A stretch of DNA of 64,000 nucleotides from the NCBI GenBank assembly GCA_041651115.1, contig JBAZJY010000002.1, positions 158,855 through 222,854 on the forward strand, written 5' to 3'. The DNA comes from Candidatus Omnitrophota bacterium (lineage in GTDB: Bacteria > Omnitrophota > Gorgyraeia > Gygaellales > Profunditerraquicolaceae). How positions within the stretch are numbered: the stretch's first letter is position 1; the number at the start of each line of letters is the position of its first letter. Below the pieces are notes generated by a model that worked only from the letters and a program-made list of their open reading frames with translations, was not told the origin of the DNA and searched no databases. This document shows, one piece after another, positions 1 to 64,000 of this stretch. The translations under genes were made by a program, and so were the position numbers.

Positions 1-413
1 ATAAGATATTCCCGGGCAAGCGGATCAAGGTCTGGAGCGGGCCATTAAGCGTGGTAGTGGATAAATCACAGAATATCCTGATGTTAAAAAGCGACGATGA
101 GATCATCAAGACATACGTTGTTTCCACCGGCGCAAATAATTCCACTCCCGCGGGAAATTTTAAGGTAGTAAATAAGATCCAGAACCCCACATGGTTTAAA
201 GCAGGCGCTGTCGTGCCTCCGGAAAGCCCGGATAATGTCCTCGGCACGCGCTGGCTGGGTTTTGATCTGCCCGGCTACGGCATCCACGGCACGATCGAAC
301 CGCAGAACCTGGGAAAACAGGTTACCCAAGGCTGCGTGCGCATGGCCAACACCGAAGTAGAAGAGCTTTATACCATCCTTCCTATAGGCACGGAAGTAAC
401 CATCGTAGATTAA
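1..413 (+). CDS. L,D-transpeptidase (YkuD domain), 5' end truncated by window start
   Basis: Reading frame is open back to nt 3 ([21 protein letters not shown]...). It has the catalytic HGT...GCVRM motif typical of YkuD L,D-transpeptidases. Confidence 0.75.
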
Positions 414-414
414 T

Positions 415-1362
415 ATGCACAGGCTGGATTTTGAAAAACCGGTTATTGAACTGGAAAAAAAGATTGAAGAGCTCAGGGGCCTTGTCTCCGGGAATAAAAT
501 GGATTTTTCCTCGGAGATAAAAAAGCTGGAAGAAAAGCTGGAGCGGCTGAAAAAAGAGACCTACGGCAATCTCAGCGCCTGGCAAAAGGTGCAGATCGCC
601 CGCCATCCCCAACGGCCGTATACCCTGGACTACATTAATATGATGATGACCGATTTTATCCAGCTGCACGGCGACCGGATATTTTCCGATGATAAGGCGA
701 TTATTACCGGCCTTGCCAAGCTTGATAACCAGAAGGTCGCGGTGATCGGCCATCAAAAAGGCAGGGATACTAAAGAGAACCTGCAGCGTAATTTTGGCTG
801 CGCGCACCCGGAAGGGTATCGTAAGGCCTTAAGAATAATGCAACTGGCAGAAACGAGCAATTTGCCGGTAATAATTTTTATTGATACTCCCGGGGCTTAT
901 CCGGGCATCGGCGCCGAGGAGCGCGGACAGGCGCAGGCAATCGCGCTTAACTTGCGGGAAATGGCCTGCATCCAGACGCCGATCATCAGCACGGTCATCG
1001 GGGAAGGCGGATCAGGCGGAGCGCTGGGCATCGGGGTCGCAGACAAAGTGCTGGTGCTTGAGAATGCCTATTATTCGGTGATTTCTCCCGAGGGGTGTGC
1101 AGCGATATTATGGAAGAGCGGTTCCCGCGCCCCGGACGCGGCAGAGGTATTAAAGCTTACCGGCGAAGATCTTTTGAAGATGGGGATTATCGACGAAGTT
1201 GTGCCTGAGCCGTTGGGCGGCGCGCACCGCCAGCCGCAAAAAATGGCAGAGACCTTGAAGGAAACCTTGCTCAAACACTTGAAGGTATTAAAGGCCCAAA
1301 ATAAAGATAAACTTATCGAAGCAAGGTATGAGAAATTCCGCAGCATAGGCAGCTTAGGATGA
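415..1362 (+). CDS. accA: acetyl-CoA carboxylase carboxyltransferase alpha subunit
   Basis: 315 aa. N-terminal [17 protein letters not shown] matches AccA, and the carboxyltransferase GGSGGAL glycine loop and overall length fit. Confidence 0.9.
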
Positions 1363-1874
1363 TCGAACACGAACTGATCTTACTGGGGTTGTTAAAAGAA
1401 AGCCCGAAGCATGGCTACGAAATAAAGAAAAAGATCAGGGAAATATTATCTTTTTTCGCCGGGCTGGACCTGAAGTCGGTTTATTACCCGCTTGCGGTTA
1501 TGGAGAACAAGGGGCTGGTGGTAAAGCACGCTGACCAGCAGGGCAAGCGGCCCCAGCGGTTTATCTACGCGTTAACTCCCAAGGGCAAGCTGCGCTTCAA
1601 AGAACTTTTGACAAAGAGCTTCCTCGATTTTAAGCGGCCGCAGTTTTGTCTGGACTCAAGCCTTTATTTCCTGAATGAGCTGCCTGCGGAGGCGGTAAAG
1701 CGCCGGCTGCGCGGCCGTATGCAGATCCTCAAAAAAATCAGCCGCTCGCTTAAACTGCAATCCCGCGCCTTTAAGCTGAAAGGGCCGGTCCCGCTGAACA
1801 AGATCCTCGATCATAACCTCCAGATGCTGGAAGCAGAATCAAAATTCCTCGCCGGACTGATCAAAACGATATAA
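1359..1874 (+). CDS. PadR family transcriptional regulator
   Basis: N-terminal winged helix [21 protein letters not shown]...[13 protein letters not shown] is characteristic of PadR. It overlaps the accA stop by 4 nt. Confidence 0.75.
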
Positions 1875-1898
1875 AAACGTCCCCCCTTCATTTTTTGC

Positions 1899-1926
1899 TT
1901 GACATTTCCCAAATATGTCTTATACT
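1899..1926 (+). promoter_or_regulatory. sigma70-like promoter (TTGACA-16nt-TATACT) upstream of the marR/efflux operon
   Basis: TTGACA lies at 1899-1904 and TATACT at 1921-1926 with a 16-nt spacer. A TTAATA..TTAATAA repeat follows, and the region sits in a 79-nt intergenic gap. Confidence 0.55.
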
Positions 1927-1962
1927 CTTGATAGTTAATATACTTAATAATCAGTGAGGTTA

Positions 1963-2436
1963 ATGATGACGCAGCTTTCCATAGCCCAGTTTACCGATAA
2001 GCTGGCAGAGATCATGCCGGTGGTAATGAAGGAATTTGGCCGGCGAATAATCGATGGCCTGGAGAATAAGGTTACCCTGCCGCAGGTGCTGATCCTTGAA
2101 TTTTTAGAGAGGCAACAGGAATCCAAAATGAAGGACCTTGCCGGGTTTATGGGCGTCAGCACTGCCGCCTCTACCGGGATTGTTGACCGGTTGGTAAAAT
2201 GCGGCTATGTTGTCAGGGCATTTGACCCGGAAGACCGGCGCGTGATCAAGATAAGGCTTACGCCTAAAGGCTTTGGACTCTTAAAACAGATCAACCTGCA
2301 AAAGCACCGGATGGTCATGGGGGTATTCGGAAAAGTTTCCGAAGAAGACCGCCGCGATTATTTAAGGATCCTCACCCAAATCAAGGATATTCTGCTTAGT
2401 AACGGCAATCATCAGGAAAAAGGCAGCCATGTATAG
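1963..2436 (+). CDS. MarR family transcriptional regulator
   Basis: The wHTH LPQVLILEFL...MKDLAGFMGVSTAASTGIVDRLVKCGYV...DRRVIKIRLTPKG is a MarR signature. ATG at 1963 is chosen over the upstream GTG because GTGAGG serves as the RBS. Confidence 0.8.
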   Translation: MMTQLSIAQFTDKLAEIMPVVMKEFGRRIIDGLENKVTLPQVLILEFLERQQESKMKDLAGFMGVSTAASTGIVDRLVKCGYVVRAFDPEDRRVIKIRLTPKGFGLLKQINLQKHRMVMGVFGKVSEEDRRDYLRILTQIKDILLSNGNHQEKGSHV

Positions 2437-3997
2437 GGTTTTTCTAACCGTTTTCTTATTTAATCTTATATTTTTAGGTAACGTCTGTCCACTCAGCGCA
2501 AAAGAAAATAAATCGGGGGATGAGGAGAGGCAGCTTGAGATCGAAAAGGCAATTTTCCTTGCTTCCAGCAGCCAGAGCCGGGTCTTGAGGATCGGCCTGG
2601 TCGACTGCCTGCTTTATGCTCTGAAGAATAATCATGATATATTGATCAAACAAGTTGATCCGCAACTAAAGGCTGACGACGTAAAGATTGCGCAAGCAGA
2701 TTTTGAGCCGCAGTTCACCGTCGATCTCAACGTGCATGAATCTACCGAGCTCGCCTCATCAGCCCTGCAGGGAGCGAATGTCTACACCACGCATGAGATA
2801 GATTTAAATTCCGGAGTATCGGGGAAATTGCCTACCGGCACAAAATACAGCGTTGATTATTATAATCAAAGGTACAAGAGTGATTCTATCTATGACATCT
2901 TTAATCCTGCTTATACCGTAGAGCCGACGATCACTATTACTCAGCCGCTTTTTAAAGGTTTCGGAATAGCCGTTAATAAGGCAGATATCACCATCGCCAG
3001 GAACAATAAAGTGATATCGGAAAAATCTTTTAAGGACACGGCGATAAATACCGTCAGCAAGGCAAAGGCGGCGTATTATAATTACGTTTTTTCTTTGGAA
3101 ACTTATTCCTTGGATAAACTTTCTCTTGAACGCACTGTTGACTTGTTGGAAATAGATAAGGCCAGGTACGAGAAAGGCATGGTAAGTTCGGTCGGCCTGT
3201 TAGAAACCGAAGCCGCAGTCGCGCAAAAGGAGAAAACCCTGCTTGCCGCGGAAGCCGCAGTCAAAAAATCCGAAGATGAATTAAAACTGGTAACTAACCT
3301 GGTAAGTGACCCGGAGATCTGGAACGCGAAAGTAGAATTGATCGATAAACTCCAAATGCGACAGGAAGAAGCCGATCTCCTGCAGTCGTTGAAAAACGCG
3401 TTTTCTTTCCGGCCGGATTATCAGTCTATGTGCATTGACCTGAAAAGCCGCGATGTTAAAATTATGGTTGCAAAAAACTCCCTGCTTCCTACAATAGACT
3501 TAAGCGGAAGCTTTGGCATGAACGGGCTGGGTAAAGATTATAACAACGCCCTGCAGAAGACTAACATCAATTATCCTGACTGGAGCGCCGGGGTTAATGT
3601 CACTATTCCCTGGGGCGGGGCAGACCGCGCAAAATACGATCAGCGTAAGCTGGAAAAAGCGCAGGCATTAATCGCGCTTAAAAAACTGGAACAAGAGATT
3701 ATCCTGGATATAAGAGATAAGGTAAGAGAGGTAAACGTGCGTTTCCGGCAGGAGCAAGCGGCAAGGATCTCCCTGGACAAAGAAACCCAGAATTACGCAG
3801 CGCAGAAAGAACGCTATGCCGCAGGCCAGGTTTCTACGCATGATATGCTGGATTATCAGGATAAACTATCGCAGGCAGAACTCGACCACGTCAGGGCAGT
3901 GGTTGATTATAATCTGGCGTTGATCAACCTGGACAGATCGCAGGGTTTGACCCTGGTGAAAAATAACGTTAAATTAGATGAATCATTAAAGGAGTAG
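2429..3997 (+). CDS. TolC-family outer membrane efflux protein
   Basis: 522 aa with signal peptide, two repeated coiled-coil/beta halves and OEP-family composition. It is followed by MFP and RND genes. Confidence 0.8.
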   Translation: MYRVFLTVFLFNLIFLGNVCPLSAKENKSGDEERQLEIEKAIFLASSSQSRVLRIGLVDCLLYALKNNHDILIKQVDPQLKADDVKIAQADFEPQFTVDLNVHESTELASSALQGANVYTTHEIDLNSGVSGKLPTGTKYSVDYYNQRYKSDSIYDIFNPAYTVEPTITITQPLFKGFGIAVNKADITIARNNKVISEKSFKDTAINTVSKAKAAYYNYVFSLETYSLDKLSLERTVDLLEIDKARYEKGMVSSVGLLETEAAVAQKEKTLLAAEAAVKKSEDELKLVTNLVSDPEIWNAKVELIDKLQMRQEEADLLQSLKNAFSFRPDYQSMCIDLKSRDVKIMVAKNSLLPTIDLSGSFGMNGLGKDYNNALQKTNINYPDWSAGVNVTIPWGGADRAKYDQRKLEKAQALIALKKLEQEIILDIRDKVREVNVRFRQEQAARISLDKETQNYAAQKERYAAGQVSTHDMLDYQDKLSQAELDHVRAVVDYNLALINLDRSQGLTLVKNNVKLDESLKE

Positions 3998-4000
3998 GCA

Positions 4001-4891
4001 ATGAATGTGAAAACAAAAACGGCCTTATATATTTTTCTGCTGCTTTCGCTATGCGTATCTGCCGGATGCACAAAGGCAAAGAGCGCAGCGGTAGAAAAAG
4101 AAGTGATCCCGGTTAAAGGGATACGCGTTGAATTCCGCGACCTGGATGAAGCAATCGACTATGTCGGTAATATCAAGGCGCAGGATGAGGCAATGGTTTA
4201 TCCGAAGGTCAGCGGTAAGATCATTGAGAAAGTCAGGGAAGACGGCAGCTTTGTAGTTAAAGGCGAAGTGATCGCTTATATTGACCGCGATGAAGTAGGT
4301 TTTAAGTTTGAGAAGGCACCGGTAGAAAGCCCGCTAAGCGGCGTTATCGGCAGAGTTGCCATGGATATAGGTTCGCAGGTTACTCCGCAGACAGCGATCG
4401 CGCTGGTTGTAGATATGAGCAAGGTCAAGATAGACCTGGATATTCCGGAAAAATATCTTTCCCGGATATCTTTGGGGCAGGACGCCACGATTTCCGTAGA
4501 TGCGTACCCGCAAGAAAAATTTTCCGGTAAAGTTTCTAAGATCAGCCCGGTTGTGGACCTTTCTACGCGCACGGCGCCGATCGAAATAACCGTAGATAAC
4601 CCCAAGCAGCAGTTAAAATCCGGGATGTTCGCCAGGGTAAGCCTGATCCTTGAGCATAGAAAAGATGTGCCTGTGATCTTAAAAGAGGCGATCATGGGTA
4701 AAGAACCGAGCCTTTATGTATATACTATTGAGGATAACCGCGCAATGCTCAAAAAAATCAAATTAGGCATACGCCAAGGCCCTTATTTTGAAGTAAAAGA
4801 AGGGTTAAAAGAAGGCGATACGGTAGTGACCATGGGCCAGCAAAAGCTTTATGAAAACGCAGCCGTGGCCGTAGAAACGGAAAAACAATGA
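4001..4891 (+). CDS. efflux RND transporter periplasmic adaptor subunit (MFP/HlyD family)
   Basis: Lipoprotein-like signal (LSLCVSAGC), biotinyl-lipoyl-like and beta-barrel segments typical of AcrA/MFP. Its position between TolC and RND genes supports the call. Confidence 0.8.
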   Translation: MNVKTKTALYIFLLLSLCVSAGCTKAKSAAVEKEVIPVKGIRVEFRDLDEAIDYVGNIKAQDEAMVYPKVSGKIIEKVREDGSFVVKGEVIAYIDRDEVGFKFEKAPVESPLSGVIGRVAMDIGSQVTPQTAIALVVDMSKVKIDLDIPEKYLSRISLGQDATISVDAYPQEKFSGKVSKISPVVDLSTRTAPIEITVDNPKQQLKSGMFARVSLILEHRKDVPVILKEAIMGKEPSLYVYTIEDNRAMLKKIKLGIRQGPYFEVKEGLKEGDTVVTMGQQKLYENAAVAVETEKQ

Positions 4892-7800
4892 ACCTTCCTG
4901 AATTCGGGGTAAAAAAACCGGTCACTAACTTAATGATCTTTTTGGCGATCATTATCCTTGCCGCCTACAGCATGACGCGCATCGGCATAGATATGATGCC
5001 TGAGATCGAACCGCCTGCGATCTCCGTGATTTCCACATATCCGGGAGCCAGCCCGGAAGACGTAGAGATCAAGGTTACCGAAGAGCTGGAAAACCAGCTT
5101 GCCACGACACCCGGCCTTGAGAAGCTGACTTCGGTTTCTTACGAAGGGGCATCATTAATCACTTTGAAATTCCTCTGGGGTACAAACCTGGATGAGGCTT
5201 CCAATGATATCCGCGACCGCATTGAATTGGCAAAGCGTTTCCTTCCCGACATACCCGATGAAATGGAGAATCCGTTCATTTTTAAATTCAATACGGCAAA
5301 TATTCCGATCATCTACTTAGGTATTACTGCAAAACAGTCTTATGCCGAGCTCTATGATATGGTGGACAAAAAAATCGGTGATGTGCTTCGTCAACTCCCG
5401 GGAGTAGGCACGGTGCAGATACAAGGCGGCGGCCTGGAGCGCCAGATCAATGTCTGGATCGATCGCCAGCAACTGGAGGGTTATGGATTTCCCATCCTTG
5501 ATATCAGCAACGCCCTGAAACGGGAAAATGTTACCCAGCCGGTAGGCAACCTGAAAACCGGGCTTACGGATTATCTCATCCGCCTGCCGGGTGAATTTGC
5601 CAATCCCGATGAAATAAACTTAGTGATCCTCGGTAAACGTAACGGGAATTTGGTTTATTTAAAAGATGTGGCGCGCATCGAGGATAGCTTCAAGGAAGAG
5701 ACCACGCGCGTACGCATCAACCAGGAGCCGGGCTTGATGTTGATGATCCAGAAACAAAGCGGTACCAATACCGTGGAAGTATCCGGCCGGGTAAAGGAAA
5801 AACTCAAAGAGTTAGAGAAGGTCATGCCTTCCGACGTGCGGCTGAATCTTATCTTTGATACCTCAAAAGACATCATTGATTCGGTAAATTCCTTGAAATC
5901 TTCGCTGTGGCTGGCGATCATCATGGTTATTGTCGTAGTCTGGTTCTTCCTGCGCCAGTTTGCGCCCAGCATGATCATTGCCCTGACCATTCCTTTTTCA
6001 CTCTTGATCAGCTTTATCTATCTTTTTTTAAGCGGCAAAACGATCAATACGATCAGCCTTTCTTCCATCGCCATTGCCACGGGCATGGTCGTGGATAACG
6101 CGATCGTTGTTGTGGATAATATAGTCAGGCGCTTTGAGCGGGGCAGCCGGCTGCAGGAAGCGGCGATCTTCGGTACTTCGGAAATGTTCCTTTCTATTGC
6201 CGCTTCTACAATGACCACAATAGTGGTCTTTATGCCGATGTTGTTCATCCCCGGTGTAGTCGGGATCATGTTCGGCGAGCTGGCGATCATCGTTATCGTT
6301 ACACTATTGGCGTCGCTTTTTACGGCCGCGACTTTTAGCCCGATGCTTTGCTCAAAATGGCTAAGGCCAAGCGCCAGTGGTAAAAACGGCAAAGCAAAGC
6401 TATTTTCCCAATTTTACGCGCTCTCCGAAAAATGGTTTATTAGCCTGGAGAGTTTCTATAGCCGCTGCCTGGGCCGGGCATTGCGGCATAAAAAAATAGT
6501 TGTCTTTGGTTTTTTTGCCGCATTTATTTTTAGCCTGCTTTTGGTTCCGCTGGTGGGAAATGAATTTATCCCCGAGGAAGATTCCGGCGACGTACGCATG
6601 ACCGTTTTTCTTCCGATCGGCACGCGCATGGAAGAGTCCGATAAGGTGGCGCAGAGGATAGAAGGGCTATTTAAAAGCAATGTCCCGGAAGCGCGGTTTT
6701 ATTATGCCCGAAGCGGTCAGATCACCGGCATGGGCAGGGTAATGGGTAATGCATCGGGTACACATATTATTTCTGCCGGGGTGAAGCTCGTGCCTAAGCA
6801 GCAAAGAAAGCGCTCGGTAGATGATGTGGCGCAGATGCTTAGAGGCAAGATAAAAAATATACCCGGAGTCTTAAAAACCGATATCGGTACCGGTAATCCT
6901 TTAAATCGCCTGATCACCGGAGCAGGCGGCAAGACCGTACAATTGGAGATCATCGGCCATTCCTTTGAGGAGACAGATGTTTTAGCTGAAAAGATCAAGG
7001 CTATCCTTGAAAAAATACCCGGCGCTGTAGATGTCAGCGTATCAAGAGAGGCTAACCGGCCGGAATTAAAGATTGAAGTTGACCGGCAAAAAGCCGCTAG
7101 CTTGGGTTTGGATATGAAGACCATTGCCGATTCCCTTAATATGTTCATCCAGGGCAGCTCGGCGACAAAATACCGCGAAAAGGGCGAAACTTACGATATA
7201 TATGTCCGGCTGGAAGAAAGCTCGCGCGCCACGCTGGAAGATATTGATAACCTTGCGGTCACCGCGCCGCTTCCGGAAGAAAGATCGTCATTCGCGGGGC
7301 TTGAGAACCTGGCTTCTTTAAAAGGAGTTTCCCGCAAGGCGATCAAGCTTTCCAATATCGCTAAAATTTACGAAACGGCAGTCCCGGAAAGCATTGAACG
7401 TAAGAATCGCGAAAGGGTGGTGCGCGTAGAATGTAATGCATTTAAGCGTTCATCGGGAAAGATCGTTGAGGATTTAAAACGGGAGTTGGATAAGATCGCC
7501 CTGCCGCAGGATATCCAGCTCGCTTTTGGCGGCACGGCAGAAGAGCAGACAAAGGCGTTTAAAGACTTGACCCTGCTTTTATTATTGGGCATTTCTCTTG
7601 TTTATATGGTTATGGCTGCGCAGTTTGAATCTTTTCTTGACCCGTTTATCGTTATGTTTGCTATTCCTTTTACTTTTATCGGCGTTGTCCTGGGTTTTAT
7701 CTTGACCGGAACGACTTTAAGCGTGATCACGTTCCTCGGCATAGTTATGCTGATGGGGATTGTCGTTAATAATGCTATTGTTTTGATCAGTTACATCAGC

Positions 7801-8079
7801 ATATTGCGCCAGCGCGGGCTATCAATGTTTGATGCGGTAACTGCCGGAGGCAGGGATAGGCTGCGTCCGGTTTTAATGACTACGATCACTACTCTTGCCG
7901 GCCTTTTACCTTTGGCGCTTTCGCGCGGCGAAGGCTCGGAGATCTGGCAGCCGCTGGGCATTACTATGATCGGCGGATTAAGCGTCTCTACTTTAATTAC
8001 TATGTTTTTTGTTCCCACGCTTTATGCGATATTCCATAAGAAGACGCAAATTGCGGCTGCAGGAGGGCCGGTAAAATGA
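4888..8079 (+). CDS. efflux RND transporter permease subunit (AcrB/HAE family)
   Basis: 1063 aa with 12 TM segments and two large periplasmic loops. Conserved RND segments such as GMVVDNAIVVVDNI and IVVNNAIVLI are present. Confidence 0.9.
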   Translation: MNLPEFGVKKPVTNLMIFLAIIILAAYSMTRIGIDMMPEIEPPAISVISTYPGASPEDVEIKVTEELENQLATTPGLEKLTSVSYEGASLITLKFLWGTNLDEASNDIRDRIELAKRFLPDIPDEMENPFIFKFNTANIPIIYLGITAKQSYAELYDMVDKKIGDVLRQLPGVGTVQIQGGGLERQINVWIDRQQLEGYGFPILDISNALKRENVTQPVGNLKTGLTDYLIRLPGEFANPDEINLVILGKRNGNLVYLKDVARIEDSFKEETTRVRINQEPGLMLMIQKQSGTNTVEVSGRVKEKLKELEKVMPSDVRLNLIFDTSKDIIDSVNSLKSSLWLAIIMVIVVVWFFLRQFAPSMIIALTIPFSLLISFIYLFLSGKTINTISLSSIAIATGMVVDNAIVVVDNIVRRFERGSRLQEAAIFGTSEMFLSIAASTMTTIVVFMPMLFIPGVVGIMFGELAIIVIVTLLASLFTAATFSPMLCSKWLRPSASGKNGKAKLFSQFYALSEKWFISLESFYSRCLGRALRHKKIVVFGFFAAFIFSLLLVPLVGNEFIPEEDSGDVRMTVFLPIGTRMEESDKVAQRIEGLFKSNVPEARFYYARSGQITGMGRVMGNASGTHIISAGVKLVPKQQRKRSVDDVAQMLRGKIKNIPGVLKTDIGTGNPLNRLITGAGGKTVQLEIIGHSFEETDVLAEKIKAILEKIPGAVDVSVSREANRPELKIEVDRQKAASLGLDMKTIADSLNMFIQGSSATKYREKGETYDIYVRLEESSRATLEDIDNLAVTAPLPEERSSFAGLENLASLKGVSRKAIKLSNIAKIYETAVPESIERKNRERVVRVECNAFKRSSGKIVEDLKRELDKIALPQDIQLAFGGTAEEQTKAFKDLTLLLLLGISLVYMVMAAQFESFLDPFIVMFAIPFTFIGVVLGFILTGTTLSVITFLGIVMLMGIVVNNAIVLISYISILRQRGLSMFDAVTAGGRDRLRPVLMTTITTLAGLLPLALSRGEGSEIWQPLGITMIGGLSVSTLITMFFVPTLYAIFHKKTQIAAAGGPVK

Positions 8080-8372
8080 GTTTAAAAATGGCAATGGTTG
8101 TTTATAATGAGGCCCTGGATATGGAAGTTATGGAGGCTATGGATTCCTGCGGGTTAAAAAATTATACAAAGGTAATGGGTGTTTTTGGCCGGGGAGAAGC
8201 TTCCGGCAGCCATTTAGGCAATGATATCTGGCCCGGAAGGAATAACATCCTGTATATTGCCTGCGAAGACGCGCAGGCCAGGAAGCTTATTGAGGCGATT
8301 AAGCAGCTGAGAAAAAAGATCGGCCATGAAGGCGCAAAGGCCTTTATTCTGCCGGTAGAAGAGATCACCTAG
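8076..8372 (+). CDS. PII-like (GlnB-like fold) small protein associated with the RND operon
   Basis: 98 aa with a beta-alpha-beta-beta-alpha-beta pattern (MVVYNEALDMEVMEAMD...GVFGRGEASG). It overlaps the RND stop. Confidence 0.4.
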   Translation: MSLKMAMVVYNEALDMEVMEAMDSCGLKNYTKVMGVFGRGEASGSHLGNDIWPGRNNILYIACEDAQARKLIEAIKQLRKKIGHEGAKAFILPVEEIT

Positions 8373-8376
8373 GCTT

Positions 8377-9555
8377 ATGAAGATCGGGCTGGGCCAGCCG
8401 AGCCGCGCTTTCCCTGTTTTCATCTATTCCGCGATAATATTTTATTTTTTTATCTGCACTTTACATCTGATCTTACGCCGGCCGCCATGGCTGGACGAGA
8501 TATTCCTGATCAATAACCTCAAAGAGCTTTCTCCCGCAGGTATATTCGGGCCGCTGAAATATTCCCAGGGGTTTCCCCGTCTCTACTTATTCATTATCCA
8601 AAATTTAAGCCGGGCGTTTAATTACGGCGTAATATCGTTAAGGGCTCTGCCGTTCGTATTCATGATAACCGGTTTTGGCCTGTGGTTGGCTGCCTTTCGG
8701 AAACAGTATGGCAGGGGCGATGCGTATCTCTTGTTTATACTTTGCTGGTGCGGCTCGTGGTTTATGACTTATTACGCGGCGGAATTCAAGCAGTATTCCG
8801 CGGACGTGTTCGCGGCAGGGGCCTTTACTTATTTTATCCTGAAGCAGAAAGAATCCGTTTTATCAGGGGCTTTACGGCCGCGCCTTTTTTTACAATACTT
8901 ATTCCTGCCGGTGCTGCTTTTATTTTCTTACGCTGCCTATTTTTTTATCATCATTCCCGCGTATAATCTTTTATTGTCTTCCCTGCGCCAAAGGCGGAGT
9001 CTTTTCTATCTGGCGGCTTATCTGTTATCCATCGCGGCGTTTTCTTTCCTGTCCTATAATTATGACCTGAAATATACGCTTGCCGCGCCGGCGCTGCACG
9101 GATATTGGGAAAGCTATTTTATTTCTACGGCATCCCCGGCAGCTTTTATGGAAACTTTTTGGGAAGGCTTAAGGAATATCTTTGTGCGCTGGTTTGAGCA
9201 GGGGCCGCCGGTTACGTGGATAATGACCATATTTATGCCCTTTGCGCTGTATTATGCCTTCCGTTATGGGATAAAGCAGTTCAGGGCCGATAAATACCTG
9301 TGTGTATCGCTGGATAGTCTGACAATCGTTTTATTAGCCGGCCTGTTTTTTACCGGCCTGTTACGCGCTTTTCCTTTTACCGCGGGAAGGGTTACCTTAT
9401 TTATCGCGCCGTTTATTTTTTGCGCGATAATAAAAGGCGCAGAGATCTTTAAGGCAAAGTTTTGGGCAGGGTACGCTGTTTTGACTGCCGGGTTCGTATT
9501 TACCTTATTATCGGTGTCTATGCGGCTGGTGTCGCGCTATATGCCGTTGTATTAA
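8377..9555 (+). CDS. polytopic membrane protein, possible GT-C-fold glycosyltransferase
   Basis: 392 aa with about 10 TM helices. The first loop carries a RRPPWLDEIF motif resembling the DE motif of ArnT/PMT-type GT-C enzymes. Confidence 0.3.
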   Translation: MKIGLGQPSRAFPVFIYSAIIFYFFICTLHLILRRPPWLDEIFLINNLKELSPAGIFGPLKYSQGFPRLYLFIIQNLSRAFNYGVISLRALPFVFMITGFGLWLAAFRKQYGRGDAYLLFILCWCGSWFMTYYAAEFKQYSADVFAAGAFTYFILKQKESVLSGALRPRLFLQYLFLPVLLLFSYAAYFFIIIPAYNLLLSSLRQRRSLFYLAAYLLSIAAFSFLSYNYDLKYTLAAPALHGYWESYFISTASPAAFMETFWEGLRNIFVRWFEQGPPVTWIMTIFMPFALYYAFRYGIKQFRADKYLCVSLDSLTIVLLAGLFFTGLLRAFPFTAGRVTLFIAPFIFCAIIKGAEIFKAKFWAGYAVLTAGFVFTLLSVSMRLVSRYMPLY

Positions 9556-9562
9556 CAAATAC

Positions 9563-9590
9563 TTGCAAAAATAATTATCAGGGTTATAAT
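9563..9590 (+). promoter_or_regulatory. sigma70-like promoter (TTGCAA-16nt-TATAAT) upstream of the pilin-like gene
   Basis: TTGCAA lies at 9563-9568 and TATAAT at 9585-9590. A GGGAGGAGG RBS precedes the GTG start at 9652. Confidence 0.55.
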
Positions 9591-9651
9591 AGCATACAAG
9601 AAGCTTAATTAACTTTCCTTTAATGTTTTTTCAGTAGGGAGGAGGTGCAGA

Positions 9652-10071
9652 GTGAAAAAAGGTTTTACGCTCTTGGAATTGATCGTTGTTATTGTTATTC
9701 TCGGCATCCTGGCGACATTAGCCACTACACAATACACGAGGATGGTAGAGAAGTCACGCGGCGCAGAGGCAAGGATCATCATCGGTTCTATCCGTACAAA
9801 CCAGGCTGCGATCAGGCTGCAGAATGGATCTTGTACAAGCACAGCTGCGGACGTGGGCATCGCAGCCGGCTCAGACGCGCCATCGCCATGCACAATAACC
9901 CATTATTTTTCCTATAGCCTTGCCGGCGCATCGGGCAATTCATTTACTGCTGTGGCTACCAGGTGCACAGTTAATGGCAAGAACCCGAATGCCGCAACAG
10001 CCGGAACGATCAGCCTGGTTACTAATTTTGATACCGGTGCGGACAGCTGGACTTCGGCAAGCGCGTATTAA
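9652..10071 (+). CDS. type IV pilin / pseudopilin-like protein (prepilin N-terminal methylation domain)
   Basis: N-terminus MKKGFTLLELIVVIVILGILA is a class III signal peptide with the G/F cleavage motif and Glu at +5. The start codon is GTG with a strong RBS. Confidence 0.85.
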   Translation: MKKGFTLLELIVVIVILGILATLATTQYTRMVEKSRGAEARIIIGSIRTNQAAIRLQNGSCTSTAADVGIAAGSDAPSPCTITHYFSYSLAGASGNSFTAVATRCTVNGKNPNAATAGTISLVTNFDTGADSWTSASAY

Positions 10072-10116
10072 TTAGTATAGATAGCCAGGTTGAATTCAGT
10101 CCGAAAGGAGGCAATA

Positions 10117-10365
10117 ATGGATGAAATTGTCTTTGGTGACTTTATTAGATATACGAGTTTAGTAATCGGTATTTTTGGCGTTTTAGCCGGGGTCGACTTG
10201 GTCCTGGGGGCCAAGGTGATCATTTATCTTAAGGCTATATTGGACAAAGGGACTGATATTGTAGATAAAGCAATAGTCAGCGCGCACTCCAAAAGGATCT
10301 TTGGTTCCGTGATCCTTTTTCTTTCACTGGTCATATTGTTCTTAAGCAATAAGATCAGGATGTAA
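10117..10365 (+). CDS. small two-TM membrane protein (hypothetical)
   Basis: ATG at 10117 follows an AGGAGG RBS. The protein has two hydrophobic helices. Confidence 0.4.
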   Translation: MDEIVFGDFIRYTSLVIGIFGVLAGVDLVLGAKVIIYLKAILDKGTDIVDKAIVSAHSKRIFGSVILFLSLVILFLSNKIRM

Positions 10366-10404
10366 CCCGCGTTACCGGCTCCTCCGCAGCATCTGAAAAA
10401 CTTC

Positions 10405-10432
10405 TTGACTTAAGGAATCGGATTCGTATAAT
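10405..10432 (+). promoter_or_regulatory. sigma70-like promoter (TTGACT-16nt-TATAAT) of the biosynthetic operon
   Basis: TTGACT lies at 10405-10410 and TATAAT at 10427-10432. It is the only sizeable intergenic gap before 11 kb of co-directional overlapping genes. Confidence 0.6.
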
Positions 10433-10436
10433 AAAT

Positions 10437-10454
10437 ATAGTAAAATTTTACTAT
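10437..10454 (+). promoter_or_regulatory. 18-bp perfect palindrome ATAGTAAAATTTTACTAT (candidate operator) immediately downstream of the -10
   Basis: The sequence equals its own reverse complement. It overlaps the predicted transcription start of the operon beginning at 10471. Confidence 0.5.
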
Positions 10455-10470
10455 ACACGAGGCATAACCT

Positions 10471-10734
10471 ATGAATTGGGAACCGGGTACAGAGGCAAGG
10501 TTCAAGGCAGTCATCTCTAAACTTCCGATCTTTCACCGCCGGATCGCCGAGAACGCTGTGGCCGTAAAGGCCGAAGAAAACGCCGGCGCAAGGAAAAGCC
10601 CGCAGGTTGAAGAGCAGGATGTGGTTGCCGCGTTCTTTTCAGACGTGCCTTCCCCGTTTTACAGTATGATGGTCCGCCTCCTGGAGCAGTCCGGTTTTGA
10701 TTATAAAAAATACGGTTACCCTAAGAACAAATGA
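10471..10734 (+). CDS. PCP-reductase-family small protein (protochlorophyllide reductase 57 kDa subunit C-terminal domain-like)
   Basis: 87 aa. The W..EA.ARFK....P.F.RR.AE..V...AE pattern matches standalone PF08369-type proteins. Confidence 0.45.
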   Translation: MNWEPGTEARFKAVISKLPIFHRRIAENAVAVKAEENAGARKSPQVEEQDVVAAFFSDVPSPFYSMMVRLLEQSGFDYKKYGYPKNK

Positions 10735-11735
10735 TGATTGCGGTGATTGGCAGCGGCGCCATAGGCGGCCTTGTTGCCGGGTATCTTAAAGAAAAAGGCC
10801 GGGACGTCCTATTGGTGGGTAACCCGGCTGCGGTAGAAGCGGTCAAGGTTAACGGCCTATCCATAAGCGGGGTAAGGGGCAATATTAAGGTAAAGATAGA
10901 TATTGCCAACCGTTTAGACCGGCAATACGGTCTGGTAGTGCTTGCGGTTAAGACGCAGGACGTTGAAAAAGCTGTAAAAGATAACCTCGCTTTTTTAAAG
11001 GACTCCGTAATCCTGACCGCGCAGAACGGTATTCAGGCGGATAATATTGTCAGCCGCTTTGTTGCCGAGGAAAAGATCGTTTCCAGTATTGTGATGTTCG
11101 GCTCAACCTGTATTGAGCCGGCAAAAATAGTGCATAATTTTGAAGGCGGCTGGATCATTGGCAAGGCCTTTGGCGCTGATGACAGCGTCGTAGATAAGGC
11201 GGCAGCGGCGCTTGGTGAAATATTCCCCGTAACCGTTGCTGCGGATATCCGGGGAATGAAATACCTGAAAGTATTTGTGAATGCCAATAACTGCATTCCG
11301 GCGATCCTGGGCATAAGCATGCAGGAAGCGTTTGCCGATATCCAAGTCAGCCGCATCAGCATTGCTATCTGGCGCGAAGGGTTTGATATTATCAGAAGGG
11401 CGGGGATAAAAATGGCTTCTTTGCCGGATTTTCCTCTGGAACGGCTGACCAGGCTTTTATCTTTACCCGCGCCTGAAGCGGCAAAGATTTTCTCCGGGAT
11501 CATGGCCAGCCTCAGTAAAGAGCCTTTATACGGGTCGATATTACAGAGCATAAAACGGGGAAAGTCTTCGGAAATAGATTATATCAACGGCGAATTCGTA
11601 AACATTAGCCGGCAGAATAACAGCCACGCTCCTTTAAATGAAAAATTAACGGAGATGGTGCATCGGGTGGAAAAAACCGGCAAATTCCTTTCTAAGCAGG
11701 AATTGCTTGAGGAAACGAAGGATTTAGTCGATTAA
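10731..11735 (+). CDS. 2-dehydropantoate 2-reductase family NAD(P)-dependent oxidoreductase (ApbA/PanE-like)
   Basis: N-terminal Rossmann IAVIGSGAIGGLVAGYL, 334 aa, KPR-family layout. Confidence 0.6.
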   Translation: MMIAVIGSGAIGGLVAGYLKEKGRDVLLVGNPAAVEAVKVNGLSISGVRGNIKVKIDIANRLDRQYGLVVLAVKTQDVEKAVKDNLAFLKDSVILTAQNGIQADNIVSRFVAEEKIVSSIVMFGSTCIEPAKIVHNFEGGWIIGKAFGADDSVVDKAAAALGEIFPVTVAADIRGMKYLKVFVNANNCIPAILGISMQEAFADIQVSRISIAIWREGFDIIRRAGIKMASLPDFPLERLTRLLSLPAPEAAKIFSGIMASLSKEPLYGSILQSIKRGKSSEIDYINGEFVNISRQNNSHAPLNEKLTEMVHRVEKTGKFLSKQELLEETKDLVD

Positions 11736-11736
11736 T

Positions 11737-12366
11737 ATGCAAGGCAAAAACGAAAATTATGACGCGGGCTCTGTAAATAGCCCGTTCCCAAAGCTAAAGC
11801 TTACCGTAACCAATGTTTTTGGGGAATGTTACCACGGGTATAAAGTAGGCGACGAGCTGGTTCTCGGCGATTTTACCCATCCGCCGAAACATTTTTGCCT
11901 GGGGCTGGCGCATGCCTTATTCCCGGTGATCTACGCGTTAAGTTTCGGGGCAAAGTTCGGCTTCCGCGATAACCAGCGTTCACTTTTAGTTACCTGCCCG
12001 GACGGCGGCAAGCTTGAATTCAAGGCTGAAGTTTTAGATAAGGACGGCAAGGTTGAATTCCTGCCTAAGGACCCCGGCCATAAAGGGCCGAACCCTAAAA
12101 AAATGATCATCGAGGCAGTCAAAGCAAAAGGTAAATGCGCATTTGGTTATAAAGTAGGAGATAAGTGGGAAACTACCGGGCTTAAATGCATTCCCGGGTT
12201 TTGCGGGGCTGCGTTTCATACCGCATTCCCCGCGTTATTTGCGCTTAATTTCGGGGCAAAGTTCTTTTTTATGCCCGATCCAAATTCCGTAGATACAGTT
12301 ACCTGCCCGGACGGCGGGAATATCGTGTTCAAAGTAAAAAGAGTGGAAGAAGAAGAGAAGGAATAG
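11737..12366 (+). CDS. tandem-duplicated TIGR04076-like Cys-containing protein
   Basis: Two internal repeats each carry C.HGYKVGD...G..C.G......FP...AL.FGAKF.F.......V.CPDGGN..FK. Each repeat resembles the ~90-aa TIGR04076 family. Confidence 0.5.
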   Translation: MQGKNENYDAGSVNSPFPKLKLTVTNVFGECYHGYKVGDELVLGDFTHPPKHFCLGLAHALFPVIYALSFGAKFGFRDNQRSLLVTCPDGGKLEFKAEVLDKDGKVEFLPKDPGHKGPNPKKMIIEAVKAKGKCAFGYKVGDKWETTGLKCIPGFCGAAFHTAFPALFALNFGAKFFFMPDPNSVDTVTCPDGGNIVFKVKRVEEEEKE

Positions 12367-12367
12367 T

Positions 12368-13630
12368 ATGAAAAAGAGAAGAGTGGTGATCACCGGTATC
12401 GGCACGGTTTCGCCTAATGGGATTGGTAAGGAGAATGCATGGAAGGCAATGTCTTCGGGAAAATCCGGGGTAAAGCTCGTGGATGGTTTTGACGTGTCAA
12501 TGTTCAACACGCAGATCGCTGCCGAGGTCAGGGATTTTGACCCGTTCAAATTAGGCCTGACGCATGAAGAAGCCGTGCGTATGGACAGGTATGTGCAATT
12601 TGGCGTAGTTGCCGGAGATATGGCAATAAAGGATTCCAGCCTTGATTTTTCCAAGGAAGACCCTGAGCGCGTAGGCGTTTGCCTTGCTAACGCCATCTGC
12701 GGCACGAAGTATATGGAAGAAGAGTTCGTTATGGTTACCGATAACGGTAAAAATCCCATTGACCCTTCGCGGGTGAGGCAGGACCTTTATGACGCGGCAA
12801 TGTTTAATACTCCTTCGATCGAACTGTCCGCGCGTTATAAATTAAAAGGCATCTGCAATACTTTATCCACCGGCTGTACTGCCGGCACGGATTCTTTAGG
12901 TTTTGCCCTGGAAACCATCCAGGATGGCGAACAGGATATCATGGTCGCGGGCGCAGCAGAGGCCCCGATCACCCCGATCACTTTCGGCGCGTTTGACGTG
13001 GTGAACGTCCTTTCCAGCCGCAATGCCGAGCCGGAAAAAGCGTCACGCCCGTTTGACAATAAGCGGGACGGCTTTGTGCTTTCGGAAGGCGCTGGTATTT
13101 TAATATTAGAAGAGCTTCAGCACGCGTTAAAACGTAACGCCCGCATATATTGCGAAGTGCTCGGCTTTGGCACGAGCTGCAATGCTTTCCATATGACTGA
13201 TCTGCCGGGTGATGGATCGGCAATGGCAAATTGCATAAGCATGGCGCTTAAGGACGCGGAAATGAAACCTCAGGAGATCGATTATATCAACGCGCACGGC
13301 TCATCTACGCGCATGAACGATATTTTTGAGACTTCTGCATATAAGATGATCTTTGGCGATTACGCCTATAAGCTGCCGATGAGCTCCTTTAAGTCAATGA
13401 TCGGCCATCCTTTGGCAGCGTCTAACGCAATTGAGCTGACGGTTTGCTCGATGATCTTCGAGAAAAATATCCTTCCTCCTACGATAAACCAGGAAGAAAA
13501 AGACCCCCTCTGCGACCTGGATTACATCCCGAATGTTGCCCGGGCAAAGAAGGTGAATACGATATTAAAGACAAGCAGCGGGTTTTCCGGAATTCATTCT
13601 TCGCTGATTATTAAACGTCTGGAGATATAA
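12368..13630 (+). CDS. beta-ketoacyl synthase, type II PKS KS-alpha-like
   Basis: 420 aa. Active-site LSTGCTAGTDSLG matches the KS-alpha signature, and His-His motifs are present (HMTD, NAHGSST). Confidence 0.8.
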   Translation: MKKRRVVITGIGTVSPNGIGKENAWKAMSSGKSGVKLVDGFDVSMFNTQIAAEVRDFDPFKLGLTHEEAVRMDRYVQFGVVAGDMAIKDSSLDFSKEDPERVGVCLANAICGTKYMEEEFVMVTDNGKNPIDPSRVRQDLYDAAMFNTPSIELSARYKLKGICNTLSTGCTAGTDSLGFALETIQDGEQDIMVAGAAEAPITPITFGAFDVVNVLSSRNAEPEKASRPFDNKRDGFVLSEGAGILILEELQHALKRNARIYCEVLGFGTSCNAFHMTDLPGDGSAMANCISMALKDAEMKPQEIDYINAHGSSTRMNDIFETSAYKMIFGDYAYKLPMSSFKSMIGHPLAASNAIELTVCSMIFEKNILPPTINQEEKDPLCDLDYIPNVARAKKVNTILKTSSGFSGIHSSLIIKRLEI

Positions 13631-14869
13631 ATGGCAAAGACAGCAATTACAGGGATCGGTATTGTCGCGCCCTCGGGTATAGGTAAGCGCCAGTTCTGGG
13701 CAAACGTTAAATCCGGACGTTCGTCCATAAAAGAGATCACCCGTTTTGACGCTTCAAAATATCCCGCGCATATTGCCGGCCAGATCGACGACTTAGAAAA
13801 ATATAGCCATGTTTCCGAGCGGCTTTTAAAAAAGATCGACGCATTTTCGCATATGGCCTTGATCGCATCCGAACTTGCGCTGCAGGATGCGGGTATTGAT
13901 ATCAAAAATGAAGACCCGAACCTCGTAGGTATATTTTTAGGCAATGCCATCGGCGGATGGCTCTATGCCGAAACCGAGCTGCGCGACCTGTATATTGAAG
14001 GCCGCGAGGGTGTGTCGCCTTATATGGCGTCGGCGTGGTTTCCCGCGGCGCCGCAAGGCCAGGTCTCCATTTATTACGGGATAAAAGGTTTCAGTAAAAC
14101 TGTAGTTGCCGACCGCGCCAGTTCTGCGATGGCCATCGGCTATGCCAATAAAACTTTAAGTAAGGATAAATTGAATATGATCCTTGCCGGCGGCATGGAA
14201 GCGCCGGTAACGCCTTACGCGCTGTTATGCTGCAATACTTACGGCGGGCTTTCTGTCGATAACGCGCATCCCGCGGCTGCTTACCGGCCGTTTGACAGGA
14301 AACGCAGCGGCTTTGTCATCGGCGAAGGCGCGGGGATCATGGTTATGGAGCCTATAGAGCGCGCAAAGGCGCGGAAGGCAAATATTTTAGCCTATACCTG
14401 CGGCTATGGTTACAGTTGTGACGCTATTGATCGGATTAATCCCGATGCTTCAGGTGTGCAATTGGCACGCGCGATAAAAATGGCGCTGAGTGACGCAAAA
14501 GTAAAAGCAGAAGAGATCGATTATATAAGCTTAGATGGACTGGCGGTAAAATCATGGGATGCAGGAGAGGTAGCGGCAATAAAGGAAGTTTTCGGGCCAA
14601 AGGCCAAAGGCATACCTGTAAGTTGCCCAAAATCAATGTTCGGTAATTTACTGGGCGCTTCCGGCGCAGTTGACCTGATCACCGCGGTTATGGCAATGGA
14701 AAACAGCCTGGTGCCTCCGACAATCAACCTTGACGACCCGGACTTGAACGGGCTAAACTATGTTACCGGGGAATCGCGCGAGTATAAAATAAATAAAGCC
14801 CTGATCATTTCCCGCGGCAGGGGCGGGATCAATTCAGCGTTGGTAATAGAAAAAGGAGGGTCAAAGTGA
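13631..14869 (+). CDS. ketosynthase-like chain-length-factor (KS-beta/CLF-like), catalytically inactive partner
   Basis: 412 aa KS fold. The active-site Cys is replaced (VADRASSAM aligns to STGCTAGTD), and the second His motif is lost (YISLDG instead of NAHG). Confidence 0.7.
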   Translation: MAKTAITGIGIVAPSGIGKRQFWANVKSGRSSIKEITRFDASKYPAHIAGQIDDLEKYSHVSERLLKKIDAFSHMALIASELALQDAGIDIKNEDPNLVGIFLGNAIGGWLYAETELRDLYIEGREGVSPYMASAWFPAAPQGQVSIYYGIKGFSKTVVADRASSAMAIGYANKTLSKDKLNMILAGGMEAPVTPYALLCCNTYGGLSVDNAHPAAAYRPFDRKRSGFVIGEGAGIMVMEPIERAKARKANILAYTCGYGYSCDAIDRINPDASGVQLARAIKMALSDAKVKAEEIDYISLDGLAVKSWDAGEVAAIKEVFGPKAKGIPVSCPKSMFGNLLGASGAVDLITAVMAMENSLVPPTINLDDPDLNGLNYVTGESREYKINKALIISRGRGGINSALVIEKGGSK

Positions 14870-16326
14870 AAATATTATTCGTAATGCCAAAAGTAGGGGC
14901 GTGGGCAACGCACGGCATTCATCGTTCGCCAAATCAACTTTATGCGCATTGGGCGGCATATGTGCGCGAAAGAGGCTATGAGGATGTGGCGGTTATAGAC
15001 GGCAAAGCCGATCAGATACCCATGGATCAACTGATTGAGCAGGTAAAAGAGAAGAATCCCGATGTCGTGGTCATGGGTGAACAGCTGCATGGTTATGGCG
15101 GATACGGAGTTTTGCGGCATTTTCACGATGCAGCCGTCGGCATTAAAAAAGCGCTTCCCAAAACAAAAATAGTTTTTGGCGGGTTATGGTATTCTGCCAT
15201 GCCTGTGCATACATTAGAAGGTATCCCTGAGGTAGACTTTGTAGTCATGGGCGAAGAAGAATCTTTCGGCGATCTGATCGAGGCAATCGATAAAAAGAAA
15301 GATTTTAAAGACGTGGGCGGAGTTACTTCGCGCATCGGCAGCGAGATTGTCATGGGGCCGCACAAGCCGCTCATGGAAGACCTGGATAAACTGCCGCTTC
15401 CGGCATATGACCTGTTCCCGATGGGTAAATACGTCGGGCACACCTATTGGAAGCCGTTCGTAGATATGGTTACTTCCCGCGGCTGCCCTTCTGCGTGTAC
15501 TTTTTGTTATGAGTGGGACCAGTTTGACCCGCGCAGCCCTTCGGATTTCCTGAAATGGCGCGCTAAATCACCGGAGCGGGTGATCGAAGAGATGGAGCTT
15601 TTACAGAATAAATACGGGGTCAAGGTAGTGGTGATCCAGGACGATAATTTTAACGTTGATCCTGCGCGCGTGAAAAGATTCTGCGAACTAAAGAAGCAGA
15701 AAAAGATAGATATTAAATGGGTTTCCCTGGGCCGCGCCATTGACTGGGTCAATTGCGAAAGCGTGCTTCCCCTGATGAAGGAGACCGGCTTGTTCATGGG
15801 CGTATTCGGCATTGAAGTTACTACGCAATCAGAGCTTAAAAAGATCGCCAAGGGCATAACTTTAGATCAGATCAAAAAAACCATCGAGATCCTGCGCAAG
15901 AACGACATCGCGATTGTCGCGGACATTATGATGGGTTTTGATTACGATACAGAAGAGATCATCAAACAGCGGTTTGAATTCACCGATCAGGTTGACCCGG
16001 ATATCCTTTGGGTCGGCTATGTCACGCCTGCGCCGAATTCCCCGATGTGGAAGATCGCCTTGAAGAAAAACTGGATTGACCCCAAAAAAGTTGATTTCAG
16101 CACCTGGGATTTCCTGCACCCGGTCATCCCTACCGATCATTTAAGTACTGAAGACCTGGGCAGGCTGGGTTCCTGGTGTATGCGTGAATTTTTCTCAAAG
16201 CCGGGCAGGATCAACCGGATCATGGAAAGCAATTTTGATATGCTTGCCAAGCTCTGTTTCAAGGATGTTATGGACGGGATTAACAAATGGGAAGCCGGAG
16301 CGACAAAAGGCGAGGTGCATATTTAA
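14866..16326 (+). CDS. B12-binding domain radical SAM protein (class B)
   Basis: N-terminal cobalamin-binding Rossmann-like domain. CPSACTFC cluster (CxxxCxxC) at residues ~200. 486 aa. Confidence 0.8.
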   Translation: MKILFVMPKVGAWATHGIHRSPNQLYAHWAAYVRERGYEDVAVIDGKADQIPMDQLIEQVKEKNPDVVVMGEQLHGYGGYGVLRHFHDAAVGIKKALPKTKIVFGGLWYSAMPVHTLEGIPEVDFVVMGEEESFGDLIEAIDKKKDFKDVGGVTSRIGSEIVMGPHKPLMEDLDKLPLPAYDLFPMGKYVGHTYWKPFVDMVTSRGCPSACTFCYEWDQFDPRSPSDFLKWRAKSPERVIEEMELLQNKYGVKVVVIQDDNFNVDPARVKRFCELKKQKKIDIKWVSLGRAIDWVNCESVLPLMKETGLFMGVFGIEVTTQSELKKIAKGITLDQIKKTIEILRKNDIAIVADIMMGFDYDTEEIIKQRFEFTDQVDPDILWVGYVTPAPNSPMWKIALKKNWIDPKKVDFSTWDFLHPVIPTDHLSTEDLGRLGSWCMREFFSKPGRINRIMESNFDMLAKLCFKDVMDGINKWEAGATKGEVHI

Positions 16327-16337
16327 CGGAGGCGGAT

Positions 16338-16577
16338 ATGGAAGTAAAAGAAAAGATTAAAGATGTGTTCGTGGATCTTTTAAAGGTCAAGCGCGCAGAA
16401 TTAAAAGACGATATCAACCTGCAGAGTTCGATCGGCGTGGATTCCACGGAAATGGTAGAGAGCGTGATCGCCCTGGAAAAGGCCTTCGGCGTGAAATTAA
16501 GCCCGAAAGAGATCACCAAATTTTCCACGCTTAACGACATTGAAAAGAATATCCAGTCCAAGCTGGCAGGTAAATAA
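16338..16577 (+). CDS. acyl carrier protein
   Basis: 79 aa from ATG at 16338, which follows a GGAGG RBS. It has the phosphopantetheine-attachment motif GVDSTEMVE. Confidence 0.75.
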   Translation: MEVKEKIKDVFVDLLKVKRAELKDDINLQSSIGVDSTEMVESVIALEKAFGVKLSPKEITKFSTLNDIEKNIQSKLAGK

Positions 16578-16578
16578 A

Positions 16579-17379
16579 ATGACGATAATCGACTTAAGCC
16601 TACCCATTGACGAACGCGCCCCGGAAGTGCACCCCTTCGGCATTGAACGGCTTGGCCATAAAGAAGGCGTGCGCCATTTAAACTGGGTGATGATGAAGAA
16701 AACCCTTTTGGGCCGGGTATCTTTTTTCCTGGGCAAGCGGCTGATCAAACCGCAGGAGCTTCCCGACGAGGAATTCCTTTCTTTGGAGACCGTGCATTGC
16801 CCGGTGCATATCGGCACGCATATTGACTATACATACCATTACGGCACGAAATGCGAAGGCCGCGCATCTAAGAGCATCAGCGAACTGCCCTTAAAATGGT
16901 GTTTTTCCGACGGCGTTGTCTTGAATTTCACTTTCCGCCAGCCCGGAGAGGTGATCTCGCGGCTGGACGTGGAAGAGGCGCTTAAGAAAATAAATTACAG
17001 CGTAAAGCCCAACGACATCGTGCTTTTCCATACGGCAGCGGACCGGTTTTTCGGCACGCTTGATTACCTGAATAATTACCCGGGAGTTTCTCCGGATGCC
17101 ATAGAATTCCTGCTGAATATGGGGGTGAAGATCATCGGTATAGACACCCTTGGGTTTGACCGGCCGTATAAATTCATGATGCGCGATTTTATGCGCACGA
17201 AAAACCCGGCATTCCTCTGGCCGGCGCATTTTTTCGGCAGGAAGCGGGAATACGCGCATATTGAGCGTCTTACTAATTTGGACAAGCTGCCGCCGTTTGG
17301 TTTCAAGATACAGTGTTTCCCGATCAAGATCCTTGATTGCGGCGCTGCCTGGGCAAGAGTAGTAGCAATATTAGATTAG
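16579..17379 (+). CDS. putative cyclase family protein (PF04199, kynurenine formamidase-like)
   Basis: The HCPVHIGTHIDYTYH metal-binding motif is typical of this family. Start is taken at ATG 16579, just after the ACP stop. Confidence 0.65.
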   Translation: MTIIDLSLPIDERAPEVHPFGIERLGHKEGVRHLNWVMMKKTLLGRVSFFLGKRLIKPQELPDEEFLSLETVHCPVHIGTHIDYTYHYGTKCEGRASKSISELPLKWCFSDGVVLNFTFRQPGEVISRLDVEEALKKINYSVKPNDIVLFHTAADRFFGTLDYLNNYPGVSPDAIEFLLNMGVKIIGIDTLGFDRPYKFMMRDFMRTKNPAFLWPAHFFGRKREYAHIERLTNLDKLPPFGFKIQCFPIKILDCGAAWARVVAILD

Positions 17380-17391
17380 AGAGGTGGAAAT

Positions 17392-17838
17392 ATGGGCCAT
17401 ACGTGTAATTCCATTATCATCAACGCGCCTTACGATTTGATTTTTGATATTTCCAACGACATCCCGCGCTGGACAGAATTGTTCGGCACAGAGTACCAGA
17501 AAGCCGAGATTGTAAAAAAAGAAGGCAATAAGATCACCTTCCGGCTTACCGATGACGAAGGAAAATCATGGCAGTCATGGCGGCTCTTGTTCAAGGACAA
17601 TTACCTTGCGTATGCGGAAAGAGAAGAGCCGAAATTCCCCTTTAAATATATGAAGATCATTTGGCTCTATACACCTAAGCCCGGGGGAATTGAGTTGACC
17701 TGGATTCAGCATTTTGAAATGGATGAAAAGGCCAAATTCAACGACGAGCAGGTGGAAGGCTTTATCAATAAGCACTCCAAGGACAATCTTAAGATATTTA
17801 AAGAAGTTATTGAAAAAGAAGCCAAGACAAATAAGTGA
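17392..17838 (+). CDS. SRPBCC / polyketide cyclase-dehydrase (Polyketide_cyc2-like) protein
   Basis: 148 aa, START/Bet v1-like composition resembling TcmN-type ARO/CYC domains. Confidence 0.5.
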   Translation: MGHTCNSIIINAPYDLIFDISNDIPRWTELFGTEYQKAEIVKKEGNKITFRLTDDEGKSWQSWRLLFKDNYLAYAEREEPKFPFKYMKIIWLYTPKPGGIELTWIQHFEMDEKAKFNDEQVEGFINKHSKDNLKIFKEVIEKEAKTNK

Positions 17839-18959
17839 AAAGGTCCTTATTCATTATCTTCTGTCTTGAAGGCGCGATCCTCTCTTTTAACGTCGCTGCC
17901 TGTTCAGCTTTGATCCCCTCAATCTCCCAGGAATTTTCTGTTTCACAATTTATCGCCGGCAGGGCAGTGTGGCTGTATATGCTGCCTTACGGGATCGCCG
18001 CGCTTTTATACGGTCCGCTGGTGCGGCGCTTTGACGCGCGCAGGATAGAATTAACCTGTTTTTTATTTTTTTCTTTGGCAAACCTGTTTGCCGCGCTTTC
18101 CCCGGACATCAACAGGTTTTTCACCGCCAGGCTTTTAATGGGCATATTCGGCGCTTCGGTGATCCCGCTGGTGTTGATACTGATCGCCCGCCACGGCGCG
18201 GCAAAGACAAGGGGCAGGCAGATAGGCGTATTTTTCAGCGCTACTTTTGTTGCCTCGCTTGCCGGTTTATTCTTAAGCGGGCTGATTAATTGGCGGATGA
18301 TCTTTCTTATTCCCGGCCTGGCAGGCATTGCGCTTTGGGTATACATGTATTTTAACCTGCCAAGTTTCCAGAAAGACTGCGGCGGTTTTAAAATAAATTA
18401 CCTGGCTGCTTTTAAAAGCAGGGCAGTGGTTTCCATATTTACCTATATATTCCTTATCAGCCTGCTTTATCACGGCGTTCAGCAGTGGCTGGGAGTATTT
18501 TTCTCCGTGAAATTCGGTTTAAGCCAGTTTTTAGTCAGCATGCTGGTAACGCTTACCAGCCTAAGCGGCATATTCGGCGAGGTGATCGGCGGCTGGCTTG
18601 CGGATACGCTCGGCAGGATAAGGACCATTGATTTGGGCATAATGATCATGATAGTGTCTTTAATATTACTGCTTTTTAAAATACCGCTTGTGATGATTGC
18701 CGTAGCGATGATTGCCTGGGGCCTGGGCTGGACATTTAATCATGCGGGTTTGTCTACGCTGCTTACCGACCTGCCGTCTGAATTCCTTAACGAGGCAGCG
18801 AGTTTGAACAGCAGCGTGCGTTTTGTTTCCGGCGGTGTAGGCGCGGCAGCAGGCGGCATGATCATGCAAAAAAGTTTTTCAACCGGTTTCATCATCGCGG
18901 CCGTAGCTTTAACCGCACTGGCCGTTTCAGCGAAAAAACTATTAAACCAAGGGGGATAA
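17835..18959 (+). CDS. MFS transporter
   Basis: 374 aa, ~12 TM helices with MFS loop motifs. Confidence 0.7.
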   Translation: MKRSLFIIFCLEGAILSFNVAACSALIPSISQEFSVSQFIAGRAVWLYMLPYGIAALLYGPLVRRFDARRIELTCFLFFSLANLFAALSPDINRFFTARLLMGIFGASVIPLVLILIARHGAAKTRGRQIGVFFSATFVASLAGLFLSGLINWRMIFLIPGLAGIALWVYMYFNLPSFQKDCGGFKINYLAAFKSRAVVSIFTYIFLISLLYHGVQQWLGVFFSVKFGLSQFLVSMLVTLTSLSGIFGEVIGGWLADTLGRIRTIDLGIMIMIVSLILLLFKIPLVMIAVAMIAWGLGWTFNHAGLSTLLTDLPSEFLNEAASLNSSVRFVSGGVGAAAGGMIMQKSFSTGFIIAAVALTALAVSAKKLLNQGG

Positions 18960-18960
18960 C

Positions 18961-19734
18961 ATGTCAGAACTAAAAGGAAAGACAGCGATCGTTACCGGCG
19001 CAAGCCGGGGCATTGGTAAGGCGCTTGCCTGTACAGCAGCAAGCCTGGGGATCAATTTAGCAATTGCCGCCCGGCAGGAAGGCCCGTTAAAAGAGACGGC
19101 GGATGAAATCGCCAAAAAATATAACGTTCAGGTCTTGCCGGTAGCCTGCGATGTTACCAAGCTTGAAGACCTTGAGAATCTGGTGAATAAGGCAAAGGAA
19201 AAATTCGGGAAAATAGATATCCTGATCAATAACGCCGGCGTTTCCAGCCAATACCCGTTCCATGAACAGCCGATAGAAGACTTTGAGAAACTGGCGCATA
19301 CCAATTACCTGGGCTATGTGCGCTTGATTCGCCTGGTGATCAATGATATGATTAAAAATAAATCCGGGGCGATCATTAACATGGTTTCCGGGTCAACGCT
19401 TTGTGACCCTTTACCGAGGAATTTTATCGTCTATAGTTCTTTAAAAGTCGGCTTGCGCGCATTTTCCAAGGCTTTATTTTGGGAGTTGCGCGACTACGGC
19501 ATAAAAGTGACTTCTCTTTTACCCGGGGTCACCGATACGGACCTGACCGGAAAGCTTAAAGAGATTACCAATGAAAATTCCCGGTTAATGTCTACCGAGG
19601 CAATTGAAAATGCAGTGAAATTCGCGCTTACTGTCCCGGCAAATGTCTGTCCATTGGAAATTGCCGTGATCAACCAGCAGACGCCGTGGACTGCGCCGGT
19701 TATACCATACAAGCAGGCACACCCGGGAAAATAA
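18961..19734 (+). CDS. SDR family oxidoreductase (ketoreductase)
   Basis: TGASRGIGKA Rossmann motif, NNAG, and the YSSLK catalytic Tyr-Lys pair. Confidence 0.85.
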   Translation: MSELKGKTAIVTGASRGIGKALACTAASLGINLAIAARQEGPLKETADEIAKKYNVQVLPVACDVTKLEDLENLVNKAKEKFGKIDILINNAGVSSQYPFHEQPIEDFEKLAHTNYLGYVRLIRLVINDMIKNKSGAIINMVSGSTLCDPLPRNFIVYSSLKVGLRAFSKALFWELRDYGIKVTSLLPGVTDTDLTGKLKEITNENSRLMSTEAIENAVKFALTVPANVCPLEIAVINQQTPWTAPVIPYKQAHPGK

Positions 19735-19775
19735 CTTCGTCTGGTGCATCATCTTTGTTGAAAAAGGAGGAGAAT

Positions 19776-20381
19776 GTGAAGAAAATATTATTAGCAGCGA
19801 TGTTTTTACTGATTTCGGCTTCTCTGTCTTTCGCGCAAGGGGATAATCTTCTCATTGATGATTTTGAAGGTGCGATTTCCGGCGGGCCTGAAGGCACGGT
19901 TGATTTTGGGGCGGGCAACGGCTCCGCGGTCCAGGTTTTGGCAGCTACGGATATTAAACATTCCGGCAGCCATTCGCTTAAAGTTGATTATGATGCCCTG
20001 GCCGGAGGGTATATTTATGTGGCAAAGGGCAGCGGCCTTGATGCAAAAAATGCCGGATGGCTGGTTAAGCCGGAAGACATTGACTGGAAGGCTTACAAGG
20101 CAATAATTTTTTATATGTACGGCAGTGATTCCAAGGTTGATGTGGCATTTGACATCAAGGACAGCGGCGGGGAGCTGTGGCGTTTTATTGTCAAAGATGA
20201 TTTTACCGGTTGGAAACCGATCCTTTGCCCGTTTGCGGAGTTTTTTGCCCGCAGCGATTGGCAGCCGGAAAGCGCGGATAAAAACGGGAATATAGATTTC
20301 CCTCTTAAGCACTACCAATTTGAGCCGTTGCCCGAAGCAAAGGGCGTGCTTTATTTTGACGAAGTTGAGCTGGTAAAATAG
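19776..20381 (+). CDS. secreted beta-sandwich protein (CIA30/CBM-like), hypothetical
   Basis: GTG start after AAGGAGG. Signal peptide KKILLAAMFLLISASLSFAQG, then a DDFEG...W.......G galactose-binding-like pattern. Confidence 0.4.
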   Translation: MKKILLAAMFLLISASLSFAQGDNLLIDDFEGAISGGPEGTVDFGAGNGSAVQVLAATDIKHSGSHSLKVDYDALAGGYIYVAKGSGLDAKNAGWLVKPEDIDWKAYKAIIFYMYGSDSKVDVAFDIKDSGGELWRFIVKDDFTGWKPILCPFAEFFARSDWQPESADKNGNIDFPLKHYQFEPLPEAKGVLYFDEVELVK

Positions 20382-20405
20382 GATAACCTTAATGGAGGGC
20401 AGGAA

Positions 20406-20822
20406 ATGACTAAGCAGGATATCAAGAATTTGAAGAAACGCTACCTTGTCTGGCTGTATATGACCACCAAAGAGGCATTTGACCGCTACGAAAGAAAATT
20501 CACCCAGCTGGACATTGATACATTCATGCTTTTTGAGATGGAGAAAGAGCTTAAAGGCGCATACCTGCCCGGAGACAAAAAGACGTTGGAAAAATACATT
20601 AATGATTTTCGCGAATATATTGCCGAGAAAGAAAAAGTCTGCCTGAAGTTAAAGTATAAAGATAAAAGGATCGACCCGGAATTCCTTTTTCTTGATATAA
20701 AACTGGATGCGCTTGAAAAAGCGATCGTCAAAGAATTAGGCACAAAGGCCCTGGATGAGATAAAGGCGTTTTACGAATCTGAAATGACCGAGAAGATCTC
20801 GCGGGGGACAAAGCATAAATGA
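20406..20822 (+). CDS. hypothetical protein
   Basis: 138 aa charged helical ORF, co-directional and overlapping the next gene. No recognisable motif. Confidence 0.35.
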   Translation: MTKQDIKNLKKRYLVWLYMTTKEAFDRYERKFTQLDIDTFMLFEMEKELKGAYLPGDKKTLEKYINDFREYIAEKEKVCLKLKYKDKRIDPEFLFLDIKLDALEKAIVKELGTKALDEIKAFYESEMTEKISRGTKHK

Positions 20823-21730
20823 TCATTGACGCGCACAGCCACTGGCTTCCCGAAGAAATAATCAGCAATGCCCATTTTTATTCCAAGGCATGGGGCCAGA
20901 TCAGCTCGCAGATAGAGATCATGGCAGCTGCGGGCATTGATAAGGCGGTCTTAAGCTATCCGACTTCCGACGCGCACTTAAAATTAGGCGGGTCACTTGA
21001 GGTGGCGCAGATCTATAACGACAACGTGGCGGATATCATCAAGCAGGCGCCGGATCAATTCATCGGGGCAGCAATCCTGCCCGTGGAAGATAAAATGAAA
21101 ATGCTCGCGGAATTCAGGCGGGCAACCGAAGATCTCGGGTTTAAGGCATTGTCACTGGCATCAAGCTATGACGGCGCATATCTTGACGATAAGCGCTTTT
21201 TCCCGCTTTATGAAAAAGCAGCGCAAAAGAACCTGCCGGTCTTCGTGCATTCCCAGATCGTTAATCCTATCGGCTTTGAGCGCGTGCAGGATCCGCTGCT
21301 GACGCCGGTGATTGAGTATGTCTTTGATACGACGATCTGCATCGGCAAATTATTAATGAGCGGGGTGCTTGCGGAATTTAACAGCGTAAAATTCATTTTT
21401 GCGCATTTTGGCGGGGTAATCCCGCATCTTGCTTACCGTTTTGACGCGACTTACCAGATGCTGCGTTCAATAAATTTCGTCAAAGACTTAAAAGGCAATC
21501 CTACGCAATTCTTAAAGAATATTTATGTGGATACCAGCGGAGACGTGCGCCAGGCTAATTTCCTTGCCGCGCTTGAGCTGGTGGGCCCGGACCATATTTT
21601 GTGGGGCAGCGATTGGCCGGCAAAAAAAGACCCGGCTGCTTCGATCAAAGCAGTACAGGACTTAGACATATCCGCTGCCGATAAAACAGCAATCCTCGGC
21701 AACAATTTAGCAAAGCTGTTCGCTCTTTAA
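20819..21730 (+). CDS. amidohydrolase-2 family protein (PF04909, decarboxylase/hydrolase type)
   Basis: N-terminal IIDAHSHWLPEEI and C-terminal ILWGSDWP metal-ligand motifs of the ACMSD-type amidohydrolase family. Confidence 0.75.
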   Translation: MIIDAHSHWLPEEIISNAHFYSKAWGQISSQIEIMAAAGIDKAVLSYPTSDAHLKLGGSLEVAQIYNDNVADIIKQAPDQFIGAAILPVEDKMKMLAEFRRATEDLGFKALSLASSYDGAYLDDKRFFPLYEKAAQKNLPVFVHSQIVNPIGFERVQDPLLTPVIEYVFDTTICIGKLLMSGVLAEFNSVKFIFAHFGGVIPHLAYRFDATYQMLRSINFVKDLKGNPTQFLKNIYVDTSGDVRQANFLAALELVGPDHILWGSDWPAKKDPAASIKAVQDLDISAADKTAILGNNLAKLFAL

Positions 21731-22190
21731 TATACGCACGGTTAATTCATGCCTTTTTATTCTCGGCGCTGCAAACATTTTGCCGTCGGCTACGGTTTAC
21801 TCGTCGCTCTCAGGCATACTTTCGTAACATTAGGGCTTCCGCTCCTCGTAAAGCCTTGCCGACTGGCCTGTAAACGAATTGGCAAAAATTTGCAATGCGC
21901 CTGCGAACAAAAAGCATGAATTTATTAATGTGTATCCATAAGCATCCAAGATAAGTATAAATCATAGCAGCGGCTGGCTTGGCTTTGCTTTGAGCAGCAC
22001 GTAGGAGGCTTGAGCGGGCACGGTTGCCCTCATATACGTTAGGGCAGAGCGAAAGCCGACTCACGAGCGAAGATTTTCCTCGCAGGGGAAAATCAAGCGG
22101 TGCTGCGAAAAGCAAGACAAGGCAGACGCTACAAGATTGATTAGATAAGGAAATATAAGTTTGTTAAACTAACCAACAAGGAGTATAACG

Positions 22191-22940
22191 ATGCAAATGG
22201 TTAAGGATGTGCATTTGACGGGTAAGGATTTGACGCAGATGGTGCAGCTCAGACCGCAGGACGTGGGCAAATACGCGATCGTGCCCGGGCCAAAGGACCG
22301 GCTGGAAGTTTTATTAAAAAAGATGGAGAATCCGGTAAAGAATTTCTCATTCATGGAATACACCATGTACACCGGTATGTATCAAGGCATCAAGCTCACC
22401 GGTATAAACGGCGGCAGGTTCTCCACCGACACTTCCATCACTTCGGAAGTAATGTGCAATGCCGGTATACAGAATATCATCCGTATCGGCACCTGCGGTT
22501 CTTTGGATGAAAATATTAAAGTCGGGGACATTGTTGTGGTAGATAAAGTGATCCGCGGCGACGGAGTAACCCCGTATTATGTGGATAAGGATTTTCAGAC
22601 CGTAGCCGACAAAAAGATCACCGATACTTTATTTGAAGTTGCTAAAGGTATGGGTGTCAACGTGCATCGCGGATGCGCCTGGACAACCGACGCGCTGCTG
22701 CGCGAAACAAGGGAGATCGTAGAGGCAAAGCGCAAAGAAGGTGCGATTGCCGTGGATATGGTTTCCTCAACGCTCCTGACCATTGCCCAAACATATAATG
22801 TCAAAGCCGGATCGATCCTGGCGGTAAGCGACAACGTGATCACCGGCGAGATGGGTTTTATGAACCCGCTTTATTATATGGCAGAATCAAGCTTGATCAG
22901 CATTGCTTTGGAAACCGTAAAGAAGCTGGAAGGAAAATAA
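22191..22940 (+). CDS. PNP/UDP phosphorylase family nucleoside phosphorylase (MTA/5'-deoxyadenosine phosphorylase candidate)
   Basis: 249 aa. GTCGSL phosphate-binding segment and PNP_UDP_1 fold pattern. AAGGAG RBS. Confidence 0.65.
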   Translation: MQMVKDVHLTGKDLTQMVQLRPQDVGKYAIVPGPKDRLEVLLKKMENPVKNFSFMEYTMYTGMYQGIKLTGINGGRFSTDTSITSEVMCNAGIQNIIRIGTCGSLDENIKVGDIVVVDKVIRGDGVTPYYVDKDFQTVADKKITDTLFEVAKGMGVNVHRGCAWTTDALLRETREIVEAKRKEGAIAVDMVSSTLLTIAQTYNVKAGSILAVSDNVITGEMGFMNPLYYMAESSLISIALETVKKLEGK

Positions 22941-23881
22941 TGAAATTTTCTCCGCTTTTCTGGCCGATTGAATACAAGAATAGCGCTGTTTATATCCTTG
23001 ATGAGACGCTGCTGCCGCATAAAGTGCGCTATATAAAGGCAGGCAACTATATCCAGGCCTGCAAGGCGATTAAAGAAATGAAAACGCGCGCTGTGGGCCA
23101 GGTGATCTTGGTGTTCTATACTTTTCTGATGGTATTAAACCAGAATAAGGGCAAAAAAGATATTCTGCCGATATTAAAAAAAGTTAGCGAAGAAATTAAC
23201 GCCACGCGGCCCACGCTTTCCTTTAAATATCTCACGGATATGGTACTTGGTTGGGCTGCTCAAGGAGCGCCGTTAGAAAAAAGTATCCCGGGATTTTTGG
23301 AAACTTTAAAGAACAGCCGGATCAAACAGGCAGAACAAGCGGCAAAGCTCTTGAACGATAAAGACGTGGTCCTGACGCATTGCAATGTCAGCGGCCTCCT
23401 GCCTTTGATCGCGGAATTCTGCCGTAAAGAAAACAAAACGATCAGTTTTTTTGCCACGGAAACCCGGCCTTATTTACAGGGTTCGCGCCTGACTGCATGG
23501 GAATTAAGCGAAGCAGGCATTGACGTGACTATCATTGCCGATAATATGGTGGCCCAGGTCATGCAGGAAGGAAAGATCAATAAGGTGATCGTCGGCGCAG
23601 ACCACTTGGCGCAGAACGGCGACATTGCCAATAAGATCGGCACGTACCAGATCGCGATCATTGCCAGGCGTTTTAATGTGCCGTTCTATGTCTTATGCCC
23701 GCCGGCATCAAGGCTGGCAACGGGAAAAGAGATCAAGATCGAGATCCGGCCGGACAAAGAGTTATTGGAATATCAGGGTATTCAGCTTGCGCCAAAAGGG
23801 GCAAAAGGGTATTATCCGGCATTTGACGTCACACCCGCGGAATTGATCACTAAACACATTTACTTGGAGATTCCCCGATGA
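22940..23881 (+). CDS. mtnA: S-methyl-5-thioribose-1-phosphate isomerase family (eIF-2B alpha/beta/delta-like, MtnA-like)
   Basis: 313 aa with the e2B-family layout. The N-terminus ...AVYILDETLLPHKVRYIKAG..AC.AIKEM.TRAVGQ is typical of MtnA. Confidence 0.65.
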   Translation: MKFSPLFWPIEYKNSAVYILDETLLPHKVRYIKAGNYIQACKAIKEMKTRAVGQVILVFYTFLMVLNQNKGKKDILPILKKVSEEINATRPTLSFKYLTDMVLGWAAQGAPLEKSIPGFLETLKNSRIKQAEQAAKLLNDKDVVLTHCNVSGLLPLIAEFCRKENKTISFFATETRPYLQGSRLTAWELSEAGIDVTIIADNMVAQVMQEGKINKVIVGADHLAQNGDIANKIGTYQIAIIARRFNVPFYVLCPPASRLATGKEIKIEIRPDKELLEYQGIQLAPKGAKGYYPAFDVTPAELITKHIYLEIPR

Positions 23882-24879
23882 TTCTCAATAAAGAAAAAGC
23901 GCTCAAGGAAAACATCATCAATATCGGAAAAAAATTATACGGCTTGCGGCTGGTAGTTGCCCGTTCGGGTAACTTAAGCTGCCGCATTGATAAAAATAAT
24001 GTCTTGGTTACTGCCACCGGCACCTGCCTTGGCAGCTTGACTTATGACGATGTGATCAAAGTTGATCTGTCTTCTAATGTGGACATTAAAAAAGAACGGC
24101 TGACTTCAGAATTCCCCCTGCATTCGTTGATCTATAAAAATTTCCCTCATAAAGCAGTGATCCATTGCCATGCCACGCTGATCAATGCTTATTTTGCCGT
24201 TTATCCGGAGATCAAAGCATTGACTTTTGAAACCAAGCTTTACCTGGGTAACATCCCGGTTGTTGAGCAGGACACGCCCACAGTGACTAAGCCGGAAGCA
24301 GTGGTTGAGGCGCTTAAAAACAGCAATATCGTGGTTTTGAAAAATCACGGCGTAATTTCTGTTGCCGATAAATTCTCTGATGCCCTGTATCTTATCGAGG
24401 CGCTGGAAGAAGCGGTCAAGGTTGCGGCAGTGGCGCGTTTGTTTAAGAAAGATATCCTTGATGACCTGGATAAAGCAATAAAAGAAGACCTTGGCCAGGA
24501 TAATGCTTTTCTGATGTTTTCACAGGAGCATATTCAGGCGATCGTAGATCTGGTGAATAAAGACGAGCTGATCGCTAAAAAAGGCGAAGAATTAGACCTC
24601 ACGGTTAAATTGGCAATAAAACTCGACGGCCAGGACAAAGCCTATAAATTTAATTTTGAAAAGGGTAAGATCCCCAGGCTTGATAATGACGAGGACGCGG
24701 CATTTGTGATCTCTGCGCCTTCTGACGTTTGGGAAGCGGTATTCCTCGGCAAGATCGACCCGTTTGTGGCAACAATGCAGGGTAAGATGAAATTGAAGGG
24801 CGAATTCGGCAAGCTCTCGCGATGGTACGTGCCGTTTAACCGACTGTTCCAGTTATTTAAACAGGTAAAGATAAAATAA
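23878..24879 (+). CDS. class II aldolase/adducin-family protein fused to a C-terminal SCP2 sterol-carrier-like domain
   Basis: N-terminal 210 aa carry the class II aldolase Zn-His motifs (HCHA, KNHG). The C-terminal ~110 aa (LTVKLAIK...ATMQGKMKLKGEFGKL) match the SCP2 pattern. Confidence 0.6.
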   Translation: MILNKEKALKENIINIGKKLYGLRLVVARSGNLSCRIDKNNVLVTATGTCLGSLTYDDVIKVDLSSNVDIKKERLTSEFPLHSLIYKNFPHKAVIHCHATLINAYFAVYPEIKALTFETKLYLGNIPVVEQDTPTVTKPEAVVEALKNSNIVVLKNHGVISVADKFSDALYLIEALEEAVKVAAVARLFKKDILDDLDKAIKEDLGQDNAFLMFSQEHIQAIVDLVNKDELIAKKGEELDLTVKLAIKLDGQDKAYKFNFEKGKIPRLDNDEDAAFVISAPSDVWEAVFLGKIDPFVATMQGKMKLKGEFGKLSRWYVPFNRLFQLFKQVKIK

Positions 24880-24880
24880 A

Positions 24881-26353
24881 ATGTATATTAACGGTGAATT
24901 CAAGGAAACCCGCGAAAAGCAGGATGTAATTGACCCTTGTACCGGCCAGGCAATCGCTAAGGTTTCGCTTGCCGGCCCTGCCGAGATAAACGAGGCGCTG
25001 GAAGCGGCGAGAAATGCTTTTGATCACGGGCCATGGCCAAAGCTTCCGCTTCAGCAGCGTAAAGAATTCCTGCTGAAGATATCGCAGGCAATTTTTGATC
25101 ACGCCGCAGAGCTCGCCCGCATTGAAGCGCAAAATACAGGTAAGCCGATCAAAGAAGCCACGTTCATGGATGTGCCTTCCGCGGCAAAAACTTTTGAATA
25201 TTTCGCCAATAACCTGGAAAAGTATCTGGAGCCGGAAACCATAAACATTTCCGCGGAAACCCAGGCGCAGGCAAAGCTTATGCGTCAGCCGCAAGGAGTA
25301 GTTGTCCTGATCGTGCCGTGGAATTATCCGCTTTTGATCGCCGCATGGAAAATGGCTCAAGCCCTGGCAGCCGGCAATGCCGTAGTCCTTAAGTCCTCAA
25401 GCTTGACCCCGCTAAGCGTTTTAGAATTGGCAAAAATAATCAACGCTTGCGGCCTGCCTAAAGGCGCAGTAAATATTATCAACGGCTCGGGCGCAAAACT
25501 TGGCCAGGCTTTATGCGCTGATCCGGCCGTGGACATGGTTTCTTTTACCGGAAGCAATGAAGTGGGGAAACAGGTCATAAATTATGCTTCCCAAAACGTT
25601 AAAAAGCTGACGATAGAGCTGGGCGGGAAATCAGCTGCCGTTGTCTTAAAAGACGCCGACCTCGAAACGGCGGTGAACGGCCTATTGTGCGCGATTTTCT
25701 TGAACCAGGGCCAGATGTGCACGGCAATGTCGCGGATATTTGTTGATGCGGCGGTATATGAAAAATTCTCTGCGGATTTCATTACCAAGGCAAAAAAGAT
25801 CAAATTAGGCAGCAGCCTTGATTTTGAAACTCAAATGGGGCCGTTGATCTCTGAGGCGCAGCGTAAAAAAGTCATTGCCTACGTGGAAAAGGCAGTTAGG
25901 GACGGAGCAAAGTTACTTTGCGGCGGGAAAGCCCCTTCCGCAGAGCTTAAAGACGGCTTTTTCTTTGAGCCGACAGTATTGACGGACATTAAGCCGGATA
26001 TGCCTATTTTTAAAGAGGAAGTTTTCGGGCCGGTTGCCTGTTTGAATAAATTTTCCGGCATTGACGAAGCAGCTAAGCTTGCGAATTCAAGCGAATTCGG
26101 TTTAGCGGCAAGTATTTGGACAAAAGACGAAAAAACCGCGCAAGAGCTGGCTTTGCAGATCAATGCCGGCACAGTTTGGATCAATACCTACGGTATGTTT
26201 TACAACGAACTTCCTTACGGCGGATTTAAGCAAAGCGGTTTTGGAAAAGAACTGGGCAGGGAAGGGTTTTTGGAATACACGCGGCTGAAAAATATCGTTT
26301 CAGACCGCGCGGAAAGCGGTAAGCCGCTGGTAAGTTACTGGTACGGATTCTAA
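24881..26353 (+). CDS. aldehyde dehydrogenase family protein
   Basis: 490 aa. ELGGKS and catalytic QGQMCTA motifs. Confidence 0.85.
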   Translation: MYINGEFKETREKQDVIDPCTGQAIAKVSLAGPAEINEALEAARNAFDHGPWPKLPLQQRKEFLLKISQAIFDHAAELARIEAQNTGKPIKEATFMDVPSAAKTFEYFANNLEKYLEPETINISAETQAQAKLMRQPQGVVVLIVPWNYPLLIAAWKMAQALAAGNAVVLKSSSLTPLSVLELAKIINACGLPKGAVNIINGSGAKLGQALCADPAVDMVSFTGSNEVGKQVINYASQNVKKLTIELGGKSAAVVLKDADLETAVNGLLCAIFLNQGQMCTAMSRIFVDAAVYEKFSADFITKAKKIKLGSSLDFETQMGPLISEAQRKKVIAYVEKAVRDGAKLLCGGKAPSAELKDGFFFEPTVLTDIKPDMPIFKEEVFGPVACLNKFSGIDEAAKLANSSEFGLAASIWTKDEKTAQELALQINAGTVWINTYGMFYNELPYGGFKQSGFGKELGREGFLEYTRLKNIVSDRAESGKPLVSYWYGF

Positions 26354-26368
26354 AACAGGAGCAGGTAA

Positions 26369-27883
26369 ATGGATGTGATAAAACTTCTGGAAGAAAAAGC
26401 AAAGAAGCTTTCTGACAAACCGGCAATAATTTTCCGTGACCAGTTAATAACTTTCCGCTATTTACGGGATACCGTATTCAAGCTATCCGATTCCCTGAAA
26501 AAACTGGGCATAAGAAAAGGCGACAAAGTCGCGATCTATTTGCCGAGCTGGCCGGAATATGTTTACAGTTACCTCGCTGCCTGGTGCCTGGGCGCGACTT
26601 GTGTGCCGCTTGATTTTATGCTCACCGGTGACGAGCTTGCTTCCTGTATTTCTCATTCGGAGAGCAAATTATTGATCGCCAAGCATAAGGCGAATCTCGC
26701 GCTCCCCGATGTTAAATCCCGCTGCCCCAAGCTTAAAAACATCGTCATCTGCCAGGAAAAAATTAACGGGATGCTTAATTTTGAAGAATTGATCGTTTCC
26801 GGATCAAGCAGCGCCCCAACTCCGGTTTTTAATGACAAAGATTACGCGATCATTTTTTATACTTCCGGCACAACCGGAAAACCCAAGGGCGTTTTGATCA
26901 ATTATCTCCAGCTAAGCGCGCCGCCGAAATCAATGGAATATTTTGTGGATCTAAACGAAAAAGATATCACGGTTTGCGCGCTTCCTTTTTCGCACCTTGG
27001 CGGCCTGATCTATATCCAGAATTGCCTTTCTTACGGAATTAGCGTAGTTTTAATGGAACGGTTCATGCCGCTTGAATTCTTGAAGATCATCCAGAATTAT
27101 AAGGTGACCTGTTTCTGGATCGTCCCCTCAATGTATTATGCGTTCCTGCAGTTAAAAGAGTTTGAGAGCTTTGATTTGTCCAGCCTGCGCTGGATGGTTA
27201 CTTTCGGAGCGTCCAATTCGCCGGATGCCCTGCGCCGTTTTCATCAGTTTTGCCCCAAGGCGCACCTTTTAAACGGATGGGGTTTGACAGAGACAAATGC
27301 GCCGACGGTAGTCCTTCCATTAGGCTCAAACAAGATCGAGAGCGTAGGCAGGCCTGCTCCGTGGATTGAAGTAAAGATCTTTAATGAAAACGATCAGGAA
27401 TTACCCCAAGGCCAGGTAGGGGAGGTAGTAGTAAAAAGCTGGGTAGTTACCGACGGTTATTATAAAGACCCGGGCTTGACTTCCGAGACGCTGCGCAACG
27501 GCTGGTTCCACACCGGAGATTTAGGTAAATTCGACAGCGAGGGGCATTTATATATCGTCGGCAGAAAAAAAGAAATGATCAAGGTAGGCGGCGAGATCGT
27601 CTTTGAGCCGGAAGTGGAAGCGGCAATACATAAACATACGGCAATTGCCGAGGCAGCGGTAGTGGGCGTGCCCGATAAATTAAGGGGCGAGGTGCCCAAG
27701 GCTTATATCAGCGTAAAAGAAGGAGAGAAGCTCTCCGAAGAAGACCTGCGTTATTTCCTGCGCCAACACCTGGCGCATTTTAAAATCCCGCATTATTTTG
27801 AATTCAGGGAAACTCTCCCGAAAAACCGCACAGGCAAAATAGATAAAGAATTGCTGAGGCAGGGCCGGCTCGCGGACAAATGA
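26369..27883 (+). CDS. AMP-dependent synthetase/ligase (acyl-CoA synthetase family)
   Basis: YTSGTTGKPKGV P-loop and a C-terminal GEI.F..E segment. Confidence 0.8.
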   Translation: MDVIKLLEEKAKKLSDKPAIIFRDQLITFRYLRDTVFKLSDSLKKLGIRKGDKVAIYLPSWPEYVYSYLAAWCLGATCVPLDFMLTGDELASCISHSESKLLIAKHKANLALPDVKSRCPKLKNIVICQEKINGMLNFEELIVSGSSSAPTPVFNDKDYAIIFYTSGTTGKPKGVLINYLQLSAPPKSMEYFVDLNEKDITVCALPFSHLGGLIYIQNCLSYGISVVLMERFMPLEFLKIIQNYKVTCFWIVPSMYYAFLQLKEFESFDLSSLRWMVTFGASNSPDALRRFHQFCPKAHLLNGWGLTETNAPTVVLPLGSNKIESVGRPAPWIEVKIFNENDQELPQGQVGEVVVKSWVVTDGYYKDPGLTSETLRNGWFHTGDLGKFDSEGHLYIVGRKKEMIKVGGEIVFEPEVEAAIHKHTAIAEAAVVGVPDKLRGEVPKAYISVKEGEKLSEEDLRYFLRQHLAHFKIPHYFEFRETLPKNRTGKIDKELLRQGRLADK

Positions 27884-28908
27884 AGGACATTAAAGACCTT
27901 ACGCTGAAAGAATTGGAAAAGGCGCTGGCAGATATAGCCGAAGAGCGTTTTCACGCCCGCCAAGTCTGGTCGTGGATATATAAAAAGGCTGCGGCTGACT
28001 TCGGCTCAATGAGTAACTTATCCGCCGATTTACGCAGCAGCCTGGCAAAAGAATTCTTTGTCCGTTCTATTTCCTTATCCGATAAGTTGATCTCTATAGA
28101 CGGCACGCAAAAGCTGCTATTTAAGCTAAAAGACGGCAACTTTATCGAAACGGTGATTATACCGGCGGAAAAGCGCGTAACCGGATGCCTTTCCACGCAG
28201 GCAGGATGTAAATTCGCCTGCGGTTTTTGCGCCAGTGGCGCAACAGGATTTAAAAGGAACCTGACAACCGGGGAAATAATTGAAGAGGCCGTTCTTCTAA
28301 AAAATAATTCCGCGGATAATAAACTTACCCACATCGTATTTATGGGTACGGGCGAGCCGCTGGATAATTACGACAATCTGCTTAAGGCAATACGGATCAT
28401 TAATTCAGCAGACGGCCTGAATATCGGCGCGCGCAGGATCACCATTTCTACCTGCGGGATAATCCCCGGGATCGCGCGGCTGGCGCATGAAGGCATCCAG
28501 GTAGAACTGTCAGTCTCCCTGCATGCCAGCGACGACAAAACGCGGTCGCTCTTGATGCCGGTAAATAAGATCTATCCTTTAAAAGAATTACTGGACGCCT
28601 GCCGCGCGTATGTCGAAAAGACCGGCCGTCAGGTTACCTTTGAATACATTTTGATCAAAGGCGTGAATTCCGGTTTGCAAAGCGCGCAAAAGTTGATTAC
28701 AATATTAAAGGGGTTTAACTGCAAGGTAAACCTTATTCTTTCTAACCCCGCGGCTGGTTTCCGCGGCCAGCCTCCGGGCAAACTGGAAATTTTAATGTTT
28801 AAAGACCTGCTTTTAAAATCCGGGGTAAATGCTACGCTGCGTAAAAGCCGTGGAGCGGATATTGCCGCTGCCTGCGGGCAATTGAGATTGAAGTATGAGA
28901 AGGGTTAG
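27880..28908 (+). CDS. rlmN: 23S rRNA/tRNA adenine-C2 methyltransferase (radical SAM)
   Basis: CKFACGFCASG radical SAM cluster, an RlmN-type N-terminus and 342 aa length. Confidence 0.85.
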   Translation: MKDIKDLTLKELEKALADIAEERFHARQVWSWIYKKAAADFGSMSNLSADLRSSLAKEFFVRSISLSDKLISIDGTQKLLFKLKDGNFIETVIIPAEKRVTGCLSTQAGCKFACGFCASGATGFKRNLTTGEIIEEAVLLKNNSADNKLTHIVFMGTGEPLDNYDNLLKAIRIINSADGLNIGARRITISTCGIIPGIARLAHEGIQVELSVSLHASDDKTRSLLMPVNKIYPLKELLDACRAYVEKTGRQVTFEYILIKGVNSGLQSAQKLITILKGFNCKVNLILSNPAAGFRGQPPGKLEILMFKDLLLKSGVNATLRKSRGADIAAACGQLRLKYEKG

Positions 28909-29572
28909 GTGCCAGGTGCCAGGTATCAGGTATCAGGTTTTTAAAAAATTAAGTTTAATTTTACTCGCCGTTGGTTTCTTCTTTTTTGGCTGCGCCCGGA
29001 AAGAAACGGTGAATATCGGATCAAGCGGTACAAGCATCGTCTGTTACGGCGATAGCTTAACTTTCGGCTACGGCGCCGGGCCGGGGGAGGATTATCCTAC
29101 TGCCCTGGCAAAATTAGTAGATGTTCCGGTGGTCAACGCGGGCGTTGACGGCGACACGAGTGCCGAGGGGCTTGGGCGTATAGATTCCGGCGTCTTGGAC
29201 AGGGACCCGTTCCTGGTGATCATTGAGTTCTGCGGCAATGATTTTTTAAAAAAAGTCCCGATGGAGGAGACGCTTAAGAATATAAGCGCGATGATCGATA
29301 AAATACATGCCTACGGATCAATGGTCGCGCTGGTAGATATCAGCGCGGGCCTTTTACTTAAAGAATACCGGCAGCAGTTCAGGCAGCTTGCCCGGCGTAA
29401 AAACGTGCTTTTTATCCCCGCGATATTAAGCGGCATCGTTACTAACCCGAGCCTCAAAAGTGATTTTCTCCACCCTAATGCAAGCGGCTATAGTATGATC
29501 GCCCACAAAATATACCGCGCGATCTCCCCCTACCTTCAGAAAAACAAGCTTGCCAGATTAACCAAGAAGTAG
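28895..29572 (+). CDS. SGNH/GDSL hydrolase (arylesterase-like)
   Basis: CYGDSLTFGYG block I and GDTSAEG block II. Confidence 0.7.
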   Translation: MRRVRCQVPGIRYQVFKKLSLILLAVGFFFFGCARKETVNIGSSGTSIVCYGDSLTFGYGAGPGEDYPTALAKLVDVPVVNAGVDGDTSAEGLGRIDSGVLDRDPFLVIIEFCGNDFLKKVPMEETLKNISAMIDKIHAYGSMVALVDISAGLLLKEYRQQFRQLARRKNVLFIPAILSGIVTNPSLKSDFLHPNASGYSMIAHKIYRAISPYLQKNKLARLTKK

Positions 29573-29609
29573 TAATATGGTTTCACTTTAAATTTAATTG
29601 GAGGATACC

Positions 29610-29804
29610 ATGAAAAAATCAGGATTATTATTGGCTGCTTTTATTGTCGTATTATCTGTCTCCGGATGTGTGGCTATGCAGGAATGCGTTGAGACATCCG
29701 ATAAAGACGCCAAGATCAAGAACTTGCAGGAGATCATTGACGATCAACAACAGCAGCTGCGGCAAATAAACGACAGCCTGGCTGCGTGCGAGGCCCGGAA
29801 TTAG
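29610..29804 (+). CDS. small lipoprotein with coiled-coil
   Basis: LSVSGC lipobox, then a Q-rich helix. Confidence 0.4.
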   Translation: MKKSGLLLAAFIVVLSVSGCVAMQECVETSDKDAKIKNLQEIIDDQQQQLRQINDSLAACEARN

Positions 29805-29805
29805 G

Positions 29806-30552
29806 ATGTTTTTAAATAAGCAACTGGTTTTATCGGCTGTTTTATGCGTCTTACTGGCCGGCTGCGCCACTGCGCCGCAGGTAAGGCCTCCGGCCGTCCC
29901 TCTTCAGCCCGGGACATACCATATTGTAGGCAGCGGCCAGACCCTCTACAGTATTTCCAGGGCATATGATGTCAGCATCAATGATATCATGGCTGCCAAC
30001 GCTATCAAAAACCCCAACCTTATCGGCGTAGGAGAAAGATTGCTTATCCCGCACGCGCAACAGCCGCTGCATATACAGCCGTCTGTCTGCGTAGGCTTGG
30101 GCCCGGTAGAAGATATTGTCGGTGAAAAACAATACCACGTGCGCTGGAACAGGATCACCGTGCATCACAGCGCGACAAAAGAGGGCAATGCCGGGGCTTT
30201 TGACCGCAACCACCGTCGCAGGGGAATGGGCGGGTTATTTTACCATTTTGTCATCGGTAACGGCACCGGGTCAGGCGACGGAGAGATAGAAGTAGGCTGG
30301 CGCTGGCGCAGGCAGAAAGAAGTCAACCGTAAGGCCGAGATTGAAATATGCCTGGTAGGTGATTTTAACCGGCAGCAGATGTCTGATGCGCAATATGTTT
30401 CTTTGGCCAAGCTCATCAAGGTGCTGATGAACCAGTATTCTATCCCGGTTTCCCGCGTCAGGAGGCACCGGGACATCCCCGGGCTGATCACCGAATGCCC
30501 TGGCAGGAACTTTCCTTTTAACCGCCTCAAAGAGGAATTGCGTAAACCGTAA
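29806..30552 (+). CDS. LysM domain + N-acetylmuramoyl-L-alanine amidase (amidase_2/PGRP)
   Basis: LysM (YHIVGSGQTLYSISRAYDVSINDIMAAN) followed by an amidase_2 domain (HHSAT.). Confidence 0.7.
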   Translation: MFLNKQLVLSAVLCVLLAGCATAPQVRPPAVPLQPGTYHIVGSGQTLYSISRAYDVSINDIMAANAIKNPNLIGVGERLLIPHAQQPLHIQPSVCVGLGPVEDIVGEKQYHVRWNRITVHHSATKEGNAGAFDRNHRRRGMGGLFYHFVIGNGTGSGDGEIEVGWRWRRQKEVNRKAEIEICLVGDFNRQQMSDAQYVSLAKLIKVLMNQYSIPVSRVRRHRDIPGLITECPGRNFPFNRLKEELRKP

Positions 30553-30554
30553 TT

Positions 30555-31484
30555 ATGGCCCAAAAGAATAAATTTTTAACCCTGTCTTTACCGGCCCTGC
30601 TGGTTGCCGTATTGTTTTTTGCTTCTCTGGCCGCGTGGAATTATTGGCAGCTGAGAAAACAATTCCTGCAGAAAAAAGCCGCCTGGGCTGTTCTGGAAAA
30701 ACAGGTAGCTGCGGCAGCAAATAATTTCCATCAGGAAGCCGGCATTGTGATCAAGGACCTTTCTATGGGATGGGAAATAAAGGTCAACGAAGATAAGTTA
30801 TTTCCTTCCGCAAGTATGGTTAAGGTGCCGGTTATGGCTGCTTATATGCTTGCCTCAAGCCTTGGCAAGATAGATTTAAAGCGTAACCTTACGCTTAGGA
30901 ACCGCGACCGCGCCCTGGGATCAGGCATATTAAAAGATTATGCCCCGGGCACGCAGTTTAGCATTGAAGATTTGATTGAGATCATGATTGTGCACAGCGA
31001 TAATACTGCCGCAAACATGCTTATCGGCTATATGGGGTTTGAGCCGCTCAATGCTTATTTCCGTAAACTTGGCTTAGAGAATACTAATCTTAGCCGTAAG
31101 ATGATGGATTTTAAAAGCCGTAAAGCCGGGGTTGAAAATTATACCTCTGCCCGTGACACCGCCTTCCTGCTGGAAGAAATCTATCGTAACCGGCTGGTAA
31201 ACAAAGCATATTCCCAAAGATGCCTTGCTATTCTAAGCCGCCAGAAGATCCGTGACCGCATCCCGGCAAGGCTTCCTGCCGATACTCCGGTAGCCCATAA
31301 GACCGGTTTGGAGCGCGGCATCTGTCATGATGCCGGCATAATCTTTACTTCCCGTGGGGATCTTCTTATTTGCGCCCTGACAAAGCATAATTATAAAACC
31401 GCAAGGCCCGCCAAAAAATTCATCTCTAATCTAGCGCTTTACGTGTATAACTACTATGCTGCAGGCGCCTCCAGCCGCCGATAA
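30555..31484 (+). CDS. class A beta-lactamase-like serine hydrolase
   Basis: SMVK (SxxK), SDN and KTG motifs in the correct order. Has an N-terminal TM/signal. Confidence 0.65.
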   Translation: MAQKNKFLTLSLPALLVAVLFFASLAAWNYWQLRKQFLQKKAAWAVLEKQVAAAANNFHQEAGIVIKDLSMGWEIKVNEDKLFPSASMVKVPVMAAYMLASSLGKIDLKRNLTLRNRDRALGSGILKDYAPGTQFSIEDLIEIMIVHSDNTAANMLIGYMGFEPLNAYFRKLGLENTNLSRKMMDFKSRKAGVENYTSARDTAFLLEEIYRNRLVNKAYSQRCLAILSRQKIRDRIPARLPADTPVAHKTGLERGICHDAGIIFTSRGDLLICALTKHNYKTARPAKKFISNLALYVYNYYAAGASSRR

Positions 31485-31489
31485 TCAGC

Positions 31490-31518
31490 TTGATTTTTTT
31501 GTTCGCGCGGTTTATAAT
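31490..31518 (+). promoter_or_regulatory. sigma70-like promoter (TTGATT-17nt-TATAAT) for the ABC-transporter/radical-SAM glycan operon
   Basis: TTGATT lies at 31490-31495 and TATAAT at 31513-31518, in a 96-nt gap before wzm. Confidence 0.5.
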
Positions 31519-31580
31519 ATAGGCTAATAAATCGTTTCTATTAAAGAAGATACGCATAATCCCGCTCGCCTGCCGCAAAC

Positions 31581-32360
31581 ATGATTAAGCAGAGATTAGA
31601 AAGACTGTATTTATCCCGCCGTATCTTATGGGATATGACTACCCGCCAGTTAAAGGCAAATTACGCCGGTTCATTCCTGGGGATCTGGTGGGCAGTGGTA
31701 ACCCCGCTTTTATTGGCAGTAAGCATTAATTTTATCTTTACGGTGGTCTTTAAGGTGACCATGAAAGATTACTATCTTTTTGTGCTGGCGGGGATTATCC
31801 CGTGGATGTTCTTTATTAATGCCTTAAATGAAGCCGCGAATTCTTTTAGCGTCAATCGCTCGATCCTTAAGCAGGGCGTTTTCCCGAGAGAATTAGTCCC
31901 GCTTTCCTGTGTCTTGGCGTATCTGCTGAATTTTCTTATCGGGTTTATTTTCCTGCTGCCGCTGTTTGCCGCCGCTGACGTGCGGGTAGCCGTATTCATA
32001 CCCGTCTTATTCCTGCTGGCTCTACTTGAATTTATTTTTATCGCCGGCGCAAGCTTGTTGCTCTCCTGCCTGAATGTTTTTTGGCCTGACTTACGCTGCA
32101 TGCTGCCGGTAATATTTATGGTCTGGTTCTGGATAACCCCGGTATTTTATTCATTAAACATGCTGACCCCTTCATTACGCTGGATCTGCCTTTTAAATCC
32201 GGTAACTCATTATATCGTTGCCTATCAGAGGATACTCTTTGAAATAAAGCCGCCCGCGTTCTCAAGTTTTTTCTTATTATCCTGCCTGTCTTTTCTCTCA
32301 ATCGCTTTGGGCGGACTGTTCTTCATAAAGAAAGAATCGCAACTGTTAAAACGGATATGA
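31581..32360 (+). CDS. wzm: ABC-2 type polysaccharide/O-antigen export permease
   Basis: 259 aa, 6 TM helices, and an ABC-2 signature at the N-terminus (YRRILWDMTTRQLKANYAGSFLGIWW). Confidence 0.8.
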   Translation: MIKQRLERLYLSRRILWDMTTRQLKANYAGSFLGIWWAVVTPLLLAVSINFIFTVVFKVTMKDYYLFVLAGIIPWMFFINALNEAANSFSVNRSILKQGVFPRELVPLSCVLAYLLNFLIGFIFLLPLFAAADVRVAVFIPVLFLLALLEFIFIAGASLLLSCLNVFWPDLRCMLPVIFMVWFWITPVFYSLNMLTPSLRWICLLNPVTHYIVAYQRILFEIKPPAFSSFFLLSCLSFLSIALGGLFFIKKESQLLKRI

Positions 32361-33736
32361 GCATAATAAAATTTGATAACGTCAGCGAGAAATACCGCAT
32401 TAAGTTCGTCAGGGAAAATAAAGTCTCATGGGAAGAGATATGGGCGCTTAAAGACGTCTCTTTTGAAATAAAAGAGGGAGAGGTATTCGGGGTAATCGGC
32501 CAGAACGGCGCCGGCAAAACTACGCTGCTTAAGCTGATTGCCGGTATGATCGTGCCTGATTCAGGCAGTATCAATGTCGGAGGCAAGGTTGCTACTCTGA
32601 TGGAATTAGGCGCCGGCTTTAACGCCGAATTTACTGGCAGGGAAAATATCACGCTCAATGCCCGGATCTACGGCTTGGCGGAAGACGTGTTCAGCCGCAC
32701 GGTAGAGCAGATCATTGCTTTTGCAGACCTCGGCAAGTTCATAGACGCGCCGATCAAATATTACTCGCAGGGTATGTATATGCGTCTTGCCTTTGCCTTG
32801 GCAATTTTTATCAATCCCGATATCCTGCTGATCGACGATGTCCTGGCAGTGGGGGACACCGAGGCGCAGCAGAAATGCATTAAGAAGGTAATGGAATTAA
32901 AGCAGTCCGGTAAGACCGTTGTGGTGGTGACCCATGATATGGATATGATCTGCCGGCTCTGTAACCGCGCCTTACTCCTTGAAAAAGGCAAGATTATTTT
33001 GCAGGGCGATCCGGAAAGGGTGGTTTCCCGTTATACGGAAACCTCCGGCGACAAAAAAGGCATAGCGGTAATGGAAAAGTCCGGCATGCGCATAGTTTTT
33101 AATAACGGCAAGATTAGCCTTAGCTATAACGGCGTGGCGATCACCAATAAAATGGCCGGCTATATGGCATTCCTTCCGTTTTCCAATACCTGGAATTTCT
33201 CTTTTAATCTTTACTGGGAGGCAAGGCCGTTGCCGGAGAACAAGATCATCGCGGAAGGCAAATCCAGTGACGCTGCGATTTCCCAGAATTGGCAGTTTTC
33301 CCTGGAAGACGGTTGTTTATGCGCGCAGGCGGATATTAAAGGGGGCATTAAAGAGCCGCATATAGATTGGTTACTTTCCTGCCAATACGACCAATGGCAG
33401 GTTTTAGGCCAGCGCGGCGATTTCCCTCCTTATCTGCATAGGACAAACTGGCATGATATCGGCCTGGCCGAATCACCCGGCGGCATACTTGCCATATCCA
33501 GCAGCGCGCAGGAGAATGGGCTGCCCGGGATCATTTTTAGCGTTGACGACAAAGACGCCAGGATAAAACTGCTTAATACCGGTATGGAACTGGAGTGCCA
33601 CGTTATACAGCTATGCTTAAACAATAATAACCTTATTTCTTTCCGTATGATGATTTTCCCGGAGAGAAGAAAATTTGATGAATATCTGGAGATGAAGAAG
33701 GCGCAGCATGAGCAGGGTTCTGACATCGCGGCTTAA
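32357..33736 (+). CDS. wzt: ABC transporter ATP-binding protein with C-terminal extension domain (Wzt-like)
   Basis: Walker A GQNGAGKTT, an ABC signature and Walker B, followed by a ~230-aa C-terminal non-ATPase domain. Confidence 0.8.
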   Translation: MSIIKFDNVSEKYRIKFVRENKVSWEEIWALKDVSFEIKEGEVFGVIGQNGAGKTTLLKLIAGMIVPDSGSINVGGKVATLMELGAGFNAEFTGRENITLNARIYGLAEDVFSRTVEQIIAFADLGKFIDAPIKYYSQGMYMRLAFALAIFINPDILLIDDVLAVGDTEAQQKCIKKVMELKQSGKTVVVVTHDMDMICRLCNRALLLEKGKIILQGDPERVVSRYTETSGDKKGIAVMEKSGMRIVFNNGKISLSYNGVAITNKMAGYMAFLPFSNTWNFSFNLYWEARPLPENKIIAEGKSSDAAISQNWQFSLEDGCLCAQADIKGGIKEPHIDWLLSCQYDQWQVLGQRGDFPPYLHRTNWHDIGLAESPGGILAISSSAQENGLPGIIFSVDDKDARIKLLNTGMELECHVIQLCLNNNNLISFRMMIFPERRKFDEYLEMKKAQHEQGSDIAA

Positions 33737-36104
33737 AGATAATTACGCGAAACTCAAGCAGCACTATAAGAGCGGCGGCATGGCGTATGCCGTTTGGCGC
33801 GGCCTGCAATATTTCGGTTTTCTATTCAAAAAAGTCGTAGTCCGGCCAAAGCATCCGCGGTATGAAGAGATCTCAAACGGGAACATCAAGATCAGGTTTT
33901 ACGGAAACGGCCTGAGTTTATTCTGGAACAATGCCAGGATCACCGAGGGCGCGGGTTTGAACCTGTCGGTGAATACGCTGGAGCAGTGGACTGATTCCGC
34001 AAAGGCGGACTGGAGTATTCTAAAGAAGACCGGCAATTGTTTTACTTTCAGGGTAGCGTTCAAGGAATTGCCGTTGAGTGTAATCTGGGCCATTGAGATA
34101 GAAGATAACGACAGGATCTCCTGGCACATGGAAATGGAAACAGAAGAGTGGCTGCATATTGATGAGCTGCGTATCGTCTGTTTTGTTTCCGGCCGTTATA
34201 AGATATGGATCGCCGATACGCAGCAGTGCGATTTTCCCCGTTTATGCGGCTGGTGGCAAGACCTTTATTTATCGGATGTGCCGGTTTCCCTGATCGGGGT
34301 AAGATTTCCGGCAAAAGGCGAGTTCCTGCCTTCGCTTGTCCTTGAGACCGCCGAAAAAGAATGGCACTCCCTGATCCAGAACCCGCCTATAAATGAAAAC
34401 ACGCACCTTATCGGCTTAAGGCATACTATCTCCCAGGGCAAACATGATCATTCCCCCGGCCGCTTTCATGTTTTTACCGGCCGCTTGAGTTTATTCGGCA
34501 AAGATAATTTATTGGATAGCAAGTTAGAAAACTTCCGGCAAAGATCATTGCGTAAGACGATCGTTGAGAAATCAAAGCTGGATACTTCCCGGCGGCAATT
34601 AAAGGTCCTTTTGGCAAATCTTCCCTGGTATCAAGGCGGCAGATGGGGCGTCAGGGCAGGTTCCCGCTGGCCGCACATTAAATACGAGACCGAGCGCGAC
34701 TATCAGCCGTTCCCTTTCTTTCTTGCCTACGCGACTTCTCTGTTGCAAAAATTCGGCATTGACGTTTCGATAATTGATGCTGTTGCCGGCCATATGAGCG
34801 AGGCGATATTTTTGGAAAAGGCGCACAGCATGGGTATTGATTATCTGGTCGCGGAAACCTCTATTCCTTCGTTTGATTACGACCTGGCTTTGCTGCAGAA
34901 GGTATCTGATGCAGGTATTAAAATCATCCTTTGCGGCCCGAATTCGGAAATTTATAAATTGGAATTTTTAAAGAAACACCCGTTCATTGATTTTGTGTTA
35001 TACGGAGAATACGAATTCACCCTGCTTGAATTGGTTGAATGCCTGGAGGCAGGCAGGGCCCCTTCCGGTATCAAGGGCCTGATCTATCGCGATAAAGCCG
35101 GGCCGATAAAAAATCCTCCCCGGGAACCGTTTGATATAAATCTCCTGCCGTGGCCGCACAGGGACAGCCTGCCGATGGGTAAGTACCTTGACGCTCCCGG
35201 AGAGCTGCCTTTGCCCAGCGTGCAAATGATCGCTTCCCGCGGCTGCCCGTTTAAGTGCCAGTTTTGCCTCTGGCCGCAGGTAATTTACGCCGGCAGGCAT
35301 TACCGCGCCAGGTCGGTGGAAGATACCATTGATGAGATGGAATACCTTGTCCGGGAAAGAGGCTTCAAGTCCGTTTATTTCGACGATGATACTTTTAATA
35401 TCGGTAAAGAAAGGATGCTTTACTTTTGCCAGGAATTAAAACGCCGCGGCCTGGACAAAACCCCGTGGGCAATAATGGCCAGGCCTGACTTGATGGATAA
35501 GGAGATACTGGAAAGCATGAAGGACGCCGGGCTGTGGGCGGTAAAATACGGCATGGAGTCAACCACGCAATCCCTCGTTGACAACATAGAAAAGAATATG
35601 GATTTAAATATCGCCGAACAGATGATTCGGCTGACCAATAAGTTGGGGATCAGGGTGCACTTGACGTTTACTTTCGGCCTGCCGGGAGAAACGATGGAAA
35701 CGATCCGTAACACGATCAAGCGCGTCCGGGAGCTGGACCCTTTTTCGGTCCAGTTTTCCATCACTACGCCTTTTCCGGGGACAAAATATTATGACGCGCT
35801 GGACAAACAGGGTTTTATCGTATCAAAGAATTTTTCCGATTATGACGGGCATTATAAAAGTACGATCCGGCTGGAAGGGCTTAAGCCCCAGGACCTGGAA
35901 ATGGCAAAAGAAATGGCTTACCGCTCCTGGCGCGACCATTTGAGGAAAAGAAGGGGATTTGCCGGGGACATTAAGAGATTTTTTACTTACTTGAAAGATA
36001 AGGGCCCGGCTTATGCCGCGTCCAAGTCTTTCAGTTACCTCAATTATGTTTTTGTCGGCAGGCCCAAATATCTCAAGATGGATAATTCATCCACGGAGAA
36101 ATAA
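33708..36104 (+). CDS. B12-binding radical SAM protein with N-terminal Wzt-C-terminal-like domain
   Basis: 798 aa. The N-terminal ~300 aa share motifs with the Wzt C-terminal domain (I.F.NG.SL..N..IT, HID.L..C, DFP). They are followed by a B12-binding domain and a CPFKCQFC radical SAM cluster. Confidence 0.75.
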   Translation: MSRVLTSRLKDNYAKLKQHYKSGGMAYAVWRGLQYFGFLFKKVVVRPKHPRYEEISNGNIKIRFYGNGLSLFWNNARITEGAGLNLSVNTLEQWTDSAKADWSILKKTGNCFTFRVAFKELPLSVIWAIEIEDNDRISWHMEMETEEWLHIDELRIVCFVSGRYKIWIADTQQCDFPRLCGWWQDLYLSDVPVSLIGVRFPAKGEFLPSLVLETAEKEWHSLIQNPPINENTHLIGLRHTISQGKHDHSPGRFHVFTGRLSLFGKDNLLDSKLENFRQRSLRKTIVEKSKLDTSRRQLKVLLANLPWYQGGRWGVRAGSRWPHIKYETERDYQPFPFFLAYATSLLQKFGIDVSIIDAVAGHMSEAIFLEKAHSMGIDYLVAETSIPSFDYDLALLQKVSDAGIKIILCGPNSEIYKLEFLKKHPFIDFVLYGEYEFTLLELVECLEAGRAPSGIKGLIYRDKAGPIKNPPREPFDINLLPWPHRDSLPMGKYLDAPGELPLPSVQMIASRGCPFKCQFCLWPQVIYAGRHYRARSVEDTIDEMEYLVRERGFKSVYFDDDTFNIGKERMLYFCQELKRRGLDKTPWAIMARPDLMDKEILESMKDAGLWAVKYGMESTTQSLVDNIEKNMDLNIAEQMIRLTNKLGIRVHLTFTFGLPGETMETIRNTIKRVRELDPFSVQFSITTPFPGTKYYDALDKQGFIVSKNFSDYDGHYKSTIRLEGLKPQDLEMAKEMAYRSWRDHLRKRRGFAGDIKRFFTYLKDKGPAYAASKSFSYLNYVFVGRPKYLKMDNSSTEK

Positions 36105-36105
36105 T

Positions 36106-37512
36106 ATGGATAAAGTAGCTAGCGCAGATATATTGCTTATACAATCCCCGCCCTGGGATACGGAGATGCCCCCGCTTGGCACGGCGTATCTTTCCAGCTA
36201 TCTTAAAAAATTCGGCCGCAATGTTTCGCTTCTGGATTTGAATATCGCATTATACCAGATGGCAGGCGAAGATAGTAAATATCTCTGGGAACAGAAAAAT
36301 TATGACTGTTGGGTAGATACCAATTTATTTAAGGATACCTGGTGCAAACTCCAGGATAATGTCCTTTCCTGTTTTACCAAAGCGCTAAAAGAATCAGGCG
36401 CTAAGCGCATCGGGTTGTCGGTAAATTATGCAAGCATTAATTTCGCGGGGGAATTCCTTAAGCTGGTTACCGGCCTGCACAAGGACCTGAAAATCATCGT
36501 CGGAGGGTGGGGGTGTTCTACCTCGCATATGCGCAGCCTCTTCCCGGCAGGCTCGGTAGATGTATTTGTCGTGGGCGAAGGCGAAGAGACCTTATTTGAA
36601 GTGATGGAAGTTTTAGACGGCGAGAGGCCGGAGGCAGAGGTCGCAGGAGCGGTGTTTAGCAAAAATCCCGCTATCGAGTACAGGCCGCGGCCGCCGATCA
36701 AGGACCTTGACAGCATCCCCTGGCCGACATTTGAGGAATTCCAACTCAACCAATATAAGCACAGGGTGCTCCCGGTTTTTACCAGCCGGGGCTGCATCGG
36801 CCACTGCAGCTTCTGTAATGATTGGTATATTTCCAAGCCTTATCGCCACCGCAGCGCCGGGCACATCTTCGAAGAATTAAAATACCAGAAGGAGCGTTAT
36901 AAAATACAGACCTTTAGTTTTAAAGACCTGTTATGCAACGGCGACATAGATGAACTTAGCCGCCTGGCTGATTTGATAATTGAATCCGGGCTTGGCATCA
37001 ACTGGGATTCCCAGGCCATCCCGCGCAAGGAAATGACCTATGACCTGTTATGTAAACTCAAGGAATGCGGCTGCGGCACGTTGATCTACGGCATTGAGAC
37101 GTTTTCCGATAACGTGCTCAAGCGGATGCGCAAATTATTCACCAGCGAGATCGCAGAAAGGGTGATCAGGGACACTCACAAAGCGGGCATACCGGTGATG
37201 TTCAATATCATCGTCGGTTTTCCCGGAGAAACAGAAGAAGATTTCCAGAAGACTTATGATGCGATAAAAAGGAACCGGCAGTATATCGACCGGATAGGCG
37301 CTGTCAGCGTCTGCCTTGTCAATGCCGAAAGCGACCTGGAGGTGGTTTCCCAGAATTACGGCCTGGTTTTAAGCCCGGACCACCGGATCAGGGCCAAGCA
37401 GTGGCATACCGAAGATAATACCAATACTTATTCGATCAGAAAAAAAAGGGCAGAGCGTATTTATGAACTGATCAGCCAGCTCGGGCTTTCATACGCGACG
37501 TTAACTATATAG
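36106..37512 (+). CDS. B12-binding radical SAM protein
   Basis: Start is ATG 36106, right after the upstream stop. It has a cobalamin-binding N-domain and a CIGHCSFC cluster. Confidence 0.8.
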   Translation: MDKVASADILLIQSPPWDTEMPPLGTAYLSSYLKKFGRNVSLLDLNIALYQMAGEDSKYLWEQKNYDCWVDTNLFKDTWCKLQDNVLSCFTKALKESGAKRIGLSVNYASINFAGEFLKLVTGLHKDLKIIVGGWGCSTSHMRSLFPAGSVDVFVVGEGEETLFEVMEVLDGERPEAEVAGAVFSKNPAIEYRPRPPIKDLDSIPWPTFEEFQLNQYKHRVLPVFTSRGCIGHCSFCNDWYISKPYRHRSAGHIFEELKYQKERYKIQTFSFKDLLCNGDIDELSRLADLIIESGLGINWDSQAIPRKEMTYDLLCKLKECGCGTLIYGIETFSDNVLKRMRKLFTSEIAERVIRDTHKAGIPVMFNIIVGFPGETEEDFQKTYDAIKRNRQYIDRIGAVSVCLVNAESDLEVVSQNYGLVLSPDHRIRAKQWHTEDNTNTYSIRKKRAERIYELISQLGLSYATLTI

Positions 37513-37522
37513 GAGACAAGAT

Positions 37523-38731
37523 ATGTTCTTTAAGAAAGAAGACCTTCTGTTAAAAGGCGTATTGGACGGTGCGCGGGCATTTTTAGGCCCGGAGATCGTG
37601 CAGTTTGACATTACCAATAGATGCAACAACGACTGTTTGTGCTGCTGGAACAATTCGCCGCTTTTGGGCGATGTAGCCGTAAATGATAAGCTCGACAAGA
37701 GAGACGAGTTGCCGGTTGATCTGGTCAAGCGGACCATCAAAGAGCTACGGCAGATGGGCACGCGTACCCTGTTCTTTGCCGGCGGAGGAGAGCCGTTTAT
37801 CCATCCGCATATCATGGAGATCCTGGAATACGCCAAAAAAAACCAGATGCGCGTGTTTATCAATACCAATTTTACGCTGGTCGATAAAGAGCGCGCGGAG
37901 CGGATAGTGACCGCCAAAGTAGACCATATCCACGTCAGCCTCCTGGCAGGCACTGCCCCGACCTATGCCGTGATCCATCCCAATAAGAATGAGGATACCT
38001 TTGCGGGGATCAAGCAGATACTTAAATACATCTCCGTGTTAAAAGCCAATCGCAAACAGCACCTTTACAATCCCCTGCCGCATATCAACCTGTATTACGT
38101 TATCTTTAACCGTAATTATCATGAGATAGATAAGATGGTTGACCTGGCCATGGAAGTAAGAGCAGACAGCGTTGAGTTTACGCCGGTAGATATCGTCCCC
38201 GGCAAAACCGCGTCGCTGCTCATGGATAAAGAACAGATCGCGCAGGTAGTGCAGGCGGTGAATGAACAGGCCAGCAGGCTTGAGCGCTATAATATAGACG
38301 AGCCGGTAAAAGTATATATTGCGCAGAAAGACAGTTTCATTAAGCGGATCAACTCCCCTTTTGCCATGGAAGGCAAATATGAAGCCGAGACGATCACCAA
38401 GCAGCCATGTTATGTAGGCTGGGCCTTTGCGCGCATCAATGCCGACGGAAGCGTGGAGCCCTGCCTTAAGGCCCACCGTTTGTCCGTGGGCAGTCTCTAT
38501 AAGCATTCCTTCCGGGAAATCTGGAATAACCCTGAGCAGCAGTTATTCAGGAAAAAGACCTTTTCCCTTGATTTTAACGATCCGTATTTTCAGCAGATAG
38601 GCAATGACCCGAATTACCCCTGCGGCTGCCTGAAAAGCTGCGATAATATCCAGATCAACGTTGATATAGAAAAGAGATTGGGGGAGACGCTGAGGAAAAA
38701 TGGACGAATTCAGGAAAGTAATTCGCGATAA
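37523..38731 (+). CDS. radical SAM/SPASM domain protein, paralog 1
   Basis: DITNRCNNDCLCCW cluster, GGGEPF SAM motif, and C-terminal Cys motifs (PCYVGW...C.KAH, PCGCLKSCDN). Confidence 0.75.
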   Translation: MFFKKEDLLLKGVLDGARAFLGPEIVQFDITNRCNNDCLCCWNNSPLLGDVAVNDKLDKRDELPVDLVKRTIKELRQMGTRTLFFAGGGEPFIHPHIMEILEYAKKNQMRVFINTNFTLVDKERAERIVTAKVDHIHVSLLAGTAPTYAVIHPNKNEDTFAGIKQILKYISVLKANRKQHLYNPLPHINLYYVIFNRNYHEIDKMVDLAMEVRADSVEFTPVDIVPGKTASLLMDKEQIAQVVQAVNEQASRLERYNIDEPVKVYIAQKDSFIKRINSPFAMEGKYEAETITKQPCYVGWAFARINADGSVEPCLKAHRLSVGSLYKHSFREIWNNPEQQLFRKKTFSLDFNDPYFQQIGNDPNYPCGCLKSCDNIQINVDIEKRLGETLRKNGRIQESNSR

Positions 38732-39947
38732 GAATAAGCTGCTTCTGGCTGCCGGGATACTGCATTCATCAAAGGCGTTCCTTGGCCCGGAAGTGCTGCA
38801 CATAGACCTTACCAACTGGTGTAATTTTAACTGCATTGCCTGCTGGTGCAGGTCGCCGCTCTTGGGTGATAAAGCAATGCCGGAATGGGAAAAGAAACTG
38901 ATCATCCCGTTTAAGCTGATAAAGAGTATTTTTGACGATATCTCGCGGATGGGCGGATTGAAGCAGGTAAAATTAGTGGGAGGCGGAGAGCCGTTCATGC
39001 ATCCGGATATCCTCAAGATAGTGGAATACATAAAGAAGAAGGATAAAAATATCCAGATTGACATAAATACCAACTTTAGCCTGGTTACCGAGGAGGTCGC
39101 GGAAAAATTGCTGGATTTAGGCCTTGATCTCTTTACCGTCAGCCTCTGGGCAGGCACGCCTGAAGTATACGCGGCAGTGCATCCGAACCAGAGCGGCCAG
39201 ACTTTTAAGAAGATCGCCAAGGTCCTTAAATTTATCGCCGCTAAAAAAAGAGGGAGGAAATGGCTGCACCCGAGTATCGTTATCCACGACGTGATCTTTA
39301 AACATAATTATAAGGATATTGAAGAGATGGTGCGTTTTGCCCTGGACGTGGAAGCCAGTAACATCCAGTTCGTGCCCGTAGACCCGGTTAAAGACAGGAC
39401 CGAATCTTTACTTTTAAATGATATTGAAAGGGCAGAGCTGCTTGAGATGTGCCGGCGCATCCGCGAGAATTATGACGCGCGGAGTTTCGATTATACTGCC
39501 GGGGACGGCCGGGTAGTAAAGCTGCCTGATTTTGACGGCTTTATCCAGCGGATCAAAAGGCAGGATCTTGCAAGCGGAGCGTACGATGAGCAGGTGGTGG
39601 ATGAGTTCCCCTGTTATGTGGGCTGGCTCTTTGCCCGGATCATGACTACGGGCAATGTAGTTCCCTGTTGTAAAGGCCACAGGATGATCCTCGGCAATGT
39701 TTTTAAAAACAGGTTCAGGGATATCTGGTTTGGCAAGTCCTATAATGAATTCCGGGATAAATGCCTGAAGATCTCAAAATCCGACTCTTATTTTTCCAAG
39801 ATCGGCAATGACGCGGTCAGCCGCACAGGCTGTTATAACTGCGATAATATGTGGCAGAATATCCCTACGCACAAAAAGATAACTTCGCTTAAAAAAAGCA
39901 GCCGGCTCGTTCCTTTAGCCGAGTCGTTGTTAAAACGGATATTTTAA
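38700..39947 (+). CDS. radical SAM/SPASM domain protein, paralog 2
   Basis: DLTNWCNFNCIACW and GGGEPF motifs, plus C-terminal FPCYVGW...CCKGH and GCYNCDN. Confidence 0.75.
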   Translation: MDEFRKVIRDKNKLLLAAGILHSSKAFLGPEVLHIDLTNWCNFNCIACWCRSPLLGDKAMPEWEKKLIIPFKLIKSIFDDISRMGGLKQVKLVGGGEPFMHPDILKIVEYIKKKDKNIQIDINTNFSLVTEEVAEKLLDLGLDLFTVSLWAGTPEVYAAVHPNQSGQTFKKIAKVLKFIAAKKRGRKWLHPSIVIHDVIFKHNYKDIEEMVRFALDVEASNIQFVPVDPVKDRTESLLLNDIERAELLEMCRRIRENYDARSFDYTAGDGRVVKLPDFDGFIQRIKRQDLASGAYDEQVVDEFPCYVGWLFARIMTTGNVVPCCKGHRMILGNVFKNRFRDIWFGKSYNEFRDKCLKISKSDSYFSKIGNDAVSRTGCYNCDNMWQNIPTHKKITSLKKSSRLVPLAESLLKRIF

Positions 39948-39948
39948 A

Positions 39949-41202
39949 ATGCTGGGCAGAATATTAAACAGGCTTTCTTTGTCCGAGAATAAGAGAAGGT
40001 ACCTTAATTTAAAAGGCATTATCAGCGGCCGCTATGCCTATAAGGGCCCGGATGTCGTGCAGATAGACCTGACGGATAAATGCGACTGCGGCTGCACCGC
40101 CTGCTGGCTACATTCACCGTTTTTGAATAAGCCCCCGCATGGCGACTTTCCGGAATTGGAGTATGGCGCGGTAATAAATCTTATTGATGAGCTAAAGCGG
40201 CGAGGGACTAAAGAGCTGATATTCTCCGGCGGAGGAGAGCCGTTCATGCACCCGCGTATCTGGCAGGTGCTTGAATATGCCCAAGGCGCTAATTTACGTT
40301 TTCGCCTGAATACCAATCTTGCCTTGCTAGACGAAAAAGACATTCTTCGTTTGACAAGTTTCAGGAAGCTTGTCTCTGTGACTGCCAGCGTCTGGTCCGG
40401 CAGGCAGGACCTGTATGCTTTCTTGCACAATCGTCCTGCGCAGCAGTTCTTGCGGGTCAAGCAGAACCTAAGGGCCCTTAACGCCGCCAGGAAGAAAGGA
40501 ATGGAAGTAAAGTTATATGCGGTGATCAGCAACCTGAATTATTTTGACCTGAAGGCAATAGCTGCCATGGCGCAGGAAACCGGCTGCACGGGGATTGAGT
40601 TTGGGGTGATTGATGCGGTAGCCGGAGCAACCGACCGCTTGCTTTTAAATGAAGACCAGCTTGATATCCTGAAAAACGGTTTTCTAAAGCTCGTCAACCG
40701 GATGAAAAATAAAAAAGTCAGGATCGTCAACAAGGGCCTGTTTTTAAGAAGGATCTCCAGCCCAGGCGCAGCCCGGGGGGAATATGACGGAGCCGTCTCA
40801 AAGACCCCCTGCTATGCGGGGTGGTTTTTTTTAAGGGTAAGGGCCAATGGCAGCGTCAATTCCTGCCTGAAGTCCCATCGTTTTCCCGTCGGTAACATTT
40901 ATAAAGAAAGTTTCGGCGCTATCTGGAACGGCCGCAAACAGCAGTTTTTCAGGATGAGCGGCATTTGCCTGCCGCGCGACAAGCGGCTTTTCAGCCTGAT
41001 GGGTAATTCCGCGGGGAGTTTAGGCTGCAGCGCGCTTTGCGATAATACCGTAATCAACGAACACGTGCATAACCGGCTGCGCTATACTTTCGCGGCCAAA
41101 AACCTTATGCTTTACGGTAAAGAGAGGCATTGGCCGCTTCAAGTATTCCGCTTGCGGGAAACATTGGGGCTCCATTTTTTTAAAGGCCGCAGGCCACGAT
41201 GA
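39949..41202 (+). CDS. radical SAM/SPASM domain protein, paralog 3
   Basis: DLTDKCDCGCTACW and GGGEPF motifs, plus C-terminal PCYAGW...C.KSH and GCSALCDN. Confidence 0.75.
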   Translation: MLGRILNRLSLSENKRRYLNLKGIISGRYAYKGPDVVQIDLTDKCDCGCTACWLHSPFLNKPPHGDFPELEYGAVINLIDELKRRGTKELIFSGGGEPFMHPRIWQVLEYAQGANLRFRLNTNLALLDEKDILRLTSFRKLVSVTASVWSGRQDLYAFLHNRPAQQFLRVKQNLRALNAARKKGMEVKLYAVISNLNYFDLKAIAAMAQETGCTGIEFGVIDAVAGATDRLLLNEDQLDILKNGFLKLVNRMKNKKVRIVNKGLFLRRISSPGAARGEYDGAVSKTPCYAGWFFLRVRANGSVNSCLKSHRFPVGNIYKESFGAIWNGRKQQFFRMSGICLPRDKRLFSLMGNSAGSLGCSALCDNTVINEHVHNRLRYTFAAKNLMLYGKERHWPLQVFRLRETLGLHFFKGRRPR

Positions 41203-41206
41203 TGCT

Positions 41207-41326
41207 ATGAAAAAGATCCGGGCCCTGACAGTAATATTATTTTTATTTGCCATTGCCGTAGTCATGGATACGGCCTTGTTTTTGCTGAAGAAATTAAGGG
41301 GATCGCTGTATTTTCCCGGCGGCTAA
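41207..41326 (+). CDS. 39-aa hydrophobic peptide (MKKIRALTVILFLFAIAVVMDTALFLLKKLRGSLYFPGG)
   Basis: Unannotated short ORF immediately after the third SPASM gene. It has a single TM helix and no obvious RBS. Confidence 0.25.
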   Translation: MKKIRALTVILFLFAIAVVMDTALFLLKKLRGSLYFPGG

Positions 41327-41332
41327 TCTACT

Positions 41333-42499
41333 ATGAAGATATTGATGGTGCATCCTCATGACCTGCATTCTCCTTCGGAGCCCTGGACTATCCGCATCAA
41401 GAAGATCGCCGCTGAATTCAGGAAAATGGGGCATGAGGTAAAAATAGTTTATTTCCCGCTTAATTCCGGCCGCGCTTATATGAGCCTTAAGGAAGACGGC
41501 ATTGAAATGTATACCTTAAGCAGGAGGCTGGGGATATTGGTGCTTTTGCGCAATATTATCCGCATGGCCAGGCTGACCGGATGGTGCGATATCATTCATT
41601 TTCAGAAATGCTACTATCATGTAGCCCTGCCGGTATTGATCTCTGCCTTAATCAAGAATAAGCCGGTGCATTATGACTGGGATGATTGGGAGACGAAAAT
41701 ATTTTATTACTCTAATCCCAGGGTAGTAGCTGTGGGAGGGTTTATAGATATTTTTGAAAAGCTGATCCCGGGCATCGTGGATACGGTTTCCGTATCAAGC
41801 CGGCATGTGCGCAGGCTTAGCCTGAAAAGGGGAGTGCCGGAAAACAGGATATTCCCCGCATCCGTAGGCGCTGACCTGGAAAAATTCCATCCGGACCTGG
41901 ATCGCGGCGCGGTAAAAAAGAAATACGGCATTAATAACCATCTTGTTCTATATTTAGGCCAATTGCACGGCGCGCAATATGCCGAACTTTTTATAAAAGC
42001 AGCCCGCATGATCATAGATAAAGGTTTGGATGCCACCTTCATGATTGCCGGAGACGGTTACCGTTTACGGGAACTCAAAGAGTTGGCAGGGCAGCTCAAG
42101 ACTGGCAGCCGGCTTATTTTTACCGGATATGTGCCGCACGAAGAAGTCCCCGGCTATATTGCCGCTGCCGATATCTGCGTGGCCTGTTTTGAAGAAAATG
42201 ATATAACCAAATGCAAAAGCCCTTTAAAGATAGTGGAATACCTGGCTTGCGGCAAGGCGATCGTTGCCAGCAATGTGGGAGAGGTGCGTAATATGGCCGG
42301 AGGCGTTGCCGTGTTGACAAAACCCGGAGACGTGGATTCGCTTGCTAATGGGATTACCCTTTTGTTGCAGGATCATGAGTTAAGGGAAAAATTAGCGAAA
42401 ACAGCTGTAGAAAGGGCGAAAAGAAGGTATAATTGGAAGGTTACCGCGGAGAGTATCATGCGCGCGTATGATACGGCGCTCTGCGGCAGAGGAAATTAA
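41333..42499 (+). CDS. glycosyltransferase family 4 (GT-B)
   Basis: 388 aa. The C-terminal E..G..I.EA.A.G.P.V motif set is typical of GT4. Confidence 0.7.
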   Translation: MKILMVHPHDLHSPSEPWTIRIKKIAAEFRKMGHEVKIVYFPLNSGRAYMSLKEDGIEMYTLSRRLGILVLLRNIIRMARLTGWCDIIHFQKCYYHVALPVLISALIKNKPVHYDWDDWETKIFYYSNPRVVAVGGFIDIFEKLIPGIVDTVSVSSRHVRRLSLKRGVPENRIFPASVGADLEKFHPDLDRGAVKKKYGINNHLVLYLGQLHGAQYAELFIKAARMIIDKGLDATFMIAGDGYRLRELKELAGQLKTGSRLIFTGYVPHEEVPGYIAAADICVACFEENDITKCKSPLKIVEYLACGKAIVASNVGEVRNMAGGVAVLTKPGDVDSLANGITLLLQDHELREKLAKTAVERAKRRYNWKVTAESIMRAYDTALCGRGN

Positions 42500-42514
42500 A
42501 AAGGGGGGTGTGCT

Positions 42515-43138
42515 ATGGTTATCGTTGGCATTATTTTATTCGCAGTTATGGCAGTTGCGGTTGTCTGGTTTTTTGCTAAGAAGGGCCGCAAGGGCCCTCG
42601 TAATGTTGACAAGTCGTCAAGGACAAGGAGCGGCAGGATAGACATTTACAGCCAGGACCTGGAGTTTGAGCTTAAGGACATAAAGGCAGGCGGCACTAAT
42701 AAGACGCGCTACGATTACGCGCATTGGTTAAGCCCTGACGACCAGAGAAAGCATTGGGTCGTGGAAGGAGAGGTTGGCAGTCAATGGGAGAAGTTGTGGA
42801 TAGAGTTTACTCCTTCTGCTTCCGGATATGTGCTGATCAATCTCAGGGGGTCGTATTACGAAGATATCCAGGAGAATCATCATGATGTCTGGGTGGATGA
42901 TTGCGATGTGTCGGGAGCGTCAATAAAAAACGGCGACTTTGAAATGATTGACCCTACTGGCAAGCCCGCGTATTGGGGATGGAACGGCACGCCGGACAGG
43001 TATGTAACCGACGGCAGTCAGTCGCACGGCGGACAATGCTCGGTCTTGGTCTGGCACGATATTGCCCTAGTGCAGAAGATCAGCGTAACCGCGTGGCAGA
43101 GATATACGATCAGCGCGTGGTTTAAGGCGTATAAATAA
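42515..43138 (+). CDS. membrane-anchored carbohydrate-binding-module-like protein, paralog A
   Basis: N-terminal TM, then WIEFTPSASGYV...LRGSYY...VWVDD...NGDFE (CBM_4_9-like). Confidence 0.45.
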   Translation: MVIVGIILFAVMAVAVVWFFAKKGRKGPRNVDKSSRTRSGRIDIYSQDLEFELKDIKAGGTNKTRYDYAHWLSPDDQRKHWVVEGEVGSQWEKLWIEFTPSASGYVLINLRGSYYEDIQENHHDVWVDDCDVSGASIKNGDFEMIDPTGKPAYWGWNGTPDRYVTDGSQSHGGQCSVLVWHDIALVQKISVTAWQRYTISAWFKAYK

Positions 43139-43148
43139 TACTTAAGCT

Positions 43149-43808
43149 GTGCAAGGAGGGAAAAGGAAAGTGAAAAAAGCCATATTTTCCTGTTTTTTCA
43201 TTCCGGTATTCTGCATTTGTTGCGGCCTTTTGGCCGCAGAAAAGAGTTTGGCTGCCGATATTAACGAGTCCAGCGCCCGGATAGACATCAATAGTGAAAA
43301 TTCCGCGTTTAGCTTTACTAACGTAAGCAGCAACGGCCAATGTAACGTCGCCGACTGGGTGCCTGTAAAAGAGCAGCCAAAAAACTGGCTGACGCAAATG
43401 GCGCTGCGGCTTGATGAGGAATGGCAGGAGCTTTGGATCGAGTTTACGCCTTCAGCCTCGGGATACGTAGTTATGCAGCTAAGAGGTTCGTATTATCCCG
43501 ATATCAAAAAAAACCGTCATGAAGTATGGGTTGATGATGTGACCGTGCAGGGTAAAGGCGCTGCGCTGGTAAACGGCAGTTTTGAATATCTGCGTAATCC
43601 CAACGGTAACCTGATTGGCTGGGCATGGGCTGACCTGTCCGGGGCCAAATACCGCCAGGTGCCCGAATTTGCCAAGCACGGGAAGAACTGCATCCTGGTC
43701 TGGCATGATAATCCGGTAATTGCCAAGATCGCCGTCAAGGCAGGCGAGAAATATAAGATCAGTGCCTGGTTCAGGCCGAATTATAAAAAGCCGCAGAAGT
43801 CTTCATAG
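43149..43808 (+). CDS. secreted carbohydrate-binding-module-like protein, paralog B
   Basis: Signal peptide, then the same WIEFTPSASGYV/LRGSYY/VWVDD/NGSFE blocks as paralog A. The true start may be GTG 43170. Confidence 0.45.
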   Translation: MQGGKRKVKKAIFSCFFIPVFCICCGLLAAEKSLAADINESSARIDINSENSAFSFTNVSSNGQCNVADWVPVKEQPKNWLTQMALRLDEEWQELWIEFTPSASGYVVMQLRGSYYPDIKKNRHEVWVDDVTVQGKGAALVNGSFEYLRNPNGNLIGWAWADLSGAKYRQVPEFAKHGKNCILVWHDNPVIAKIAVKAGEKYKISAWFRPNYKKPQKSS

Positions 43809-43825
43809 CTAGCCCTAAAATAATC

Positions 43826-45403
43826 ATGCGCGCATTATTACTGGCCATTATTATACTCTTCCACGGCATTAATAATTATTTCTGGCTGAAGCAGGACAAT
43901 GAAAGCATGGGCACGGATGTGGCCAGCCACGTCAGCTGCGCAGTTTCTTTCCATCAACAGCTAAAGAACATATTCTTCTCCGGAGAGCAGCCGGCAGAAA
44001 AATGTAAGTGGCTTGTTTTTTTGTTCCTTAGCGGCCCGTTCTATTGGCCCCATCTGGTACATTTCCTTGCTGCGCTAGCCGCTTTTATCTCACAGGACGT
44101 CCTTTTCTGGATCAGGTTTTCCAATCTATTTTATTTTGCGGCCCTCGTCATCGGCACCTATCTTTTGGGGAAAAAGGTGCACAGCACGCAGGCAGGCTTG
44201 CTTGCCGCAGTTTTTATTTCTTTGTATCCGGGCATATTCGGCCTATCCCGTAAATTCGGGTTGGATTTTCCGCTTACCAGTATTGTCTGTCTGGCGATTT
44301 ATTTTCTCCTAAGCAGCGAAGGATTCCAGAACCGACGCTATAGCGCATTGTTCGGGATTGCCTCGGGGTTAGGCATGCTGATAAAGGGGCAGTTCCTGCT
44401 TTTTTTGGCCGGCCCGTCTTTATTTGTGGCGGTTACGGGGTTTATGCGCAGCCGGGATAAAAGAAATTATTTTTTTAATCTTTCTTTTTCTGCCGCGCTT
44501 GCCGCCGGTATCGCTTTTGTCTGGTGGCATAAGTTTTTTTCTCCCGCCATTGAAGCGCCGCGGTATATAGATTTTTTATGGTATAAGCCCGGTGCCCTAC
44601 GGAGCTTCTATTTTTATTTGAGGGGTGCGTTTTTGTACATCTCACCGTTATTTTTTGCGGCGTTTCTCCTGGGCCTGGCCTTATATTTGAAGAATTTTAA
44701 GAAAGTGAGGCTATTTTTCCTGTCTTGGGCAGCCTTGCCGTGCATTTTTTTTCTCCTATTCTATAAACTCGACAACGAAAGGTATATTTTCCCATTTTTT
44801 CCGGCGCTGGCATTGATTACCGCGATTGGAATACTGGAGCTTGCCTCCAGGAAGTTAATGCGGCGGCTAATCATATTTTTTATCCTTACCGGCGCATTGC
44901 AATTTTTTGGCTTAAGCTACGCCGGCCTTGCCCCGCCGTCATGCTGGATGGTCCATAGCCCGCAGAAGAATACTCACCGTTTGATCATAAATGAATTTAA
45001 CCGGATCATGCAGGGGGTTAAGCCGGGCAGGAGAGAAATCGGGATTATTGAAGAGGAATATTTTTCCGGCGACCCTTGCCTGCGGCTGGCATACTTTCTT
45101 AAGCTGGCCGATGAGAAAAATAATGTCTCTTTAAGTGCTGATGGTGTGCGCATATATCATTTAAGCCTATCAAGAGAACTCCTTTCAAAGGCATTTCTTA
45201 GCCGGCAGGACAATTATGATTTTTTGATTGTTTTCTCGCAGGACGGGGAAGGGCCTGATTTTTCCGGGCTTGAAAAATTCTCCACTGAGCAGGAAAAAGA
45301 AATGGCTGCCGCGGCGATAAAGAAATTTAAAAAATTTCAGATCATAAAACGAAGGATCTTCTGGCCGGGAGAAATATATGTATTCCTCCTTAAAAAAACA
45401 TAA
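43826..45403 (+). CDS. GT-C fold glycosyltransferase (ArnT/PMT_2-like), paralog 1
   Basis: 525 aa, ~11 TM in the N-terminal half plus a soluble C-terminal domain. Layout resembles GT39/83. Confidence 0.55.
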   Translation: MRALLLAIIILFHGINNYFWLKQDNESMGTDVASHVSCAVSFHQQLKNIFFSGEQPAEKCKWLVFLFLSGPFYWPHLVHFLAALAAFISQDVLFWIRFSNLFYFAALVIGTYLLGKKVHSTQAGLLAAVFISLYPGIFGLSRKFGLDFPLTSIVCLAIYFLLSSEGFQNRRYSALFGIASGLGMLIKGQFLLFLAGPSLFVAVTGFMRSRDKRNYFFNLSFSAALAAGIAFVWWHKFFSPAIEAPRYIDFLWYKPGALRSFYFYLRGAFLYISPLFFAAFLLGLALYLKNFKKVRLFFLSWAALPCIFFLLFYKLDNERYIFPFFPALALITAIGILELASRKLMRRLIIFFILTGALQFFGLSYAGLAPPSCWMVHSPQKNTHRLIINEFNRIMQGVKPGRREIGIIEEEYFSGDPCLRLAYFLKLADEKNNVSLSADGVRIYHLSLSRELLSKAFLSRQDNYDFLIVFSQDGEGPDFSGLEKFSTEQEKEMAAAAIKKFKKFQIIKRRIFWPGEIYVFLLKKT

Positions 45404-46958
45404 ATACGCCTTTTGCGTAGCCGTAATCATACTTTTTCATGGCATTAACAATTATCTCTGGCTGAAGCAGGATAATGAAAGTATGGGCACTGATGTGGCG
45501 ATACACATCAACTCGGCAGTATCATTGCGCCAGGGTTTAGGCGAAATAGCTTTTTCCAGGGTAAGCCTAGCGCAGAAAGGCAAACAGTTCGCAGGGCTTT
45601 TTTTCAGCGGCCAATCATACTGGCCGAAGTTCGTGCCTTTTTTTGCGGCGCTGGCATCTTACCTGCCCCCTGATCCGCTTTTCTGGATCAGGTTTTCCAA
45701 TATGTTTTATTTCGCCATCCTCATCATCAGCGTGTACCTTCTGGGAAAAAAGGCGCACAGCCCGCAGGCAGGCGTGCTTGCCGCAGTTTTTATTTCTTTA
45801 TATCCGGGTATCTTCGGCCTGTCCCGGAAATTCGGCCTGGACTTTCCGTTGATCGGCATAACCGCCCTGGCCATGTATTTGCTTTTCAGCAGCGATAATT
45901 TCCAAAACCGGCGCTACAGCATACTATTCGGAATAACTTCAGGCCTGGGCATGCTGATAAAAGGGCAATTGTTGCTTTTTCTAATCGGGCCATTTTTATA
46001 TACGGCCGGAAACGGCTTTATGAACAGGGAGAGCAGAAAGAAATCCCTGGTTAATATTTCTGTAATGTTGGGGATTGCGCTGGCCATTGCCCTATCCTGG
46101 TGGTACAGGATGCATTCGGGACTATGGGGGGTTTATCTAAGATACAATATCCCGGTTGCGCTGCAGTACTTTTTGGTTACCGCATATCATCAAATGTCCC
46201 CGCTGTTTTTTACCGCCTTCCTCATGGGCATTGCTTTTTATCTAGTGCGCCGGAAACTCCCGCCGTTATTCTTATTATTGTGGCTTGTCACGCCGTGCCT
46301 TCTCTTACTTGCATTTTATACGTCCAACCATGAGCGCTATATTTTTCCGGCGTTTGCTGCGCTGGCGCTGATCTCTGTAACGGGCATACTTGAAATGCCT
46401 TCCCGCAAAGCCAGGCTGGCGCTGTTTTTATTTTTTATTTTTTTCGGGCTGGTAAATTTTTTCAATTCAAGCTATACGGCCGAGTTCTCTAGCTCCTCAT
46501 GGATCACGCATCGCCCGCAACAGCACAATCACCGTAAGGTTATGGACATCTTTAGCCGTGAGGTTAAGAGGCATGGCGCAGTAAACAGCAATATCGGCAT
46601 GATCGAAGAAGATTATTTCCGGGGCGACCCCTGCATCCGCCTGGGATATTTTTTAAAGCTTATTAATCCTCAAAGCAAAGTTTTTTTAAGCGCCGACGGG
46701 TACATCATACTTTACCCCTACGAGGCGGGATTTCGTGCGTCCGAAGGGTTCCTCGCTAATTTAAACAATTTTGATTTTTTGCTTGTTTTCTCGCAGAACC
46801 CGCTAAAACCAAGTTTTTGGAATGCCCAAAAACCTTCGGGCAATGCGGAAAGGGACGTCCTGCTTGAGGCGCAAAAGGCATTCCGGGATTTCAAAATAAT
46901 AAAGCGCGGCGTACTCAGGCCGGAAGAAATATACGTTTTTCTTTTAAAAAGGCAATAA
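45378..46958 (+). CDS. GT-C fold glycosyltransferase (ArnT/PMT_2-like), paralog 2
   Basis: 526 aa. N- and C-termini are near-identical to paralog 1 (ILFHGINNY.WLKQDNESMGTDVA, EIYVFLLK). Confidence 0.55.
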   Translation: MYSSLKKHKYAFCVAVIILFHGINNYLWLKQDNESMGTDVAIHINSAVSLRQGLGEIAFSRVSLAQKGKQFAGLFFSGQSYWPKFVPFFAALASYLPPDPLFWIRFSNMFYFAILIISVYLLGKKAHSPQAGVLAAVFISLYPGIFGLSRKFGLDFPLIGITALAMYLLFSSDNFQNRRYSILFGITSGLGMLIKGQLLLFLIGPFLYTAGNGFMNRESRKKSLVNISVMLGIALAIALSWWYRMHSGLWGVYLRYNIPVALQYFLVTAYHQMSPLFFTAFLMGIAFYLVRRKLPPLFLLLWLVTPCLLLLAFYTSNHERYIFPAFAALALISVTGILEMPSRKARLALFLFFIFFGLVNFFNSSYTAEFSSSSWITHRPQQHNHRKVMDIFSREVKRHGAVNSNIGMIEEDYFRGDPCIRLGYFLKLINPQSKVFLSADGYIILYPYEAGFRASEGFLANLNNFDFLLVFSQNPLKPSFWNAQKPSGNAERDVLLEAQKAFRDFKIIKRGVLRPEEIYVFLLKRQ

Positions 46959-46974
46959 AATACAGGCATCGGAT

Positions 46975-47703
46975 ATGGGGCCCATACTTTATTCCGTAGT
47001 CATCCCGGTTTATAACGAAGAAGCCGCGATCACTTCTACGATTAAACGCATAGAGGATTACTTTAACAAAAGAAGGTCAACATACGAAGTGATCCTGGTA
47101 AACGACGGAAGCACGGATGCAACCGTCACAAAGATCAGGAATGAAATATCCGACCGGCCGAACGTGCGGCTGCTGGCAAACCGCCGCAATGAAGGTAAGG
47201 GCGCGGCAGTCCGAAAAGGGATGTTATCTTCCCGCGGGGATTATCTTATCTTTACGGATGCGGATATGTCAACGCCCATAGAAGAGCTGGACAGCATCCT
47301 GGAACCGGGGTTTGCCTATAATGATAAGATCGTCATCGGCATAAGAGACGAGACGGTAAAAAATAAAAAAGTAGACAGGCCGGCAATCCGCAAAATAGTC
47401 AGCAGGACGTATAACTTCATGGCCAACTTTTTATTCGGCCTGAAAATGAATGATATCGGCTGCGGCTTTAAATGTTTTCCTTCGGCAATTGCCAAGTCAA
47501 TATTTGCCGAGCAAAAGATAAAAGGCTGGGTATTTGACGCCGAGCTTTTACTTAAGGCAAGGAAGATGGGCGTGCCTGTCAAAGAAGTGCCGGTATCATG
47601 GGCAAACCACCTCATTACCCGCGTAAACATCATTCCGGACAGCGCGTATTGCGCTTTTGACCTCTTGAGGCTGTTCTACTATAATCTGGCAGGCAAATTA
47701 TAA
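46975..47703 (+). CDS. GT2 polyprenyl-phosphate sugar synthase (Dpm1/ArnC/GtrB-like)
   Basis: SVVIPVYNEE, DGSTD and FTDADMSTP (DxD) motifs. 242 aa. Confidence 0.75.
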   Translation: MGPILYSVVIPVYNEEAAITSTIKRIEDYFNKRRSTYEVILVNDGSTDATVTKIRNEISDRPNVRLLANRRNEGKGAAVRKGMLSSRGDYLIFTDADMSTPIEELDSILEPGFAYNDKIVIGIRDETVKNKKVDRPAIRKIVSRTYNFMANFLFGLKMNDIGCGFKCFPSAIAKSIFAEQKIKGWVFDAELLLKARKMGVPVKEVPVSWANHLITRVNIIPDSAYCAFDLLRLFYYNLAGKL

Positions 47704-47735
47704 AACGCACGCTTATCTTGCGTTCCGGGGGTATT

Positions 47736-48617
47736 ATGGATTTTAGCATAGTTGTGCCGGTATATAATAAGGAAAAAACCCTTGAAGCCTGCATCAATTC
47801 TTTATTGGCACAGGATTATACCGAAGGCAGGTACGAGATAATATTCGTCAATAACAACTCAACCGATAATTCCTGCGCGATCATCGGCAGGCGCCCTTCG
47901 CTTAAGTTGATCCATGAAAAAAAGCAGGGCAGCTATGCCGGCCGCAATGCCGGGATACGGCAGGCAGAAGGTTCGGTAGTGGTTTTTACCGACGCGGATA
48001 TAGAGGTCAGGCGCGACTGGCTGAAAAATATCCGTTCTGCATTCGCGAAAAATAATTATGATATACTTATCGGCTGGTGCCTGCCGGCTGTTCCCGTAAA
48101 GCTCCTGGAAGTCCATAGTTTATTTATCCGTGAAAAAATAAAGGCCGCGCTCGCGCAGAAAGATTACCGTATGCTTATAGCCGGAGCAGGCAACCTGGCG
48201 ATAAAAAGGAGTGTTTTTGCCGCAGAGGGATTATTTTCGGCCGATTCCAATTCCGATGATACCAATTTTGTGATCCGCTGCTGCGAAAAAGGATACAAAG
48301 CGGGGTTTAGTGACGATATAGAAGCGAGAAGAAACGATATTAGCGGTATCGGAATTTACCTGCTAAAGAACTTTATTTCCGGCTGTTCTTACGTTCCGGA
48401 ATCAACGGGTAAGCCGTCTTTAGCAGCGCGGTTGAAAAACGCCGGACTGCTCATAAAATTCATGTTCAGGCATTTCCCGGTTGGATTAGGGATGCCCGTG
48501 ATTACGCTTTTCTATTTCATGGGGAATTTCTTGAACAGGATCGGCGTGATCAAGCCTTCCATCAGGCAGAGGCTGGTGCTTAATTATACGAACTTCATGA
48601 CTAAAAAGGGGCTTTAG
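47736..48617 (+). CDS. glycosyltransferase family 2
   Basis: IVVPVYNKE and FTDAD motifs. Start is chosen at ATG 47736. Confidence 0.7.
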   Translation: MDFSIVVPVYNKEKTLEACINSLLAQDYTEGRYEIIFVNNNSTDNSCAIIGRRPSLKLIHEKKQGSYAGRNAGIRQAEGSVVVFTDADIEVRRDWLKNIRSAFAKNNYDILIGWCLPAVPVKLLEVHSLFIREKIKAALAQKDYRMLIAGAGNLAIKRSVFAAEGLFSADSNSDDTNFVIRCCEKGYKAGFSDDIEARRNDISGIGIYLLKNFISGCSYVPESTGKPSLAARLKNAGLLIKFMFRHFPVGLGMPVITLFYFMGNFLNRIGVIKPSIRQRLVLNYTNFMTKKGL

Positions 48618-48622
48618 GGATC

Positions 48623-49720
48623 ATGGCCGCGGTTAAGGTAGTTTTTGTTACGCGTGAAGGCTATAATTTGCCCGGCGCAAGGATCAGATGTTATAATTTT
48701 AGCCGCGAACTCAACCGCAACGGCATAGCCAGTGAAGTGCTGTCATTCTCCGACACCTTGGGCGCAAAGGACGGGGAACGCGAGAGCCAACTGACCTTAA
48801 GGGAAAAAATAGCATTTAACCAACAGGCCTTGGCCAGGCTTTTAAAAAACAAAGGCGCGGTTATCTGCATCCAGCGCTTTAATTACCATTCCTTTGCCCC
48901 GTATCTGGCGCATCTGGTAAACCGGAATAAAATTATCCTTGATCTTGATGATTGGGAAATGCGCGAAGATCCGGTATATCATTTCGGTTTTTATCCGTCT
49001 TCCAAGGCGCATTATTTCACGCGCCAGATCGCCAGAAGAAGCATCTTCTGCATAGCGGCCAGTCGTTTCCTGGAAAAGTTCCTCCTGGAATTTAATAAAA
49101 AAGTTTATTATATCCCTTCGGGAGTAGATATGGAATTATTCCGGCCCGGACCTGAAATTCCGGAAAGGGAGAAAATAGTTTTTTCCTGGATCGGGACTTT
49201 TCACCGCAGCGAATACGTTGAAAATATCCGTTTTGCCGTGGATTGTTTTATGCGCCTGAGGAAGCGCTATGACCATATATTTTTGGAAATATTGGGCGCG
49301 GGCATTCACGGTAACCAGGTGCAAAAGATCATTGCGGAAGCAGGCGACAGTAATATTTTATTAAAGGGCTGGATCGCTCCGCAGGATGTGCCGGGGTACC
49401 TTACGAAGATAGGCGCGGGCCTTTTGCCGGTGGCCCGGGATTCAAAATTTAACCGGGCAAAGAGCCCGACCAAGCTCTTTGAATATATGGCAATGGCCAA
49501 ACCGTCGGTTTGCTCAAGTATCGGCGAAGCAGCAGAGGTCATCCGTGACGGCGAAAACGGGTTGCTTGCCGCGGATAAGGAAGAGTTTACGGAAAAGATG
49601 CGGCTATTGATAGAGGACCGGCAGCTTTGTTTACGTATAGGCAGCAGCGCCCGCAAGACAGTAGAGAGCAGCTATTCACTGGAAGCGCTTGGCATACAGC
49701 TGGCCGAATTATTAAAATAA
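48623..49720 (+). CDS. glycosyltransferase family 4-like
   Basis: 365 aa GT-B fold with the C-terminal EY.A..KP motif region. Confidence 0.6.
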   Translation: MAAVKVVFVTREGYNLPGARIRCYNFSRELNRNGIASEVLSFSDTLGAKDGERESQLTLREKIAFNQQALARLLKNKGAVICIQRFNYHSFAPYLAHLVNRNKIILDLDDWEMREDPVYHFGFYPSSKAHYFTRQIARRSIFCIAASRFLEKFLLEFNKKVYYIPSGVDMELFRPGPEIPEREKIVFSWIGTFHRSEYVENIRFAVDCFMRLRKRYDHIFLEILGAGIHGNQVQKIIAEAGDSNILLKGWIAPQDVPGYLTKIGAGLLPVARDSKFNRAKSPTKLFEYMAMAKPSVCSSIGEAAEVIRDGENGLLAADKEEFTEKMRLLIEDRQLCLRIGSSARKTVESSYSLEALGIQLAELLK

Positions 49721-50562
49721 TGCCTGAATTATCGGTAGTTATCTTAACTTCTAACAGCATTGGAACGATTGGGCCGTGCCTGGATTCTGTTTTTAGCCAA
49801 GACTATAAAGACCGGGAAGTGATCGTCGTTGATAACGGCTCATCCGACAGAACTCAAGATTTTATAAAACGGCAGTATCCGGCGGTAATATTATTAGAAA
49901 ATAAAGAAAATTTAGGCGCGGCCAAGGCGAGAAATCAAGGCATTGATATTGCCAGGGGCAATTGGGTCTTTACGCAGGATTGCGATGTCGTGCTGGAGAA
50001 TGGCTTTTTCCCACAGGCAATCGCTGTGATCAATTCCGTGCCCTTTGATACCGCGATGATCCAGCCAAAGATCTTATGCGCAGATAAGAAAACTATTTAT
50101 TCCTGCGGCATTTATCTTTCCCGGATATTGAAAAGATTCTACGATATCGGAAGGGGAAAGATTGACCGCGGACATTTTTCCGTAAGAAAATATATTTTTG
50201 GCGCCTGTTCTGCCGCGGCTTTTTACCGCCGGAAAATGCTGGATGAGGTAAGGGAAAGTACCGGCTATTTTGACGAGCGGTTTTTCTTTTTGGTTGAGGA
50301 CGTTGATTTATCGTGGCGGTTGCAGAGAAATGGTTATAAAGCATTGTATGCCCCTGATGCCGTATGTTATCATCAGGGCAACAGCTCTTTAACCAACGCA
50401 AAGATGCGCCAGTATCTCTGCTGGAGGAACAGAAAGTACCTTCTGGCAAAGCTCAAATTAAATAAAGCGCTATCGGCGCTGATATTTTTAATATACGATC
50501 TCCCGCGTTATATTTTCCTCATTTTAACCAACCCCTTTGTGCGTACGAACAATCAGGCTTGA
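49720..50562 (+). CDS. glycosyltransferase family 2
   Basis: ATG overlaps the previous stop. Motifs LSVVILTSN, VVDNGSSD and QDCD (DxD). Confidence 0.7.
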   Translation: MPELSVVILTSNSIGTIGPCLDSVFSQDYKDREVIVVDNGSSDRTQDFIKRQYPAVILLENKENLGAAKARNQGIDIARGNWVFTQDCDVVLENGFFPQAIAVINSVPFDTAMIQPKILCADKKTIYSCGIYLSRILKRFYDIGRGKIDRGHFSVRKYIFGACSAAAFYRRKMLDEVRESTGYFDERFFFLVEDVDLSWRLQRNGYKALYAPDAVCYHQGNSSLTNAKMRQYLCWRNRKYLLAKLKLNKALSALIFLIYDLPRYIFLILTNPFVRTNNQA

Positions 50563-50587
50563 CAATTACCGCTACACATGTTATATT
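50559..50587 (+). promoter_or_regulatory. sigma70 consensus-like promoter (TTGACA-17nt-TATATT) of the DUF134/arsenic operon
   Basis: TTGACA at 50559-50564 and TATATT at 50582-50587. A GGGAGG RBS precedes the TTG start at 50619. Confidence 0.55.
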
Positions 50588-50603
50588 ATGAACATATGTT
50601 CAT
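50588..50603 (+). promoter_or_regulatory. 16-bp perfect palindrome ATGAACATATGTTCAT (candidate operator)
   Basis: The sequence is self-complementary and sits directly after the -10 element. Confidence 0.5.
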
Positions 50604-50618
50604 AACCGGGAGGCTAGC

Positions 50619-50924
50619 TTGAGGCCAAAGAAGACCAGATGGATAAAATGCGCTCCGCAGGAAAGGTGCTTTAAGCCTTTATGCCGGCCGCTAAGCAAGC
50701 TGGAAGATGTATTTCTTTCGCTTGATGAGTTTGAGGCAGTGCGCCTGGCCTGCCTGGAAGGATTGAAGCAGGTTGATGCCGCGAGAAAAATGAAAATCTC
50801 CCGGCCGACATTTTCCCGCATCCTTACCGCGGCACAAAATAAAATTGCTGACGGCCTGGTGAACATCAAAGCGATCAGGATCGAAGGCGGCTGCTGCCAG
50901 GTAGGCGGAAGGAGCAAGAAATGA
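50619..50924 (+). CDS. DUF134/UPF0251 family DNA-binding protein
   Basis: The MRPKK.RWIKCAPQERCFKP...LDEFEAVRLA.LEGL.Q..AA..M.ISR.TFSRIL..A..K.ADGLVNIKAIRIEGG pattern matches UPF0251. Confidence 0.7.
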   Translation: MRPKKTRWIKCAPQERCFKPLCRPLSKLEDVFLSLDEFEAVRLACLEGLKQVDAARKMKISRPTFSRILTAAQNKIADGLVNIKAIRIEGGCCQVGGRSKK

Positions 50925-52093
50925 AAGATTGGAAAAAATTTCTATATATTTTAGCAGCTTTTCTGTCATGTTTTTATCTACCGGTTGAAAACATGCATTT
51001 CAGCAACGCGATATTTGAAGCTTTAGCGCTGGTAAAATGGTATGCCCGCGAACACGTGCTGTTATGTTTAGTGCCGGCATTTTTTATTGCCGGCGCGATC
51101 TCCGTATTTGTCAGCCAGGCGTCGGTGATGAAGTATTTCGGGGCAAAGGCGAATAAGTTCCTTTCATATAGCGTGGCATCGGTATCCGGAACGATCCTGG
51201 CTGTTTGTTCCTGTACGGTTTTACCATTGTTCTCCGGTATATATAAACGAGGGGCAGGGCTTGGGCCGGCGATCGCGTTTCTTTATTCCGGGCCCGCGAT
51301 AAATGTTCTAGCTATCATTCTTACGGCGCGTATCCTTGGTTGGCAATTAGGTTTGGCAAGGGCAATTGGCGCAGTGATCTTTAGCGTAGTTATCGGCTTA
51401 TTAATGCATCTTATATTTTTGAAGGAAGAAAGGGCGCGCCATGCAAGCGGCGATCTGCAATTCGGAGAGGTTAAGGCAGGCAGGCCGCTTTGGAAAGATA
51501 TTATTTATTTTTTCTCCATGGTTGCGATACTTGTTTTCGCCAATTGGGGCAAACCCCTGGAGGGCGACACCGGGATATGGGGTATTATTTATGCTTATAA
51601 GTGGTGGATTACCGGTTTCTTCTCGGTGGTTTTAACCTTTACTCTTTTTAGATGGTTTAAAAAGAATGAATTAAAAGAATGGACCGGAGCAACCTGGGGA
51701 TTCGCTTTGCAGATATTGCCGCTTCTCTTAGGCGGGGTACTTGTATCGGGATTTTTATTAGGAAGGGTCGGCCACGAGGGGATAATCCCATCGCGTTTTG
51801 TTGAAATGCTGGTGGGGGGCAATTCGTTACGGGCGAATTTCTTTTCTTCAATAGTTGCGACATTCATGTATTTTGCCACGCTTACCGAGGTACCTATTCT
51901 ACAGGGGTTGATCGGTTCAGGTATGGGTAAGGGGCCTGCCTTAGCGCTTCTTTTAGCCGGGCCTGCGCTGAGCCTGCCGAGTATGCTGGTGATCCGCAAG
52001 GTCATTGGTACGAAAAAGACAATGGTTTACGTATCTTTAGTAATTATTATGGCAACGATCAGCGGAATGATCTTTGGGTTTATAGCCAAGTAA
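50921..52093 (+). CDS. DUF318/ArsP-like permease
   Basis: 390 aa, two homologous halves. The AVCSCTVLPLF motif resembles the ArsP TPFcSCS motif. Confidence 0.55.
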   Translation: MKDWKKFLYILAAFLSCFYLPVENMHFSNAIFEALALVKWYAREHVLLCLVPAFFIAGAISVFVSQASVMKYFGAKANKFLSYSVASVSGTILAVCSCTVLPLFSGIYKRGAGLGPAIAFLYSGPAINVLAIILTARILGWQLGLARAIGAVIFSVVIGLLMHLIFLKEERARHASGDLQFGEVKAGRPLWKDIIYFFSMVAILVFANWGKPLEGDTGIWGIIYAYKWWITGFFSVVLTFTLFRWFKKNELKEWTGATWGFALQILPLLLGGVLVSGFLLGRVGHEGIIPSRFVEMLVGGNSLRANFFSSIVATFMYFATLTEVPILQGLIGSGMGKGPALALLLAGPALSLPSMLVIRKVIGTKKTMVYVSLVIIMATISGMIFGFIAK

Positions 52094-52103
52094 GGGGTTT
52101 ATC

Positions 52104-52397
52104 ATGAAAATAGAAATATTAGGGGCTGGCTGTCCTAGGTGCAAACAGCTTACAGCTAATACCGAAGCGGCAATAAAAGAATTGAACATTCCCGCTGCGG
52201 TCAATAAAGTTGAGGATATCGATAAGATTATTGAATCCGGCGTGATAGTGACCCCGGCGCTGGTGATTGACGGCAAGGTTGTTTCCGCGGGGAAAGTTTT
52301 AAGCAAGGACGAGATCAAAAAAATAATTGCGGGACAAAGCGGAGGGAAAGTTGAAGAAGCCGATCGTAGTACTTCTGGCGGTTGCTGCGGTAATTAG
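52104..52397 (+). CDS. redox-active disulfide protein 2 (thioredoxin-fold, CPRC) with C-terminal Cys-Cys tail
   Basis: MKIEILGAGCPRCKQL...VTPALVIDGKVV matches TIGR00412-type small thioredoxins. An extra tail ends in GGCCGN. Confidence 0.65.
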   Translation: MKIEILGAGCPRCKQLTANTEAAIKELNIPAAVNKVEDIDKIIESGVIVTPALVIDGKVVSAGKVLSKDEIKKIIAGQSGGKVEEADRSTSGGCCGN

Positions 52398-52773
52398 CGC
52401 AAATTTTTCAGCCTTTGCCGGAGAAGATATATCTTCGGGTAAAGTGATCGCCTATTATTTTCATGGAACAGCGCGTTGTCCCACCTGTCATAAACTTGAG
52501 CAGTATTCAAAAGAAGCGATAGAGGCTAACTTTAAAGATGCGCTTGCTTCCGGAAAGCTGGAGTTTAAAGTAGTCAACATAGAAGATAAAGGCAACGAAC
52601 ACTATGGAGACGATTACCGGCTTTATACAAAATCGCTTATTCTGTCTTTAGTCAAAGACGGTAAGGAGATTAAATGGAAGAATCTCGATAAGATATGGGA
52701 GTATGTAGGCAACAAGCAGAGGTTCATTGATTACGTAAATAACGGAGTCGCCGATTTATTAAAGGAAGTTTAA
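52327..52773 (+). CDS. secreted thioredoxin-like protein (CPTC motif)
   Basis: Signal peptide KKPIVVLLAVAAVISANFSAFAG, then the YYFHGTARCPTCHK motif. The true start is probably TTG 52351, because the 52327 start is TTG and overlaps the upstream gene by 70 nt. Confidence 0.45.
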   Translation: MRDKAEGKLKKPIVVLLAVAAVISANFSAFAGEDISSGKVIAYYFHGTARCPTCHKLEQYSKEAIEANFKDALASGKLEFKVVNIEDKGNEHYGDDYRLYTKSLILSLVKDGKEIKWKNLDKIWEYVGNKQRFIDYVNNGVADLLKEV

Positions 52774-53462
52774 TGACGGAGATATTCATAGGTTTTGCTT
52801 CAGCGTTGTGGCTGGGGATTCTGACATCCATTAGCCCGTGCCCTTTAGCCAGTAATGTGGCTGCTATTTCCTTCCTCTCTAAGAAGATCGCCCATCCGGC
52901 GCTGGTATTTATTTCGGGGTTGGCGTATACGCTAGGCAGGATGGTTTCTTACGCTATTTTGGGATGGATCATTATTAGTTCTCTTCTTAGTGTTCCCCAG
53001 GTTGCCCAGTTCCTGCAGAAATACCTGGGTAAAGCCCTAGGCCCGCTGTTAATCGTTACCGGATTATTCCTATTAGAAGCAGTTACTATCCGCCTACCGG
53101 GGCTGTCACTGTCGCATAAGCAGCATAATAAACTTGCGGAGGCCGGCGCTCCCGGAGCTTTTCTCCTGGGTTTTATCTTTGCCCTGGCATTTTGCCCGAT
53201 TTCCGCGGCGCTATTCTTTGGAAGCTTAATACCCCTGGCCCTTAACAGTAAAGCAGGGGTTCTCTTGCCGTTTGTTTACGGCATAGGAACAGGGCTTCCC
53301 GTATTGCTGTTTGCGGTGGCGATTGCGCTTGGTATTACTTCATTGAGTCATTGGTTCCGCCGGATCACGAAACTTGAATACTATACCCGCAGGATAACCG
53401 GAGCTATATTTATTCTCGTCGGATTGTATTACACGGGAATTTATATTTTAAGGATATTTTAG
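52773..53462 (+). CDS. CcdA/DsbD-family thiol-disulfide transmembrane electron transporter
   Basis: 229 aa, 6 TM, with Cys in TM1 (SISPCPLAS) and in TM4 (FALAFCPIS). Confidence 0.6.
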
Positions 53463-53473
53463 AAGGAGAATAC

Positions 53474-54574
53474 ATGGAGCATATTGTTCATGAAGAACGT
53501 CGGTTGAGTTTTTTCGAAAAATACCTGACGGCATGGGTCTTTGGTTGTATCGGTTTGGGCATACTTCTGGGAAAATTCTTTCCGTACATAGCGGTGGCGC
53601 TGGATAGTTTTTCGGTTTATCAGGTTTCTATCCCCATCGCCATCTGCCTGTTCTTTATGATGTATCCGATCATGGTAAAAATTGATTTCGCCGAGGTTAT
53701 TAAAGCCGGGAAAACGCCGAAGCCGGTTGTTCTTACTTTGATTGTGAACTGGTGCATTAAGCCTTTTACCATGTTGGCCATAGCAACGCTTTTTCTCGGA
53801 GTTCTATTTAAGGGCTGGTTACCGGGAGTAGAAATTATCAAGGGCGGTGCGCAGGTAGAGCTTTTCAGGTCTTATATCGCAGGATGTATTTTACTCGGCA
53901 TTGCGCCTTGCACGGCAATGGTGCTGATCTGGGGGCATTTAGCAAAAGGTAACGACGGCCATACGCTGGTAATGGTGGCAATCAATTCGCTGACCATGCT
54001 TTTTCTTTATGCCCCGCTTGGCGGATGGCTGCTGGGAGTTAACCAGATGCCGATCCCCTGGCAAACGATAGTATTGTCAGTGGTTATTTACGTCGGCCTG
54101 CCCCTTTTATTAGGGTATTATTCCCGCAAGCAGATCATCGCTCGTAAGGGGCTAAAGTGGTTTGAAAAAAAATTTTTACATTATCTTACCCCGGTGTCGA
54201 TCTCTGCCCTGCTTTTAACTCTGGTTTTGTTATTCTCTTTTAAGGGAGGGCTGATCATCAAGCAACCGCAGGTCATATTTTTGATCGCGGTCCCGTTATT
54301 TATCCAGACCTGTTTGATTTTCCTGGTGACCTATGTTTTAGCCAGATGGCTTAAGTTACCTTACCGCGACGCAGCGCCGTCGGCATTAGTCGGAGCAAGC
54401 AATCATTTTGAGGTCGCTATTGCGACCGCGACCTTGTTATTCGGGCTTTCTTCAGGCGCGGCGCTGGCAACAGTGGTAGGGGTTTTGATCGAAGTGCCGG
54501 TAATGCTTATGCTGGTGAAGGTTTGCGTAAAAACACAAGGTTGGTTTGTTCGTCAAGGCGTCAAGAGAACTTGA
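53474..54574 (+). CDS. acr3: arsenite efflux transporter ACR3 family
   Basis: The N-terminus [27 protein letters not shown] matches ACR3. 366 aa with 10 TM. Confidence 0.75.
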
Positions 54575-55847
54575 GCTTTTTTACGGTAACATAGGTAATG
54601 GTAAAGATCCCCGCTTCAATGATCACCGTTGCGATCGCCGCCCCCACATAAGAAAAAGAATATATCAAAAGAAAGATCAACGGCAGGCCTACGAGCGCCA
54701 TAACTACGTGGATGCGGGAATAGATGTGTGTTTTGCCGCAGACAAGGAGGAATTGGACGCGAAAGGCATTCGCGCTGATAAAGAATACCGAGACAAGTAA
54801 GAGCCTTAAAGATAATACTGCCGCAGGGTAGTCGCCGCCGCAAATAAACCTGACGATCCAACGCGCAGACACAAAGATCAGCGGCAGGCAGATCAAAGAG
54901 ATGCCGGTAGTGATGCGTTGTACATGCTGCATGATCTCCAGCGCTTTTTTCGTGTTTCTATGGAATATCTTGCTTAGGCGCGGAAAAATCGCCTGTGAGA
55001 AAGAGATCAGGGGGAATGTTTGGATAAGGTTGGCGGTTTTCTCCGCGATGGAATAGAACCCGGTGATCGCGTTGGTGGTAAGCAGTCCGACGGTAAAAAT
55101 ACGCGTGGTAGTATAAGCGTTCACCGCCACGATAGAAATAAAAATATCCCACCCAGCCGTTAGCTGCTGACGGAGGCTGCCGTATCCCGGGAACTTAAAT
55201 AATACCCCAAAGCGCCTAAAGACAACGCGTAAGCCGGCCACGCCGGTGATCAAGAATACCGCGGAGTTTATCAGGGGGACCATCAGGTAATCCTGCGGCC
55301 TTTTTACGAAGAGAAAAATAGCAAGCGTAAAAAGCGCCCCTCCGAATATATTCAAGTTGGTAATGTGCATCATTTTTTCCGTGCCTTGAAAAAACCAGAC
55401 AGGGAAAAGGGTGTTCCCGATGACCGCACCGAAGCTGAATACGTAAACCATCCAGTCATTCCTGAATCTCGGCACAAAATACACGATAATGCTTAATGCC
55501 AGCAGGCTCAGCAGCGCAAGGGCGATTTTTACCGTCATCACCGAAGAAAAAACCGCGCAGACTTTATCATGTTCTTCGCGGCAAAGGGAAATTTCTTTTG
55601 TAGCGGAAATACTGAAGCCGTAATCCGTCAGGATCATAAAGTACTGCACAAAAGCCTGCGCAAAAGCGATCAATCCGAATTTTTCCGGGCCGATCGTCCT
55701 GAAGAGGTAAGGCAGGATGACTACCGGCAGGAGGTAGGTGATGGCCTGCAACGCGGAAAGAGAGGCAAAGTTTTTCATTACCACTTTGCGTTCTTCCTGC
55801 TCTGCCATCCTGTAGGTTTTCCTGATCAGCTTTATCAGGGAATACAT
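54561..55847 (-). CDS. wzx: oligosaccharide/polysaccharide flippase (Wzx / MOP superfamily)
   Basis: 428 aa with 12 TM and a PF01943-like N-terminal pattern. It converges on the acr3 3' end with a 14-nt overlap. Confidence 0.7.
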
Positions 55848-55890
55848 GCGCTTAATTTACACCTTTGTCAACCTTAAGTCAAGCCGCGCC

Positions 55891-55990
55891 TGTTAGCCAG
55901 CGGGTCCTGTCTGCTGATTTACCCCGCTGCGCTCAAGCTTTCGCTTTCGCTCGCGGGGTCCCCCAATCAGCAGCCACCCGCTGGCTAACA
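55891..55990. repeat. 100-nt nested inverted repeat in the divergent wzx/GH1 intergenic region
   Basis: Outer arms are TGTTAGCCAGCGGGT..CTGCTGATT (55891-55919) and AATCAGCAG..ACCCGCTGGCTAACA (55965-55990). Inner stem is CCCCGC/GCGGGG, with an internal CTTTCG direct repeat. Confidence 0.6.
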
Positions 55991-56035
55991 AGAGAATCAG
56001 TTTTGATTTTATCTTTATAGTGATATAATCTTATC

Positions 56036-57259
56036 ATGATCAAGTTTCCGCAAGGTTTCTTATGGGGGGCGGCAACATCCGCTTACCAGGTTGAAGGCAA
56101 CAATGCCAACTGTGACTGGTGGCAATGGGAAAAGGCTGCCGGCCGGGAAAATTCCGGCGAGGCTTGCCGGCACTATGAGCTTTACGAGCAGGATTTTGAC
56201 CTCGCCAAAAGCCTGAACCATAATAGCCACCGTCTTTCCATTGAGTGGAGCCGCATTGAGCCGGAAGAAGGCAAATTTTCCGAAGAGCAATTAAAGCACT
56301 ACCTTGATGTTGTCCTCGCATTAAAGGCGCGTAATATCGAACCCGTAGTAACGCTGCACCATTTTACCAATCCGCTTTGGATCAGCAGAACAGGCGGCTG
56401 GGAAAACAGGCGTTGCGTTGCTGCTTTCTCGCGTTACTGCGATTTTGTAGTCAGGGCGCTGGCAAAACATGTGCGTTACTGGGTCACTATAAATGAACCC
56501 GTCGTATATGCATACCATGCCTATATCCTCGGAGTATGGCCGCCGCAGGAGAAATCTTACCTGAAGGCTAAAGCGGTAGAAGACAATTTTGTTGCAGGGC
56601 ATATTAAAACTTATCGGCTGATACGCGGGATTTATCAGGGGCTGGGATTACCCTTGCCCTTTATCAGCATTGCTCATAATATGCAGGCTTTTGTGCCGTG
56701 CTCACCGGACCTAAAGAACCGTTTTGCCGCTTATTTGCGGGACAAATGGTATAATTTCGGGTTCCTGGATAAGATAATGGCGCAGAAGACCATGGATTTT
56801 ATCGGAGTAAATTATTACTCGCGGCAATTGGTGGATTTGAAAAAATGGGGGATCAGCAATCTGGCAATGGATGTTTGTAATGAGGGCCACCATCCGGTGA
56901 AAAAAAATTCGCTTGGCTGGGACATCTATCCTGAAGGCCTGTATGACCTGCTTTTAAAGCTGATGAAAAGATATGGATTGGCCGTGATGGTCACGGAAAA
57001 CGGCATCTGCACTTCCGACGATGACTTACGCTGGGAATATATCGAATCTCATTTAAGGAACATCCATCGGGCAATGGGAAAGGGAGCTAATGTTATCGGC
57101 TATCTTTACTGGTCGCTGATGGATAACTTTGAGTGGGATAAAGGGTTTGGCCCGAGGTTCGGATTGGTGGATATTGATTATCGCACTTATAGAAGGACTG
57201 CCAGGGAAAGCGCGCTGAACTTAGCGCGGGTCTGCAAGACCGGGATTCTCCCGGAATAA
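56036..57259 (+). CDS. glycoside hydrolase family 1 beta-glucosidase
   Basis: FLWGAATSAYQVEGN N-terminus, acid/base TINEP and nucleophile VTENG motifs. A TATAAT sits only 7 nt upstream of the ATG, which suggests a leaderless mRNA. Confidence 0.85.
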   Translation: MIKFPQGFLWGAATSAYQVEGNNANCDWWQWEKAAGRENSGEACRHYELYEQDFDLAKSLNHNSHRLSIEWSRIEPEEGKFSEEQLKHYLDVVLALKARNIEPVVTLHHFTNPLWISRTGGWENRRCVAAFSRYCDFVVRALAKHVRYWVTINEPVVYAYHAYILGVWPPQEKSYLKAKAVEDNFVAGHIKTYRLIRGIYQGLGLPLPFISIAHNMQAFVPCSPDLKNRFAAYLRDKWYNFGFLDKIMAQKTMDFIGVNYYSRQLVDLKKWGISNLAMDVCNEGHHPVKKNSLGWDIYPEGLYDLLLKLMKRYGLAVMVTENGICTSDDDLRWEYIESHLRNIHRAMGKGANVIGYLYWSLMDNFEWDKGFGPRFGLVDIDYRTYRRTARESALNLARVCKTGILPE

Positions 57260-57345
57260 TGGTGCCGGAGAAGGGACTTGAACCCCCATGAGGTTGCCCT
57301 CGGCAGCTTTTGAGGCTGCTGCGTCTGCCATTCCGCCACTCCGGC
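57260..57345 (-). tRNA. tRNA-Leu (anticodon CAA), type II with long variable arm, CCA encoded
   Basis: The reverse complement folds as a cloverleaf. Acceptor stem is GCCGGAG/CTCCGGC, anticodon loop CUCAAAA, T-loop TTCAAGT, with a 17-nt variable arm. Confidence 0.85.
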
Positions 57346-57354
57346 AATAACTTG

Positions 57355-57382
57355 TTGACCCAGCCATTCATTCAAGTATAAT
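57355..57382 (+). promoter_or_regulatory. sigma70-like promoter (TTGACC-16nt-TATAAT) upstream of tRNA-Ala
   Basis: TTGACC at 57355-57360 and TATAAT at 57377-57382. Confidence 0.5.
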
Positions 57383-57454
57383 ATAGCCTTGACGAAGGGC
57401 CGGATCTATTTTATATTCTAAAATAGTAAAGTCAATCAATTTCGTAAATATACT

Positions 57455-57528
57455 TGGGGCTGTAGCTCAGTTGGGAGAGCACTTGCATGGCATGCAAGGG
57501 GTCGAGGGTTCAACTCCCTCCAGCTCCA
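57455..57528 (+). tRNA. tRNA-Ala (anticodon GGC)
   Basis: GGGGCTGTAGCTCAGTTGGGAGAGC 5' half with a G3:U70 pair. Anticodon stem-loop CTTGC-ATGGCAT-GCAAG, T-loop TTCAACT. No CCA is encoded. One extra nucleotide lies between the D- and anticodon stems, so the boundaries are +/-1 nt. Confidence 0.8.
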
Positions 57529-57552
57529 CTTTTGTTCCCCTCCCGGTAAGTT

Positions 57553-58560
57553 ATGGCAGACAGGCAAAGCAGCGACCGTAATTATGATGCCTGGCTGCAT
57601 TGGCAGCTTCCCTGCCAATGCAGCTTATCCTGCGCCTACTGTTATAACCTCCCCCTGAAAAACGACCCTGCCGCAGCGTTAAGGCATATTTTCCCCTGGA
57701 TAAAAAAAGAAGCCATCGCAATATCCCGGGGAAAATTTCCCGAGGCAATAAACAGGGTCAGGCTATATATAAAAAAAAGCAAGGGCAAGGCCGTTAAAGC
57801 CAGCGGCACCATAGATGTTGCCGCCTTACTGATCGCCTTGAAGAAAACAGGCAAAATCTTCCGGGTCAGCCTTACAGGCAGAGGAGAGCCTTTTCTGGCG
57901 GATAATATTGTTGAGGCCTGCAGACAAATAACAAAAAAACATTACCTTTCTCTTAATACCAATTTAATTTCCGGGAAGATCGGTGAATTCTGCGAGAAAA
58001 TAGATCCGCAAAAGGTCGTCGCAATCGAGGCGTCTTTACATATTAAAGAGCTGGAAAGGCTCGGCCTGACAGATATTTTTATCCGCAATTTTTTATTATG
58101 CCAGGAAAAAGGGTTTAAGATATCGGCTAAAGAAGTTGCCTATCCTCCGCTCTTAGAAGAGATAGAAAAATATAAAGGATTTTTTCAAAAAAACGGGATT
58201 AAATTAAGTTTTACCGGTTTTAACGGATATTATAACCGCAAGGAATACCCTGCCGCCTATACGCAGCGCGAGGTGGAAATATTCGGCCTGGAAAATGCCC
58301 CGGATTTTCAAATGTTTAATTCACGGGGGAAGATATGCAATGCCGGTTATAATGCGATTGTGGTCTATGAAAACGGCGATGTAGCGCCTTGCTGGAGCGC
58401 GCAGGATAATTTAGGCAGCATCTATAATAGCTTTAAACTAAAAGATAAATTGTTCGCGTGCCCCCAGGAGCATTGCGTATGCCCGTTAAGCGCTTATGAC
58501 AGTTACCTTTTTGAGAAGGCGCTTAAAGAGAACTTCAGCGATGCAGCGCGGCAAGCCTGA
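57553..58560 (+). CDS. radical SAM protein with C-terminal Cys-rich (SPASM/twitch-like) region
   Basis: CQCSLSCAYC (CxxxCxxC plus an extra Cys) at residues 21-30, GRGEPF, and a C-terminal PCW...CPQEHCVCP motif. Confidence 0.6.
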   Translation: MADRQSSDRNYDAWLHWQLPCQCSLSCAYCYNLPLKNDPAAALRHIFPWIKKEAIAISRGKFPEAINRVRLYIKKSKGKAVKASGTIDVAALLIALKKTGKIFRVSLTGRGEPFLADNIVEACRQITKKHYLSLNTNLISGKIGEFCEKIDPQKVVAIEASLHIKELERLGLTDIFIRNFLLCQEKGFKISAKEVAYPPLLEEIEKYKGFFQKNGIKLSFTGFNGYYNRKEYPAAYTQREVEIFGLENAPDFQMFNSRGKICNAGYNAIVVYENGDVAPCWSAQDNLGSIYNSFKLKDKLFACPQEHCVCPLSAYDSYLFEKALKENFSDAARQA

Positions 58561-58921
58561 TCTCTTCGGCAATACATTTAATATCGCAGGGCTTTTCCAT
58601 GCATTTTATGGCCGGCCCAGGCATGCCGGCGATCAGGGGTTCCACGCGACTTTGGGCAGATAAGAAGATCACCGGAATATTCTGCGTATCCGGCCTTTCC
58701 CTGAGCCGTTTGCACGTTTCAATCCCATCCATTACCGGCATTGCCACGTCAAGGACAATAGTATCCGGCTTGTTCCGGGAGATCTTGTTCAGCGCTTCCC
58801 GCCCGTTTTTCGCAGCCTGAACGCTAAAGCCCATTTCCTTAAGCATAAAGACCGTAGATTCCCTGACATAGTCGTCGTCCTCAACAATAAGGACTTTGAT
58901 AGAGTCATTCTTTGCAGCCAT
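58535..58921 (-). CDS. single-domain response regulator (CheY-like receiver)
   Basis: KVLIVEDDDYVRE...DTIVLDVAMPVMDG...IPVIFLSAQ receiver motifs. Start is taken at ATG 58921, preceded by an AAGGGGAGG RBS. Confidence 0.75.
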   Translation of the reverse strand: MAAKNDSIKVLIVEDDDYVRESTVFMLKEMGFSVQAAKNGREALNKISRNKPDTIVLDVAMPVMDGIETCKRLRERPDTQNIPVIFLSAQSRVEPLIAGMPGPAIKCMEKPCDIKCIAEEIRLAALHR

Positions 58922-58944
58922 GTTTAAGCCTCCCCTTAACACCG

Positions 58945-58989
58945 TATTCCATTTTGGAATATATGACAAGAAAGTATATCATATATTCC
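58945..58989. promoter_or_regulatory. overlapping inverted repeats in the REC/XRE divergent promoter region
   Basis: ATTCCA-ttt-TGGAAT (58946-58960) and GGAATATAT-16nt-ATATATTCC (58956-58989). Confidence 0.45.
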
Positions 58990-59005
58990 AGGAGGCGTCA
59001 ACCCG

Positions 59006-59227
59006 ATGGATAAGACAATTTATACTGACAGCCACAGGCATCTGGTCAGCAGGCTGATAGATGCGCGTAAGAAGTCAAAATTAAAACAGTCCGATGTTGC
59101 CAAGAAACTCGGGCGCACGCAGTCGTATATTTCCAAGATCGAATCCGGCCAGCGCCGCATTGATACTGTCCAGTTAAAGGAATTTGCTGCGATTTACAAA
59201 AAGAAGATCGATTTCTTCCTCAAATAG
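59006..59227 (+). CDS. XRE-family helix-turn-helix transcriptional regulator
   Basis: LKQSDVAKKLGRTQSYISKIESGQRRIDTVQL is a classic Cro/C1 HTH. Confidence 0.8.
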   Translation: MDKTIYTDSHRHLVSRLIDARKKSKLKQSDVAKKLGRTQSYISKIESGQRRIDTVQLKEFAAIYKKKIDFFLK

Positions 59228-59234
59228 CCCGTTT

Positions 59235-59963
59235 TTAGATCAATCCCTCGTCCGCAAAACTGAAATAATCATTATCGCCGATAATTATATGATCCAGCGG
59301 TTTTACTGAAAGTATTTCTCCGGCAGCAACCAGCTCGCGGGTGAATTTTTTGTCTTCTTCGCTGGGCTCAGGATCGCCTGAGGGATGGTTATGGCTGCAG
59401 ATAAGGAAGGGCGCGAAATTCTGCAGCGCCTTGTGATAGATCTCCCTTAACAGCGGCTGCACCTGGTTCACCGTACCTTCTCCGGCTTCGGCAATTTCAA
59501 TGATCCTGCTTTTGGAATTCAGGAAAATCACCTTAAATATTTCTTTCTTTAAGTCGCGCATCCGCGGCATCAGGATTTCCACTGCCTCTGCCGCAGACTC
59601 TATTTTTGGCCGGCATTCTTTAACCTCTCCTTCTTTCAGCCGCCTGCCGATCTCTACCGCGGCTTTGATCTGGGCCAGCTTTGCGCTGCCCAAACCTTTA
59701 AATTCCTGCCATTGAGAAGGATCCGTGTGGCTTAAAGCCCCGAAAGTCTTGAATTTATGCATGATTTTTCTTGCCAGGTCCACGGCGCTTAAGCCTTTTT
59801 CTCCCGACCTTAAGATGATCGCCAGTAACTCGGAATCGGTTAAGGTGTGTTCGCCGTGTTTAAGTAATTTTTCCCGCGGCCGGTCTTCTTCTGGCCAGCG
59901 GTTGATTGGGTTGCTGTATTTAGCCATCTTTTTCCCCGAATAAATAGACGGCGTAACCGGCAC
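59235..59963 (-). CDS. radC: RadC-family JAMM protein (UPF0758)
   Basis: N-terminal HhH LTDSELLAIILRSG and the C-terminal JAMM motif HNHPSGDPEPSEED. Confidence 0.85.
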   Translation of the reverse strand: MPVTPSIYSGKKMAKYSNPINRWPEEDRPREKLLKHGEHTLTDSELLAIILRSGEKGLSAVDLARKIMHKFKTFGALSHTDPSQWQEFKGLGSAKLAQIKAAVEIGRRLKEGEVKECRPKIESAAEAVEILMPRMRDLKKEIFKVIFLNSKSRIIEIAEAGEGTVNQVQPLLREIYHKALQNFAPFLICSHNHPSGDPEPSEEDKKFTRELVAAGEILSVKPLDHIIIGDNDYFSFADEGLI

Positions 59964-60079
59964 TTTCTAACAGGATTATTTTAGCGCAAACCTCATAACG
60001 CGCTTTTAATATCTTGACCCCATAGCTTCAAGATGTATAATAAAAATAAATTAATCCTAACGCTATAATAAGAGGAGAG

Positions 60080-61432
60080 TTGATGAGTATGGTGAAAAAG
60101 CGGTTCTTCTATATCATTCTCACTTTGTCTTTTTTGACTTCATTGTTTCCGGTTTGCGCCTTTGCAGAGGTAAAATTCAAATGGGGCCCGTATTTGAGGG
60201 TGCGGCATGAGTTTTGGAAAAATATTTTCGATATGGACAACCATAGGCTGGATAACCGTAATTTCTTCAGGTTTAAAACCTCCTTATGGGGGCAGGCAGA
60301 TATTGACGAGAATTTTACTTTACATGCCAAGCTTACCGATGAATTCCGCGCCTATACTTATTATGCGCCTTCTGCAAGCAAGCCTTCCGGGAAAACCGAT
60401 AAATACATGAAATTCCAGATCAACGAAGCAGTCTTTGATAATCTCTATTTTGATTGGAGGAATATCTTAGACTTTCCTTTGGATTTGCGTTTTGGAAGGC
60501 AGGACCTGCCGCCCGCTGAATACGGTGAGGGTTTTGTCCTGGCCGACGGCACGCCCCGCGACGGATCAAGGACTTATTATTTCAACGCCGCAAAAGTCAT
60601 CTGGCGCATGGATGATAAGAATAAGCTTGAATTCATCGCGATCAAAGATGATAAAACAGACGACACGCTGCCGATCATTAACGAGCTAAAGGGGAAGTAC
60701 CTGCTTAATTACAGCGATGAATATGCCTTTTTGCTTTACCACCGAAACGATGCGATCAAAAACCTTCATTTGGAAAATTACTACATCTATAAAAGGGAAG
60801 AAAAGGACCGGCCAAGCCCGTTAACGGAAAAGAGCCTCATCAATACCCTTGGCTCGTTTGCCAGATACACTTTTTTCCCCTGGGAACTGCGCGGCCAACT
60901 GGCCGGGCAGTTCGGCAAGTACGGCACTAAAGACCGGCAGGCTATCGGCGGTTATGTATTTTTAGACAGGGAATTCAATGATGTTTTGTTTTCTCCCAAG
61001 GCAAGCCTCGGCTATTATTATCTTTCCGGCGGAAATACCAACGAGAAAAAATACGAGGGTTTTGCCCAGTTGTTTTCAACCTATTCCTGGGTATCTGAAC
61101 TTTATAATTTGTCCTATAGCATGGAAACCGGCACAAACTACTGGACAAATCTGCAGATGTACAGGGCTTGGCTGGAGTTAGATCTTACAAAAAAAGCCAA
61201 GCTATGCATGATTTACGATTATCTAAGGGCAAACCAGCCGCAGCCGGGAGTCAATGCTTCCTTCGGTAACGGGAAAACCCGCGGGCATCTGGCGCACGCG
61301 ATATTCAACTATGCCTTTAATAAACATGTCGGCGCATACGTAATGGCGGAATATTTTATCCCCGGAGATTTCTACGTAGATGGCTCTGACCCGGCGTTAT
61401 TTCTAAGGAGCGAATTACAGATCAAGTTTTAA
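60080..61432 (+). CDS. outer-membrane beta-barrel protein (porin/alginate-export-like), hypothetical
   Basis: Signal peptide, alternating amphipathic beta-strands, and a C-terminal ...LQIKF ending in Phe. Confidence 0.45.
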   Translation: MMSMVKKRFFYIILTLSFLTSLFPVCAFAEVKFKWGPYLRVRHEFWKNIFDMDNHRLDNRNFFRFKTSLWGQADIDENFTLHAKLTDEFRAYTYYAPSASKPSGKTDKYMKFQINEAVFDNLYFDWRNILDFPLDLRFGRQDLPPAEYGEGFVLADGTPRDGSRTYYFNAAKVIWRMDDKNKLEFIAIKDDKTDDTLPIINELKGKYLLNYSDEYAFLLYHRNDAIKNLHLENYYIYKREEKDRPSPLTEKSLINTLGSFARYTFFPWELRGQLAGQFGKYGTKDRQAIGGYVFLDREFNDVLFSPKASLGYYYLSGGNTNEKKYEGFAQLFSTYSWVSELYNLSYSMETGTNYWTNLQMYRAWLELDLTKKAKLCMIYDYLRANQPQPGVNASFGNGKTRGHLAHAIFNYAFNKHVGAYVMAEYFIPGDFYVDGSDPALFLRSELQIKF

Positions 61433-61434
61433 GC

Positions 61435-62496
61435 ATGGCAAACGCAGGAGGGCGCATGCAAAAGCATAGAGTTTATATTATTTTAGCTATTGCAGCCGGG
61501 TTATTATTCAGCGCGTGGGGGCATCCGGCTAATGCCCAGGCAGCCGGTAAAAAGAAATTTAAGATACTGCATATTATGAGCTATCATTCTCCCTGGGAAT
61601 GGACCGACGACCAGTTGATCGGGTTTAAGGAACAATTAAAGGATCTGGATGTTGAATATAAGGTATTCCAGATGGATACCAAGCGCAAAAGCAGCGAAGA
61701 ATGGAAAGAGGTGGTGGGAAAAGAAGCGCGGGATTTGATTGACAGTTGGCAGCCTGACCTGGTTTATACAACCGATGACAATGCCCAGAAATATGTAGTA
61801 AAATATTATGTCAATACAGCCACGCCTTTTGTATTCGGCGCAGTAAATGCTGATCCTGCGGTTTACGGCTTTAGCGGCGCTAAAAACATTACCGGCGTCA
61901 TGGAGCACGAGCATTCGGTTGAAACAATAAACCTGCTTAAAGAGATCGTTCCCTCCGTTAAAAGAGTCGCGGTGATCATTGATGATGATCCGACTTGGCC
62001 GGGAGTGGTAAAACGCATGAGAGAAAGAATAGCCAGGCAGCTGCCATCAATAGAATTAATTGTCGGCGAACCGATCTCTACCTTTAAGGAATACAAAGAA
62101 AAGCTTGCCGCATATCAGAAAGAAGCAGATGCCCTGGCCTTGCTTGGGGTCCATACGTTTAAGGATGAAAGCGGCAATAATGTTGCCTGGCAGGAAGTAT
62201 TAAAGTGGACAGCGGAAAATTCCCAGCTTCCCGATTTCAGCTTCTGGAAAGACAGGATCCTTTATGGCACGCTCTGCGTGGTTTATGTCTCCGGCTATGA
62301 ACAGGGGCTGGCAGCGGGAAAGATCGCGCGGGGCATTTTAACGGAAGGCAAAGTTGCTTCGGATTATCCGATATTGCCTACAATAAAAGGGGAACCGATC
62401 ATAAGCCTTGCCCGGGCAAAAAAATTGGGCCTGCGCCCGAAAAGCACGATTCTCTTGAACTCAGAAATAGTAAATAAATTTGAGTGGGAAAAATAA
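61435..62496 (+). CDS. ABC-transporter substrate-binding-protein-like periplasmic sensor partner (PF04392 ABC_sub_bind)
   Basis: Signal peptide plus a type I periplasmic-binding fold pattern. It sits directly upstream of a histidine kinase, as is typical of this family. Confidence 0.55.
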   Translation: MANAGGRMQKHRVYIILAIAAGLLFSAWGHPANAQAAGKKKFKILHIMSYHSPWEWTDDQLIGFKEQLKDLDVEYKVFQMDTKRKSSEEWKEVVGKEARDLIDSWQPDLVYTTDDNAQKYVVKYYVNTATPFVFGAVNADPAVYGFSGAKNITGVMEHEHSVETINLLKEIVPSVKRVAVIIDDDPTWPGVVKRMRERIARQLPSIELIVGEPISTFKEYKEKLAAYQKEADALALLGVHTFKDESGNNVAWQEVLKWTAENSQLPDFSFWKDRILYGTLCVVYVSGYEQGLAAGKIARGILTEGKVASDYPILPTIKGEPIISLARAKKLGLRPKSTILLNSEIVNKFEWEK

Positions 62497-62497
62497 A

Positions 62498-64000
62498 ATG
62501 AAACTAGACCTAAGGAACAAGATCGTTATTATCATGCTGGCCGGGCTGTTTTTGGCCATCGGCGCAAACACCTGGATCAGCAGCTATATTTTTACCAAAG
62601 AATATTCCGCGGCAATAAAAGCAAAGAGCATGGTTATCGGTGAAACCCTGGAATTGCAGATGGAGAAGTTATTGTCTTTAGGCATACCTTTAAATGAGCT
62701 GGTAGGATTTGAAGAACAATGCGCGGATATAGTCTATAAGTATGGCGTAGCGTATGCGCTGGTCACGGACGGTAGCGGCAAGGTGCTCTTCCACAGCAGC
62801 GCGCCCGGCCAATACGCCGCAAGTATCGGAGATGAAAAGGCGTTGAAGGCGATCCGCTCTGCCGAAAAGTCCATGCAGGTTTATTCGGAAAAGGGCCATA
62901 AATATTACGGTGCCATAGTGCCGGTTATCGGCATTAACAATATGCCCCTTGGCGCAGTAATCATCGGCGTGCCCGTTGAAATAATTACCAAGAAAACCGG
63001 CGAATTGGTCGCGTTATCGCTGCTTGTGGCAACCATTTCTTTCTTATTGGCGGTAATTTTGCTGTTTTTTGCCATTTCAAAATGGGTTACCAGCCCATTG
63101 CAGAAATTGGTAAATATGATTATGGAAATCAGGCAAAAGGGCACGGATTCCGCCAAAGAGCTTGATATTTATTCCGAAGATGAAATAGGAGAGCTGGCCT
63201 CTGCCTTTAACCTGATGGTTAAAGACCTGAATAAATCACACCGGGAAGTTTTAAAATATGCCGAAACACTGGAAACAAAAGTTCAAGAACGCACCGTTGA
63301 ACTGGAAGAAGCCAACGGACAGCTAAAGCGCGCCTACGAACAGCTTAAGCAGGCCCAGTTCCAGCTCATACAATCTGCCAAAATGGCTTCTATAGGCCAG
63401 CTTGCCGGAGGCGTGGCGCATGAGATAAATAATCCCTTGACCGGAGTTTTAAATAACGTGCAGCTAATACGGATGCAGGCAGAAATGAAAAAAGAGTTTA
63501 ACGCAGATGACTTTATGGCCATCCTGCAGGCTATCGAAGAGTCCGCCTTCAGGTGTAAGAAGATCACCGAGGCCCTGCTGAATTTCTCCCGCGGGTCTAC
63601 CGGCCAATTCCGGAGGATTTCTCCGAATGAATTGATTAAAAAGGTGATCAATCTTGTCGCGCATGAAATACAACTGGAGAATATCACTATCCATACAGAA
63701 TTTGCAGACGGCGTTCCTGAAGTCACGGGCGATGTGCAGCTCCTGCAGCAGGTTATCTTTGATCTGATCGCCAATGCCAAGTGGGCAATTAATAAGAAAT
63801 CCGCTAAGCAGGGCGGTACCATCACCATAAAGACTTCCGCTGATTTAAATAATAAACAGGCCTTGATCTCCGTAGCTGATACGGGGATAGGCATCCCGAA
63901 AGATAACTTAGATAAAATTTTTGAGCCCTTTTTTACTACCAAGAGCGTGGGCGAAGGAACGGGCCTTGGCTTAAGTATAGCCTATGCTATTATCCGGGAG
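62498..64000 (+). CDS. sensor histidine kinase (TM-sensor-TM-HAMP-HisKA-HATPase), 3' end beyond window
   Basis: Two TM helices flank a ~150-aa periplasmic domain. It has a HAMP domain, an H-box (AHEINNPL), and N/G boxes (GTGLGL). No stop occurs before the window end. Confidence 0.8.

Follow-up and report, generated by a model that had tools for sequence, protein, structure and literature searches.

Five translationally coupled genes in a 64,000-nucleotide stretch of DNA from an uncultured Omnitrophota bacterium (the window) encode a nucleoside phosphorylase, a 1-phosphate isomerase, a class II aldolase, an aldehyde dehydrogenase, and a CoA ligase. We consider it probable, though well short of certain, that this cassette (22191-27883, + strand) provides a DHAP-shunt-type route for an adenosyl-derived nucleoside originating from the B12-binding radical SAM enzyme of the same cluster (14866-16326), with the 5'-substituent left open. 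Such routes, in which the leftover adenosine part of SAM is turned into a glycolytic sugar phosphate and an acyl-CoA, are of a known kind.

Enzymes encoded by the cassette

Gene calls placed the five ORFs exactly where the initial annotation had located them, and domain matches together with conserved catalytic residues confirmed the enzyme series it had named. Because adjacent genes share 1-4 nt or lie 1-15 nt apart, the cassette very probably forms one transcript, which runs on into the genes for RlmN (27880-28908, + strand; TIGR00048 equivalog passed, 387 > 290), whose start shares 4 nt with the end of the ligase gene, and for a GDSL/TesA-like hydrolase 3' of it (28916-29572, + strand). Though co-transcribed, these two probably have no role in the pathway; their synteny with the cassette is confined to Omnitrophota. 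The catalytic residues are intact in all five genes, and those of the isomerase (Cys and Asp), the aldolase (Asn, Glu, and three His), and the aldehyde dehydrogenase (Glu and Cys) are kept in all clades. About 30 independent loci show this same gene order, far above chance.

The first gene (22191-22940, + strand, 249 aa; PNP_UDP_1 PF01048, E 2.4e-35) codes for a divergent, DeoD-like hexameric NP-I nucleoside phosphorylase, which scored below every NCBIfam cut-off (score/cut-off: uridine phosphorylase 123/280, DeoD 98.5/230, MTAP 25/274.85, HpnG 52.6/187). A family-profile search of the PDB returned Bacillus DeoD-type PNP/adenosine phosphorylase (1xe3, 2ac7) at the top and the hexameric MTAP of S. 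solfataricus (1jds) at rank 6. The proposed PNP family membership stands, but in type the enzyme is a hexameric DeoD/uridine phosphorylase and not an MtnP. The family retains His8, Arg37, Arg98, and the purine-type SDN Asp214. The ribose-binding Glu, which is universal in such phosphorylases, is replaced by Val, and the neighbour-subunit Arg, a phosphate Arg, by Met or Gly; both substitutions argue against our preferred reading. The enzyme presumably catalyzes the first step, in which 5'-deoxy(-substituted) adenosine and Pi would yield a sugar-1-phosphate and adenine.

The second gene (22940-23881, + strand, 313 aa; IF-2B PF01008, E 6.5e-59) encodes a predicted MtnA-like isomerase converting an aldose-1-phosphate to a ketose-1-phosphate. 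It clears the TIGR00524 subfamily cut-off (207.7 > 185.85), narrowly misses the mtnA equivalog models (239.9/279 and 256.9/271), and is closest in the PDB to MtnA of T. maritima (1t9k, E 2.6e-49). All 26 orthologues keep both catalytic residues, Cys (TxCN) and Asp (G[AS]D).

In the product of the third gene (23878-24879, + strand, 333 aa), a class II metal-dependent aldolase domain (aa 1-195; Aldolase_II PF00596, E 3e-35) is fused to an SCP2 lipid-carrier domain (aa ~211-333; PF02036, 32.3 bits, cut-off 21.3). Asn32, Glu78, His96, His98, and His157 are unchanged across 52 sequences. The family is small, with about 30 clusters at 50% identity; every one of them carries a canonical SCP2 domain, and this half is conserved as strongly as the catalytic half. 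In the AF2 model (pLDDT 86.8, pTM 0.83), the aldolase domain matches FucA of T. thermophilus (TM 0.84) and DrdA (6btg, TM 0.76). The modelled SCP2 domain (pLDDT 94.1) is most similar to T. thermophilus SCP2 (2cx7, TM 0.85), followed by the SCP2 domains of UbiJ and alkylsulfatase, while the structural Eis-type SCP2 ranks far lower; its predicted fold is that of the free lipid-carrier type. Most plausibly, the domain holds the aldolase at the lipid substrate, or else in a membrane-associated complex that includes the radical SAM enzyme.

The fourth gene (24881-26353, + strand, 490 aa; Aldedh PF00171, E 9e-171) encodes a predicted non-acylating NAD(P)+ aldehyde dehydrogenase, forming a carboxylic acid; in 29/35 related loci, the aldolase gene has an ALDH gene behind it. 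In the PDB, the enzyme is closest to dehydrogenases for phenylacetaldehyde and betaine aldehyde, and it carries Glu (ELGGK) and Cys (GQMC), the catalytic residues of the hydrolytic type, which sets the direction of this step from aldehyde to acid. The last gene (26369-27883, + strand, 504 aa; AMP-binding PF00501 and AMP-binding_C PF13193, E 7e-83), found in 12/35 related loci, encodes a predicted FadD/MenE-like adenylate-forming acyl-CoA (or acyl-ACP) ligase. Its top NCBIfam model is long-chain-fatty-acid-CoA ligase PRK06187 (428/476), and its closest PDB entry is M. tuberculosis FadD5. Assignment to the acetyl-CoA synthetase type was rejected (259/729).

These assignments also bear on whether the module handles SAM-derived nucleosides at all. 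It might instead break down ordinary nucleosides in the manner of the haloarchaeal route (ribose-1-P via ribulose-1-P to DHAP and glycolaldehyde, then glycolate), or work in the biosynthetic direction, condensing DHAP with a fatty aldehyde. The "aldolase" might also be a decarboxylase or a dehydratase of the MtnB type. Consistent with this, the phosphorylase is nearest to ordinary DeoD-type adenosine/purine phosphorylases, the aldolase weakly matches haloarchaeal ribulose-1-P aldolase (62 bits), MtnB (58-61), and 3-oxo-tetronate-4-P decarboxylase (91), and aldol reactions are reversible with condensation favoured (PMC6079011). However, the irreversible dehydrogenase behind the aldolase indicates an aldehyde product, aldolase models outscore the MtnB and decarboxylase models, ribose-1-P kinase and RuBP phosphatase are both absent, and plain nucleoside catabolism would not predict the constant radical SAM linkage described below. 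We therefore regard this alternative as improbable.

Co-inheritance with a B12-binding radical SAM gene in two phyla

The cassette is embedded in a lipid-type cluster on the same strand. The cluster is headed by two FabF-like ketosynthases (12368-13630 and 13631-14869; both PF00109/PF02801, fabF subfamily 452 and 365 bits), a pair conserved in Omnitrophota loci. These are followed by the BchE/HpnJ-like B12-binding radical SAM enzyme (14866-16326; PF02310 and PF04055), which remains under all cut-offs (BchE 206/481, HpnJ 157/578). Gene calls and Pfam then gave an ACP (16338-16577), a PF04199 cyclase (16579-17379), an SRPBCC protein (17392-17838), an MFS protein (17835-18959), an SDR/KR (18961-19734), a CBM11-like protein (19776-20381), the helical protein u138 (20406-20822; gene call), and a LigW-like Amidohydro_2 protein (20819-21730), whose closest PDB entries are 5-carboxyvanillate and gamma-resorcylate decarboxylases. 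The order from the ACP to the Amidohydro_2 gene (16338-21730) is kept in more than 15 loci. Neither this FabF/ACP/lipid-export setting nor the SCP2 fusion had featured in the initial annotation.

We compared 35 related loci from Omnitrophota and Ca. Desulfofervidus. Across these two phyla, the MtnA-like and aldolase-SCP2 genes are kept together with an orthologous B12-radical SAM gene (37-74% identity), which lies beside or within the PNP-MtnA-aldolase genes wherever the locus sequence extends far enough, except in L033. In L027 and L038 it is located between isomerase and aldolase, in L028 and L031 immediately 5' of the phosphorylase. The further companions are genes for FabF/ACP/cyclase or for lipid export (MMPL/LolA-like/DUF1302). 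The B12-radical SAM enzyme is the presumed source of the nucleoside handled by the cassette.

This linkage speaks against the initially proposed general housekeeping role, in which 5'-deoxyadenosine and MTA would be salvaged for every radical SAM and SAM-dependent enzyme of the cell; the position in a lipid cluster would then be incidental. The triad does represent the DHAP shunt enzyme classes (PMC6079011) and shares a transcript with rlmN, itself a housekeeping radical SAM gene, and radical SAM genes abound in the window, although Pfam gives seven (starts 14866, 27880, 33708, 36013, 37523, 38700, and 39949) and not the eight counted before. Yet only the B12-radical SAM family is co-inherited with the cassette, whereas the radical SAM/SPASM group at 33708-41202 showed cassette synteny in none of the 35 loci; this also supports our preferred reading. 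Moreover, the phosphorylase fails the MTAP model, and in L031 a canonical MTAP (TIGR01694, 278.2 > 274.85) is encoded at a distance of 3 kb from the module. Housekeeping salvage also leaves the lipid-export setting and the fusion to SCP2 unaccounted for, features which favour a pathway-specific role. A general housekeeping function thus appears improbable.

Candidate route and its substrate

According to our preferred reading, the phosphorylase would strip adenine by phosphorolysis to give 5-deoxy(-substituted) ribose-1-phosphate, the isomerase would form the corresponding ribulose-1-phosphate, and the metal-dependent aldolase would split it into DHAP and an aldehyde. The aldehyde would be oxidized irreversibly to an acid and converted by the FadD-like ligase to a thioester, so that DHAP and acyl-CoA could return to the neighbouring FabF/ACP machinery for lipid or polyketide synthesis. 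What the sequences show directly is the content and order of genes, the identity of domains and folds, the conservation of catalytic residues, and co-inheritance in two phyla; we infer all substrates and products, the direction of flux before the dehydrogenase acts, and the connection with the radical SAM product. The previously suggested conversion of a 5'-deoxynucleoside to DHAP and an aldehyde remains the best reading of the chemistry, but not as a free-standing disposal route for the radical SAM enzymes of the window. As for the nucleoside, we tentatively put forward, at somewhat less than even chances, 5'-deoxyadenosine made stoichiometrically and processed to DHAP, acetaldehyde, acetate, and acetyl-CoA in a private salvage loop instead of general housekeeping.

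Sister loci bear on the intermediate. In 14 of them, genes for an LsrF-type thiolase and a Tdh-like Zn-dehydrogenase are inserted beside aldolase/ALDH; the thiolase exceeds the NF006081 equivalog cut-off of 297 in both scanned loci (354 and 362 bits in L030 and L034) and was assigned in the other 12 by tblastn (60-84% identity to the L030 protein). No LsrF is encoded in the window itself. On paper, this pair could convert 5-deoxyribulose-1-P to DHAP and acetyl-CoA, and since the known LsrF substrate has the constitution of C4-oxidised 5-deoxyribulose-1-P, a 5-deoxypentulose phosphate intermediate is indicated.

Several observations argue against the preferred reading. A small polar substrate needs no SCP2 domain, yet the aldolase always has one, and the ligase is FadD/MenE-like, not acetate-activating. 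Given the canonical MTAP in L031, a second phosphorylase for plain 5'-deoxyadenosine looks redundant. A class IV aminotransferase fills the phosphorylase slot in five of the 35 loci and the isomerase is missing in two, and clusters with aldolase/ALDH plus ADH/LsrF would have two routes per substrate. In E. coli, Pfs cleavage by itself suffices for detoxification (PMC10986504), so five-gene salvage in a small genome needs another justification.

The nucleoside may instead carry a hydrophobic group. Specifically, the radical SAM enzyme could place 5'-deoxyadenosyl on a hydrophobic acceptor (a lipid or an acyl-ACP alkene) or otherwise make a 5'-substituted adenosine, so that the adenosyl carbon enters the product. 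Phosphorylase (cf. HpnG, MqnB), isomerase, and SCP2-aldolase would then trim the ribose to DHAP and lipid-CH2-CHO, and dehydrogenase and ligase would make of this aldehyde either an acyl-CoA that serves as starter or a lipid extended by a carboxymethyl group, for export by the MMPL/LolA-like/DUF1302 proteins. This would fit the invariant SCP2 domain, which resembles free lipid carriers (2cx7, TM 0.85), the FadD-like ligase, the export genes within the cassette operon of L027, L028, L030, L037, and L038, the dedicated phosphorylase kept in L031 despite its MTAP, and the unusually high conservation of the phosphorylase (82-92% identity between species whose RlmN shows 48-65%). To our knowledge, however, no B12-binding radical SAM enzyme adenosylates carbon, and the one here is BchE/HpnJ-like, not HpnH/MqnE-like. 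The equivalog-level LsrF is a better fit for a substrate with an acetyl (methyl-ketone) group than for a lipid one, amphiphilic substrates would have to suit three enzymes, and in the five loci with an aminotransferase a housekeeping enzyme would have to take the bulky nucleoside. We rate incorporation of the adenosyl carbon as possible but rather unlikely.

Comparison with known pathways

The preferred DHAP-shunt-type reading draws support from established precedents, namely drdK/I/A, the E. coli DHAP shunt (PMC10986504), and the fluoroacetate route. The DHAP shunt consists of MtnP or Pfs+MtnK, MtnA, and Ald2, and 5-deoxyribose disposal of DrdK/DrdI/DrdA (PMC6079011, PMC10986504), with a phosphorylase-initiated variant known from gene clusters (PMC6079011). 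The likeness to both noted in the initial annotation is one of analogy, not orthology: the phosphorylase is hexameric and DeoD-like instead of MTAP-type (25 vs 274.85), and the aldolase belongs to a separate SCP2-fused family (34 bits and 22% identity to DrdA 6btd). In addition, the route is lengthened to a thioester by aldehyde dehydrogenase and CoA ligase, and it is set within a B12-radical SAM/FabF/ACP/lipid-export cluster, not standalone or with sugar transporters.

The fluoroacetate pathway of Streptomyces cattleya and Nocardia brasiliensis comprises FlA, FlB, 5-FDRP isomerase, aldolase, and fluoroacetaldehyde dehydrogenase (PMC3999930). It shares four consecutive steps with the cassette (PNP, MtnA-like isomerase, fuculose-type aldolase, ALDH), leading from 5'-X-5'-deoxyadenosine to X-acetate. 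We know of no other biosynthetic pathway that uses these four in succession. Domain searches of the window found no fluorinase/chlorinase (SAM hydroxide adenosyltransferase family); the nucleoside source would instead be a radical SAM enzyme. FlB is MTAP-like, unlike the DeoD-like phosphorylase here, and a CoA ligase is added.

HpnH-HpnG converts adenosylhopane to ribosylhopane and MqnE-MqnB acts on aminofutalosine (PMC13459092); in both, as here, the gene for a radical SAM enzyme precedes one of the PNP_UDP_1 family, whose product takes (here presumably) adenine off a SAM-derived adenosyl compound, an order that favours adenosyl incorporation. The hopanoid likeness extends to the lipid context, the HpnN-like MMPL exporter in sister loci, and the HpnJ-like radical SAM similarity. 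Nevertheless, all hpn models score far under their cut-offs (HpnG 52.6/187, HpnJ 157/578, HpnN 77/752), the cluster contains no HpnH/MqnE-type enzyme or squalene-hopene cyclase, and the hopanoid and futalosine pathways lack the isomerase, aldolase, and ALDH found downstream here.

In autoinducer-2 degradation, LsrF converts 3-hydroxy-2,4-pentanedione-5-phosphate to DHAP and acetyl-CoA (PMC8016206), the predicted end products of the aldolase/ALDH/ligase route of the window. No LsrK or LsrG is encoded near the LsrF-type genes of the sister loci, and their substrate might be supplied by oxidising 5-deoxyribulose-1-P, a link made by no paper in the literature searched. Relative to the known DHAP shunt, the distinguishing elements are the tie to one B12-radical SAM enzyme in a conserved lipid-type cluster and the fusion of the aldolase to a lipid-binding domain.

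Gene content and conserved neighbourhood of the cassette

ORF calls together with Pfam and NCBIfam scans placed the five genes named in the initial annotation exactly where it had put them, on the + strand at 22191-27883. The first encodes a phosphorylase of the PNP_UDP_1 family and is followed by genes for an IF-2B/MtnA-like isomerase, a class II aldolase that bears an SCP2 domain at its C-terminus, an aldehyde dehydrogenase (ALDH), and an AMP-forming ligase; domain E-values span 1e-35 to 1e-171. Neighbouring ORFs either share 1-4 nt or leave gaps of 1-15 nt between them, and no kinase gene was found in the operon. The phosphorylase gene is preceded by a 460-bp non-coding gap (21731-22190) that gave no promoter-like or terminator-like match and is missing in relatives; in the related locus L005, for example, the Amidohydro_2 gene abuts the phosphorylase gene. 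A riboswitch or leader in this gap was dismissed, as a permissive Rfam scan of 21650-22250 returned one match at chance level. At gathering score, Rfam reported only two tRNAs in the whole window, a divergent pair at 57263-57345 (- strand) and 57456-57528 (+ strand).

The region at 10731-21730 encodes an ApbA-like reductase, a tandem TIGR04076 protein, two FabF-like ketosynthases (KS), a BchE/HpnJ-like B12-radical SAM enzyme (14866-16326), an ACP, a PF04199 cyclase, and SRPBCC, MFS, SDR, and LigW-like decarboxylase proteins. This cluster also occurs in loci L005, L034, L035, and L037.

We compared 35 related loci, compiled from a species-representative genome scan, homologue look-ups, and a tblastn table. 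In Omnitrophota, the gene order is FabF-FabF-B12 radical SAM-ACP-PF04199 cyclase-SRPBCC-(MFS)-SDR-(u138)-Amidohydro_2, which continues as [phosphorylase or class IV aminotransferase]-isomerase-(small IF-2B-like protein)-aldolase/SCP2-ALDH-(ligase). Between species with 48-65% RlmN identity, KS1, the B12-radical SAM enzyme, SRPBCC, and SDR reach 74-92%. Orthologues of the B12-radical SAM gene (37-74% identity) are also found in Ca. Desulfofervidus (L028) and in Gygaella-type Omnitrophota (L027, L038), where they form one operon with the phosphorylase, isomerase, aldolase-SCP2, and ligase genes; this operon includes an MMPL transporter, a LolA-like protein, and a DUF1302 protein, and an ALDH gene in L028 only, with none in L027 and L038. 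L037 combines the FabF/ACP genes with the export genes. In L027 and L038, the isomerase and aldolase genes flank the radical SAM gene, which in L028 and L031 is found immediately 5' of the phosphorylase gene.

Some loci depart from this pattern. The slot that the phosphorylase occupies in the clade of the window is taken in five of the 35 loci by a BCAT/PabC-like class IV aminotransferase, located between Amidohydro_2 and the isomerase (L030 7812-8615, L034 7795-8607, and L035-L037). The isomerase is missing from L013, from L014, and from L026, a degenerate locus; L033 has no radical SAM gene nearby.

The initial annotation had counted eight radical SAM enzymes in the window, of which Pfam supports seven, and had proposed the cassette as a disposal route for the radical SAM enzymes of the region in general. 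This proposal was not supported. Because the radical SAM genes at 33708-41202 show no synteny with the cassette in any related locus and linkage to RlmN is confined to Omnitrophota, the cassette is, as judged from gene neighbourhood, associated with a single radical SAM enzyme and a lipid- or polyketide-like pathway rather than with regional radical SAM enzymes generally. General housekeeping salvage appears very unlikely. The comparison flags a cluster of about 17 genes, FabF-FabF-B12 radical SAM-ACP-cyclase-SRPBCC-SDR-decarboxylase-shunt with or without MMPL/LolA-like/DUF1302, that is conserved across Omnitrophota, a phylum from which we know of no isolates.

Several further features were observed in the window and the related loci. 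The second radical SAM group (33708-41202) comprises a 798-aa radical SAM protein and a B12-radical SAM protein whose genes overlap by 92 nt, as well as three SPASM-domain radical SAM proteins, and is preceded by ABC-2/ABC transporter genes and followed by glycosyltransferase genes. A helical protein of 126-150 aa (u138) encoded at 20406-20822, with the motif RYLIWLYKTTKEAxDRxERKFTQ and no Pfam or NCBIfam match, is kept in 16 related loci, where its gene lies between SDR and Amidohydro_2. All clade-2 loci encode, between isomerase and aldolase, a protein of 146-164 aa that resembles solely the C-terminal Rossmann-like half of IF-2B/MtnA (L027 9508-9999, L028 9546-10004, L030 9543-10019) and is absent from the clade of the window. 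An ArsP_1 permease, DsbD_2, and SBF/ACR3-like trio is found at 50921-54574, 23 kb downstream of the cassette, and at 4019-8323 in L033, where the genes for the isomerase, small IF-2B, aldolase-SCP2, and ALDH follow immediately downstream. The window opens with YkuD-AccA-PadR (51-1874); the same three genes (L027 2410-4715, L038 2425-4727) lie immediately 5' of the ligase-phosphorylase-isomerase module in Gygaella-type genomes, and in the window MarR, TolC/HlyD/AcrB efflux, and FabF genes are inserted between them and the module.

Assignment of the cassette enzymes

The phosphorylase scored below the cut-off of every curated model, including uridine phosphorylase (TIGR01718, 123.3 bits against 280.3), HpnG (52.6 against 187.1), and the DeoD models NF004489 (98.5 against 230) and TIGR00107 (92.9 against 232). 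We place it with the DeoD-like hexameric type and not with MtnP, the score against the MTAP model TIGR01694 being 25.0 with a cut-off of 274.85. When a profile was built from 20 orthologues, Bacillus DeoD-type purine/adenosine phosphorylases were its best matches of solved structure, and the hexameric S. solfataricus MTA phosphorylase ranked sixth. We examined the active site by reference to E. coli enzymes, namely Arg43, Glu181, and Asp204 of PNP and Gln166/Arg168 of uridine phosphorylase (UP). The purine-type Asp (SDN, Asp204) is invariant in the family, and alignment to UP showed a gap at the uracil-binding insertion (Gln166/Arg168). In all 22 orthologues, the phosphate-binding Arg43 is replaced by Met or Gly and the ribose-binding Glu181, to our knowledge universal in the superfamily, by Val. 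Since the SDN Asp is kept, the uracil insertion is absent, and both the ribose Glu and the phosphate Arg are replaced, the enzyme is by sequence a purine-type but atypical phosphorylase. A replacement of the 5'-OH-binding His by Met was withdrawn as an interpretation, as a conserved His8 is present upstream in the motif [DE][VI]H[LI][TS]xxDL; His8 probably fills the 5'-OH-binding role. In L031, where the module operon has the order B12 radical SAM-phosphorylase-isomerase-aldolase-ALDH, a canonical MTAP (13961-14746, - strand; TIGR01694 278.2 bits, above 274.85) is encoded 3 kb from this operon. The cluster phosphorylase is therefore an extra paralogue in this locus, and a second phosphorylase for plain 5'-deoxyadenosine (5'-dAdo) looks redundant there.

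The isomerase passed the MtnA-related subfamily model TIGR00524 (207.7 bits, above 185.85) and just missed the mtnA equivalog model (239.9 against 279). All 26 orthologues keep its catalytic Cys148 (THCN) and Asp221 (GAD).

In the aldolase domain, the phosphate-binding Asn, the catalytic Glu, and three metal-binding His are invariant across 52 sequences. The predicted structure (pLDDT 86.8, pTM 0.83) superposes on fuculose-1-phosphate aldolases, FucA being the nearest fold, and on DrdA, the 5-deoxyribulose-1-P aldolase (TM 0.76-0.79, with a weak sequence match of 34 bits and 22% identity). The aldolase failed the FucA equivalog models (TIGR01086 44.7 against 400, FucA_Meth 97.4 against 250, PRK08660 115.7 against 203) as well as the MtnB dehydratase models (TIGR03328 58.3 against 137, NF006672 60.7 against 226). 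The SCP2 domain passed PF02036 (32.3, above 21.3), and its model (pLDDT 94.1) matches 2cx7 with a TM of 0.85-0.86; structural matches included free lipid-carrier SCP2 proteins, UbiJ, and SCP2 domains of alkylsulfatases, and the purely structural SCP2 domain of Eis was not among the close ones. This half is as conserved as the catalytic half, and its D-P-F-V-A..Q-G-K.K.K-G segment is invariant or nearly so. About 30 full-length aldolase-SCP2 representatives were found among 1.84 billion clusters (50% identity), which defines a small family previously without assigned function.

Glu and Cys, the catalytic pair of hydrolytic, irreversible enzymes, are both present in the ALDH. The presence of the Glu indicates a hydrolytic enzyme and rules out a CoA-acylating or LuxC-type ALDH, which would permit the reverse, biosynthetic direction. 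According to model scores and PDB relatives, the ligase is FadD/MenE-like and not an acetyl-CoA synthetase.

Proposed route and the nature of the nucleoside

The genes and their order, the folds and catalytic residues of their products, and their co-inheritance are consistent with a route in which the B12-radical SAM enzyme would cleave one SAM per turnover and the resulting adenosyl-derived nucleoside would undergo phosphorolysis, isomerisation, and aldol cleavage to DHAP and an aldehyde, the latter being oxidised and then activated to a thioester. We consider such a radical SAM-linked conversion of a SAM-derived nucleoside to DHAP and a thioester reasonably likely; readings in which the substrate does not derive from SAM seem highly doubtful.

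In its conservative variant, which is quite possible and which we hold tentatively, 5'-dAdo would be converted via acetaldehyde and acetate to acetyl-CoA in a private salvage loop. This loop would return C2 and C3 units to the adjacent FabF/ACP machinery and relieve product inhibition, and the SCP2 domain would either hold the lipid substrate or serve as the anchor of a complex that includes the radical SAM enzyme. If true, a single radical SAM enzyme would here have its own fixed 5'-dAdo salvage route, which runs as far as a CoA thioester.

Alternatively, the nucleoside might carry a hydrophobic or other carbon substituent, so that the adenosyl moiety of SAM serves as a carbon building block. 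Here, the B12-radical SAM enzyme would make a 5'-C-substituted adenosine (with a lipid, acyl-ACP, or other group), which the phosphorylase, isomerase, SCP2-aldolase, ALDH, and ligase would trim to DHAP and an X-CH2-CO-thioester; the latter would prime or extend a FabF/ACP product for outer-membrane export. In favour of this reading are the canonical SCP2 domain on the aldolase, a ligase that is FadD-like, the presence of lipid-export genes nearby, the changes at the ribose site in the phosphorylase, and the nearby canonical MTAP of L031. We nevertheless regard it as rather unlikely, with LsrF-type genes in sister loci pointing to a methyl-terminated 5-deoxypentulose phosphate. If true, lipid or polyketide biosynthesis would draw carbon from SAM in a new way, and a two-carbon carboxyl unit would be put on unactivated carbon by a new anoxic route.

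The LsrF-type thiolase genes are paired with genes for a Tdh-like Zn-dehydrogenase and lie beside the aldolase and ALDH genes in 14 of the 35 loci (L030 12836-14712; L034 11061-12899; L003, L005, L006, L008-L012, L017, L020, L021, and L024); the pair is absent from the window. In L030 and L034, the two loci scanned, the DeoC-family protein passed the LsrF equivalog model (354 and 362 bits against 297), and the remaining twelve genes were identified as tblastn matches sharing 60-84% identity with the L030 protein. Across clades in which aldolase-SCP2 is only about 38% identical, the thiolase copies reach 76-84% (60% in L024). LsrF acts on 3-hydroxy-2,4-pentanedione-5-phosphate, moving its acetyl group to CoA with release of DHAP (PMC8016206). 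We infer that 5-deoxyribulose-1-phosphate oxidised at C4, the carbinol beside the methyl, would have the constitution of this substrate, which would support a methyl-terminated 5-deoxypentulose phosphate and hence 5'-dAdo as source; our literature search found no paper linking LsrF with 5-deoxyribulose-1-P. The sister loci may thereby possess a second, thiolytic branch. The idea that the ligase and the LsrF/dehydrogenase pair are mutually exclusive was refuted by the full locus table, as both occur in L003, L005, L017, and L024.

Relation to known systems

Literature searches for this cluster, and for DUF1302, DUF1329, or MMPL together with radical SAM enzymes, found no description of it. A hopanoid cluster was rejected, as the HpnG score of the phosphorylase, HpnJ (156.7 against 577.6), and HpnN (77 against 751.85, in L028) all remained below cut-off; neither HpnH nor a squalene-hopene cyclase (SHC) was found in the window or the loci. 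Clusters called 'ladderane' by antiSMASH have been reported in Omnitrophota (PMC9902471), and ladderane clusters share a TIGR04076 protein and two FabF genes with the window cluster. Judged by defining genes, a ladderane cluster was rejected too, as the B12-radical SAM enzyme failed TIGR04072 (74.7 against 360); a comparative study of the Kuenenia ladderane clusters does not mention a phosphorylase, isomerase, or aldolase (PMC2649909).

If the nucleoside carries a substituent, the closest parallel would be the fluoroacetate pathway (PMC3999930), and the logic of HpnH/HpnG or MqnE/MqnB (PMC13459092) would be extended by DHAP-shunt chemistry. A halometabolite cluster of the fluoroacetate or chloroethylmalonyl type was itself ruled out by the absence of a SAM-dependent halogenase from the scanned ORFs: Pfam scans of window ORFs of at least 100 aa, with the exception of three (50619-50924, 55569-55877, and 58535-58969), revealed no fluorinase/chlorinase domain.

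Overall, the cassette would work by analogy with the DHAP shunt and the Drd pathway (PMC6079011, PMC10986504). It shares with them an MtnA-family isomerase with catalytic Cys and Asp, and differs from the DHAP shunt in its phosphorylase, which falls outside MtnP. Beyond both systems, it adds the ALDH and ligase steps, the SCP2 fusion, and a fixed radical SAM partner.

Follow-up and report, generated by a model that had tools for sequence, protein, structure and literature searches.

A locus in a Candidatus Omnitrophota MAG probably encodes a system, coupled to an exporter, that edits a lipid-linked glycan by radical chemistry. Within a window of 64 kb (the whole stretch of DNA that was analysed), five radical SAM (rSAM) genes stand in a row beside a Wzm/Wzt exporter, and the operon is, on balance, best understood as serving ABC-transporter-dependent assembly and export of a lipid-linked surface glycan, with the five rSAMs as built-in tailoring parts physically directed to both glycan and exporter. 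The sharing of an unclassified domain of sugar-binding type between an rSAM and the exporter points to an undescribed editing of surface glycan before export. No description of exporter-coupled radical SAM glycan editing was found in the literature searched, and the original prediction of an undescribed modification system is supported to that extent. If this reading is true, a surface glycan is edited by radical chemistry before it is exported.

The genes form a single tight co-directional run (31581-50562) of 16 ORFs, all on the + strand, in which neighbouring ORFs overlap or lie no more than about 17 nt apart; the sole exception is a gap of 131 nt (41202-41333), which contains a conserved 39-aa ORF. 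Gene assignments in the window were based on Pfam and NCBIfam profile matches scored against family cutoffs. All the genes named in the original prediction were found where it had placed them, but downstream of the SPASM genes they come in another order than it listed. Within the 96-nt gap upstream of Wzm there is a promoter-like site (TTGATT-17-TATAAT, 31490-31518, + strand) that is a consensus match only; sites of this kind are no more numerous in the region than expected from shuffled sequence. The exporter's ABC-2 permease, Wzm (31581-32360; Pfam ABC2_membrane 54.4 bits), has a galactan Wzm/RfbD permease as its sole NCBIfam match, below cutoff, and Wzt, the exporter ATPase (32357-33736; ABC_tran 79 bits), finds its top NCBIfam matches in TagH and galactan Wzt, under their cutoffs. 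Two class-B-type rSAMs, B12a (33708-36104; Radical_SAM 70 bits) and B12b (36106-37512, the gene call starting at 36106; Radical_SAM 79.5 bits), are succeeded by three rSAM/SPASM paralogs at 37523-38731 (Radical_SAM 77 bits, SPASM 40.6 bits), 38700-39947 (77.7 and 39.7 bits) and 39949-41202 (52.7 and 36.2 bits), and then by the 39-aa membrane microprotein MKKIRALTVILFLFAIAVVMDTALFLLKKLRGSLYFPGG (41207-41326), a TM helix followed by a C-terminal LLKKxRG..FPG[GSAN].

The remainder of the run begins with a GT4 (GT4a, 41333-42499; Glycos_transf_1 85.7 bits), the conserved partner 3' of the rSAM block, and continues with two membrane-anchored paralogs that are 43% identical, one of 207 aa with a single N-terminal TM helix (42515-43138), for which Pfam and NCBIfam searches gave no match, and one of 219 aa (43149-43808). 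The naming of CBM-like proteins in the original prediction gained no support. There follow two PMT_2/ArnT-like GT-C enzymes, the multi-pass GT-C a (43826-45403; PMT_2 41.8 bits) and GT-C b (45378-46958; PMT_2 51.5 bits, PMT 30.2 bits), and a GT2 (46975-47703; Glycos_transf_2 104 bits) that looks like a polyprenyl-phosphate sugar synthase because its best NCBIfam matches, all below cutoffs, are of that type (ArnC, PgfS, AglJ, Dol-P-hexose transferase and PpgS). This GT2 is likely to be the donor-maker for the GT-C pair, and a pairing of GT-C with a short GT2 is also present in a related locus (L087). A second GT2 (47718-48617; Glycos_transf_2 105.8 bits), a GT4 (GT4b, 48623-49720; Glyco_trans_1_4 68.7 bits), homologs of which lie 3' of GT4a in many related loci, and a third GT2 (49627-50562; Glycos_transf_2 94.9 bits) complete the run. 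Neither an initiating transferase nor an O-antigen ligase or nucleotide-sugar gene was found within the 64-kb window. After the last GT2 a strong promoter-like site (50559-50587) stands ahead of a DUF134/ArsP block. The arsenic genes predicted to form an inserted island do include ACR3 (405 bits, cutoff 283), but flanking repeats and mobility genes that would mark an insertion are absent. The Wzx-type flippase thought to match the locus is a Wzx-like gene (54561-55847; Polysacc_synt 172 bits) that lies on the strand opposite to the run, and the pairing is not supported.

The CX3CX2C motif is intact in all five rSAMs, none of which has TM or signal segments, and they are therefore cytoplasmic. 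Both class-B-type enzymes had been predicted to bind B12; the B12-binding profile bears this out for B12b (38.2 bits against a Pfam cutoff of 32.1) but not for B12a (16.9 bits), in which CX3CX2C lies at aa 513. The CX3CX2C motif lies at aa 34, 41 and 45 in SPASM paralogs 1, 2 and 3 respectively, its median start among 98 SPASM ORFs being residue 39, and this is so near the N-terminus that there is no room for an N-terminal RRE/PqqD-like domain. The 39-aa peptide, the product of the only conserved small ORF, is encoded on its own immediately 5' of the GT4 gene in about 17 loci and occurs in DPANN archaeal loci too; at 11 loci or more it is instead fused to B12b as its C-terminal tail, and it is therefore to be regarded as an anchor rather than a leader-core peptide.

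The domain that links the exporter to the rSAMs, referred to here as the GM domain, is of about 190 aa and is common to the C-terminus of Wzt, where a single copy (aa 239-423, nt 33071-33625, + strand; profile HMM E 8.6e-43) follows the NBD (aa 1-238), and to the N-terminus of B12a, where it (aa 53-241, nt 33864-34430, + strand; E 7.8e-62) precedes a Rossmann-like domain and the rSAM core. The two regions also match each other by BLASTP (E 3e-6). The copies are only about 20% identical, with no homogenisation within the genome, so they need not have the same ligand. B12b and the three SPASM enzymes of the window carry no GM domain themselves. Searches of Pfam and of PDB sequences gave no match to the domain. 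An AF2 model (pLDDT 94.6, pTM 0.88) predicts a galactose-mutarotase-like beta-supersandwich, a likeness at the level of fold only (4-13% identity), and its structural neighbours are nearly all carbohydrate-active enzymes; the fold is also that of YidC P1 and of an NDH subunit, neither of which is known to bind sugar. Aromatic and polar side chains prevail among the residues conserved in 226 copies (W43, W51, W76, W88, Y113, W116, F125, Q74, N174 and R182).

A profile HMM recovered 252 copies of the GM domain in 134 proteins from 85 loci, but it is rare, with 584 bearers among 1.84 billion protein cluster representatives, and its settings are Wzt (1-8 copies), rSAM enzymes, GT-C transferases or a protein of its own. 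Among the best 147 of these 584 representatives, 76 have a Wzt NBD with 2-8 GM copies, 41 have the GM domain alone, about 20 have it fused to B12a, B12b or SPASM rSAMs, and seven carry it at the C-terminus of PMT_2 GT-C enzymes, where, from the known topology of GT-C enzymes, it would be periplasmic (crude TM counts are ambiguous). One protein of 1856 aa, confirmed with Pfam, unites ABC_tran, five GM copies, Radical_SAM and SPASM; it occurs in two samples, and genes for WecA, an FAD oxidase and Wzm lie ahead of its own.

Relatives of B12a are encoded at no fewer than 490 loci in GTDB species representatives, and the cassette recurs in 83 analysed loci, most of them from Omnitrophota but some from DPANN archaea. 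All of its carriers are uncultured. Wzt lies within 6 kb in 33 of the 53 loci with enough upstream flank, and where the downstream flank suffices SPASM rSAMs are downstream or fused in 39 of 41 loci and a GT4 gene is downstream in 24 of 41. When loci were instead chosen through a GM-bearing Wzt, rSAM genes were present in 4/4, interleaved with GT4 genes in two (L088 and L090) and fused to Wzt in another (L086). The neighbourhood comparison proposed with the original prediction thus shows a conserved cassette. Related loci also encode a PF00953 WecA-type initiator (11 loci), Wzy_C O-antigen-ligase-like proteins (five), carbamoyltransferases (15), SGNH enzymes (12 and seven) and sugar epimerase/dehydratases (six), whilst no lipid-synthesis genes were found in those examined.

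An important consideration is whether the rSAMs belong to the glycan pathway at all. Five rSAM genes in succession beside Wzm/Wzt cannot be put down to chance, since dozens of species-level genomes share the arrangement. That the rSAM genes are unrelated passengers of an ordinary O-antigen locus, having landed there randomly or been inserted recently, is accordingly extremely improbable: nothing specific favours it, GC content and skew do not flag the block as foreign (nor need they), and it is contradicted by the conservation across two domains of life, by the shared GM domain and gene fusions that link Wzt to the rSAMs, and by the recovery of rSAMs from loci chosen through Wzt. It is also very unlikely that the block is a RiPP maturation unit whose product leaves by the ABC transporter, the glycosyltransferases being mere neighbours or glycosylating the peptide. 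RiPP maturation is a typical role of SPASM rSAMs and of class-B rSAM methyltransferases, B12b has a RiPP C-methyltransferase subfamily as its top NCBIfam match (123 bits), the SPASM paralogs weakly match PqqE, AlbA and WgkB, and a conserved small ORF lies inside the block. However, all of these matches are far below cutoffs (SPASM paralog 1 is below every NCBIfam cutoff), the small ORF is the TM tail of B12b, and neither a RiPP precursor or leader-recognition domain, nor a PqqD match in a Pfam search of the locus proteins, nor a leader peptidase in the locus was found. The exporter is a Wzm/Wzt pair rather than of PCAT/ABC-C39 type, and the rSAMs bear a carbohydrate-enzyme-type domain in common with Wzt and GT-C. 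The layout of the run, the shared domain, the fusions, the synteny and the glycan genes of related loci thus uphold the original assignment of the five rSAMs to a glycan pathway. The finding named beforehand as able to overturn that assignment, a separate rSAM unit acting on a peptide, did not turn up in these searches.

The nature of the substrate is a more delicate matter. The rSAMs could act on soluble precursors, giving unusual nucleotide sugars or monosaccharides for later incorporation by glycosyltransferases, with the GM domain binding the monomer or being a mutarotase-like catalytic module. The action of DesII, AprD4 and GenK on small molecules is a parallel, but this is unlikely, since tandem arrays of 2-8 copies on Wzt and on GT-C enzymes are more in keeping with avidity for a polymer than with binding of a monomer, the chemistry is located at the exporter by the direct fusion of Wzt, GM and rSAM and by the membrane anchor on B12b, and the GM domain is smaller than the matched epimerases (about 290-340 aa) and its HIDExR motif is not kept in every one of the 226 copies. 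A quite unlikely alternative is that the GM domain serves as a docking or scaffold module between proteins, gathering rSAMs on the exporter, the substrate being a lipid (polyprenyl carrier, glycolipid anchor or membrane lipid) flipped by the ABC-2 transporter. The NCBIfam relatives of B12a include the lipid-modifying HpnJ, ladderane B12 rSAM and HpnR, SPASM paralog 2 weakly matches the tetraether synthase Tes, B12b is membrane-anchored, different proteins that bear GM copies could assemble through them and the YidC P1 domain has the same fold. Yet the cassette is common to Bacteria and DPANN Archaea, which differ in membrane lipids and carriers, GM copies also occur on GT-C C-termini away from Wzt, the loci are rich in glycosyltransferases and glycan-tailoring genes rather than lipid-synthesis genes, and the structural neighbours of the domain are overwhelmingly carbohydrate-active.

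Under the favoured reading of exporter-coupled glycan editing, the GT4 and GT2 enzymes would assemble a chain, borne on polyprenyl phosphate, on the cytoplasmic side of the membrane, after initiation by a WecA-type enzyme presumably encoded elsewhere in this genome, as opposed to within the locus in relatives. The GM domain would bind the nascent glycan, the substrate of the rSAMs would be the polymer, and B12a, with its GM domain, may abstract hydrogen from a sugar carbon, leading to deoxygenation, ring rearrangement or C-methylation. B12b, held at the membrane by the 39-aa TM peptide, would most likely C-methylate, and the three SPASM paralogs may carry out additional radical steps, for instance oxidation, epimerisation or cross-linking. 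The GM domain of Wzt would then recognise the finished chain and load it into Wzm/Wzt, and after export the two GT-C enzymes could add sugars from a polyprenyl-P-sugar donor made by the ArnC-like GT2.

Such a scheme has counterparts in known systems. In classical Wzt proteins a C-terminal CBD recognises the chemically modified end of the chain (PMC9445017), and the Wzt described here has a GM domain exactly where those proteins have their cap-binding jelly-roll CBD. B12a is HpnJ/AprD4-like, and those two enzymes, its nearest characterised relatives, both have sugar rings as substrates, which sets a precedent for the chemistry proposed. HpnJ carries out ring contraction on a lipid-linked glucosamine (PMC9204698). 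AprD4 is a diol dehydratase of sugars.

The run between 31581 and 50562, from a Candidatus Omnitrophota MAG, comprises sixteen genes, all on the + strand, and the ORF listing together with Pfam and NCBIfam scans confirmed the gene inventory of the original prediction, which had placed five radical SAM (rSAM) enzymes in a glycan locus. The order is Wzm (ABC2_membrane), Wzt (ABC_tran), a first rSAM enzyme of 798 aa, referred to here as B12a (33708-36104), a second of 468 aa with a B12-binding domain, B12b (36106-37512), three rSAM/SPASM paralogs (37523-41202), a GT4 enzyme, two membrane-anchored proteins without assigned function, two PMT_2-type GT-C transferases, a short ArnC/PgfS/AglJ-like GT2 and finally GT2, GT4 and GT2 enzymes. 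Adjacent genes overlap or are separated by a few bases, the sole real gap being one of 131 nt that holds a 39-aa ORF, and the CX3CX2C motif is intact in all five rSAM enzymes, none of which has TM segments. Promoter and terminator scans of the window were uninformative: there were 28 promoter-like sites where shuffled sequences gave an expectation of 30.3, and the 37 terminator-like sites, somewhat more than the 24.9 expected, included none at a gene-gene boundary. No riboswitch, for example for cobalamin or SAM, was found in the window. The two anchored proteins (42515-43808, + strand) are paralogs with 43% identity, in which the motif ..VWVDDxxV.. precedes ..NGxFE.. ..ISAWF in an order that may correspond to a circularly permuted CBM_4_9-type jelly roll; structure prediction was weak.

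Homology links the N-terminal 190 or so residues of B12a with the extension at the C-terminus of Wzt (BLASTP E 3e-6), and a profile of this common domain (GM) built from related loci matched B12a with an E value of 7.8e-62 and Wzt with one of 8.6e-43. The profile had no match in Pfam or among PDB sequences and the fold was revealed only by structure prediction; an AlphaFold2 model from a 28-sequence alignment was all-beta and very confident (pLDDT 94.6, pTM 0.88), and this predicted structure superposes on members of the galactose-mutarotase-like supersandwich fold, which YidC P1 and an NDH subunit also have. The exporter itself is formed by Wzm (ABC2_membrane 54.4 bits, cutoff 26.9) and Wzt (ABC_tran 79.1 bits), whose genes overlap by 4 nt, and the top three NCBIfam matches of Wzt (TagH, 198 and 166 bits; galactan Wzt, 156 bits) all lie under the equivalog cutoffs of 320-538. 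The classical carbohydrate-binding domain (CBD) of Wzt is a jelly-roll dimer that recognises the modified chain end (PMC9445017). The Pfam test for that domain (Wzt_C) was negative on this Wzt, and because the classical CBD is absent from the top structural matches of the GM model, Wzt is predicted to carry a different domain, of a carbohydrate-enzyme-type fold, in the CBD position, with an rSAM enzyme carrying a member of the same domain family. From the fold neighbours of the model and from conserved Trp, Tyr, Gln, Asn and Arg positions we infer that the GM domain binds carbohydrate. The idea that GM specificity co-evolves, with the Wzt and rSAM copies of one genome being more alike than copies from different genomes, was rejected, identity being about 19% either way; the Wzt and B12a copies are about 20% identical, with no within-genome co-variation, and four of the five rSAM enzymes in the window lack a GM domain of their own.

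The GM domain is rare, a full HMMER scan having found it in 584 of 1.84 billion cluster representatives, and its architectures were counted among the best 147 of these. The nucleotide-binding part (NBD) of Wzt followed by 2-8 GM copies accounted for 76 of the 147 and GM alone for 41, whilst about 20 were fusions to B12a-type, B12b-type or SPASM rSAM enzymes and in 7 a PMT_2 GT-C transferase carried the domain at its C-terminal end. One protein of 1856 aa, the gene for which was seen in two samples, comprises ABC_tran, five GM copies, Radical_SAM and SPASM, and its gene is preceded by those for a WecA-type transferase, an FAD oxidase-like protein and Wzm. Because they are linked by GM fusions, there is strong evidence at the level of protein architecture that the exporter ATPase, the rSAM enzymes and the GT-C enzymes would work on one object. 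All solved GT-C enzymes have their C-terminal soluble domain in the periplasm, so the GM domain probably acts at both faces of the membrane, crude hydropathy-based TM counts being ambiguous for the topology of the GT-C transferases fused to GM. The GM domain might instead serve as a docking site on the cytoplasmic NBD, but we infer that a ligand which crosses the membrane, that is the glycan, would fit it better.

The best NCBIfam match of B12a was HpnJ (E 3.5e-71, with almost the full model covered), but since the score of 240.5 bits lies under the curated TIGR03471 cutoff of 577.6 it is a relative of HpnJ and not a member. Its best solved relative is AprD4 (PDB 6fd2, E 2e-25). B12a belongs to neither family; both relatives attack sugar-ring C-H bonds, in one case on a lipid-linked sugar. 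For HpnJ, contraction of the pyranose ring in hopanoid-linked glucosamine has been proposed (PMC9204698), and AprD4 dehydrates sugar diols without cobalamin (PMC12931638). Both of the first two rSAM enzymes had been called B12-binding; B12b passes the Pfam threshold (Radical_SAM 79.5 bits; B12-binding 38.2 bits, cutoff 32.1) and B12a scores under it (Radical_SAM 70 bits; B12-binding 16.9 bits, same cutoff of 32.1). Cobalamin use by B12a is uncertain, given this sub-threshold match and the finding that AprD4 binds no cobalamin (PMC12931638). B12b combines a class B core with a bona fide N-terminal B12-binding Rossmann domain, and it resembles C-methyltransferases. All three SPASM paralogs pass both the rSAM and the SPASM cutoffs of Pfam, as had been expected. 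Among the related loci fetched from other genomes (numbered with the prefix L), L005, L017, L029, L067 (e.g. 10001-15784), L079 and others encode giant multi-rSAM polypeptides, in which a single 1900-aa protein can hold as many as five rSAM domains, examples being a B12a core followed by four SPASM units and triple B12b fusions of 1270-1540 aa.

An alternative is that the rSAM genes form a separate unit acting on a RiPP peptide, and the conserved 39-aa ORF in the 131-nt gap (41207-41326, + strand) was considered as a precursor for it. The ORF encodes a TM helix and then a C-terminal LLKKxRG..FPG[GSAN] with an invariant FPG motif; in at least 11 genomes the same peptide forms the end of B12b at its C-terminus, in about 17 it is encoded by a separate gene right upstream of GT4, and it also occurs in archaeal loci. 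The ORF was rejected as a precursor because other genomes carry it as a TM tail at the C-terminus of B12b, and it is best read as a putative membrane anchor for B12b. No RiPP precursor with leader and core was found next to the rSAM genes, this TM helix being the sole conserved small ORF. The CX3CX2C motif starts at residues 34, 41 and 45 in the SPASM paralogs of the window (median 39 in 98 standalone SPASM homologs), so near the N-terminus that there is no room for a leader-recognition (RRE) domain; a Pfam scan gave no match to a PqqD-like domain on or beside the maturases, and neither a leader peptidase nor a PCAT-type exporter was found in the locus.

With one genome scanned for each GTDB species, at least 490 loci encoding a relative of B12a were found, the best 80 of which are mostly from Omnitrophota, and the B12a catalytic core also occurs at 49-58% identity in Woesearchaeota and other DPANN archaea, Aminicenantes, Patescibacteria, Margulisiibacteriota and Caldisericota. 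All hosts of the cassette are uncultured. Comparison of the neighbourhoods, by mapping the proteins of the window onto all fetched loci, revealed a recurring cassette in the order Wzm, Wzt with n GM copies, B12a with or without GM, SPASM rSAM enzymes, B12b, GT4 and GT4/GT2, sometimes followed by GT-C. The SPASM rSAM enzymes number 0-9 per fetched locus (median 3) and are frequently fused into proteins of 1000-1900 aa. Wzt lay within 6 kb in 33 of the 53 loci having enough upstream sequence, and in the 41 loci with enough downstream sequence SPASM rSAM genes were present in 39, GT4 in 24 and B12b in 24. In the reverse test, all four loci chosen via a GM-bearing Wzt contained rSAM genes, and there are loci in which rSAM genes are interleaved with GT4 (L088, L090) or in which an rSAM is fused to Wzt itself (L086). 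The genes that recur around the cassette are of types usual in loci for lipid-linked glycans and include a PF00953 WecA-type initiator (11 loci), a Wzy_C O-antigen-ligase-like protein (5 loci), a NodU-type carbamoyltransferase (15 loci), SGNH enzymes (12 + 7 loci), a sugar epimerase/dehydratase (6 loci) and an FAD amine-oxidase-like gene immediately 5' of Wzm (18 loci); only an SGNH gene (28895-29572) was found in the window. Neither an initiating polyprenyl-phosphate transferase nor a ligase is present in the 64-kb window, and both occur in relatives. The reading of the five rSAM enzymes as part of a glycan pathway is thus supported and considerably strengthened by the GM domain common to Wzt and rSAM, the fusions, the conserved cassette and the lack of RiPP features.

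Several further observations were made in the related loci. The conserved FAD protein upstream of Wzm is of about 430 aa (Amino_oxidase/NAD_binding_8), is found in L003, L005, L086, L089 and 14 more loci, often beside a WecA-type transferase, and is absent from the window. DPANN loci from Woesearchaeota, Nanoarchaeota and AR15 (L040, L042, L056-L058, L068, L078, L080 and L085) contain the B12a core at 49-56% identity, SPASM rSAM enzymes, Wzm/Wzt, GT4 and the FPG-tail peptide, and the presence of the cassette in these archaea implies that ultra-small anaerobes have exchanged it across domains of life. In another Omnitrophota contig (L004, 9152-15186) an ORF of >2224 aa with no Pfam match lies directly 3' of the GT4 pair of the cassette.

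Downstream of the cassette a separate unit (50559-54574, + strand) encodes a DUF134 regulator, an ArsP-type permease, a thioredoxin-like protein, a DsbD-like protein and ACR3, and is preceded by a strong promoter-like site, TTGACA-17-TATATT with TG. The description of this arsenic block as an inserted island gained no support, as flanking repeats and mobility genes were looked for and none was found; a Wzx-like gene does lie beyond the block, as predicted, but on the opposite strand. A perfect 15-nt inverted repeat with a 70-nt spacer (55891-55990) occupies the gap separating the Wzx-like gene and a GH1 gene, and at 57260-58560 tRNA-Leu(caa) and tRNA-Ala(ggc) are back to back, followed by a sixth, unrelated rSAM-like ORF (335 aa, no Pfam match at E up to 0.01 and a weak STM4011-family NCBIfam match). 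An RlmN-like rSAM gene is located at 27880-28908. The genes at 22191-27883 (+ strand), 4-9 kb upstream of the five-rSAM cassette, encode a PNP_UDP_1 nucleoside phosphorylase, an MtnA-type isomerase, whose TIGR00524 score of 208 bits exceeds the cutoff of 186, and a class II aldolase, then an aldehyde dehydrogenase and an acyl-CoA ligase, a set which we take to resemble the "DHAP shunt" that salvages 5'-deoxyadenosine/MTA, an rSAM by-product. In L088 a PNP_UDP_1 gene likewise sits between rSAM genes.

The tailoring of surface glycans normally relies on polar chemistry such as O-methylation, acylation and phosphorylation, and rSAM enzymes can functionalise unactivated sugar carbons without oxygen. 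It is proposed that the lipid-linked glycan would undergo radical tailoring at the cytoplasmic face, the individual reactions being guesses, that the tailored glycan would then be recognised by the GM domain of Wzt and exported, and that after export it may be decorated in the periplasm by the GT-C/ArnC-like module. More broadly, and with confidence a little short of even, Omnitrophota and DPANN archaea may have in common an exporter-docked, multi-enzyme radical "glycan editing line", in which a new family of carbohydrate-binding modules, also replacing the classical Wzt CBD, targets the rSAM enzymes and in which C-H or C-C changes, giving C-methyl, deoxy, carbocyclic, epimerised or cross-linked sugars, are put directly into the lipid-linked polysaccharide before export. 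If so, this would to our knowledge be the first example of a polysaccharide chain modified by radical SAM enzymes, and glycan export that depends on an ABC transporter would gain a new recognition logic. Action of the enzymes on the polymer at the exporter would mean a new class of polysaccharide modification in anaerobic, ultra-small and probably host-associated microbes, together with a new carbohydrate-binding module family and a new solution to substrate recognition by Wzt, and could provide tools for glycan C-methylation, deoxygenation or epimerisation. As the cassette is compact and recurrent, and natural fusions show which proteins cooperate, the question is directly testable by heterologous reconstitution. 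Full-text literature searches yielded no account of the rSAM-Wzt cassette or the GM domain, and nothing relevant on rSAM with Wzt, O-antigen or Omnitrophota, the two Xanthomonas matches concerning unrelated genes.

The locus is best filed under the ABC-transporter-dependent glycan pathway, to which it adds a new domain family borne by the exporter and, as a proposed built-in part, radical SAM tailoring. The GM domain has no detectable sequence relationship (4-13% identity) to the galactose-mutarotase-like domains of GH2, GH38, GH15, GH65/94, PL families, OpgG/OpgD and Cgs, and its context, in fusions to an ABC ATPase, rSAM enzymes and GT-C, is new relative to those carbohydrate-active enzymes. 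HpnJ (hopanoid cyclitol-ether formation), AprD4 (aminoglycoside 3'-deoxygenation) and the MoeK5/GenK-type C-methylases all act on sugar rings, HpnJ and MoeK5 on lipid-linked sugars; B12a shares with them the Rossmann-like and rSAM core, but differs in its extra N-terminal GM domain and in adjoining an exporter instead of lying in a hopanoid or antibiotic cluster. The SPASM paralogs resemble anSME, BtrN, PqqE, AlbA and NirJ/AhbD in having an rSAM core and a C-terminal Cys-rich SPASM domain (36-41 bits, 5-7 C-terminal Cys), whereas they fall under every NCBIfam cutoff (best about 100-117 bits against 380), lack an RRE, occur in tandem (0-9 per locus) and, in relatives, frequently form fusions with GM or multi-rSAM polypeptides of 1000-1900 aa. 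In common with CBD-dependent Wzm/Wzt O-antigen export in Aquifex aeolicus, E. coli O9a and Raoultella terrigena (PMC9445017), there is an ABC-2 permease together with an ATPase that carries an additional C-terminal domain right after the NBD, the locus also has GT4/GT2 enzymes, and the logic, in which a cytoplasmic chemical modification is recognised before export, would by analogy be alike. The two multi-pass PMT_2/ArnT-like GT-C transferases (41.8 and 51.5 bits) adjoin the ArnC/Dpm1-like short GT2, which best matches ArnC, PgfS, AglJ and PpgS in NCBIfam, under their equivalog cutoffs; this pairing is that of ArnC/ArnT- and GtrB/GtrC-type periplasmic decoration, but there are two GT-C paralogs here with no recognisable small flippase, and in relatives the GT-C bears 2-4 C-terminal GM domains.

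Follow-up and report, generated by a model that had tools for sequence, protein, structure and literature searches.

The window, a 64,000-nucleotide stretch of a Candidatus Omnitrophota contig, carries on its forward strand a cassette of ABC transporter, radical SAM (rSAM) and glycosyltransferase genes. The ABC-2 type permease Wzm (31581..32360; PF01061 ABC2_membrane, E=1.6e-14) overlaps the start of wzt by 4 nt at its 3' end, and orthologues of it lie directly upstream of Wzt in the loci L002-L004, L007, and L008. The wzt ORF (32357-33736) encodes 459 aa, with a nucleotide-binding domain (NBD) at aa 1-235 (32357..33061) that matched PF00005 (E=6e-22) and has the Walker A motif GQNGAGKT at aa 48. 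The NBD matched Aquifex aeolicus Wzt (8dku/6amx) over aa 14-240 with E~4e-64 (3.7e-64 for 8dku), compared to E=1e-50 to 1e-43 for TarH/TagH. By its NBD, the adjoining Wzm, and the downstream glycosyltransferase genes, the ATPase is a Wzt-type polysaccharide ABC exporter ATPase. The NBD is followed by a domain, here called D, at aa 235-449 (33059..33703), after which a short tail leads to the stop codon at 33736.

The next ORF (33708-36104) encodes an rSAM protein of 798 aa, whose start overlaps the end of wzt by 29 nt; the identical 29-nt overlap was present on the P0001 contig. Its N-terminal helical hairpin (aa 1-44, 33708..33839) has the family motif NYxKFKxHLKxGGLFYAFWRGxKYFxFL and is kept in some 20 D proteins, enzyme-linked or stand-alone. 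AF2 modeled it as two helices (residues 2-23 and 25-44, pLDDT 55-79), with a hydrophobicity below the threshold for a transmembrane segment. A second copy of D (aa 53-279, 33864..34544) precedes the radical SAM core (aa 296-798, 34593..36104; PF04055, E=4e-19), which is HpnJ-like, belongs to the B12-binding-domain type, and has the cluster motif CX3CX2C (CPFKCQFC, aa 513-520, nt 35244-35267). The match to the B12-binding domain PF02310 was below the cutoff of 32.1 bits (16.9 bits, E=0.0058), while full-length alignments to HpnJ, BchE, and other B12-rSAM models span the putative B12-binding region. The closest named family to the core is HpnJ (TIGR03471; E=3.5e-71, aa 300-740), but since the 240.5 bits fall short of the equivalog cutoff of 577.6, the protein is HpnJ-like and not HpnJ. 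In hopanoid biosynthesis, HpnJ acts on a lipid-linked sugar substrate, in the ring contraction of BHT-glucosamine (PMC9204698). The HpnJ profile begins at aa 300 of the window protein, so HpnJ is without D, and, unlike in the HpnJ setting, the context of the window rSAM has no hopanoid genes.

Downstream lies a second rSAM with a B12-binding domain (36013..37512; PF04055, E=4e-22; PF02310, E=1.5e-9), which probably starts at the ATG at 36106, 2 nt past the upstream stop, and which in L002 and L006 is joined to the preceding rSAM in one protein. It is followed by three tandem radical SAM/SPASM genes (37523-38731, 38700-39947, and 39949-41202), all matching PF04055 and PF13186 (SPASM); in the window they are without D, and their order is kept in L002-L006. 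A GT4 glycosyltransferase (41333..42499; PF00534/PF13692, E=3e-24), conserved in position in L002-L010, closes the conserved core cassette. Further glycan genes extend over 42515..50562, by Pfam two membrane-anchored unknowns, two GT39/PMT_2 (GT-C), three GT2, and one GT1, and none of them carries D in the window.

The preliminary description had read the C-terminal part of Wzt and the N-terminal part of the rSAM as copies of the same domain. All the motifs it quoted were found, and they are paired in the BLASTP alignment: RIVFNNGKISLSYNGVAITNKMAG (aa 245, nt 33089-33160), EPHIDWLLSCQ (aa 333), and GDFPPYL (aa 354) in Wzt; IKIRFYGNGLSLFWNNARITEGAG (aa 60, nt 33885-33956), EEWLHIDELRIVCF (aa 146), and CDFPRL (aa 174) in the rSAM. 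The alignment had E=2e-6 (22% identity over 181 aa), well under the E>0.1 that had been named as speaking against the relationship. The Smith-Waterman score was 86, compared to 32.8±4.9 for 1000 shuffles (z=10.8), none of which reached 86, and in a phmmer search of the 364 six-frame ORFs of the window, the two segments matched only each other (E~2e-4). Two profiles, built independently from 60 first-position Wzt copies and 41 enzyme-linked copies, aligned in hhalign with a probability of 100% (E=1.1e-48, 209 columns). The D profile set the bounds of the two copies given above, with 188.8 bits for the Wzt copy, of the first-position subtype, and 251.6 bits for the rSAM copy, of the enzyme-linked subtype. 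By sequence comparison, Wzt aa 235-449 and rSAM aa 53-279 are thus confirmed as homologous copies of one domain.

The same description had called the domain duplicated, and here common ancestry held while a local duplication did not. The two window copies are 20% identical to each other, compared to 45% and 65% identity to their positional counterparts in other genomes, and the Wzt copy has its nearest relatives among the D copies that other Wzt proteins carry in first position. Each copy is thus far closer to its counterparts elsewhere, which argues for an ancient duplication and anciently separated subfamilies. Wzt and enzyme-linked subfamilies of D are in general 18-20% identical, so that the 20% within the window gives no global sign of co-adaptation of the two copies to one ligand within the locus. 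At family column 186, both window copies have a His that is rare there, seen in 2 of the 60 first-position Wzt copies.

We also compared D with the classical cap-binding domain of Wzt (Wzt_C), as which the Wzt extension had been described. Neither the window Wzt tail nor 42 diverse D copies matched PF14524 (Wzt_C) at E<=10. Positive controls were three genuine Wzt proteins, equal in length and 44 to 48% identical in the NBD; they matched PF14524 at 1e-12 to 1e-21, and their Wzt_C domains aligned with the D profile with an hhalign probability of 0.1% and a Smith-Waterman z<=0.7. The Wzt carbohydrate-binding domain (CBD) was also absent from the Foldseek PDB top 50 of both D models. Together with the predicted 16-strand supersandwich of about 215 aa, these results ruled out D as a canonical Wzt_C. 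The classical CBD has a jelly-roll fold, spans about 145 aa, and forms dimers in which the C-terminal strands are exchanged (PMC9445017). The identification as a cap-binding Wzt C-domain was therefore dropped, and, with D unrelated to Wzt_C, cap binding cannot be transferred to it by homology. The description had also named an unrelated fold of the extension as a point that would speak against it; this was borne out in part, with a predicted fold other than the jelly roll of the CBD. D still resembles the Wzt_C of Escherichia coli O9a, Raoultella terrigena, and Aquifex aeolicus (6O14/8DKU) in being all-beta and directly C-terminal to the Wzt NBD; its start directly after the NBD hinge is the classical CBD location (PMC9445017). 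Like Wzt_C, it sits in a Wzm/Wzt ABC-transporter-dependent pathway, where it plausibly presents polymer to the transporter. Unlike Wzt_C, it can be repeated in tandem, with as many as 8 copies, and biosynthetic enzymes carry it too.

AF2 models of the Wzt copy (pLDDT 93.2; 16 strands and a C-terminal helix) and of the rSAM copy (pLDDT 87.6) had the same strand order, and D is predicted to fold as a beta-supersandwich of the galactose-mutarotase-like kind, with a linker helix at its C-terminal end. Both models matched PDB entries in Foldseek with a probability of 1.0, E values of 1e-4 to 1e-7, and a moderate TMq of 0.4-0.63; the best E values were 3.7e-6 (3k25) and 1.4e-7 (9ayu). At E<=1e-3 there were 47 and 70 matches, respectively, nearly all galactose-mutarotase-like, and beta-supersandwich domains made up all of the top 50 for the Wzt model and most of them for the rSAM model. 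The matched supersandwich proteins included aldose epimerases, GH15/36/38/63/65/94/97, PL8/17/33, OpgG/OpgD, and LacZ domain 5, with TMq 0.5-0.63 and E values as low as 1e-7 among the top 50, and the rSAM copy also matched GalM, OpgG/MdoD, YidC P1, GH domains, the PBCV-1 capsid, and a YgjK megabody. Identities in these structural alignments with galactose-mutarotase-like domains were 5 to 14%, and no sequence likeness to such domains was detectable in PDB or Pfam searches. Compared to them, D is smaller, lacks conserved catalytic residues, and is fused to ABC ATPases and radical SAM proteins. Assignment as an aldose 1-epimerase was rejected, with no conserved catalytic His/Glu/Asp in 319 copies and no Pfam Aldose_epim match.

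A profile search gave 549 D clusters at 50% identity (E<=1e-3), 154 of them at E<=1e-30. All members named to organism were Candidatus Omnitrophota, and the family had no match in Pfam or in PDB sequence searches. D is a previously undescribed domain family of about 215 residues and a mobile accessory module of an Omnitrophota glycan cassette that is rich in rSAMs and depends on an ABC transporter. On the exporter, the Wzt NBD is followed by 1 to 8 tandem D copies. With HpnJ-like B12-type rSAMs, D stands on either side, before or after the rSAM; with SPASM rSAMs, 1 to 3 D copies precede the SPASM protein, and an NBD-five D-SPASM arrangement was also seen. Other fusions were GT4-D-SPASM (P0145) and, in other genomes, GT39/PMT_2 followed by 2 or 3 D copies, and D also occurs as stand-alone proteins. 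Whether the domain travels with rSAMs in other genomes had been put forward as a check, and the answer was strongly positive: across many Omnitrophota loci it accompanies HpnJ-like B12-type and SPASM rSAMs as well as Wzt NBDs. All D subfamilies (Wzt, enzyme-linked, and stand-alone) conserve to an equal degree a signature of five Trp, Tyr, and Phe residues together with Thr/Ser/Gln/Asn/Arg, of which the aromatic residues may simply be core residues. No conserved Asp/Glu/His set was found across 319 non-redundant copies; the sole acidic column peaks at 61%, and neither window copy shares it.

All sampled D loci were rSAM-rich glycan cassettes, with a core of Wzm, Wzt, an HpnJ-like B12-type rSAM, a second B12-type rSAM, several SPASM rSAMs, and GT4, often with GT39 and GT2. 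Wzm and Wzt with one or more D copies, then rSAMs and GT4, were found in L002-L004, L007, and L008, and L007 also has a WecA/MraY-type Glycos_transf_4 gene; the contigs of L005, L006, and L010 end before Wzm/Wzt. In L003-L005, D is split from its rSAM. The Wzt of L008 has 8 D copies and no neighboring enzyme with D, while L009 has D-bearing enzymes and no Wzm/Wzt within 10 kb, so the pairing of exporter and enzymes is not obligatory.

As the best explanation, and one to which we give about an even chance, D would be a non-catalytic glycan-recognition module that brings the tailoring enzymes and the exporter together on one lipid-linked polymer. We infer the glycan as ligand from just the fold class and the fusion partners: all partners identified are an exporter ATPase, a glycosyltransferase, or an rSAM of one cassette, which makes the glycan the obvious common denominator. 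The ligand would then be the glycan of the cassette, with the exporter and the enzymes reading the same feature of it, be it a terminus or an internal repeat. The place of D directly after the NBD, its conserved aromatic and polar signature, and the action of HpnJ on a lipid-linked sugar also speak for this explanation. On Wzt, the 1 to 8 copies would bind the completed polymer and concentrate it locally at the Wzm channel, the job of the jelly-roll CBD in classical Wzt. On rSAM, GT4, and GT39, D would hold the catalytic domain on the same polymer for tailoring before export, and the GT39-linked copies could serve tailoring after export. Against a glycan ligand, YidC P1 and the PBCV-1 capsid were among the fold matches, galactose-mutarotase-like domains are not always carbohydrate binders, and the TM-scores of the matches are no more than moderate. 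The arrangement resembles that of carbohydrate-active enzymes with appended carbohydrate-binding modules (CBMs), where a non-catalytic, often tandem module sits on different catalytic domains acting on one polymer; the partners of D differ in being radical SAM enzymes and an ABC NBD. We found no published account of such a module fused to radical SAM proteins or an ABC NBD in the literature searched.

The shared module could instead read a cap, with D as the functional equivalent of the O9a/Aquifex Wzt CBD and the D-bearing B12-type rSAM making the terminating modification (e.g., a C-methyl cap) that Wzt-D reads. In the O9a-type WbdD-Wzt system, the terminator enzyme makes the cap and the Wzt CBD reads it, and the B12-type rSAM class includes methylases. 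The window follows a similar logic, with an enzyme gene directly 3' of wzt and a proposed coupling of tailoring and export via the same polymer; in the canonical loci L014 and L015 a cap-making methyltransferase gene follows wzt, where the window has the B12-type rSAM with its 29-nt overlap. The classical post-NBD position, the pathway type, and the His at column 186 also fit a cap. Class I methyltransferases of the WbdD type, found in L014 and L015, share no domain with Wzt, whereas here exporter and enzymes have D in common and the enzymes are radical SAM proteins. Against a cap, D is unrelated to Wzt_C in sequence and fold and so did not inherit cap binding, and arrays of 3 to 8 copies and fusions to SPASM, GT4, and GT39 are easier to reconcile with multivalent or general recognition of the chain than with a single terminal pocket. 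HpnJ and BchE, the nearest named rSAM relatives, are non-methylases (PMC9204698). We therefore regard a cap as distinctly unlikely, and the presence of D on GT4 and GT39 and in arrays of up to 8 favors a recognition module for the whole cassette over one pair of cap-maker and cap-reader.

D could also bind D or other cassette proteins, assembling rSAMs and glycosyltransferases on Wzm/Wzt as a membrane-associated complex, with the tandem Wzt array as docking sites and targeting that is protein-protein rather than protein-glycan. The free shuffling of D among many different proteins of one cassette would suit such a scaffold, as would its variable copy number on Wzt, the stand-alone D proteins with their conserved N-terminal hairpin, and the split from the rSAM in L003-L005; classical Wzt CBDs are obligate dimers working in trans (PMC9445017). 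In L008, however, the eight copies on Wzt have no D-bearing neighbors to dock, and the fold class is one typical of carbohydrate-active enzymes. Moreover, in GT39/PMT_2 proteins D follows the membrane domain, where characterised GT-C enzymes have an extracytoplasmic domain, and, if this topology applies, those copies would be separated from cytoplasmic D. Docking is thus rather unlikely in our estimate, though less so than a cap. We consider it very unlikely that D modifies sugars itself as a mutarotase- or epimerase-like catalytic domain, or that it is a mere structural spacer without specific ligand. Its top structural matches do include the aldose-1-epimerase-like 3k25, 3nre, and GalM 4bze, and a linker helix ends each D in tandem arrays; but the missing Asp/Glu/His set, the length of about 215 aa compared to 290-340 aa for epimerases, and the oddity of eight tandem enzyme domains on an ABC ATPase weigh against catalysis, and the strongly conserved polar and aromatic signature against a spacer. 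Of the initial reading of a shared module, then, homology and recurrence with rSAMs stood, the identity as cap domain fell with PF14524 and the fold, and the general idea that exporter and tailoring enzymes may share a targeting module is still the hypothesis we favor.

The jelly-roll CBD is the one kind of C-terminal domain by which Wzt exporters are thought to choose their substrate. D is a second, unrelated Wzt C-terminal module, common to the pathway's own enzymes. With 549 clusters and no Pfam model, the family merits an entry of its own, and D could be used for annotating such cassettes and as a probe for their glycan. It also offers a testable handle on how polysaccharide tailoring is coordinated with export. 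A more specific proposal, which we offer tentatively and consider rather unlikely, is that in Omnitrophota D may be a common handle tethering several rSAMs and glycosyltransferases to one lipid-linked polysaccharide, while the D array of the exporter reads the finished pattern of radical modification multivalently before export. If true, substrate recognition by Wzt would have evolved a second time independently, and D would be the first CBM-like domain to target radical SAM enzymes that act on a polysaccharide. The surface biology of Omnitrophota matters for their host-dependent lifestyle, and the D cassettes point to B12-type and SPASM-type radical SAM chemistry on a cell-surface polymer in this uncultured phylum.

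The 3′ half of the wzt ORF and the 5′ third of the adjoining radical SAM (rSAM) ORF encode a common domain of ~215 residues, here called D. The Wzt-type ABC ATPase (459 aa, 32357-33736; PF00005, E=6e-22; nucleotide-binding domain [NBD] of Aquifex aeolicus Wzt, 8dku, E=3.7e-64, aa 14-240) carries D at aa 235-449, and the rSAM (798 aa, 33708-36104; radical SAM core PF04055, E=4e-19; CPFKCQFC at aa 513-520) carries it at aa 53-279; the two ORFs overlap by 29 nt. All motifs quoted in the preliminary description were found where it had placed them and were paired with each other by BLASTP, which aligned 181 residues of the Wzt tail and the rSAM head at 22% identity (E=2e-6). The Smith-Waterman score was 86, compared to 32.8±4.9 for 1000 shuffles (z=10.8), and the shuffles together with composition-adjusted BLAST ruled out a compositional artefact. 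Searched against 364 ORFs from all six frames of the window, each segment matched only the other. When 60 first-position copies (the first D after a Wzt NBD) were compared as a profile with 41 enzyme-linked copies, the alignment spanned the whole domain (209 columns, probability 100%, E=1.1e-48).

The surrounding locus is an ABC-transporter-dependent glycan cluster with unusually many radical SAM enzymes, and its cassette extends over 31581-50562. The ABC-2 permease Wzm (31581-32360) directly precedes the ATPase ORF. From aa 300 on, the D-bearing rSAM aligned with the HpnJ model (TIGR03471), the closest named family of its core, at E=3.5e-71, well under the equivalog cutoff, and its match to the B12-binding Pfam family was sub-threshold only. 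It is followed by a second B12-type rSAM, three rSAM/SPASM proteins, a GT4 and two anchored unknown proteins, and further 3′ by two GT39/PMT_2, three GT2 and one GT1 glycosyltransferase genes. As listed (from 36013), the second B12-type rSAM ORF shares 92 nt with the first; a start at the conserved Met at 36106, 2 nt past the upstream stop, is likelier, and the two enzymes form one fused protein in the related loci L002 (8953-12810) and L006 (1-2931). The rSAM/SPASM genes are three consecutive paralogues (37523-41202) whose order is kept in all orthologous loci and whose best named matches are distant only (tungsten-cofactor maturase-like and twitch-domain rSAMs). The anchored proteins, adjacent ~210-aa paralogues with an N-terminal hydrophobic anchor (42515-43138 and 43149-43808) between the GT4 and the two GT39 genes, showed weak CBM_4_9 similarity only (E=0.014 and 0.0033). 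The window encodes another BchE/HpnJ-like B12-type rSAM 16 kb upstream of the cassette (14866-16326), which matched the BchE model at E=1e-60 without reaching the cutoff. At 22191-24879, genes for a PNP_UDP_1-family nucleoside phosphorylase, an MtnA-like (eIF-2B-related) isomerase and a class II aldolase-SCP2 fusion stand in a row, a set resembling in composition the DHAP shunt (5′-deoxyadenosine/MTA salvage); such salvage would suit a stretch of genome with so many radical SAM enzymes. A PNP_UDP_1 gene, flanked by two rSAM genes, was also present in the distant locus L008.

The preliminary description had taken D for the cap-binding C-terminal recognition domain of Wzt. Three plasmid-borne Wzt proteins of 453-465 aa, from Rhizobium, P. 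aeruginosa, and E. coli, served as positive controls; their NBDs share 44-48% identity with the window NBD. All three matched PF14524 (Wzt_C) at 1e-12 to 1e-21, and in two of their loci (L014 and L015) the next gene encodes a class I methyltransferase, a WbdD-like arrangement. No Pfam family was matched, even at E≤10, by the window copies or 42 diverse D members, NCBIfam gave no family name for D, and no PDB sequence matched its profile. Against the control Wzt proteins, the D profile reached at best E=0.33 with a negative bit score (bias-corrected hmmsearch --max), hhalign gave a probability of 0.1% for either D subfamily against the control Wzt_C, and Smith-Waterman z-scores were ≤0.7. D is, therefore, not a canonical Wzt_C domain. 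For the Wzt copy, AlphaFold2 (42-sequence alignment) predicted 16 strands then one helix (pLDDT 93.2, pTM 0.89). The model of the rSAM N terminus (299 aa; pLDDT 87.6) starts with a pair of helices, repeats this strand series and ends in a long helix that runs on toward the catalytic domain. Foldseek searches of the PDB with both models pointed to a galactose-mutarotase-like beta-supersandwich, with matches to aldose-1-epimerase-like proteins (3k25, 3nre, 4bze), to non-catalytic sandwich domains of GH15, 36, 38, 63, 65, 94, and 97 enzymes and PL8, 17, and 33 lyases, and to the GalN-specific galactosaminidase 9ayu, as well as OpgG/OpgD/MdoD, LacZ domain 5 and YidC P1.

The D family came to light only by exhaustive HMMER scanning, not by word-indexed searches, which were nearly empty (0 homologues for the Wzt copy, 2 for the rSAM copy, and 3 for the profile). 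Scanning 1.84 billion representative proteins with a profile built from both window copies and two metagenomic homologues gave 549 matches at E≤1e-3, of which 154 reached E≤1e-30. The best 151 were typed with window NBD, rSAM, SPASM and GT4 probes, and the remainder by Pfam. The majority of the typed proteins consisted of a Wzt NBD followed directly by 1 to 8 tandem D copies, e.g., five in P0003 and eight, as resolved in a run with a second profile, in P0119 (2244 aa). The arrangement of the window, D ahead of an HpnJ-like rSAM, recurred. The domain thus travels with rSAMs, a check that the preliminary description had proposed, on HpnJ-like and SPASM proteins in many loci. Further architectures were rSAM then D, 1-3 D then SPASM rSAM, D then B12-type rSAM plus SPASM domain, NBD, five D, and SPASM (P0016), and GT4, D, and SPASM (P0145), besides stand-alone D proteins of 260-300 aa. 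GT39/PMT_2 (GT-C) membrane glycosyltransferases with 2-3 C-terminal D copies (P0023, P0102, P0110, P0132, P0133, P0136, and L012 10001-13321) sit in rSAM-rich cassettes, and one cluster member is named by NCBI as a [quoted passage not shown]. Neither of the two GT39 genes in the window (43826-46958) encodes a D. A source organism was named for 8 of 20 clusters looked up, each time Candidatus Omnitrophota, and relatives of the window rSAM at 58-62% identity came from three Omnitrophota MAGs and two labelled Planctomycetia.

Although the window copies share a domain, the term "duplicated" used for them initially should not be taken as a recent local event, since they are only 20% identical and belong to distinct, old subfamilies. 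The nearest relatives of the Wzt copy were D copies in first position on other Wzt proteins (45% identity to L002, 41% to P0003), and those of the rSAM copy were enzyme-linked or stand-alone D (65% to P0001, 49% to a D-SPASM protein). L002-L004, the orthologous loci that are complete, share the order Wzm, Wzt (NBD and 3-4 D), D (fused or split), B12-type rSAM, second B12-type rSAM, three SPASM, and GT4; L005 and L006 end upstream within the locus but keep the remaining order. The window Wzt has the first-position D only. D is fused to the HpnJ-like rSAM in the window and L002, whereas in L003 (10635-11501), L004 (3808-4707), and L005 (1364-2275) it is a separate ORF of ~290-300 aa overlapping the rSAM start. 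Found in three related MAGs, these ORFs indicate that the fusion is labile, although they could also be frameshift errors. In distant loci, the cassette theme is kept and D is shifted among proteins: L007 encodes a Wzt with three D, a D-D-SPASM and an rSAM-D protein; L008 a Wzt with eight D and none on any enzyme; L009 D3-SPASM and rSAM-D-SPASM-D proteins, with no Wzm/Wzt within 10 kb; and L012 a GT39-D among eight rSAM genes.

Across 319 non-redundant D copies, the conserved family columns were Thr29, Gly33, Trp44, Ser47, Trp52, Gln75, Trp77, Trp89, Tyr114, Trp117, Phe126, Pro159, Asn178, and Arg186, with equal conservation in Wzt, stand-alone and enzyme-linked D; no conserved acidic/His set was found. 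In the window Wzt, this signature corresponds to T263, W278, S281, W286, Q309, W311, Y343, W346, F355, P388, N405, and H413. The conservation pattern speaks against epimerase-like catalysis and in favor of a shared binding or structural function. Column 186 is Arg in 72% of copies, including the first D of the multi-copy Wzt proteins in orthologous loci, and His in both window copies (Wzt His413, 33593-33595; rSAM His232, 34401-34403). The rSAM-linked clade typically has His here, but only 2 of 60 first-position Wzt copies do; its sharing by the two window copies may reflect locus-specific matching of specificity, or chance. Enzyme-linked and stand-alone D proteins also have a conserved basic/aromatic N-terminal helical hairpin, NYxKFKxHLKxGGLFYAFWRGxKYFxFL (rSAM aa 1-44, 33708-33839; also P0001, P0002, P0004, P0005, and others), which is missing from the Wzt copies. 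The hairpin is too weakly hydrophobic for a transmembrane helix and was modeled at moderate confidence only; it may be a docking peptide or, as an amphipathic element, anchor the protein to the membrane.

We favor, at about an even chance, the reading that D is a non-catalytic module for glycan recognition, which tethers the tailoring enzymes and the exporter to one polymer. Its partners (exporter ATPase, two rSAM classes, GT4, and GT-C) have only glycan in common, and the characterized enzymes closest to the rSAM core (HpnJ and, from one similarity cluster with it, MoeK5/Fom3; PMC9204698) have lipid-linked or natural-product sugars as substrates, and both points support glycan recognition. 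The preliminary description had suggested a special case, with the rSAM directed to, or making, the capped polymer end that Wzt reads. This is weakened by the tandem D arrays, the wide range of fusion partners and the nearest rSAM relatives being non-methylases, and we regard it as improbable. The main rival, which we consider unlikely, is that D docks onto D or another protein, assembling a complex on Wzt. In characterized GT-C enzymes, the domain past the membrane core is extracytoplasmic. If the GT39-D fusions follow this topology, their D would be extracytoplasmic too, placing D on both sides of the membrane, where protein docking would hardly explain it.

Wzt proteins with a C-terminal substrate-recognition domain and CBM-like modules on carbohydrate-active enzymes are already known kinds. 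In open-access full text linking Wzt or O-antigen to radical SAM enzymes, mutarotases, tandem CBMs or Omnitrophota, including a 2026 Omnitrophota genome survey, no description of the module, its fold class at this position, its arrays or the rSAM fusions was found. New are the module itself, without a Pfam or PDB relative at the sequence level, the predicted galactose-mutarotase-like fold class at this Wzt position, arrays of up to eight D copies on an ABC ATPase, and the fusion of D to radical SAM enzymes. As a glycan-recognition module, D would hold the exporter ATPase and the tailoring enzymes on one common polymer.
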